A stretch of 32,000 nt of DNA from Candidatus Absconditicoccus praedator (GTDB lineage Bacteria > Patescibacteriota > Gracilibacteria > Absconditabacterales > Absconditicoccaceae): assembly GCF_021057185.1 (NCBI RefSeq), contig NZ_CP054059.1, forward strand, positions 720,001 through 752,000. Reading direction: 5' to 3'. Made by a program: the position numbers and the translations under genes. Below are positions 1-32,000 of this stretch, one piece after another (positions within the stretch are counted from its first letter, which is position 1; each line of letters begins with the position of its first letter). The notes beneath the pieces were generated by a model, which searched no databases, was not told the DNA's origin, and saw nothing but the letters and a program-made list of their open reading frames with translations.

Positions 1-129
1 ATATAGTATCTTTGTGATTTTGAATAAGTAATTACTGATTAAAAAAAATAATAATTGCTATATTTTGCGGAAATATAATGTTTACATTGTTGATATGAAA
101 TTTAGCCATATTCTGACTTATGGAATAAT

Positions 130-1077
130 TTATAATATATCTTTTATGATATATCTTTTTTCATATGAGTTATTATAATAATTTCTAATCATAATATCTA
201 TCATTATTCAGAAAATAAAAATAATTATTCACACCTGGACCAGAAAAATTCACAGAAAAAGCCATCAACTCCTATTCAATGACACATCCATTATGATTTT
301 TTGATAAAAAGCAACAAAGAAAAAAATGACTCATACTATAAAGTTTACAATTCATACAGTTCAAAAAAAATGCAGAGGTCTAGACTCATATTTTCAAATA
401 AACCATATATAGAAAAGATCAATAAATCATTTAATAGATTTTTTCCAGTTGTACTTACTAACTCAATTTTCCCTTACTCTATGATTTACACAAATTTCTC
501 AAACTTTGAAGCCATTTATCTTGGAAATAGCAACTATATATCTATGAATTTCAGCCCGCAAATTTAAGTTGTCAGTAACCTTTTTTCTATAAATTCTAAG
601 GGTGCAACCACTATCTTCTACACCATCTTTTATCAATAATTTTCTTAAAAACTTTGCAACAAAGGTTATAATTCTTACAGACAAGGGGTCTTTTCTTTGT
701 TTTCTATTTCATGCAACCAAATCCAAAGAATCTTTTTCTAGCTTATCATAAAGTCTTTTTATATCTTTGTGATCATTTTGTAAGTCTCAATCCATAGTCA
801 CCACTATGTCTCAATCAATATTTTTAAATCATGCATCCATAGCAATACTTTGTCAGTAATTCCTATTTAATCTTATTAATTTAATTTTATTGTTTTTTTG
901 TTTTATTTCAACTAACTCATTCCAGGTATTGTCTACACTTCAATCATCTACCATAACCAACTCATGCTCCCAATCAGAAAAATCTTTATCCAAAACTTTC
1001 TGAAGTTCTTCAAAAAGTGAGTTTATATTTCCAGACTCATTAAAAAAAGTTATTACAATAGAAATTTTTTTATTCAT
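130..1077 (-). CDS. GT2-family polyprenyl-phosphate glycosyltransferase (GtrB/ArnC/DPM1-like), 315 aa
   Basis: With TGA=Gly there is one frame from ATG 1077 to TAA 130-132. It carries GT-A motifs (ISIVITFFNE, VMVDDGSVDNT, DGDLQND), a central DSGCTLRIYRK and two C-terminal TM helices. Track ORF 499-684 is an in-frame fragment of it. Confidence 0.8.
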
Positions 1078-1112
1078 CAATCTCAAAAATAAATAAATTT
1101 ATTAATCAAAAA

Positions 1113-2489
1113 TTATCAAACACTTCCCTCCATTTCCATATCTATTAGTTTATTCAATTCTCAAGCATATTCCAATGGAAGCTTTTTTACTATAGGACTT
1201 ACAAATCAATTTACAACCATACCTGCTGCCTTATCTTCGGGAACTCATCTAGAAGTTAGATAAAAAAGTACTGTTTCATCTATTTTTCCAGAACTAGCTT
1301 CATGAGCAACAGTACTATCAGCATTTGATGCTTCTATTACAGGTATAGTATCTGATCAGGATTCTCAATCAACCAGTATTGTATCACATTCAGTTTGGTT
1401 TACTGCATTTTCTGCAGAAGGTAAGATTTTTACAATTCATCTATAATTAGCCTGTCCTCAATCTTTGCATACAGATTTACTTGTAATTTGAGAAGATGTA
1501 TTTTTTCATATATGCAAAACTTTTGAGCCTGTATCATGAGTTTGTCATTGACTTGCAAAAACTGCAGAAAGGTGTTCTGCTTTTGAGTTATCACCTTTTA
1601 GAATACTCATAGGGTAAAGCATAGTTTTTCAACTTCAAAGATTTCATCAAACCCATTCCATGAAAGAATTTTCTCATACTGTAGCTCTTTTGGTATTCAA
1701 GTTGTATGTATCAATAGACCAATTTTCTACAGATGAATATCTCATAGTAGAATTATTTCAAACATATATTTCTACACATCAAGCATGTAAAGCTCTTGAA
1801 TTAAACTTTGGTGCCGAACATCATTCTATATAATTACACTGAGCATTATCTTCCACGATAATTAAAGTATGCTCAAACTGTCATCATCACATTGTATTCA
1901 TTCTAAAATAAGCCTGTAAAGGCTCATCAAGCTTTACTCACTCTGGTACATAAATAAAAGTTCATCAACTCCAAACTGCTCAATGCAAAGCTGCAAATTT
2001 ATGATCAGTATTTGGTATTAAATTCATAAAATACTTTTTAACCAGCTCTTCATGATGATGTAATGCTTCATTCATATCTTCAAAAATTATTCATTTCTTT
2101 TCCCATTTTTCTTTCATCTTATGATACACCATACTACTATCATACTGACCTCAAGCTCCAGCTAAATACTGTCTTTCCGCCTCTGGTATTCAAAGTCTTT
2201 CAAATTTTTCTTTTATTTCTGGAGATACATCCTCCCAGTCTGTAGCATATTTTTCTAAAGCTTCAGGTTTTGCAAAAAACATTATTTCATCGAAATTTAG
2301 ATCGGATATATCCGGACCAAAATTTGGCATATGAATTTGCTGAAATTTTTTCAAGCTATCCAGTCTATGATTAAGCATCCATTCTGGTTCATTGTTTTCC
2401 AGAGAAATTCTTTTAACCACGTTTTCATCAAGTCATTTAAGCATCACCGCATACTTTATGTCCTCTGGTATATCTATATAATTTTGCAT
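1113..2489 (-). CDS. sufB: Fe-S cluster assembly protein SufB, 458 aa
   Basis: The N-terminus reads MQNYIDIPEDIKYAVMLKGLDENVVKRISLENNEPEWM...ERLGIPEAER and the C-terminus LPLEYAGELNKLIDMEMEGSVG. Track ORF 2190-2420 is an in-frame fragment that stops at a TGA sitting on a conserved Gly. Confidence 0.9.
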
Positions 2490-2508
2490 TTTTTATATAT
2501 AATAAAAA

Positions 2509-3228
2509 TTAAAATCAATCTTTTTTGACAGAATCAATTAAACTTTTATCTCACTTTTTTGATACTGTTCCATCTTTCATTATAATAACATTTTCTATAT
2601 CTATATATTCAAATATATCAAAATAATGTGAAACTATGATAAATGAGTTTTCTTTACTATCAATTGATCTAACCATATCTCAAAGCTGCCTCAAAGAATT
2701 TATATCAAGTCAACTATCTACTTCATCTAACATAATATATCTTGGCTCCAAAAGTTTTAATTGCAACATTTCTACTTTTCTTTTCTCTCAACCAGAAAAT
2801 CAAACATTAATATCTCTAAATAACATATCTTTATCTATTCAAAGTTCTTCTGATAATGGTAAAAGCATTTTCTTAAATTTCATAAAAGATAATTGATCTT
2901 TTTTTTCAAACCTACTATTATACATTAATTTTAAGAACTCAAATAATTTAACTCAAGGGATTTCTGGAATATTTTGAAATGCAAGAAAAATTCATTTTTG
3001 AGACCTTTCTTCTGGAGACATATCCAGTAAACTTTCTCAATCTACACTTATTTCTCAGTTCGTTATTTCAAAATGAGGATGTCACATTACACAAAAAGCT
3101 AAACTAGATTTTCAACTTCAATTTTTACCAAGCACAGCATAATTTTTTCATTTTTCAAAATCTATTGAAACATTTTTTAGTATATTATTTCATTCAACTT
3201 GAGCATTCAAATTTTTGATTTTAAGCAT
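2509..3228 (-). CDS. sufC: Fe-S cluster assembly ATPase SufC, 239 aa
   Basis: It has MLKIKNLNAQVEGNNILKNVS, Walker A GKNGSGKSSL, the ABC signature FSGGEKRK, Walker B IMLDEVDSGLD and an H-loop VSHY. It lies directly upstream of sufB. Confidence 0.9.
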
Positions 3229-3251
3229 TTTTCTATTTTAAGATTAAATAA

Positions 3252-3683
3252 TTACAATTTTGAGGCCTCAGATCTTGCTATCTTATCTACCAATTCATTG
3301 AGTGTATTATCACTATGTCACTTTACCCAATTAAACTTTATTTGTTTAAAATCATAAATTAATAAATCTAATTCTTCCCAAAGATCTCTATTTTTTACCT
3401 CTTTTTTGTTAGATAGCTTCCAACCATTATTTTTCCAAACCTTTAAATACTGTTTAACTCAATCATGAACATACTTACTATCCGTATAAATTTCAAGATC
3501 AATTTTTTTATTTTTTATTGCTTTTAATCACTCAATAACAGCTTTAAGCTCCATTCTATTATTGGTGGTATTTCTCTCAGCTCATTTTATAGTTTTACTA
3601 TTATCTTTGTAAAATAAAATTGCTGCATACCCACCATTTCCAGGGTTTCACAAACAACTTCAATCTGTATAAATTTTTATCAT
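3252..3683 (-). CDS. rnhA: Ribonuclease HI, 143 aa
   Basis: It reads [23 protein letters not shown]...TTNNRMELKAVIEGL...IYTDSKYV...WKNNGWK...WVKGHSDNTLNELVDKIA, which contains the DEDD catalytic residues typical of RNase H1. Confidence 0.88.
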
Positions 3684-3765
3684 TTTTTGACTTTAATATA
3701 TTTTTACTTATAATTTAAATTGCTACTTTATAGTATTAATTTACAAAAAAAAATCAATAATAAGT

Positions 3766-4632
3766 ATGCTTGAATTTTTTTTACTAATTCCTATTTGTTT
3801 TTTCATATTAAACCTATGGATATGGTTTTTTGAAAGTATTTTTAAAACAGACAATAATAAGTTAATTTTTTTTCTGATACTATTTTTATGAAGCATTAGT
3901 AGTTTTAGTATTGTTCTATATCCTCAAATTTTGGGAATTCTTGAGTTAAATCAATTTAATTTTACTAAAAGAGAAAATATTGATTCATTGAACATATATT
4001 TGTACTTTTGGTTGTACCTTGTAGTTATTATAACAACTATAAAATTAATTATATGAAAATGAAAACTAAGTATGTTTTTTTTAGTAAACACAACAATTTT
4101 TAGTATATTATATTTTTTATCGTCATTTCTTTGACTAAGTTTAAACTTGGAAAAAGTATTTTTATATTATATTTTTGTAGCTTTTTGAGAAGAACTAATG
4201 AAGTTCCTGTTATCAACAATAATATTTGAAAAAATGAAATTGATTAAAACAGACATTATAGCATTTAGTATTCTTAGCGGTATTTGATTCGCATTTTTTG
4301 AGAATATAGTTTATTTAATATCAAGTATTAAGTGAGAAGATTTTTTAGTAGCAATAACGGGATGAATAAGCTTATTAATAGCAAGATGATTAATATGATT
4401 TCTTATGCACATAATATTTACCTGAAGCATATGAACAATACAAAGCTTTTACAATAACAAAAAAAATATGTTAATATTTTTAAGTTTATGAGTATTCACA
4501 TGAGTATCTTTACATTATACATATGACATCCTCTTAAGTAAATGATTTTGATTTGTAATAATAATTTTTTTGATTTTATGATATTTTTACTCTACATTTT
4601 TATTTTATAAGTCAGATAGATTATATATATAA
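3766..4632 (+). CDS. Polytopic membrane protein, PrsW-family intramembrane protease-like, 288 aa
   Basis: Under table 25 it is a plus-strand frame with about 8 TM segments. The motifs GEELMKF, FAFFENIVY, RGLIGFLMHIIFTG and LHYTYD resemble the PrsW EExxK / FxENxxY / HxxxD pattern. Confidence 0.6.
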
Positions 4633-4904
4633 TTTTTTATAAACTTAGAACATATAGATATAGATATTTTTATATTACGTAGTATGAAGTATTTACTAGA
4701 ATTCAGGAAACATTAAAATTAATAATCAACAATATAAATGTATTACTCATTATTGTTATATATAGTTTTAAGTTTTCGAATTATTTTAGTATATTATTTT
4801 TTATTATTAAACACTTTATTATTTCAATTATATAAAAAAATCACACCTACTCACTATATTTTATAGTCTCTGAAATATAATTAAATCATAACATTTTTAC
4901 AAAC

Positions 4905-4936
4905 TAAAAAAACACCACTAGATGTGGTGCCTTTTT
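4905..4936 (-). terminator. Rho-independent terminator after the 16S gene (potentially bidirectional)
   Basis: The stem is caccac (4913-4918) / gtggtg (4924-4929) with loop tagat. It is flanked by an A-run upstream and a T-run downstream on both strands. Confidence 0.6.
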
Positions 4937-4953
4937 AATTATTCATTAGTAGT

Positions 4954-4973
4954 AATTAAAAGAGACAAAGCAG
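4954..4973 (-). repeat. 3' strand of the 16S processing stem (pairs with 6528-6547)
   Basis: aattaaaagagacaaagcag is the inverted complement of ctgctttgcctcttttaatt at 6528-6547. This gives 20 bp with one G-U pair, bracketing the 16S gene like an RNase III stem. Confidence 0.6.
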
Positions 4974-5006
4974 AAACAGTTTTGCCATCTTTATTATATA
5001 CCTCAA

Positions 5007-6524
<1,518 letters not shown>

Positions 6525-6527
6525 AAA

Positions 6528-6547
6528 CTGCTTTGCCTCTTTTAATT
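6528..6547 (-). repeat. 5' strand of the 16S processing stem
   Basis: It is the inverted repeat partner of 4954-4973 and lies inside the 66-nt 5S-16S spacer. Confidence 0.6.
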
Positions 6548-6555
6548 ACCACTAA

Positions 6556-6568
6556 TTTTAATGAACAC
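6556..6568 (-). promoter_or_regulatory. boxA-like motif GTGTTCATTAAAA in the 16S leader
   Basis: The minus strand reads gtGTTCATTAAaa. The same GTTCATTAA core recurs in the 23S leader (9770-9781). It partly resembles the boxA antitermination consensus TGCTCTTTAACAA. Confidence 0.35.
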
Positions 6569-6590
6569 TTAGACATACCATGCCTAATAT

Positions 6591-6709
6591 TGGTGGCATC
6601 AATTTACTTTCCCAGCCTCAGTGAGACCAGTATCATCAACCAACAAGATCTTAACTTCTGTGTTCGAAATGGGAACAGGTGTTTCCTCTTGCTGCATTGA
6701 TACCACCAG
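6591..6709 (-). rRNA. rrf: 5S ribosomal RNA (about 119 nt)
   Basis: The minus strand reads ctggtggtatcaatgcagcaagaggaaacacctgttcccatttcgaacacagaagttaag...gatgccaccaa. It has the conserved CCCAUxxCGAACxCAGAAGUUAAG block and a terminal helix (tggtggtatc / gatgccacca). Confidence 0.9.
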
Positions 6710-6790
6710 TATTAAACACAATGCTTTGTTTATAAGGATTTTTTCTTGTTTTTCAAGAAAAGATAGCTGATATTTTATATTTTTAAAAGA

Positions 6791-9745
<2,955 letters not shown>

Positions 9746-9769
9746 CCTTCTAAAAATATAAAATACCAA

Positions 9770-9781
9770 CTGTTAATGAAC
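9770..9781 (-). promoter_or_regulatory. boxA-like motif GTTCATTAACAG in the 23S leader
   Basis: The minus strand reads gaGTTCATTAACAg, located between the proximal promoter and the 23S processing stem. It shares its core with 6556-6568. Confidence 0.35.
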
Positions 9782-9802
9782 TCTCTTCAATGTGTAATAA
9801 CT

Positions 9803-9849
9803 AATATAATGATTTGTTTTTTGTTTTCAAGAGATTTTTAGACTTTTTT
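9803..9849 (-). promoter_or_regulatory. Proximal rRNA promoter (A-rich UP-like tract, -35 TTGAAA, 16-nt spacer, -10 TATATT)
   Basis: The minus strand reads AAAAAAGTCTAAAAATCTC-TTGAAA(9830-9825)-N16-TATATT(9808-9803). This is copy 1 of an exact 26-nt repeat (9824-9849). Confidence 0.55.
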
Positions 9850-9870
9850 ATTTTGTTCTCTTGTTTTAGA

Positions 9871-9898
9871 CAAAAATAAAAAGCAAATTTATTTTGCT
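9871..9898 (-). terminator. Weak terminator-like hairpin after murF
   Basis: The minus strand has agcaaa / tttgct (6 bp, 9882-9898) followed by a T-rich run (plus-strand A-run 9871-9881). The stem is AT-rich, so its strength is uncertain. Confidence 0.4.
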
Positions 9899-9929
9899 AG
9901 ATATTTTTTAATCTGTTAATGTAATATGT

Positions 9930-9976
9930 AATATAAAGATATAGTTTTATTTTTCAAGAGATTTTTAGACTTTTTT
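9930..9976 (-). promoter_or_regulatory. Distal copy of the rRNA promoter module, overlapping the murF stop codon
   Basis: This is exact 26-nt repeat copy 2 (9951-9976), with -35 TTGAAA (9957-9952), a 16-nt spacer and -10 TATATT (9935-9930). Confidence 0.45.
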
Positions 9977-11287
9977 CCAAAAAAATTCTTGTCTTGGCAG
10001 TTTTTGCCCATCCTCTTGGTTTTTTAATATTTTTTTTAATGCTTCTTCAAGAAAAATGCCGGTTTGACTTCACTTAAATAAAACCAAAAATTCTTCACTA
10101 TTTTTTTTCAAAAAGTTATTTAAATAATCTCATAAATCATAGGAATTTGCAAATAAAAATACATTTTGCATATCAAATCAAATCTTACTCAATTCATCAT
10201 AGGTAAAGCTTTTAGTATTTTCTCATAATAAGAATACATAATCTGCAAATCACAATATATAAGAAGCCATCAATCTGTGCTCCTGTTCTGAAAAATCTCC
10301 CAATTCTCTCATATCTCCAAAAACAAAAATTACAGAATGATTGGAATAAAATTTATCTTTTATATTAGCAGTATTGTTAATAACTTTTTTCGTACTTTCT
10401 GGTGAAGCATTATATGTAGAATCTATCAAAACAGATCAATTTATACCCTCAAATATTGAGAACCTACCTGGCTGTGAATAAACACTCAAACTTAAATCTC
10501 ACATTCATTCAACAACAGAATTATTATATCAAAAATTCCTATAGACTATATCTAATATTGCATATCACAATGTTATATATCATGCATTTTCTTTTCACAA
10601 AATATTAGTTGAAATATTTATATCCAAATTATTAATTTTTCATTTAAATTTTGAATTTATTTTACCATCTTCATAAACATAATCAAATTTTTCAAATCAA
10701 ATTTGAGCATTATCTTTACCTGTAGTTGTAAAATATATAATATCACAACCTACATTTAAGCTGTTTTTAGTGTATGAGTCATCATAATTCAAAAAAGAAA
10801 CATTTTTAGTGTTTTTTACAAGCTTAATTTTTTCTTCTGCAGTAACATCAGGACTTGAAAAATTTAAACAATGAACTTTATCTATTCAAGTAAATATTGA
10901 AATATCTGGCTTAACAACATCCAACAAAAAATCCATTTCACCTACCTCATCTATTCCATACTCTAAGAATAGCACATCATAACTTGGTTTTGAAAAGATA
11001 AAACTTCTTAAAACCCTTAATAAAATTTTAAGGAATCAAATTTTTGTAGGAACATAATCTGATATTTCAAAAATAGATAAACTTAATCAAAAACTTCAAT
11101 TATAGTTTTTTGGAGAAGTATAAATATTTATATCATTATCTGACAATATTTTTGAAATTATCATTCTACTTGTAGTTTTTCATATACTTCAAGTTACTCA
11201 TATCACAAAAACATCTTTTTTCTTTAAATGTATTTTTGCAAGTTTTCAAATAATATTAAAAAAACTTTTTTTTATCTTCTCTTTCAT
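9965..11287 (-). CDS. murF: Mur ligase family protein, UDP-MurNAc-tripeptide--D-Ala-D-Ala ligase (MurF)-like, 440 aa
   Basis: The P-loop is VIGVTGSIGKTTSR, with three Gly encoded by TGA. Further motifs are EYGIDEVGEM, LIDSTYNASPES and VFGDMRELG. The frame runs from ATG 11287 to TAA 9965-9967. Confidence 0.78.
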
Positions 11288-11314
11288 AAAGCAAGTAATT
11301 AATTCATATAAATA

Positions 11315-12190
11315 TTAAGTTAACTGTCTAATAACTTGATAAACTATTAGTAAAAACAAAAATATTAATATTACAACTAAGAATATAGCTTTTATTATAT
11401 TTTTTGCTTTGTTCCAAGCTTCTTCATCTCACCTGGATGTTATCAGCAATATTCAAGCATAAAAGATGGTAAGCAACAACAATCATCACAAAACATATCA
11501 TATAATTTGAGCAAAATCAATTAATAAACTAGCTGCTTCACTAACAAACTCATCTTGTTGTGCAATATAATAAACAAAATCTATCACCTTAATAAATATC
11601 AAAGCAATAATTACATTTAAAAATCATTTTTTTGCATTTGAAATTTTATCCTCACTATCGTATGCTTGAATAATTCTGTATCAGTAATAAAATATCATTA
11701 CTACTGCTGCAAAGAATGCTCAAGCTTTTAAAAATGCTAACACCTGAAACATCAAAGAGTCTTGAAATTCTGTAACCAAATCATCAGTTCACTGAACTGT
11801 TCATAAACTTAGAGCAGTTCAAAATATCCAAACTGAACCAAAAAACAAAAGTCATCAATAAAAAATATACAAAATATTCATTTTTGCTTTCTTAAGCTCT
11901 GATTCGTCATTTGCTTTCAATAAAAATTGAGCTCATGCCCACACTAAAAAAAATATAAATATTCACACTCATATAACTCTTAACACATTCCAAAGCTGTC
12001 ATCATCATTCATATGGTGAAAATAAGTTTCATATATTTTGCATCAAACTATTTTCTGCATCAACATTTAATTGATATGTTGTGTTTTCATATCAGTCTTC
12101 TGCTACTCCTTGAAAAGAAGGTGCTGCTAGAACAAATGATGATATCAAAAAAACTATCAAGGTAACAAACATAAATTTCAGTATTTTCAT
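11315..12190 (-). CDS. Secreted/membrane protein with three tandem VirB2/TrbC-like helical-hairpin modules, 291 aa
   Basis: A signal peptide (MKILKFMFVTLIVFLISSFVLAAP) is followed by three repeats of TM, short acidic loop, AK motif and TM: VWAGAQFLLKANDESELKKAKMNIL, IFYYGYRIIQAYDSEDKISNAKKGFL and IFYAGILLITSRGDEEAWNKAKNII. Confidence 0.6.
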
Positions 12191-12217
12191 TTTCCTTTTT
12201 TAGTTTTAAACTTTCAT

Positions 12218-12682
12218 TTAGGTAATATTAGCAAGAAGAGACATAACTAGTTGTATAATAACATAGAAACCAGTCATTATTAGAACTCAAACTCAAAGAT
12301 ACATAAGCCTTGTTTTTACCTTTTCCAAAACACTTTCATTCATTGAAGTTGTAACAAGCAATAATCAGTTGTATATAATAAGTATAACTGCTATACTAAG
12401 ACCAATAAATACAGCCCAATTTATATATGTTCAAATCTCCATCCTTACTCAGTCCAATGTTCATTCAACAGATCATCAGGGCTGTCTTTGAACATGATCA
12501 AGCTGGGTATCCTGAACACCCCTTCATTCTCTTACTTGATCTAAAACATCATTTGGAGAAGCATCTCTACTTCATCGTTTAACTGGTCACTGATCTCAAT
12601 CTCATCATTCCGCATACGAAAAAGATAACAAAGAAAAAGCTAACACAAAACAAAACAATATTAATTTATTCAACAAAAACAT
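12218..12682 (-). CDS. VirB2/TrbC-like pilin-type small membrane protein, 154 aa
   Basis: It has a signal peptide (MFLLNKLILFCFVLAFSLLSFSYA), a Gly/Asp-rich linker and one C-terminal TM-loop-TM hairpin (IIYNGLLLVTTSMNESVLEKVKTRLMYLGVGVLIM) matching the repeats of the neighbouring gene. Confidence 0.6.
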
Positions 12683-12744
12683 ATTTTTTTTTATTTATAA
12701 ATGCTTTAATAAAATATTACTAAAAAACTAAAAAAAATCAAGCA

Positions 12745-12790
12745 AAGAAAAAAAGCCTGTAGCATAAATAAATTACTACAGACTTTTTAT
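12745..12790 (-). terminator. Rho-independent terminator after dnaK
   Basis: The minus strand has gtctgtag / ctacaggc (8 bp, plus 12755-12783) followed by TTTTTTT (plus-strand A-run 12747-12754). It sits about 30 nt after the dnaK stop. Confidence 0.6.
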
Positions 12791-12814
12791 TACTAAATTT
12801 AAATATTTACATTT

Positions 12815-14728
<1,914 letters not shown>

Positions 14729-14772
14729 ATTTTCTAAACATTTAAGAAATAAATTTTTTTTAAGCTTCCAAT

Positions 14773-14799
14773 ATAGCACCTAAAATATATAGATGCTAT
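14773..14799 (-). promoter_or_regulatory. CIRCE-like inverted repeat (putative HrcA operator) in the dnaK promoter/leader
   Basis: The plus strand reads ATAGCACCT-N9-AGATGCTAT, compared with the CIRCE consensus TTAGCACTC-N9-GAGTGCTAA. It has the same 9-9-9 architecture, with the TAGCAC / (G/A)TGCTA cores conserved. It overlaps the -10 box. Confidence 0.45.
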
Positions 14800-14829
14800 T
14801 AAAAATTTCAAGAGATTTTTAAATTTTTT
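14784..14829 (-). promoter_or_regulatory. dnaK promoter (same module as the rRNA promoters)
   Basis: The minus strand reads AAAAAATTTAAAAATCTC-TTGAAA(14811-14806)-N16-TATATT(14789-14784). The upstream A-tract overlaps the stop codon of the preceding gene. Confidence 0.5.
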
Positions 14830-17497
14830 AAAGTTCTACCTTTTGTGTCCAAATATCCATTTGTTGTATTTGTCAGCTATGAGTTACTACATAAAATTTC
14901 ACATTATTGAATTTTACAAAATTTTCCAAAAGGTCTGATATTTTTCATATACTTTCATTATCAAGATTGTTGATAGTTTCATCCAAAAATAAAAATTTTG
15001 TTCTCAAAAAACTACATACTGTAAGTATCCAACATATTCTCAAAACTGCTGTTTGTCATCAACTAAGTGATTTTACGGGTCTTTTTCAGTACTTATCTAC
15101 AATATTTATTTCAAGCTCTAATTTCTCTGATGGTTTTTTCTCCAAATCGAAATCAACTTCAAAATCCACTACTTGACCAAGATAGTTGTTTAAAACTGAT
15201 GAAATTTGAGGTAAAAAATTTTGCAGTATCACCAACATTAATTCTTTTGAAAAAATATTGTACAAATCCGACAACACTTTTTCTTCATCTTTCAGTTTTT
15301 CTATTTTTAATTTCAATTCAGAAAAATCTTCCTTCAAGGAGTTAATATTTCAGATAGCTTCAAGAACTTTATCAAGCTTTTTTTCATCTTCTTGTAGTTT
15401 ATCAAACTCAAACTCATCAATTTGTTTTCTTAATTTTGCCAATTTGTCTTCCAAGGATTTTTTTTTGGTTTGAAGCTGTTTTTTTTGAGTCGTGTAAGAA
15501 TCAATTTTTGATTTGAATCCAACAATTTCTTCTTCAAGTTTTTGAATATCCTCCACCCTTTGTTCATATTCTTGTATTTTTTTGTCCAAGTCATTTTTTG
15601 AATTATCAAGCTTTCTATACTCTTCTATATTTTCTTTTATTTTTTTTCGATTTATTTTCTCCATAAATTCCAAATTATCCGAAATTTTCTTATCTATATT
15701 TTCTATATTTTTTCCATATTCATTATTTTTTCTTTCAAAATCCAACTCTTTCATCTGGTTTTCAAGTTCTTTGATTTCTTTATCTACTTGTAGGAAAAAA
15801 TCAGAAAAATAATTTTTAGGATTTTTATCAACAGCAGTTTTTTGCTTTTTAAGATCAGATATTTGAGTATCTATTTCTTCGATTTTTTTATCATATTGTT
15901 GCTCATCCAAAAGTTTTTTTAGTTTAGTTAGTTCTTCTTCATATTCATGTTTTTGAGTTTTAAATTGGGATATTACATCACTTTTTATCTCATCCATATA
16001 AGGACAATCATCTTTTATTTTTTCACAATAAAATTTTGACTGAAAAGAAATATCTTCTCATATTTTTTTTATCTTTTTTTCGTACTGGTCAATTTGGTCC
16101 AAAATATCCTTATGTTGTTTTTTATAATCTTGTTTTTGATTTTCAAGCTTTGAGATCTGTATATCTGTTTTGGCTTTATAGTTTTCTATTTTTTCTTGTA
16201 AATTTTTATGTGTAGTTGTTCATTCTTGAAAAGAAAGGTTATCAATTTTTTCTTGTATATTTGCTTTTTGAGAATTGATAAGCTCAATTTGAGAAAGGTA
16301 GTAATTTTTCTGCTCTCTTAAGTTTTTTCAATCTGAAATAATATTATCCACTATAGAGTTTGCTTCATATATATCATTAACATCATATCAGTATTTTTTG
16401 AAAACATCAAAATTTAGATCTTTTATGATATTTTCCTGGTTTTCTTGTATTTGAGATTTTTTTTGTTTCAATGTTTTTACATCAAAATTTTTCAATTCAT
16501 CCAGTTTTTTCTGTTTTTGTGATATTTCATTGTTTATACTTTCTATATTTTCATGAATCTGATCAATTTGTTTGGAGTTGTCTGAAATATCTTGTTTGAT
16601 ATAAGTTTCTTGAGACAGAAGCTCTTGATAAGAGTTTTTTTTCTGTTCAAGCTTGTATTTAATATCCAAAAACTCTTTTTTATTTAGCTGAAAATCAAAC
16701 TTAGAAAATGTAATATTTTCAATATTTTCTCATACGAAAAATTTTAAATCTTCCAGTATATCTATCTTGTTTTGAAAAAATGAAAATTCCGAATTATTAG
16801 TAATTTCCAAAAGATTTTTCTTTAGTTTTTGATCATAGTATGAACTATCTTGATATGCTTTTAGTTTGGATTGTACATCTTTTTTATCTTGGTGTATAAT
16901 GTCTTTTCGATAATCTATTCATACAAGATTAAAAACCTCCTTTAAAACATCAATCCTTTCTGAAGGAGTTAAGTGAAATATACTCATTCAATCCTGCAAA
17001 TAAATATTTTTATTCAAAAAAACATTTCTTTCTGGGATAACATCCATTATTGTTTTTTGAAGTTCTTGTTCTGACTTAAAAGCTACCTTTTCACAAACAT
17101 CCTCACCTAAAAAATAGGAAAAATCTTGATCATAAACCACAACTGATCAAAGTTTTTCCTGAAGGTTATCCAACACATTAGTACTATTGTCTATTGTAAA
17201 AAGTTTTGAAGAAACACTTTCTCATCATGATTTTGTTTTTTTGACATCTCTTTGAAGTAAGTAATAATTTCAGCTTTCCTCAAACAAAATTTTAACAAAT
17301 CCTTTTTCAGAATTTTTGTTTAAGATGGGTCTTTGAGACCATTTATAAAGTCAAAAAACAGGTCAATCAAAAAACAAAAAACTCTTACCTGTTCAAATAG
17401 GTGCTGTTATAAGAACCTTTCATTCGTGGAAATTTATTGTAATAGTATTTGATACAAAAGGTCAAATATTTTGATAACTTGCAAAAAGTATGTTCAT
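14828..17497 (-). CDS. SbcC/Rad50-like SMC-family ATPase with long coiled coil, 889 aa
   Basis: The N-terminal Walker A is ITAPIGTGKSFLFFDG. The middle about 600 aa is K/E/Q/L-rich coiled coil (track ORFs 16388-16669, 15350-15997 and 15086-15337 are all in frame). A Cys pair YCEKIKDDCPY lies near mid-length. The C-terminal head has LSGGQ, LFLDETINNLD and VVTHS. Confidence 0.8.
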
Positions 17498-17518
17498 ATA
17501 ATCAAAATTAGATATAAA

Positions 17519-18586
17519 TTATTTTTTCTCTTTTTTAATAAACTCATAAGGAAGACCTTTTATCCAGAAAAGATAGTAATTCACTCAAAAGAAAACCAAA
17601 AACATAAATAAAAATATTACTACTTTTCAAAGTCTATCGGCTCAAAGAAGTATTATTATAGTCATAAAAAACAAAGACCATCCCCATACAAAAACTCTAA
17701 CTTCATTCCTACTCCATCCCAATCTCATAAGTCTGTGATGAAGATGAGTATAATCTCATTTCAAGGGGTTTTTTTTCATAACAAGTATTCTATTGAGGAA
17801 AACCCAAATAGCATCAAAAAAAGCCAATGATATAGCAACTAAAATTGTTCAAATTTTTGCACCTCAAAGTAAAGCCAAATATGCCAAGGCAAATCACAAA
17901 AACATAACTCCAACATCTCTGAGCAATCAAAAAGGCTTAAACTCAACAAATGTATAAAGTAAAGAAAAAATCAAAAAAATAAAAGATATATTTGCTACCA
18001 TTTCAAGCATCTGTTTGGTTTCTTGTGTTATATCTTGATAATGAGGAAAAACAACCAAATAAATAAGTAAAATTATAGTAAGAAAACCTATAGATGATAC
18101 TCAACTTGCCAAAGAATTTACTCCATCAAACCAGTTAATTGCATTCATAAATCACACAAACCAGATTATAGTAAGTATAGCTGCTACAACAAAAGGAAAC
18201 TCTATTTGTCATAATATCGGTAAATTAATACTCTCTATCCCAACTCATGCAAAATAAAATGCTATAAAACCCAATAACAATTGTATAACAACCCTAATCA
18301 TAGGAGAAATTCACTTAATTTCGTCTATCACTCAAAAAATCAGTATAATAAATCAAAGCAAGAAAAAAACTATTATTTCTATATTCTGTAAATAATCAGG
18401 GAACACCAAAAGGATAGAAAACAAAACTCACATATACAAAAAAATTCACTGCAAAGTAGGCACAGGTTTTCTAGGAGGGATAATATCAGGTCATGGTTTG
18501 TCCAAAATATTAAATTTCATAAACAAAAAGACTCATCCAATGACAACTAATAAAGCTATTATTATAATATAAACAAAATCTATCAT
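17519..18586 (-). CDS. Glycosyltransferase family 4 polyprenyl-phosphate HexNAc-1-phosphate transferase (WecA/TagO/MraY family), 355 aa
   Basis: It has about 10 TM segments and the motifs MNAINWFDGVNSLASG and GDYTHLHHRLMRLGWS, which look more WecA-like than the MraY HHHFE motif. Confidence 0.78.
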
Positions 18587-18623
18587 CACCTAAATTTGAA
18601 AATAAAAAAATTAAATTTTTAAG

Positions 18624-18785
18624 CTAATCATTTGACTCCTCTGATAAGGAATCATCAATAGCATGAACAAGTTCAATCTCAATATGTTCTGACACAACTT
18701 GAGCTGCATCAATTCAATTTCTGACAACTTCTCTTCAAGACTCATCTGTTTCATGTATTTGAATATGACTTTCATAATATCACAT
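18624..18785 (-). CDS. Hypothetical small acidic protein, 53 aa
   Basis: Under table 25 the frame reads MGYYESHIQIHETDESGREVVRNGIDAAQVVSEHIEIELVHAIDDSLSEESND and ends in TAG. I recognise no homology. It is called only on position and frame. Confidence 0.3.
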
Positions 18786-18876
18786 AATTCTTTATTTAAG
18801 TTTTAAACTAATAAATATATAATCTTTTTGAAAGCATATTCAATAAATATTTTAATTTTTTCTCCATAACAAAAAA

Positions 18877-18948
18877 TGGGTCAGGAGGGAATCGAACCCT
18901 CGACCACCGGCTTAAAAGGCCGTTGCTCTACCCCTGAGCTACTGACCC
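18877..18948 (-). tRNA. tRNA-Lys (anticodon UUU), 72 nt, no encoded CCA
   Basis: The minus strand reads gggtcagtagctcaggggtagagcaacggccttttaagccggtggtcgagggttcgattccctcctgaccca. It folds as a cloverleaf with a 7-bp acceptor stem, D arm gctc/gagc, anticodon loop CU-UUU-AA and T arm gaggg-ttcgatt-ccctc. Confidence 0.9.
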
Positions 18949-19021
18949 AACATCAAGAGCTATAAAAAGCTCAAGAAGCTGACTTTATTGTATATATTTT
19001 TAAACAAAAATCAATTAATTT

Positions 19022-19216
19022 TTAGATTTGTCCTAACTTTGAAAGTTTTTTATAACAACTTGAACATATTTTTACTCTAACCTTAAAACCATCTCATAAG
19101 TCTATGTTTTTGGTGAAAAGGTTGGCTTTGAATTTTCTTTTAGTTGCTCTCATTGAATGGGATCTGTTATTTCAAGCAACAGTTCATTTAGAACAAACTT
19201 CACAAGTTCTTGCCAT
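19022..19216 (-). CDS. rpmB: 50S ribosomal protein L28, 64 aa
   Basis: It reads MARTCEVCSKGTVAGNNRSHSMRATKRKFKANLFTKNIDLGDGFKVRVKICSSCYKKLSKLGQI, which has the typical L28 core (GN.vSHS....kR.F.pNL). Confidence 0.85.
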
Positions 19217-19243
19217 TTTATATTAAGTACTTAGCAATTAAAA

Positions 19244-19855
19244 CTACTTATTTTCAGCCTCTCAGTTTTCTGTATCCTCTTGTATAGATTCTTCCTCCTC
19301 AGGTTCTTCTTTTATTTCTACAACAGTAATTATTGGCTGCTCTAGATCATCCACTATTTCTACTCATTTAGGTACTTGTAAATCTTTTACAAATACGATA
19401 TCATTTGTTGTCTTAATTTCTGAAAGATCTAATGTAAAGTCATGAGGTAAATCTTTTGGCAATGCCTCTACAACAACATGATCTTTCACCATTTCTATCT
19501 TTCATAAAGATTGTTTTTCAACTGGAGCTTCTCACTGAGTATATACAGGAACCTCAGCCTCTGTTTTTTCATCTGCTTTAACCGCATGGAAATCTATATG
19601 AAGCAACCTGTTTTTTACTGGATCTACATCGACTTCATGAATCAAAACCATTTGATTTATACCGTCTCATTTCAAAGTCACAGGAGTTGACTCTCATGCT
19701 TTTTCATAGACTTTCAAAAACTCCATTTTATCAAAAAAAACAGAAATAGGAGACTCCAGATGCTTTCAATAAACAACACCTGGTATCAATCAGTCTGCCC
19801 TATACTTTTTTAACGACTTTCCAAACTCCCATCTTTTTTTTACTGAAAGATTCAT
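19244..19855 (-). CDS. rplY: 50S ribosomal protein L25 / general stress protein Ctc, 203 aa
   Basis: It reads MNLSVKKRWEFGKSLKKYRADGLIPGVVYGKHLESPISVFFD...LLHIDFHAV, followed by an acidic C-terminal tail. Confidence 0.83.
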
Positions 19856-19881
19856 TTACAATTAATAATTAGATTATAAAG

Positions 19882-20262
19882 CTACTTTTTTTCAAGCTGA
19901 TATTGCTTTGAAAAATTTTTTGAAGACTTCATTCTTGCTGATTTTCACACTTTATGCCTTATATAATACAACTTTGCTCTTCTTATTCTATACTCATCTA
20001 AAACAGTTATTTTATCAAAATAAGGAAATGACAAAGGATAAATTTTTTCAACAACTATTCATGAAGTTTTTCACCTCACTGTAAAAGTTCAATCTACTGA
20101 GTTTTTTTTCTTAACTCTTAGGACTAGTCATTTAAATCTCCAAATTCTTTTACTAGATCATTCTCATATCACTTCTGATATTTCAAGATACTGTCATGGT
20201 TTCACATCATACTTTTTATATCACTTTTGATGAAAAAGTTTTTTAAGCCTTTCAAAGTTCAT
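19882..20262 (-). CDS. rplS: 50S ribosomal protein L19, 126 aa
   Basis: It carries the hallmark L19 motifs ...EGSSKRIWRFKGLVLRVKKKNSVDGTFTVRGKTSGIVVEKIYPLSFPYFDKITVLDEYRIRRAKLYYIR. Confidence 0.88.
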
Positions 20263-20285
20263 TATTTCTACTTAATTTTATAAAA

Positions 20286-20426
20286 CTAGCTTTGTCTTTT
20301 CATAACTTTTGCTTTCCATTTTCTTTGTTGCTCTACTTGCTTTCTTATATCCATCACAACAACTCTTTCAACTCTTGCAAGTGCTTTATTAAGTTTTTTC
20401 TTTCAATTAGTTCTAAGTCTTGCCAT
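20286..20426 (-). CDS. Hypothetical small basic protein, 46 aa (weak bS21-like pattern)
   Basis: It reads MARLRTNGKKKLNKALARVERVVVMDIRKQVEQQRKWKAKVMKRQS. It is embedded in the ribosomal protein cluster. The L-x-K-A-L-x-R-x-x-R pattern faintly recalls S21, but this is not established. Confidence 0.4.
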
Positions 20427-20435
20427 AAGTATTTA

Positions 20436-20693
20436 TTATTTAATTAAATGATTAAGTCATTTCTTTTCTAAAACAGACGAAACAGAATCTTTTTTTATTC
20501 AATACTTTTTTAGCTTAGTTTCTGCCTTTTCGAAAGCATTTTTAATCCACCTTGTTTCTCCATATTTTTCTTGTTTTTTTAAAAGCTCTATATATCACAA
20601 AATAGCTTTTTCATTTTTTTCTCAAGACATAGCTCTTTTTCTATTAATATTTCTCAACCAGTGATTATGTCTTGCTCTTTTTTGATTACCCAT
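20436..20693 (-). CDS. Hypothetical small basic helical protein, 85 aa
   Basis: It reads MGNQKRARHNHWLRNINRKRAMSGEKNEKAILGYIELLKKQEKYGETRWIKNAFEKAETKLKKYGIKKDSVSSVLEKKGLNHLIK. It lies between rpsG and the 46-aa ORF, and I recognise no family. Confidence 0.45.
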
Positions 20694-20715
20694 ATCAAAC
20701 CATTAAATACTAAAT

Positions 20716-21186
20716 TTATTTAACATATTTTGCCAAGTATGCATAAGCCTTATTTGCTTCTGCCATCTTGTGAGTATCTTCTTTTCTCTTAACTGAAGAT
20801 CATTGATTTGAATAAGCTGCCAACAACTCTTCTGCTAAAGCCTTATACATTGGAACTCATTTTTTTTGTCTTGAATACATAAGTATCCACCTAACAGCAT
20901 AAAAAAACTTTTTATCTGATTTTACCTCTAAAGGAACCTGATATACAGCTCATCAAATCCTTTTTGATTTCACCATCACCGAAGGAGAAGAATTTTCTAT
21001 TGCAATCTCCCAAACTGCAAAAGGATTTATATGTCAATTTTTCTTAATTTCCTCCATACAATCATAAAAAATCTTTCTTGCAATAGACTTTTTTCAATCT
21101 TTCATAAGATGATTTACAAACTTTTCTATCTTACTATTTGTACTAGGAGTTGAAAAAAGCTCGTTTTTTTTAAACTTTTTTGCCAT
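20716..21186 (-). CDS. rpsG: 30S ribosomal protein S7, 156 aa
   Basis: It reads MAKKFKKNELFSTPSTNSKIEKFVNHLMKDGKKSIARKIFYD...SPSVMVKSKRIGGAVYQVPLEV...AVRWIL...KEDTHKMAEANKAYA. Confidence 0.92.
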
Positions 21187-21217
21187 TACAACTTATACTT
21201 ATATATTAAATTAAAAT

Positions 21218-21631
21218 TTATTTTTTAGGTCTTTTTGTTCAGTAAACAGATCTAGACGTCTTCCTATTCTCTACTCAAGCCAAATCATAAGCTCATCTAA
21301 CAACATGATACTTAACTCACGGAAGATCCTTTACTCTTCACCCTCTCACCAAAACAACACTATGCTCCTGCAAAGAATGTTTTTCTCCTGGTATATAAGC
21401 TATAACCTCATGACCATTAGAAAGCCTCACTTTTGCAATTTTTCTCTGTGCTGAATTTGGCTTCTTTGGAGATGCTACTGTTACCTTCAAACACACACCT
21501 CTTTTAAAAGGAGAAGCATAATAGGTTTTTTTATTCCTAACAGTATTAAGACCATACTGCAATGCTGGAGACTTAGACAGACTTTTTTTGTCTTTTCTTC
21601 CTTTTTTTACTAGCTGATTTATTGTAGGCAT
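21218..21631 (-). CDS. rpsL: 30S ribosomal protein S12, 137 aa
   Basis: Track ORF 21338-21631 ([12 protein letters not shown]...HSVVLVRG) continues through TGA as [40 protein letters not shown] and ends at TAA 21218-21220. Confidence 0.95.
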
Positions 21632-21694
21632 TACCTATATATTAAATTATATTATAAAACAACCCTTTAAAGGGCATTTTTTGAGTAACAAAAT

Positions 21695-21724
21695 ATAATA
21701 TAAAGAAAATATTTTAAATTTCAA
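21695..21724 (-). promoter_or_regulatory. Putative rpsL promoter
   Basis: The minus strand has TTGAAA (21724-21719), an 18-nt spacer and TATTAT (21700-21695). It lies directly downstream of the terminator at 21735-21761. Confidence 0.4.
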
Positions 21725-21734
21725 GGAAAAGTAT

Positions 21735-21761
21735 AAAAAAATCCGGGAAATTAATCCCGGA
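21735..21761 (-). terminator. Rho-independent terminator after the 544-aa surface protein gene
   Basis: A perfect 7-bp GC-rich stem, tccggga (21742-21748) / tcccgga (21755-21761), has loop aattaa. On the minus strand it is followed by TTTTTTT (plus-strand A-run 21735-21741). Confidence 0.7.
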
Positions 21762-21766
21762 CAAGC

Positions 21767-23401
21767 TTACTCTCTAGTATACACATACAAGTTGTACAAA
21801 AGGTATAAGAAAACAGAAATAAGCACAAACATAACAAAATTTAAAAATGGTCATACTTGCACTCTTTCTACATCTCATATTTGACTTCTTTCTCAATCTT
21901 CGCAATCAGCTTCAACTGCATACCAATTATAAGATACTTCTTCTGCATCAGGATCAAAAGGATATTTAAACTTTGTATCCTCTGTTTCAGCAACTTTTTC
22001 CATATCAGAGATAGAAGTAGTATCTCAATCTTCTGACATGTATACATTATATTTTTCTGCTCATTCTACCTCATCCCATACTAAATAATGATCATCTCAG
22101 TCTTTTTCAATCGACAACTCTATCCCACGAACTCTACAAGATGCTGCTCACATCATTCATCATTCCACAAATGAAACATCAGAATATACTCAAGTTTTAT
22201 CTTGCTGATCGTCCAACTCAAAAACTTTCACATAATAATCTTCTTCAAAATCAAATCATTCCAAAACAACTTCATTATCTTCTACTATCACTTCTTCTCT
22301 TTGGTCTTTGTCATTTAAATTATCCTGACTATCTGCATAAACTAATTTAAACTCTACATATTTTCAATCATAATTCCAGCTAAAATACATTTCATCTTCT
22401 TCTGGATATTGCTCATACCTAAAAGAAGAAATAGATCACTCTTGAGAAACAGACACACTATCAACCTCTTCAAAATTTGCTGACTCTCACTGATATATAG
22501 TTTCTACATGAACAGGAAAGGTTCACACTTCATCGATTGTAGCATCTACCTCAAAAAATCAATCTTCCACATTATTCATAGAATACTCACCAACTCAATC
22601 AATAGTTAGTTGCACATCTTCTATGTCTTCTCAAGTCTCTACTTGTACAGTCACAGTTTCACCCTCTTTAATTCATTCTTCTGGCGTGATTATAATATCT
22701 TTAAAATCCTCAAGCTCTTGCTCCTCATAATAAAAAGTAATAGTATCAGACTCAGCCATTGTGTCACCACCATCCATTAAAGATACATATACTTCATTTT
22801 CTCAATCAGTTAAACCATCTATATTAGTATCAAATCCTCAATCTGAATCAGTAGTTCATGACTCAACTAGATTTCAATTCAGATATATATCAAATTGAGT
22901 ATTAGGAGCATCTGTTTGTCATATAACTTCTAAAGAGTCATCATAATACTCATCACCTTCAGAAGGAGACAAAATATCTATATCCCATTCTTGATCATCT
23001 TCTTCAGAAAAAACTTCTACTTCTAATTTTCAATATACATCTTCATCAAACATATCTTCTACAACCAAGTCAAAATATCACTCATCTGTAATATCTGAAG
23101 TATCATGAAATTCAAGTCATCTATCAAAAACAACTTCTCACTGGTCTTCATCTGAGAATGTATAAATTCAGTCACTTGGAAAGCTTACATCATCCATTCA
23201 AGCATTTTCCACCATCATAAGAATATCTCCATTATAGTCTTGTACTACTTCTCATTGATCATCAACAGCTCTTACTGTCAAGTCTACCGACTCATTTACT
23301 CTTGGAGATTCTGGATCCAATTCTATTTCAAACTCCTCCACATAAGAATATGAAAAGCTTATACTAAATAAGAACACAATTAATAAGATTATTTTTTTCA
23401 T
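21767..23401 (-). CDS. Highly acidic cell-surface protein with signal peptide, beta-rich Ig-like repeats and C-terminal TM anchor, 544 aa
   Basis: The N-terminus is MKKIILLIVFLFSISFSYSY. The body is very rich in D/E with repeated beta-strand-like segments (VDLTVRAVDDQGEVV, GETVTVQVETGEDIEDVQLTIDG). The C-terminus is hydrophobic (PFLNFVMFVLISVFLYLLYNLYVY). The start and stop frames agree (1635 nt). Confidence 0.7.
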
Positions 23402-23426
23402 TTCTTTTTACTTATAAATTTAAATA

Positions 23427-23900
23427 TTATTTAGCTGATATTGATAATCTTTCTGTTGATCAATCGGTAAAATTTACAACAACATCTGAAAGAGTCACTT
23501 CTCAATCATCTCAGTCAAAAGGAAATGAAAAGATATTTTCTTCTGAACCAATCTCTCAAATATTTGTAAATATTAGCTTTTCTCATGCTCACTCTATATT
23601 AGCAGACGAGTAATCAAAATCAGAATCTATATTTAAATCTCAAACTTCAAGACCTTCATCATAATACAAATCAATACTTACAGAAGCAACTCTATCAAAA
23701 GAAGAATTTGCGTCTACATAAACCTCTCATTCTTCTATATAATATACTATGTCTCAACCATATTCTACCTGAGTATCTTCATCCACCAATATATCAGCTG
23801 TAAGAAGATCTGCCCTGTCTACTGCAAAAACTACAACAAAAGCAAGAACAAAAGCTGTGCTCAAGGCAAACAAATTTTCCTTAATATTTATTGTTTTCAT
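23427..23900 (-). CDS. Secreted acidic protein, 157 aa
   Basis: The signal/anchor is MKTINIKENLFALSTAFVLAFVVVFAV, followed by an acidic beta-rich domain (DLYYDEGLEVGDLNIDSDFDY...). It lies immediately upstream of the 544-aa acidic protein. Confidence 0.6.
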
Positions 23901-23977
23901 AAAAGAATATTAATTTTTAAATATAATCTCATTATAAAAACTTTATCAAAAAAAGCAAATATTATAGACTATGTAAA

Positions 23978-25030
23978 TTAATTTAAATATTGACTTCTTA
24001 AATAATTGTGTTCTTGTAAAGTTTGGGAGGTATGAAGAGCTCAAGAATTATCATGCAAATAGTAACAATCATTTGTTTCTTCAAAATCCAAAACTGCATT
24101 TAATGTTGCAGAAGAAGGACTAGCTATAGGTGTTGGAGTTAATCAACGATTTTGTCTTGTATTATAAGGATTTGATGAATCGTTTAGATGACTTACTATC
24201 TGATCTACTGTGCAAGTTCTGTATGACTCACCTAAACCATAACAAAGAGAAATATCCGCATCCAATCTAAATATATTTTGGCAGTTTGAAGCAAGCCTAT
24301 TTAAAAAGATTCAGGCTATTTTATTTTTATTTGGATTATAATTTTCTTCTTTTTCTATGATAGACGCTAAAGTTATAATCTCATAAACTGACAATTCTAA
24401 ATTATATCAAAGATTATTTAATCTTTCTGAAAAGTATAGAAACTCATTTTTTCTATCTTCCCATATACCAAGCTCAAAATTATTTAACTGATTGATCACA
24501 ACCTGCCTTATGATATCTCAAGAAGAAATATCTATAGTATATGTATCCGGATACAAAAATCATTCAAAAGACTTAATTTTATCTTCTCACAAATTTTGAA
24601 GAAATGTATAATATTCTTCATAGCTTTTTATTACACTTTGATCTGTTACATAATCTACAAAACTTCAAGATTCTATAAATCACAACACAGACAAATAATA
24701 GTCTATATCATACATTCACCGTCACTCTAAAATAGTTATATTTACTTCTTTTGTTTGTGGTCACTCTTCAAATTTTTTTATTACTTCTGATTTTGAATAC
24801 ACTCCATCAAAAGAGTAGAATCCATCTTTAGGTTGTGGTTGTTCTTTTCAGGACAATAAAAAATAAATATAAAAAGATAAACTATCTTTTTTTCCTAAAT
24901 CATTTAAAAAGTTAGAAAAATAATAATTATCTGTTATTACAACATCTCTTTCAAGAGAAACATCTCTTGCAAAAAGATAATAAACACTAACAAAGAATAA
25001 AATTACTACTGCTAAAAGTATTTTTTTCAT
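23978..25030 (-). CDS. mltG: Endolytic murein transglycosylase MltG (YceG-like), 350 aa
   Basis: It has an N-terminal TM (track ORF 24848-25030) and YceG motifs: YPDTYTI, ITLASIIEKE, AGIFLNRL, LDADISLCYG and NPYNTRQNRGLTPTPIASPSSATLNAVL. Confidence 0.85.
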
Positions 25031-25039
25031 TTAATTAAC

Positions 25040-26923
25040 TTATTTTTTTGAATCCTCTTCTCATTGCTCCTCAAGAGTAAGTCATACAAGACTATCCTCT
25101 TTTCAAGTGTCATCCTTAACATTTCAGGAGCTATCTCTATTTATATACACAAACATTGGAATTATCATAGGGATTCTTCATAGAATTTTTACAACATAAT
25201 CTCATAACTCTTCTTTAATCACCTTAAGAACCTCCTTTGTATTTGAATTTTTCTTAGAAAGCTCATTATATCTTTTCTTAACAAATTCAATAATATTTGT
25301 ATGCACTTTTTTAACTTCAGAAGAATATACAAATCATCTTGATTCAATTTGTATATTTCATACCAGCTCTCTAGTTTTAGAATCTATTTTAAATATTAAA
25401 TTTACTACTCAATTCTCAGACATAATTTTTCTTGCCTTCATCACATACTCTCCAGAAAGATGACCAATTCATTTACCATCTACCATGACTGTATCAAGCT
25501 TTAATTTTTCATCTGACAACACCAACTCGTCATCGTACATCTCAATTATCGCTCAATTCTCAACCGGCATCAAAATATTTTCTTCAGGTATTCACATATC
25601 CATTGCAAGATTTTTGTGAGCATATCTCATTCTTGCATCTGTATAAAATGGCAGAAAATATTCTGGTTTAATTAAATTTATCATAAGCTTATGATCTTCT
25701 TGATAACCATGTCAACTTGCATGTATATCAAGATCATCATTTGTTATAAGATTTATTTTTCTAACTACAAGATCGTTAAGCATCTTGGATACATCTGCCT
25801 CATTTCAAGGTATAGTAGAAGCTGACACCAAAACAGTATCTTGCTCTCTTAAACGAAAATTGGCATGTTCTCATCTTGATATTCTTGCAAGACCACTGAA
25901 TTCTTCTCACTGAGCTCATGTGGACAATATTACCACTCTTTCTGGAGGCATATTTTCTACATCACTACTTAATTTACGAACACATCACCTTGGCACATCA
26001 AGATATCAAAGCTTTTGACATATCTCTACATTATTAAGCATCGATCTTCATTCCAAAAATACCACCTTATCATACTTTATAGCATTTTCTATTATTTGAA
26101 TTATTCTTCAAACATTGGAAGCAAAAGTAGCTATTATAAGTCTAGATGGAACAGTTTTTATAATTTCTTCTAGATTTTGTCATATTACTTTTTCTGACAA
26201 AGCCCATCATTTTCTCTCTGCACCCAGACTATCTCACACATAAAGCCTAACTCACTCCAATCATATCCTTGCTATTTTTCAAAGATCTGCTGGCTTATCT
26301 ATCGCTGGAGTATAATCTATTTTGAAGTCCGCAGAATTAAATATTAGTCACTTTGGAGTATGTATAGCTAAAGCTAATGTTTCTGGTATATTATGGTTGA
26401 CTCCTACAAATTCAATACTAAAACATCATAGTTTTATTATGTCACTTTCTGGATTAATTATTTGATGCTTTATTTTTGGAACATCTTTTGGATCAGCAAA
26501 TGTTTTCTTTATGATTCATAAAGTTAAAGGTGTTGTATAAACTTTAGGAAAATCAAGTTCAGGTAAAATATGCTTCAGCGCTCATATATGATCTAAATGT
26601 CAGTGAGTCAAAACAATTCATTTTATTTTATGTTTATTTTTCTTCAAGTATGAAATATCTGGAATAAGGTAATCAGCTCACATAGTTTCAGTTGCAGAAA
26701 ACTCCATACCTGCATCTACTATTATTATATCATCCTTATATTCTATAAACACGCACTGTCACACCTGTTCCAATCACAACAAATTTCATATTCTTACAGG
26801 TTCTTCTTTTCTATTACTTTTTGCTAACTTATTTGTTTTTGGTCTAACTGTATTCTTTGTATAATTTTTGCTTGTATTTTTAGAATTAAAATCTATTTTT
26901 ATATTAGAATTTCATTGCATCAT
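25040..26923 (-). CDS. rnj: Ribonuclease J, 627 aa
   Basis: It has the metallo-beta-lactamase motif IVLTHGHLDHIGAL (Gly encoded by TGA at 26600-26602), a beta-CASP region, and HASGHGYQEDHKLMINLIKPEYFLPFY. Confidence 0.9.
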
Positions 26924-26949
26924 TTGTTTTTTATATTTTAAATATTTAA

Positions 26950-27495
26950 ATGGTTAATAGTTTATTAAAAACTATAAAAAGTGATTGTTTTAATCAAAAT
27001 ATACCGCTCATAAGTAAGCCTTCAATGCATATCATCAAAAACCTACTATTAACAAACAAGCCCCAAAACTGCTTGGAGGTTTGATCAGCTATATGATACA
27101 GCATAATTTTTCAAGCATCTATTATTAACAACCGAGGAGGTAAAATTATATGATTTGAGATATCTACCAACTCTTACAGACAAGCTTTAAATAATGTTTT
27201 TAGATCAAACCTAAATAATATATTACTTATTAACTATAATTTTACCAAATTCCCTATAAACCAAATTATAAACGATATAGATTTTATTTTTATAGATGCT
27301 AGAAAAGCAGAATATTTGGATTGTCTACTGAAAATTATGCCGTACCTTAAGGAATGAAGCTTAGTAGTTTTTGATGACGTAATGCAGTTTAAAGATAAGA
27401 TACATAATTTATATTCATTTATTAAAAAAAATCAACTAATTTATGAAATAATTTCTTCCGAAAAAAGTGACTGAATTCTTATAATATATTTTTAA
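26950..27495 (+). CDS. Class I SAM-dependent O-methyltransferase (family 3, YrrM/TrmR-like), 181 aa
   Basis: It is on the plus strand and reads MVNSLLKTIK...CLEVGSAIGYSII (SAM motif I), IGFEIS, DFIFIDARKAEY and LKEGSLVVFDDV. Confidence 0.72.
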
Positions 27496-27505
27496 TAGCA
27501 GTTAA

Positions 27506-27892
27506 TTATTTTAAAGCATAACACTCTGAACTCAGTTCCATCTTTTCCAACTCAGACGGCAAATCTATCTTATCTTCTTCATAAATAAACTTTTCTGCAG
27601 AACAAAAGTCATCGTCTTCAAATACTTTCACAGAATCCACTATAGCAAAACTTTCTCAAGAAGTTTTTTTTATGAAATAACATAGTCAATTTTTTCAACT
27701 AATACATTTTATATAATTTCATTGAATATCATACTCACCTGGGTAATTTATTTTTTCAGAAGATTGTTTTCAATACAACACATCTTCTCATATATTATAA
27801 TTTAAATTGTACAGTCAATTTTGCTCTCAATCGGCTGAAAAATAAAACTCATCAGCTATAATATATCAATTATCTTTTTTTTCTATTTTCAT
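27506..27892 (-). CDS. Hypothetical protein, 128 aa
   Basis: Under table 25 the frame reads MKIEKKDNGYIIADEFYFSADGEQNGLYNLNYNIGEDVLYGK...SECYALK, with about 9 TGA read as Gly. I recognise no family. Confidence 0.45.
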
Positions 27893-27916
27893 ATAGTCAA
27901 TTTTAAGTATCTAAAT

Positions 27917-28318
27917 TTATCAAAAAAAGTTTGGGTTTAGCATATATAAGATCACTCATGAGGCTCACAATAGAAATATTCCAACTAAAACCCTTATAAT
28001 TAAATCCTTTCAGGTAGAAAAGGCTGACTGGTCTGCTCAAGACATAGTAATCATAACTCATCAGGCTACCAGCATAAAAAAACCAACAACGATAACAACT
28101 GTTACCAATATTTTAGTCATTCATCATATCAAAAAAGGAAATATTTCATCATCTTCAACATCACTCCCCTCTCATCAAATACAATTTCAAATAAAAGGAA
28201 CATGAGTGTTCAAACTAATTCAGTCACAATCATCTCACTCATCATCTCCATTTTCTGCATAAGCAAAATTGAAAGAAAACAATAGAATTGATATAAGAAG
28301 AAAAGTTATTTTTTTCAT
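27917..28318 (-). CDS. VirB2/TrbC-like pilin-type small membrane protein, 133 aa
   Basis: It has a signal peptide MKKITFLLISILLFSFNFAYA, an acidic Cys-containing linker (CDGISLNTHVPFIGNCI) and a TM-loop-TM hairpin FFMLVAGGVMITTMSGADQSAFSTGKDLIIRVLVGIFLL. Confidence 0.58.
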
Positions 28319-28329
28319 TTTTTTTGTTT

Positions 28330-28761
28330 TTATTTAAATTCATCTATTATTTTATTGAGAAGAGCTCAGTCTATTTGTGTTTTATCATAATGCTCAAATA
28401 TATTTTTTATTATTTGTCATTTTTGCTTTGCAACATCTTGAATTCCAAGCTTTTCTATAGTATTTTGAACAATATTTTTCAAATTCTCTTCTCAAATCAT
28501 CTCGGGCAAAAAACTTTCTAACAAATCCAGTTTTGCACTTTCCTGATTTATATCCTCTTCATTTTTTAAAAAGCCTATTTCCTCTTTTTTTTGCTTTATC
28601 TCTTTTTGGATAATTTTTACATACTCTTCATCTTTGAGTTCTCTTCAAAGCTCTTTTTCTTTATAAGCTATTTGAGACAATAAATAATTATACAACTCTT
28701 TTTTAGACACATCTTTTTCTTTCATAGCTTTTTTATATCATTCTTTTATACTACTTTTCAT
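28330..28761 (-). CDS. GatB/YqeY domain-containing protein, 143 aa
   Basis: It reads MKSSIKEGYKKAMKEKDVSKKELYNYLLSQIAYKEKELGRELKDEEYVKIIQKEIKQKKEE...FLPEMIGEENLKNIV...KQKGQIIKNI, a typical YqeY pattern. Confidence 0.78.
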
Positions 28762-28825
28762 TATTTTTCATAATAATAAATATATATAAAATTATATATA
28801 AGTTGTTAATTTTTGCAAGTTTTTA

Positions 28826-28860
28826 TAATAAAAAGGAACCAAACTCTATGTTTGGCTTCC
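28826..28860 (-). terminator. Terminator hairpin overlapping the yidC stop codon
   Basis: ggaaccaaac (28835-28844) pairs with gtttggcttcc (28850-28860), giving 10 bp with one bulge. On the minus strand it is followed by TTTTT. Confidence 0.55.
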
Positions 28861-29637
28861 TCCTTTTAATGACATTAGTTTTGCTTTTATTAGCTGTCTA
28901 TATTGAATACTAAATTGAATAACTCAGAACAATGTTGTGGTGGCAATATACAATCAAATTCAAGCAGGCATTGTGTATACAAAAAATGCCATCATAGTTG
29001 ATAATGCAATATTCATGTATCACATCATTTTTGTCATATCAGGCATATTTTCTGCTCAAGGCATGTTGGTTGGCATTGAAGGTCTATTAAGCATAGTAAG
29101 TTTCATTTGCAAAAACAACAACAAAGGAGCGATTATGGTTAGAGCTATTGATCAGGATGATAATAGGTCTATCCCAAAAAATACAGTATTTACTTGAGAA
29201 ATATCAACTCCTCTTACATTAATAAATTCTAAAAAACTATACAAATAAGTCATATCAAGCTTTCACTCTGTTTCCGAAAAGTTTCTAATAACAAAAAACA
29301 ACCCAATAAACACAGGAATTTGTACCAACAACATCAAACAACCTTTCAAAGGACCTGATCAATGCTTTTTAAAAACACTCATTGTTTCTTCAGCCATTTT
29401 TTGTTGATCATTTTTATATTTCTCTTGGATTTCTTTTAATTTTGGCTGAAGGTCGGTCATTTCTTTTTGCATTTTATTTCATGCAAGGGTTGGTTTAAGC
29501 AACAATAATCTTACAAAAAGAGTTAGTATGATTATTGCAACTCACAAATTTAGATTGAATATTACAAGAAACAAAAGCAAAAGATTGAATATTGGACGAT
29601 ATATTATTTCTACTATTACAAGAAAAAAAGGATTCAT
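28846..29637 (-). CDS. yidC: Membrane protein insertase YidC (short, Oxa1-like form), 263 aa
   Basis: It reads MNPFFLVIVEIIYRPIFNLL...AIIILTLFVRLLLLKPTLAGNKMQKEMTDLQPKLKEIQEKYKND...GCLMLLVQIPVFIGLF...MPAGIGLYIATTTLFGVIQ. Confidence 0.85.
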
Positions 29638-29677
29638 TAGTTATCAAAAATATTTAATTATAAATTCCTACAACAAA

Positions 29678-31090
<1,413 letters not shown>

Positions 31091-31129
31091 AGGTTTAAAA
31101 TTAACTATTTAAATTTTGTCCAAGCTACT

Positions 31130-31726
31130 TTAAGTACTAGTTTTATTGTTTTTCACATAATCTAGAATAACCTCTCACAAAGTCTCTACAAGAACATCAA
31201 ACTTGTCTGGCTCTACATAATTTTCCTGAGAATTTATACTATCTCTTATCTGCACAATATAATTCGTAACAGAACTTGGATTAGCAACCTCATAAAAAGT
31301 ATAAATCTCATCTTGTCTTTTAATTTTGAGGTTTCACTTACCTGAAACAATATCAAGTATTCAATTCTGCTCATCGTATACACTTTGGGCAGCATCTCGT
31401 TGAATATGTTCTGTATTTTGCCTCAAAAAACCCTCTCGCTTAAACAAGACAAGTCACTTATTAGTAACAACTATACAATCCAAATATATATCCAAAATAC
31501 TCACCATAAAAACAACATACAACAACAATCAAAGAACACCCAACACATAATCAAAATACCTCCATTCAAAATAAGCTCACAACAACTCATACACTAAAAA
31601 AAGCAGAGCCAACAAAAACAAATGTTTTACTATAGACTTTGTGTACTTCCAACTATGATGACCTATTACTTTATATATTTTTCTATCTGAAAGATGCTTA
31701 TTCAGAATAGAATTTCTAAATCACAT
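31130..31726 (-). CDS. Membrane protein with bacterial PH (bPH_2/YdbT-like) domain, 198 aa
   Basis: Two TM helices (LFLLALLFLVYELLGAY, VLGVLGLLLYVVFMVSIL) are followed by LDCIVVTNKGLVLFKREGFL...ILDIVSGKGNLKIK, the pattern of membrane-flanked PH domains. Confidence 0.5.
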
Positions 31727-31735
31727 TTATTATAA

Positions 31736-31963
31736 TTAATTAGATTTATTAATTTGATCTATTTTTTTCTGTCTTTCTAAGAACTTCTCCATTCTTCACT
31801 TAACAACTTTTGTTTCTTGCTTACCTGTATAAGTTGGATGACACGCTGGACAAGACTCAACTTTTATTGGTCAATCAGTTGCAGCCGCAACTTCAAACTT
31901 ATTTCAACATATACAATCCACTTCTACAGACCCATTATATTTAGCATGAATTCATTTTTTCAT
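31736..31963 (-). CDS. rpmE: 50S ribosomal protein L31 (Zn-ribbon type), 75 aa
   Basis: It reads MKKGIHAKYNGSVEVDCICGNKFEVAAATDGPIKVESCPACHPTYTGKQETKVVKGRMEKF, which contains the hallmark CHPFYTGKQ-like motif. Confidence 0.88.
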
Positions 31964-32000
31964 TTTTAATTCCTTAACAAAATAAATTATTTTCAAAGCT

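Follow-up and report, generated by a model that had tools for sequence, protein, structure and literature searches.

The question raised by the 32,000-nt window (the whole stretch of DNA analysed here) is which genetic code its genes are written in. With TGA taken as a stop (table 11), an ORF scan of the window recovered 11 ORFs with a length of 90 aa or more; rRNA genes contain five of them, and one is antisense. The longest is 215 aa and nearly every gene is broken, as stated in the first-pass annotation, which was made from the sequence alone. When TGA is read as a sense codon, the 31 tightly packed, full-length CDS counted in that annotation were reproduced (27 from gene calling, together with the gene for ribosomal protein L31 and three small ORFs; Table 1), and 26 of these stop at TAA, five at TAG and none at TGA. 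Set against the table 11 fragments in the comparison of ORFs by code that the annotation had proposed, these CDS total 25,140 nt, or 92% of the window outside RNA genes. Ten further CDS located just outside the window likewise end in TAA or TAG. The GC content is 31%.

Two loci (L008 and L230) on one contig of an independent assembly (Logan) of run SRR15691272 were 100% identical to the window, across 12.5 kb of genes in one case and 10.9 kb in the other. That TGA is a true stop, with the genes being pseudogenes, affected by sequencing errors, or expressed via programmed readthrough or selenocysteine insertion, would fit the breakage seen under the standard code, but this reading is refuted and its probability is negligible, as the 31 CDS include 421 in-frame TGA codons versus no in-frame TAA or TAG over 25 kb, TGA lies on invariant glycines of essential proteins, the residue opposite TGA is Gly and not Cys/Sec, and the independent assembly has the identical sequence.

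Table 1. Features of the window with TGA read as sense. The fifth column gives the number of in-frame TGA codons; L numbers are loci used for comparison, and codon assignments rest on comparison with relatives.
Feature	Position	Strand	Length (aa)	TGA	Remarks
Family 2 glycosyltransferase	130..1077	-	315	17	Stop TAA; PF00535 E=7e-28
CGG, glycosyltransferase aa 174	556..558	-			Cys or Pro in PDB homologues
SufB	1113..2489	-	458	29	PF01458; Gly of E. coli SufB opposite 13 TGA
SufC ATPase	2509..3228	-	239	16	PF00005; Gly opposite 13/16 TGA (E. coli SufC)
RNase HI	3252..3683	-	143	6	PF00075; Gly opposite 4/6 TGA (E. coli RnhA)
PrsW-family membrane protease	3766..4632	+	288	17	PF13367
16S rRNA, end of 23S-5S-16S array	5007..6524	-			RF00177, 1438 bits
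5S rRNA	6591..6707	-			RF00001
23S rRNA, start of 23S-5S-16S array	6791..9744	-			RF02541
Mur ligase (MurF-like)	9965..11287	-	440	22	PF08245, PF02875
T4SS-pilin-like membrane protein	11315..12190	-	291	21	PF18895
Small membrane protein	12218..12682	-	154	14	Orthologues in L009, L010, L134
CGA, small membrane protein aa 36	12575..12577	-			Variable region; CAG, TCT, CGA in relatives
DnaK	12815..14728	-	637	34	100% identical to GenBank UFX83190.1
SbcC/Rad50-like ATPase	14828..17497	-	889	22	PF13558 match weak; L010 orthologue
CGA, SbcC-like aa 617	15647..15649	-			TGG in L010; probably Trp
CGA, SbcC-like aa 197	16907..16909	-			GCA in L010
Family 4 glycosyltransferase (MraY/WecA-like)	17519..18586	-	355	19	PF00953
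Small ORF	18611..18775	-	54	0	Stop TAA; called in L008 too
tRNA-Lys(UUU)	18876..18949	-			ARAGORN, Rfam
Ribosomal protein L28	19022..19216	-	64	3	PF00830 via identical L008 gene
Ribosomal protein L25	19244..19855	-	203	8	Stop TAG; PF01386
Ribosomal protein L19	19882..20262	-	126	9	Stop TAG; PF01245
Small basic ORF	20286..20426	-	46	1	Stop TAG; called in L008 too
Small basic ORF	20436..20693	-	85	4	Called in L008 too
Ribosomal protein S7	20716..21186	-	156	6	PF00177; Gly opposite 4/6 (E. coli)
Ribosomal protein S12	21218..21631	-	137	5	Gly opposite 5/5 (E. coli RpsL)
Acidic protein	21767..23401	-	544	31	Orthologue in L137
Hypothetical protein	23427..23900	-	157	9	Orthologue in L137
MltG (YceG)	23978..25030	-	350	13	PF02618; identical to GenBank UFX83203.1
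CGG, MltG aa 104 (ILEG-x)	24719..24721	-			TGG in L132, L137; Tyr or Met in solved homologues; probably Trp
RNase J	25040..26923	-	627	38	PF22505, PF17770
O-methyltransferase (YrrM/TrmR-like)	26950..27495	+	181	5	PF01596; PDB 8k1f E=2e-15
CGA, methyltransferase aa 62	27133..27135	+			CGA kept in L137; loop variable among PDB homologues
Hypothetical protein	27506..27892	-	128	9	Orthologue in L137
Small membrane protein	27917..28318	-	133	14	TGA is last sense codon
YqeY-like protein	28330..28761	-	143	5	PF09424
YidC insertase	28846..29637	-	263	10	Stop TAG; PF02096
ATP synthase beta subunit (AtpD)	29678..31090	-	470	23	Gly opposite 20/23 (E. coli AtpD)
Membrane protein	31130..31726	-	198	7	Identical to GenBank UFX83211.1
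CGA, 198-aa membrane protein aa 110	31397..31399	-			TGG in L136 (Vampirococcus lugosii) and L137; probably Trp
CGA, 198-aa membrane protein aa 97	31436..31438	-			TGG in L137, CGA in L136; probably Trp
Ribosomal protein L31	31736..31963	-	75	4	PF01197 via identical L230 gene

The motifs in which the first-pass annotation had placed TGA on glycine were all recovered. The Walker A sequence GGAGVGKT of AtpD is encoded by GGT TGA GCA TGA GTG GGT AAA ACT (30617-30640, minus strand), DnaK carries TGA at 14699-14701 and 14711-14713, and the zinc motif THGHLDH of RNase J has TGA at 26600-26602. The MurF P-loop GVTGSIGKTT, said to use three TGA codons, reads VFVIxVTxSIxKTT (x = TGA), and the S12 pattern is VRGxRVKDLPxVKYH, with two. 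In SufB, the TGA at 2190-2192 is present and ends the table 11 ORF 2190..2420, as described. The final sense codon of SufB is also TGA, located opposite the C-terminal Gly and followed by TAA.

Tabulation of the homologous residues, another proposal of the annotation, returned Gly at most sites and Trp at none. In alignments to E. coli K-12 homologues, Gly was found opposite 96 of 147 TGA codons (65%), a rate equal to that for GGN opposite Gly (62.5%) in the same alignments, and invariant glycines are occupied by TGA as claimed. Given a Gly background of ~8% (binomial p ~1e-67), a chance pairing is excluded. For DnaK, an alignment of the 48 homologues with normal Trp content had Gly in 88% of the cells in the 34 TGA columns, against a background of 7%. 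The share of GGN among the codons of the window is 1.76%, and that of GGN and TGA together is 6.85%. TGA is the main glycine codon, accounting for ~74% of the total. When window genes were compared codon for codon with those of six relatives, TGA was paired with TGA 336 times, GGT 52 times and GGA 29 times, and GGT and GGA in the window were paired with TGA in the relatives 98 times.

The same data decide against table 4, the code of Mycoplasma and of several insect endosymbionts, in which UGA is read as tryptophan. TGA is plainly a sense codon, and automatic gene callers have placed W at every TGA of these genes in public collections (P0002, P0121 and P0136). However, Trp was opposite none of the 147 TGA codons while TGG was opposite Trp at 64%, and table 4 is excluded for this reason. 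Moreover, TGA exchanges with GGT and GGA among relatives and not with TGG, and W at TGA would give a DnaK with 5.3% Trp and 2% Gly. Table 4 is thus refuted, and the residual probability assigned to it is very small. Tryptophan is still encoded by TGG, as in the SufB segment EPEWM cited in the first-pass annotation. Table 4 organisms resemble the window in the capture of a stop as a sense codon and in their small AT-rich genomes, and by the criteria of PMC8629427 they are without RF2 and carry tRNA(UCA), but the amino acid at UGA is Trp there and Gly here.

Glycine at UGA is already known for this phylum, to the point of being textbook, and GenBank annotated this genome with table 25. The part of PMC8629427 that deals with this SR1/Gracilibacteria code cites Campbell et al. 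2013 and Rinke et al. 2013 for it. The assignment of the window to table 25 in the first-pass annotation stands with respect to UGA as Gly, UGG as Trp, UAA and UAG as the sole stops and an AT-rich genome. It probably does not extend to CGA and CGG, which are Arg in table 25 but behave as Trp codons in the window.

CGA and CGG are rare, with eight among ~8,300 window codons (CGA 7 and CGG 2.5 per 10,000), and AGA is the main Arg codon. Across 24 pairs of CGR with codons of relatives, the partner was TGG 11 times, CGR six times and an Arg codon (AGA, AGG or CGY) not once. In the AGR control (493 pairs), 318 partners were Arg codons and one was TGG (Fisher p = 2e-15 and 5e-11). Four more CGR codons of A. 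praedator just past the window, one of them at RelA/SpoT residue 379, all have TGG opposite in a relative, and TGG is found in at least one relative opposite 8 of the 12 CGR codons (eight in the window and four beyond). The alignment columns of the two CGA sites in the 198-aa membrane protein hold R or W only across 13 homologues. The exchange was also seen in the reverse direction, with TGG at conserved Trp positions of the window opposite CGR codons in relatives. These include Trp84 and Trp121 of the T4SS-pilin-like protein, opposite CGA/CGG, and Trp301 of the MraY/WecA-like protein, opposite CGA in two relatives. Conserved Trp sites with CGR/TGG exchange are found in the motifs ILEGW (MltG) and FVWGW (MraY-like protein).

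The remaining alternative is NCBI table 25 without modification, with UGA as Gly the sole change and CGA/CGG still Arg. GenBank proteins of A. praedator have Arg at these codons, the sample is small because the codons are rare, and among the 12 sites the CGA codons at 12575..12577, 16907..16909 and 27133..27135 are uninformative and the CGG at 556..558, opposite Cys or Pro in PDB homologues, favours neither Arg nor Trp. Yet no CGR codon was paired with AGA, AGG or CGY, though AGA to CGA is a one-base synonymous step if CGA is Arg, and TGG was found opposite CGR repeatedly, though CGA to TGG takes two base changes. That several CGR sites are conserved Trp positions, and that the identical reassignment was predicted for the phylum, further counts against unmodified table 25, which is considered unlikely. 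Since CGA/CGG behave as Trp codons in these comparisons, table 25 is probably incomplete for this organism, and the real code would be table 25 with CGA and CGG as Trp. A code with three changes (UGA to Gly, CGA to Trp and CGG to Trp), and not table 25 as annotated, is judged likely.

The reassignment of all three codons, UGA to Gly and CGA/CGG to Trp, was predicted for Absconditabacteria using Codetta (Shulgina and Eddy 2021, PMC8629427), and CGA/CGG are similarly rare in those genomes. Codetta used Pfam consensus columns from six species, whereas relatives were compared here codon for codon, though both approaches are computational.

It is very likely that A. praedator, from whose chromosome the window comes, reads UGA as Gly and stops at UAA and UAG only; a second layer, in which CGA and CGG specify Trp, is likely. 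Published work on the phylum suggests that a tRNA(UCA) of glycine identity would read UGA, and that release factor 2 would have been lost, such that UGA would no longer terminate. Criteria for tRNA-Gly(UCA) and RF2 absence, and the phylum-level code, are given in PMC8629427. Across the window and the adjoining 9 kb (~41 kb in all), neither a release-factor gene nor any tRNA with anticodon UCA, UCG or CCG is present. tRNAs of the UCA/glycine-identity kind, defined by G1:C72, C2:G71, G3:C70 and U73, are present on metagenome contigs with ORFs that open only when TGA is sense. As far as sequence evidence goes, UGA or CGR may still be subject to rare or ambiguous decoding. More speculatively, Trp codons could have moved to CGR as a response to wobble-misreading of UGG by tRNA-Gly(UCA).

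The first-pass annotation had suggested Gracilibacteria or Absconditabacteria as the source, and this can be narrowed to Absconditabacteria (formerly SR1) and to Ca. Absconditicoccus praedator. Table 25 translations of DnaK, MltG and the 198-aa protein are the GenBank proteins UFX83190.1, UFX83203.1 and UFX83211.1 of this organism (taxid 2735562), and the rRNA genes, including the 16S gene at the position given in the annotation (5007-6524; minus strand), are in the order 23S-5S-16S, a reported SR1 signature (PMC4192840). The exact protein matches and the rRNA order therefore define the lineage as Absconditabacteria and not Gracilibacteria. The MurF-23S junction is also found in the independent Logan contig. 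In the sister clade Gracilibacteria (BD1-5), a separate lineage, UGA is Gly as in the window, and this was established by proteomics with 97 Gly-unique peptides versus 3 for Trp (Hanke et al. 2014, PMC4032931). A predatory relative that likewise uses UGA for Gly, Vampirococcus lugosii (Moreira et al. 2021, PMC8080830), has genes in common with the window and the CGA/TGG interchange, but belongs to another genus, and the common membrane protein is ~45% identical.

In practice, table 11 pipelines shatter the genes of this DNA, and fallback to table 4 yields full-length proteins with Trp at TGA glycines, as in the public examples above. The GenBank table 25 annotation probably mistranslates CGA/CGG, and if these codons are Trp, the deposited proteome has Arg for Trp at roughly one codon per thousand. 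Support for this reassignment is so far computational alone. Few members of the phylum have been cultured, and A. praedator is one of them, which makes it feasible to test the reassignment by proteomics; its co-culture would be the first place to do so.

Amongst other features, tRNA-Lys(UUU) is the sole tRNA of the window and is uninvolved in the recoding. Pfam searches returned no match for the 544-aa acidic protein or the 157-aa hypothetical protein; the former has a signal-like N terminus and a hydrophobic segment near the C terminus. The V. lugosii homologue of the 198-aa membrane protein is named in UniRef as a YokE-like PH domain protein.

When read with table 11, the standard bacterial code, the window (31.4% GC) is almost empty, as only 11 ORFs are 90 aa or longer, with a maximum length of 215 aa, and of these five lie within rRNA genes and one is antisense. 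When TGA is read as a sense codon, 31 CDS are recovered, comprising 27 modelled genes, the gene for ribosomal protein L31 and three small ORFs, which is the number that had been claimed in the first-pass annotation together with the loss of genes under the standard code. These CDS cover 92% of the window sequence excluding RNA genes and contain 421 in-frame TGA codons. As had also been claimed, they all end in TAA (26) or TAG (5), these being the exclusive stop codons in the window. The individual TGA codons, the Walker A codons of AtpD, the motifs cited for MurF, S12 and SufB, the table-11 ORF ending within SufB and the 16S rRNA gene were all found where the first-pass annotation had placed them (Table).

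The amino acid encoded by UGA in the window is Gly, as had been proposed. Window proteins were aligned, with TGA masked, to those from seven E. coli K-12 regions that served as standard-code references, and 96 of 147 TGA codons (65%) were opposite Gly (binomial p ~1e-67, given a glycine background of 8%), a rate like that of the GGN control, in which the four standard Gly codons of the window faced Gly at 62.5%. None of the 147 was opposite Trp, which excludes table 4, where UGA is Trp; window TGG codons faced Trp at 64%. In an alignment of DnaK with 48 homologues of normal Trp content, Gly occupied 88% of the cells across the 34 TGA columns, against a background of 7%, and dominated 31 of these columns. 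The alignment check suggested in the first-pass annotation, run on the E. coli homologues and DnaK, places TGA predominantly in Gly columns, and opposite Trp at none of the E. coli sites. The reasoning of that annotation proved sound, and the outcomes of its refutation tests favour it. The same column counts rule out selenocysteine at TGA, pseudogenes and readthrough. In the 27-gene set, GGN alone makes up 1.76% of codons whereas GGN and TGA together make up 6.85%, which is a normal glycine content, and TGA therefore supplies 412 of the 554 glycine codons (74%). Codon by codon against six relatives, window TGA was paired with TGA (336 pairs), GGT (52) or GGA (29), and window GGT and GGA were opposite TGA in the relatives in 98 pairs. 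Decoding of UGA as Gly has been proven by proteomics in the sister clade (PMC4032931).

Exact look-ups of three table-11 fragments matched no recorded protein. The DnaK sequence translated with table 25 is 100% identical over its full length to an NCBI protein of Candidatus Absconditicoccus praedator. It is identical to GenBank UFX83190.1, and the table-25 translations of MltG and the 198-aa membrane protein are identical to UFX83203.1 and UFX83211.1, all three under taxid 2735562, phylum Absconditibacteriota. An independent Logan assembly of run SRR15691272 has one contig with two loci, L008 and L230, that also show 100% identity to the window, the matches extending across 12.5 kb of genes in one locus and 10.9 kb in the other. 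The gene order of the rRNA array has been reported as unique to SR1 genomes (Camanocha and Dewhirst 2014, PMC4192840), and this order and the protein matches together assign the window to the SR1/Absconditabacteria predator, which is a described, co-cultured organism according to Yakimov et al. 2022, as cited in PMC12428579. The code in the window is the known SR1/Gracilibacteria code and is not new, and the GenBank annotation of the published genome already applies table 25.

The reading of CGA and CGG (CGR) is a separate matter. Reassignment of these codons from Arg to Trp was predicted for Absconditabacteria by Shulgina and Eddy 2021 (PMC8629427). CGA and CGG occur only six times and twice, respectively, in the window, versus 166 occurrences of AGA. 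In comparisons with the DNA of relatives, including Vampirococcus lugosii, CGR was opposite TGG in 11 and opposite Arg codons in none of 24 pairs, with CGR facing CGR in six, whereas the AGA/AGG (AGR) control was opposite TGG in one and Arg codons in 318 of 493 pairs (Fisher p = 2e-15 and 5e-11 for CGR versus AGR pairings). TGG was found in at least one relative at four of the eight window CGR sites (Table), and the remaining four, among them those in a glycosyltransferase and a methyltransferase aligned to PDB entries, do not discriminate between Arg and Trp. The reverse case was also seen, with CGA or CGG of relatives opposite window TGG at conserved Trp positions such as FLV-W-AGA and FV-W-GWSLF. 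The 9 kb of A. praedator sequence adjoining the window holds four more CGR codons, all opposite TGG in a relative, and one of these sites is a conserved Trp of RelA/SpoT. Mutational proximity cannot account for the pairing of CGR with TGG, since CGA and TGG are two base changes apart, yet the one-step change from CGA to AGA, which would be synonymous if CGA were Arg, was never observed between the window and its relatives.

As judged by these codon pairings, CGA and CGG probably encode Trp in A. praedator. What merits further attention is that translation with table 25 probably gives the wrong amino acid for both codons in this organism. UFX83203.1 and UFX83211.1 have Arg at CGA/CGG positions where relatives have TGG, and the public annotation probably shows Arg where Trp belongs at these sites. 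As A. praedator, a predator of Halorhodospira, is cultured, the prediction is open to a proteomic test.

Positions of features in the window, with observations on individual codons and products
Feature	Position	Observation
SufB TGA codon	2190-2192	Terminates table-11 ORF 2190..2420
rRNA array	5007-9744, minus strand	Order 23S-5S-16S; spacers of 83 nt and 66 nt, no tRNA in between
16S rRNA gene	5007-6524, minus strand	
Small membrane protein	11315-12190	Signal-like N terminus
Small membrane protein	12218-12682	Signal-like N terminus
DnaK TGA codons	14699-14701, 14711-14713	
Small ORF	18611-18775	54 aa
Small ORF	20286-20426	46 aa
Small ORF	20436-20693	85 aa
Acidic protein	21767-23401	544 aa
MltG	23978-25030	CGR at residue 104 (ILEG-x): TGG in at least one relative; Tyr or Met in solved homologues
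RNase J TGA codon	26600-26602	
Small membrane protein	27917-28318	Signal-like N terminus
atpD	29678-31090	Between PH-like membrane protein gene and yidC
AtpD Walker A codons	30617-30640	
198-aa membrane protein	31130-31726	CGR at residues 97 and 110: TGG in at least one relative; columns R or W only in 13 homologues
SbcC-like protein		CGR at residue 617: TGG in at least one relative

Based on the literature (PMC8629427), UGA would be read by a glycine-identity tRNA(UCA), and RF2 would have been lost. The sole tRNA in the window is Lys(UUU); ARAGORN found no tRNA genes in the adjoining 9 kb and nothing but tRNA-Lys when all loci of the relatives were included. When reference genomes were searched for a generic tRNA signature combining an acceptor end, a T-loop and a UCA anticodon loop, at least 120 matches were obtained; those listed did not extend to A. 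praedator and were almost all chance occurrences in unrelated high-GC genomes. A stricter pattern applied to metagenomes identified tRNA(UCA) genes with a cloverleaf fold and the acceptor end of a glycine tRNA, located on low-GC contigs whose ORFs are open only with TGA as sense. These genes fit the decoding model, though they bear on other contigs and not on the A. praedator genome.

Ten such contigs of 25-40% GC (L184, L145, L211, L177, L214, L223, L192, L194, L172 and L179) have a tRNA(UCA) gene bearing the identity elements for glycine. Their ORF coverage is 0.55-1.0 when TGA is sense, up from 0-0.66 with table 11, which makes Gracilibacteria or Absconditabacteria their probable source. 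Many matches to the stricter pattern on very large, low-GC BNJ* contigs (L140, L164, L165, L169-L171, L202 and others) are of another kind, a recurrent tRNA-Gly-like sequence with a 6-nt anticodon loop, CTTCAA, which looks like tRNA-Gly(UCC) minus one C, perhaps through a homopolymer error of long-read assembly. UCA-anticodon cloverleaf tRNAs with glycine-type acceptor ends, labelled tRNA-SeC by ARAGORN, were also present in high-GC, apparently standard-coded genomes (Anaerolineaceae, Gemmatimonadales, Archangium, Akkermansia), at L014 16-90, L102 269-341, L063 1799-1871 and L034 4985-5055 and in L158, L153 and L183; these may act as natural suppressors of UGA or be mutated copies of tRNA-Gly(UCC).

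Table-4 translations of the window's genes are in circulation, as protein entries P0002, P0121 and P0136 from Logan run SRR15691272 have Trp at every TGA-encoded Gly, amounting to 34 G-to-W changes in DnaK. Many DnaK entries from relatives (P0003-P0010, P0018, P0037) have a Trp content of 2.5-7% because TGA was translated with table 4.

In two relatives (L009 6069-11324 and L010 14900-20148), the MurF-like gene is followed by genes for a 634-aa protein and an ACR_tran transporter and not by the rRNA array, and the position of the array is therefore not conserved. The atpD gene has no adjoining ATP synthase genes, and in relative L137 (2648-3529, 10639-12036) atpG lies ~7 kb off, with a SufBD gene as its neighbour; in this lineage, the genes of the ATP synthase operon seem to be dispersed. 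One of the three small membrane proteins with signal-like N termini has a match to PF18895, a family of type IV secretion pilins, and the genes for the two at 11315-12190 and 12218-12682 adjoin DnaK in relatives too, in some with a TraG-like ATPase nearby. The three small ORFs lie amid ribosomal protein genes and had no family match; two of the products are very basic, and gene calling on the independent assembly also recovered all three. The 544-aa protein, which had no Pfam match, is very acidic (Asp/Glu-rich), with signal-like N-terminal and hydrophobic C-terminal segments, and shares ~40% identity with its counterpart in a relative.

What the first reader, a model, noticed from the sequence alone, without database searches (positions are those of the whole stretch)
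11315..12682. Tandem VirB2/TrbC-like pilin-type genes, one with an internally triplicated hairpin module
Two adjacent secreted membrane proteins follow dnaK. The 154-aa protein has a signal peptide, a Gly/Asp-rich linker and one TM-loop-TM hairpin. The 291-aa protein has a signal peptide and three consecutive hairpins sharing the loop pattern aromatic-x-G-x-x-(L/I)(L/I)-x-(S/A)-x-x-D/E-E...(A)K-x-x-(I/L). The three copies are VWAGAQFLLKANDESELKKAKMNIL, IFYYGYRIIQAYDSEDKISNAKKGFL and IFYAGILLITSRGDEEAWNKAKNII. A signal peptide plus two hydrophobic helices joined by a short polar loop is the architecture of T4SS VirB2/TrbC pilins. A covalently triplicated version is not something I recognise as described. 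No VirB4, VirB6 or coupling ATPase is in this window. These could be subunits of a surface filament or cell-contact structure relevant to an episymbiotic lifestyle, or an unrelated membrane scaffold.
Basis: partly seen in the sequence, partly recalled or inferred. Interest (0 to 1): 0.68.

Follow-up and report, generated by a model that had tools for sequence, protein, structure and literature searches.

The report
Fused three-hairpin secretion pilin pair
Two adjacent genes in a tiny predatory or epibiotic (SR1/Absconditabacteria-type) bacterium encode pilin-like membrane proteins of the type IV secretion family, one of them three pilin units fused into a single chain; pilin gene arrays like this are already known in these bacteria, and fused forms turn out to be common in databases but I found no paper that discusses them.

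Summary
Read with UGA=Gly (code 25), the minus strand encodes a 154-aa protein A (12218-12682) and a 291-aa protein B (11315-12190) just downstream of dnaK. Both have signal peptides. A has one helix-loop-helix hairpin and B has three.

B scores above the Pfam gathering cutoff for PF18895 (T4SS_pilin) in three stretches. The three modules are homologous at profile level (E 5e-9 to 8e-8). A is a divergent relative of the same hairpin.

The A→B cassette is conserved in 69 of 74 Absconditabacterales loci. In about 25 of them a PrgI/VirB3-like gene lies just upstream. No VirB4 lies within 10 kb in any locus.

Tandem VirB2-like pilin arrays in Patescibacteria are already published. Covalent multi-hairpin pilins (2-11 hairpins) proved widespread in metagenomic proteins, including inside a seven-gene pilin array in a standard-code CPR genome. 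None of the papers I searched mentions them.

Verdict: this is a real, conserved, lineage-specific variant of a known kind. Family membership is solid. The link to a T4SS is moderately supported. Filament assembly is only inferred.

The parts
12218..12682 (-). Gene A: 154-aa mono-hairpin pilin-like protein (code 25, 14 UGA=Gly codons)
   Evidence: ORF under code 25. 17 homologues. hhalign against B modules gives probability 92-94 %. PF18895 is sub-threshold at 14.6 bits.
12611..12682 (-). A signal peptide (aa 1-24, MFLLNKLILFCFVLAFSLLSFSYA|E)
   Evidence: Sequence inspection. Helix 2-25 in the AF2 model.
12221..12439 (-). A hairpin (aa 82-154): TM helix, loop TSMNESVLEKVK, TM helix
   Evidence: AF2 helices 71-111/116-153. 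Local hairpin HMM E 3e-22.
11315..12190 (-). Gene B: 291-aa three-hairpin fused pilin (21 UGA=Gly codons)
   Evidence: PF18895 55.2 bits, 3 stretches. 52 homologues, nearly all 279-321 aa with two shorter fragments. 78 species loci.
12122..12190 (-). B signal peptide (aa 1-23)
   Evidence: Sequence inspection. Family mean K+R 1.8 and KD 2.17.
11801..12007 (-). B module 1 (aa 62-130), loop KANDESELKKAK
   Evidence: AF2 helices 65-91/96-126. hhalign. HMM domain 67-131.
11555..11755 (-). B module 2 (aa 146-212), loop AYDSEDKISNAKK; the most conserved module, with invariant D204
   Evidence: AF2 helices 135-175/180-210. Conservation 0.64. Invariant columns.
11318..11527 (-). B module 3 (aa 222-291), loop SRGDEEAWNKAK
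   Evidence: AF2 helices 215-251/256-290. hhalign.
27917..28318 (-). Gene C: 133-aa possible third pilin-like hairpin protein (weak)
   Evidence: Hairpin HMM E 3.4e-4. hhalign against the A family gives probability 74.6 %. TrbC PF04956 12 bits, E 0.25.
12815..14728 (-). dnaK, upstream neighbour (context only)
   Evidence: PDB DnaK E 1e-173. The dnaK-A-B order also occurs in L004, L006, L009-L011 and L073.
9965..11287 (-). Mur ligase (MurF-like) gene, 27 nt downstream of B (context; probably co-transcribed)
   Evidence: Pfam Mur_ligase_M and Mur_ligase_C. A Mur ligase lies downstream of B in 13 loci (about 10 after duplicates), within about 30 nt only in the closest relatives.

Best explanation
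A and B are a co-transcribed pair of Sec-exported, VirB2-type (Pfam PF18895) pilin-family membrane proteins of an Absconditabacteria (SR1) bacterium that reads UGA as glycine. A carries one pilin hairpin. B is an ancient covalent concatenation of three pilin hairpins, each of which has since diverged and is separately conserved.

Inferred topology: after signal-peptide cleavage the N-terminus is outside. Each hairpin dips into the membrane, with its short K/R-rich loop on the cytoplasmic side (the lumen-facing side in an assembled pilus). The two acidic linkers lie outside. This is what head-to-tail joined pilins would look like if they occupied neighbouring positions in a pilin lattice.

Inferred function: together with mono-pilin A, B is a structural subunit (pilus, conduit or its membrane-proximal base) of the Patescibacteria-type, monoderm-derived T4SS that is essential for epibiotic growth in Saccharibacteria.

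What is shown: the gene structure, the recoding, family membership of B, the triplication, its conservation, and A-B linkage. What is inferred: the topology, the T4SS partnership and polymerisation.
For: Family: B scores 55.2 bits on PF18895 (GA 26.6), 3 stretches. 45 of 49 homologues hit PF18895, best E 1.6e-18, and 3 of 49 also hit TrbC/VirB2 PF04956. NCBIfam Mbov_0395 pilin-like conjugal transfer protein gives 28.6 bits in 3 stretches, below its cutoff.

Triplication: hhalign probability 94.5-95.9 %. The local hairpin HMM finds 3 domains in 81 of 83 B ORFs and 1 in A ORFs. Modules within one protein are 9-21 % identical, but the same module is 37-55 % identical across species, so the fusion is old and each position is constrained.

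Topology: loops carry 3.1-3.8 K+R and are net positive. The N-terminal region and linkers are net -2.45, -1.69 and -0.73.

Linkage: A lies immediately upstream of B on the same strand in 69 of 74 loci, median gap 26 nt. In the window the gaps are 27 nt (A-B) and 27 nt (B-Mur).

T4SS link: a 147-aa gene about 2 kb upstream in about 25 loci hits PrgI (the VirB3 equivalent) in 12 of 12 members, best E 1.5e-5. A VirD4/T4CP-like ATPase (TrwB_AAD_bind 23.4 bits, above GA 20.5) sits directly upstream of A-B in L059. Fused multi-hairpin pilins sit inside bona fide PF18895 pilin arrays in other CPR genomes (L085, L086). Published work places PF18895 pilins near virB4 in 1135 of 1948 assemblies and shows the pilin array is essential in Ca. 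Southlakia epibionticum (PMC12102498, PMC10633639).
Against: No VirB4, VirB6 or VirB8 was found within 10 kb of A-B in the window or in any of the 78 related loci.

The immediate neighbours in the window are housekeeping genes (dnaK, Mur ligase, SbcC-like, MraY-like).

The PrgI hits are all below Pfam's gathering score, and the PrgI-like gene is absent from the window.

T4CP homologues are ubiquitous and possibly exapted in Patescibacteria (PMC12102498), so the L059 adjacency is weak.

No sequence or fold match to any solved pilin was obtained.

Module 2 has an invariant Asp and a near-invariant Lys inside a predicted TM helix. This is not expected of a plain filament subunit.

No T4SS pilus has been seen in any SR1 organism. 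TEM of Vampirococcus found no bridges to the host (PMC8080830).
Confidence: 0.6

Rival explanations
1. B is not a filament subunit. It is a stationary polytopic inner-membrane component of the T4SS, a pseudo-trimeric platform or channel that plays the role of VirB6/PrgH. That component is undetectable in this lineage. Mono-pilin A would be the polymerising subunit that docks on it.
For: B has six TM helices, like a polytopic translocon subunit. The three modules are individually conserved and non-equivalent, with an invariant intramembrane D204 and near-invariant K201 in module 2. VirB6 homologues are reported absent in the Gracilibacteria class (PMC12102498). The A:B pairing is strictly 1:1 and conserved.
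Against: B has no sequence similarity to VirB6/TrbL/PrgH families (no hit at E<=1). In other CPR genomes, multi-hairpin proteins have variable copy number (2-11) and near-identical repeats (P0114, P0116, P0124). That looks like expandable pilin concatemers more than a fixed-stoichiometry channel.
Confidence: 0.2
2. A and B are T4SS-independent envelope proteins. In this reading the PF18895 hairpin is a generic small membrane module, used here as a membrane scaffold linked to cell-wall or envelope biogenesis.
For: The window synteny is dnaK-A-B-Mur ligase, with MraY-like, YceG and PrsW genes nearby. There is no VirB4 within 10 kb in 78 loci. The gene between the PrgI-like gene and A is a BatA-like VWA membrane protein with no known T4SS role. 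Helical hairpins are simple and hydrophobic, which can inflate HMM scores.
Against: dnaK is an upstream neighbour in only about 7 of the loci and a Mur ligase lies downstream in 13, and they flank A-B tightly only in the closest relatives, whereas A-B itself is conserved in 69 of 74. The hydrophilic loop motif, not only the TM segments, is conserved and aligned to PF18895. PrgI-like co-localisation occurs in about 25 loci. PF18895 proteins are encoded near virB4 in most Patescibacteria and are essential with the T4SS in the one tested species (PMC12102498, PMC10633639).
Confidence: 0.17
3. The three-hairpin protein is an artefact: three separate small pilin genes wrongly joined by reading UGA stops as sense codons.
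For: UGA codons occur in the M1-M2 linker (aa 130 and 134). Fusion of tandem genes by stop read-through is a known gene-calling error.
Against: UGA=Gly holds across the window (31 of 34 dnaK UGAs align to Gly). UGA codons also sit at conserved glycines inside the helices (G86, G170, G246). The M2-M3 linker has no UGA at all. The linkers contain no start codons or signal peptides. The 3-module length is conserved in 49 of 49 homologues. Multi-hairpin fusions also exist in standard-code genomes, where the gene translates exactly under table 11 (L085, L086).
Confidence: 0.01

Closest known systems
Patescibacteria VirB2-like pilin arrays (Pfam PF18895 T4SS_pilin): the 'Sec-secreted array' of Ca. 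Nanosynbacter lyticus TM7x and the essential pilin cluster of Ca. Southlakia epibionticum ML1 (PMC7427843, PMC10633639, PMC12102498)
   Same: Same Pfam family. Small Sec-signal-peptide proteins with one TM-loop-TM hairpin. Two or more sequence-divergent paralogues in tandem. Chromosomal, in an epibiotic CPR lineage.
   Different: One member is a covalent three-hairpin fusion. The pair is not next to virB4. In the window it is embedded among housekeeping genes. Only two genes, against 4-11 in the described arrays. The organism uses genetic code 25.
Classical T4SS pilins VirB2 (Agrobacterium), TrbC (RP4) and TraA (F), Pfam PF04956 clan
   Same: Architecture: leader peptide, two hydrophobic helices, short charged loop that faces the cytoplasm in the membrane and the lumen in the pilus, both termini outside. 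The adjacency of the termini in VirB2 and TrbC, which are cyclised head-to-tail (my own knowledge), makes head-to-tail concatenation geometrically plausible.
   Different: The window proteins do not match PF04956. There is no detectable similarity to solved pilins. The organism is a monoderm. Covalent multi-unit pilins are not known for any characterised T4SS.
Mycoplasma ICE 'Mbov_0395 family pilin-like conjugal transfer protein' (NCBIfam NF045849), MPF-FATA type
   Same: B matches it in three stretches and A in one (28.6 and 17 bits). It is a monoderm-type T4SS, the class from which Patescibacteria T4SSs are thought to derive.
   Different: Both scores are below the model cutoff (40 bits). 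There is no ICE context, relaxase or VirB4 nearby.
Multi-hairpin PF18895 proteins of other CPR lineages, e.g. PIT98131.1 of Ca. Andersenbacteria (527 aa, 6 hairpins)
   Same: Covalent concatenation of the same hairpin with the same loop motif. Located next to mono-hairpin pilin genes.
   Different: Those have variable copy number and often near-identical repeats, indicating recent amplification. The SR1 protein has a fixed three modules that diverged long ago (9-21 % identity) and are each conserved across at least 78 species.

Membership tests
Pfam PF18895 T4SS_pilin | HMM score at or above the gathering threshold (26.6 bits) | tested here: met
   B scores 55.2 bits, E 7.7e-15, in 3 stretches. 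45 of 49 family members match, best E 1.6e-18.
Pfam PF18895 T4SS_pilin (protein A) | HMM score at or above the gathering threshold | tested here: not met
   A scores 14.6 bits, E 0.035. Only 5 of 17 homologues hit it weakly. Homology to the B modules is shown only by profile-profile comparison (probability 92-94 %), so A is a divergent relative, not a scored member.
Classical TrbC/VirB2 (Pfam PF04956) | HMM match to PF04956 | tested here: not met
   No hit for A or B at E<=1. C scores 12 bits, E 0.25. 3 of 49 B homologues hit it, best E 2.8e-5.
T4SS VirB2-type pilin (architecture) | Cleavable leader plus two hydrophobic helices joined by a short polar loop, with both termini on the same (outer) side | tested here: met
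   AF2 secondary structure. Hydropathy and charge distribution across 49 sequences fit the positive-inside rule. Signal-peptide cleavage was judged by inspection only.
T4SS VirB2-type pilin (context) | Encoded with, or in a genome that has, the VirB4 ATPase | tested here: inconclusive
   No VirB4 in the 32-kb window or within 10 kb in the 78 related loci. The source genome (1.13-Mb contig) could not be read. Literature reports VirB4 in 18 of 20 Patescibacteria classes, and the two JAEDAM01 genomes visible in Table S1 are 'Yes'.
T4SS VirB2-type pilin (context) | Co-localisation with other T4SS components (VirB3/PrgI, T4CP) | tested here: inconclusive
   A PrgI-like gene lies about 2 kb upstream in 23 loci and about 4.3 kb downstream in 2. 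12 of 12 members hit PF12666, but all are below GA. A T4CP-like ATPase is adjacent in 1 locus. Neither is in the window.
T4SS VirB2-type pilin (structure) | Fold similarity to solved pilins (TraA, VirB2, TrwL) | tested here: inconclusive
   Foldseek against the PDB with the B and A models gave a best E of 0.6-1.3 and only generic helical hairpins. The B model has pTM 0.37 and the A model pLDDT 59.5. The method cannot discriminate alpha-hairpins.
T4SS VirB2-type pilin (function) | Polymerises into an extracellular pilus with VirB4-dependent extraction from the membrane | not testable with these tools
   Needs multimer modelling, cryo-ET or biochemistry.
Patescibacteria VirB2 arrays (Quinonero-Coronel et al. 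2025) | Two or more pilin genes in tandem, or separated by one non-pilin gene | tested here: met
   A and B are adjacent on the same strand with a 27-nt gap, and this is conserved in 69 of 74 loci. By that paper's HMM criteria, A might not be scored as a pilin.
VirB6/TrbL/PrgH polytopic T4SS subunit | HMM match to PF04610 or related families | tested here: not met
   No such hit for B at E<=1.

The most novel reading that the evidence does not exclude
Covalently concatenated VirB2-type pilins form an unrecognised class of T4SS component. This class would include the fixed, subfunctionalised three-hairpin protein of all SR1/Absconditabacteria and the 2-11-hairpin proteins scattered through the CPR (and possibly the Cys-rich proteins of unknown taxon). 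In SR1, the tri-pilin together with mono-pilin A would build a pseudo-heteromeric conduit or pilus base. That structure would substitute for the missing VirB6 and form the physical feeding or attachment channel between predator and prey. It would be encoded apart from the ATPase and expressed with housekeeping genes.
Probability: 0.15. Interest if true: 0.8.

Novelty: new variant of a known kind. Interest (0 to 1): 0.5.

Why it matters
The Patescibacteria T4SS is the only T4SS known to be essential for the life of its bearer. It is also the only monoderm-type system with VirB2-like pilins, and what it builds or transports is unknown.

A pilin that evolution has fused into fixed three-unit chains, and into chains of variable length in other lineages, puts a hard geometric constraint on any model of that structure. 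Linked hairpins must be neighbours, with loops on one face and linkers on the other. This offers a natural handle for cross-linking-free structural work, epitope tagging in the external linkers, and AlphaFold-Multimer modelling.

For SR1/Absconditabacteria, which include the cultivated predators Vampirococcus and Absconditicoccus and human oral taxa, A-B is a near-universal, unannotated surface or membrane gene pair. That makes it a candidate for the host-contact machinery.

A practical point: many public entries of these families are mistranslated, with UGA read as Trp.

Tried and rejected
(1) Table-11 ORF calling finds nothing in the region. This was resolved by using code 25.

(2) Foldseek of the B and A models against the PDB gave no significant or pilin hits. 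I judged this uninformative for simple alpha-hairpins, not negative evidence.

(3) HMMER profiles of the B family, the generic hairpin and the PrgI-like family against PDB sequences gave only chance-level hits.

(4) The promoter and terminator scan of 9800-13000 found no more promoter-like sites than shuffles; two terminator-like sites (expected 0.4) lie inside coding regions. It is uninformative in 25 % GC DNA.

(5) Looking up the source contig by exact protein failed, because the source genome is not in that collection.

(6) My last homology search, with the PrgI-like profile, aimed to detect a copy in the window's own genome. It found 352 hits, but the 120 listed are all from the other subclade, so it is inconclusive for the source genome.

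(7) The supplement of PMC12102498 is truncated in storage. No SR1 or Vampirococcus rows were retrievable.

(8) I searched for Walker-A ATPases of at least 400 aa in all 84 loci looking for VirB4. I found only FtsH, UvrA-like, ABC, a T2SSE/KH ATPase and one T4CP-like protein.

(9) The VirB6 identity of B is rejected on sequence, but I keep it as a functional rival.

(10) The stop-read-through artefact is rejected.
Full report
**1. Observation.** The region has no long ORFs under the standard bacterial code. The whole window behaves this way: it has 11 ORFs of at least 100 aa under table 11, against 63 when UGA is read as sense. I re-translated dnaK with X at every UGA codon and aligned it to solved DnaK. 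Of the 34 X positions, 31 fall on glycine, including the HSP70 signatures IDLGTTNS, DLGGGTFD and VLVGGSTR, and none falls on tryptophan. The organism therefore uses genetic code 25 (UGA=Gly), which is the code of Absconditabacteria (SR1) and Gracilibacteria.

With that code the minus strand carries, 132 nt after dnaK, gene A (12218-12682, 154 aa). Gene B follows 27 nt later (11315-12190, 291 aa), and a Mur-ligase gene follows another 27 nt later.

**2. Anatomy.** Both proteins begin with a classical signal peptide: cleavage after SYA in A and after VLA in B, judged by inspection. AlphaFold2 with a 49-sequence alignment folds B into three helix-loop-helix hairpins at 65-91/96-126, 135-175/180-210 and 215-251/256-290. 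The mean pLDDT is 74.9, but pTM is 0.37, so how the hairpins pack against each other is not determined. A has a poorly predicted region of about 50 residues, followed by one hairpin at 71-111/116-153 (pLDDT 59.5). That region nevertheless contains invariant residues.

Across the 49 B homologues, the three intra-hairpin loops carry 3.1-3.8 Lys+Arg and are net positive. The N-terminal region and the two inter-hairpin linkers are net acidic. By the positive-inside rule the loops are cytoplasmic and the linkers external. This is the topology expected if three VirB2-type pilins were joined head to tail.

**3. Is the triplication real?** Yes, on four lines of evidence:
- Pfam matches B in three separate stretches.
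- Profile-profile comparison of the three module sub-alignments gives 94.5-95.9 % probability (E 8e-8 to 5e-9), with the loop motif in register.
- Nineteen modules and A hairpins align without a single internal gap. They share aromatic-x-G, an acidic turn and K-A-K.
- An HMM built from that alignment finds exactly three domains in 81 of 83 B-family ORFs and one in every A-family ORF.

Within one protein the modules are only 9-21 % identical, whereas the same module is 37-55 % identical between species. The fusion therefore predates the radiation of the family, and each position is under its own constraint. Module 2 is the most conserved. It carries an invariant Asp (D204) and a near-invariant Lys (K201) inside its second helix, which I cannot explain.

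The read-through artefact is excluded for these reasons:
- UGA codons sit at conserved glycines inside the helices.
- The M2-M3 linker contains no UGA.
- All 49 aligned homologues keep the three-module length.
- Equivalent fusions occur in standard-code genomes.

**4. What family?** B scores 55.2 bits on Pfam PF18895 (T4SS_pilin; gathering threshold 26.6), and 45 of 49 homologues match it. Three homologues also touch the classical TrbC/VirB2 family. NCBIfam's Mycoplasma-ICE pilin-like conjugal transfer model matches B in three stretches, below its cutoff. A scores only 14.6 bits on PF18895, but at profile level it is homologous to each B module (92-94 %). B is therefore a scored member of the family, and A is a divergent relative. 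Neither sequence profiles nor Foldseek connect them to any solved pilin. For a bare alpha-hairpin that test has no power, so I record it as inconclusive.

**5. Distribution and context.** The B family has about 50 clusters at 90 % identity, nearly all 279-321 aa. It includes Ca. Vampirococcus lugosii at 60 % identity. A scan of species-representative genomes found it in 78 species, all SR1/Absconditabacterales-type MAGs, including human oral taxon HOT-345.

A lies immediately upstream of B on the same strand in 69 of the 74 loci with enough upstream DNA, with a median gap of 26 nt. In Vampirococcus the two genes are on different contigs. dnaK and the Mur ligase flank the pair tightly only in close relatives of the window (L004, L073).

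In 23 loci the order is receiver-domain protein, a 147-aa membrane protein, a VWA-domain membrane protein, A, then B. In two more loci the 147-aa gene lies about 4 kb downstream of B. All 12 tested members of the 147-aa family hit PrgI (PF12666), the VirB3 equivalent of Gram-positive T4SSs. No other family is shared by all 12, but every score is below the gathering threshold. In one locus (L059) a VirD4/coupling-protein-like ATPase sits directly upstream of A-B.

No VirB4 was found within 10 kb in any locus, and the window contains no T4SS machinery. I could not read the source genome beyond the window.

**6. What is already known.**
- McLean et al. 2020 (PMC7427843) described arrays of small Sec-secreted proteins next to VirB4/VirB6 in Saccharibacteria and other CPR.
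- Wang et al. 2023 (PMC10633639) showed that the T4SS and its pilin cluster are essential for epibiotic growth of Ca. Southlakia epibionticum.
- Quinonero-Coronel et al. 2025 (PMC12102498) used PF18895 and related profiles. They found VirB2-like pilins in 1,948 Patescibacteria assemblies and 441 arrays of 2-11 pilin genes. They also noted that in the Gracilibacteria class VirB3 and TrsD are not near virB4, and that VirB6 is undetectable.

The 'tandem pilin genes' half of the finding is therefore a new member of a published kind. None of these papers mentions pilins fused into one polypeptide, and neither does the 2025 T4SS nomenclature review (PMC12857230) or the Vampirococcus genome paper (PMC8080830).

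**7. Is the fusion unique?** No. An exhaustive HMMER search of 1.84 billion representative proteins with the single-hairpin profile found 19,703 matches at E<=1e-3 and 631 at E<=1e-10. The best 150 are biased toward multi-copy proteins because scores add. Among them the hairpin counts are: 1 (1 protein), 2 (11), 3 (98), 4 (20), 5 (7), 6 (7), 7 (4), 8 (1) and 11 (1).

Inspection shows three groups:
- SR1 B-family orthologues.
- Clearly independent fusions, several with nearly identical repeats (P0114, P0116, P0124). One is a 6-hairpin 'hypothetical protein' of Ca. Andersenbacteria (PIT98131.1).
- Cys-rich proteins with long C-terminal domains, of unknown taxon.

In Andersenbacteria the 6-hairpin gene lies in the middle of an array of seven PF18895 genes. 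In another CPR contig an 8-hairpin gene is followed by a mono-hairpin pilin, a pilin-PKD fusion and a PKD-repeat protein. 'Fused multi-pilin next to mono-pilin' is therefore a recurrent CPR arrangement. It is present in databases with automatic Pfam labels but, as far as I could find, undiscussed.

**8. Mechanism.** Best explanation (confidence 0.6): A and B are co-transcribed, Sec-exported, VirB2-type pilin-family proteins that work with the Patescibacteria-type T4SS. B is a covalent three-unit pilin whose hairpins occupy neighbouring positions in whatever lattice the pilins form, and A is the single-unit partner.
- Shown: gene structure, code, family membership of B, ancient triplication, and A-B linkage.
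- Inferred: topology (from charge bias), T4SS partnership (from family annotation, the PrgI-like and T4CP-like neighbours, and published data on other CPR), and polymerisation (no direct evidence).

The main rival (0.2) is that B is a stationary polytopic platform that functionally replaces the missing VirB6. The non-equivalence of the modules and the intramembrane charged pair fit that reading. A T4SS-independent envelope role (0.17) fits the housekeeping neighbourhood, but not the conservation pattern or the PrgI link.

**9. Verdict.** The pair is a lineage-wide, previously unannotated SR1 version of the known Patescibacteria pilin arrays. Its distinctive feature is a fixed, ancient three-hairpin fusion, which is one instance of a widespread but apparently undescribed 'concatenated pilin' architecture. 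I rate it a new variant of a known kind, with interest 0.5. The fusion gives a useful structural constraint on an essential and mysterious machine, but function is untested and the architecture is not rare in sequence space.

Noticed in passing
whole window; dnaK 12815-14728 (-): The genome uses genetic code 25. 31 of 34 UGA codons in the dnaK query align with Gly of solved DnaK and none with Trp. Several public database entries of the A and B families are translated with UGA=Trp (W where G belongs, e.g. P0003, P0054), so they are mistranslated.
   Followed up: yes
window 5007-9744 (-): The rRNA genes lie on the minus strand in the order 23S (9744-6791), 5S (6707-6591), 16S (6524-5007), not the canonical 16S-23S-5S. 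GC is about 50 % here against about 27 % elsewhere in the window.
   Followed up: no
window 27917-28318 (-): A third small protein, C (133 aa), has a signal peptide, an acidic/Gly-rich linker and one TM-loop-TM hairpin. It sits next to a YqeY-like gene and yidC. It is weakly related to the pilin hairpin (local HMM E 3.4e-4; hhalign against the A family 74.6 %; TrbC E 0.25).
   Followed up: partly
L033:7361-10879 and about 22 other loci (e.g. L039, L047, L012): A conserved cluster reads: receiver-domain protein -> 147-aa PrgI/VirB3-like membrane protein -> 321-aa VWA-domain membrane protein (BatA-like) -> A -> B. The PrgI-like family has 352 database hits at E<=0.001; the 120 listed are 52-71 % identical to the query.
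   Followed up: partly
L059:6509-8980 (+): An 823-aa VirD4/coupling-protein-like ATPase with an N-terminal TM segment lies directly upstream of A-B-Mur ligase. This was seen in only one of the 78 species.
   Followed up: partly
L085:8649-12991; L086:9925-16481: In other CPR genomes, fused pilins sit inside pilin arrays. In Ca. Andersenbacteria a 527-aa 6-hairpin protein is flanked by six PF18895 genes. Elsewhere an 820-aa 8-hairpin protein is followed by a 155-aa pilin, a 383-aa pilin-PKD fusion and a 718-aa PKD-repeat protein.
   Followed up: partly
proteins P0088, P0095, P0121, P0122, P0150, P0152, P0157, P0171: These Cys-rich proteins have 5-11 pilin-like hairpins (loop motif S-x-E/D-D-P) plus long Cys-rich or globular C-terminal domains. 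Their taxon is unknown (composition suggests possibly archaeal or DPANN-like), and their context was not examined.
   Followed up: no
window 11555-11620 (B residues 191-212): The second helix of module 2 (NVIIALIFIKVIDFVYYIAQQ) is the most conserved stretch of the B family. It has an invariant Asp (D204) and a near-invariant Lys (K201) inside a predicted transmembrane helix. This is unexplained.
   Followed up: no
window 21767-23407 (-) and 23427-23909 (-): A 544-aa extremely acidic secreted protein with a C-terminal TM anchor, and an adjacent 157-aa membrane-anchored acidic protein, have no Pfam match. They are candidate surface proteins of the epibiont.
   Followed up: no
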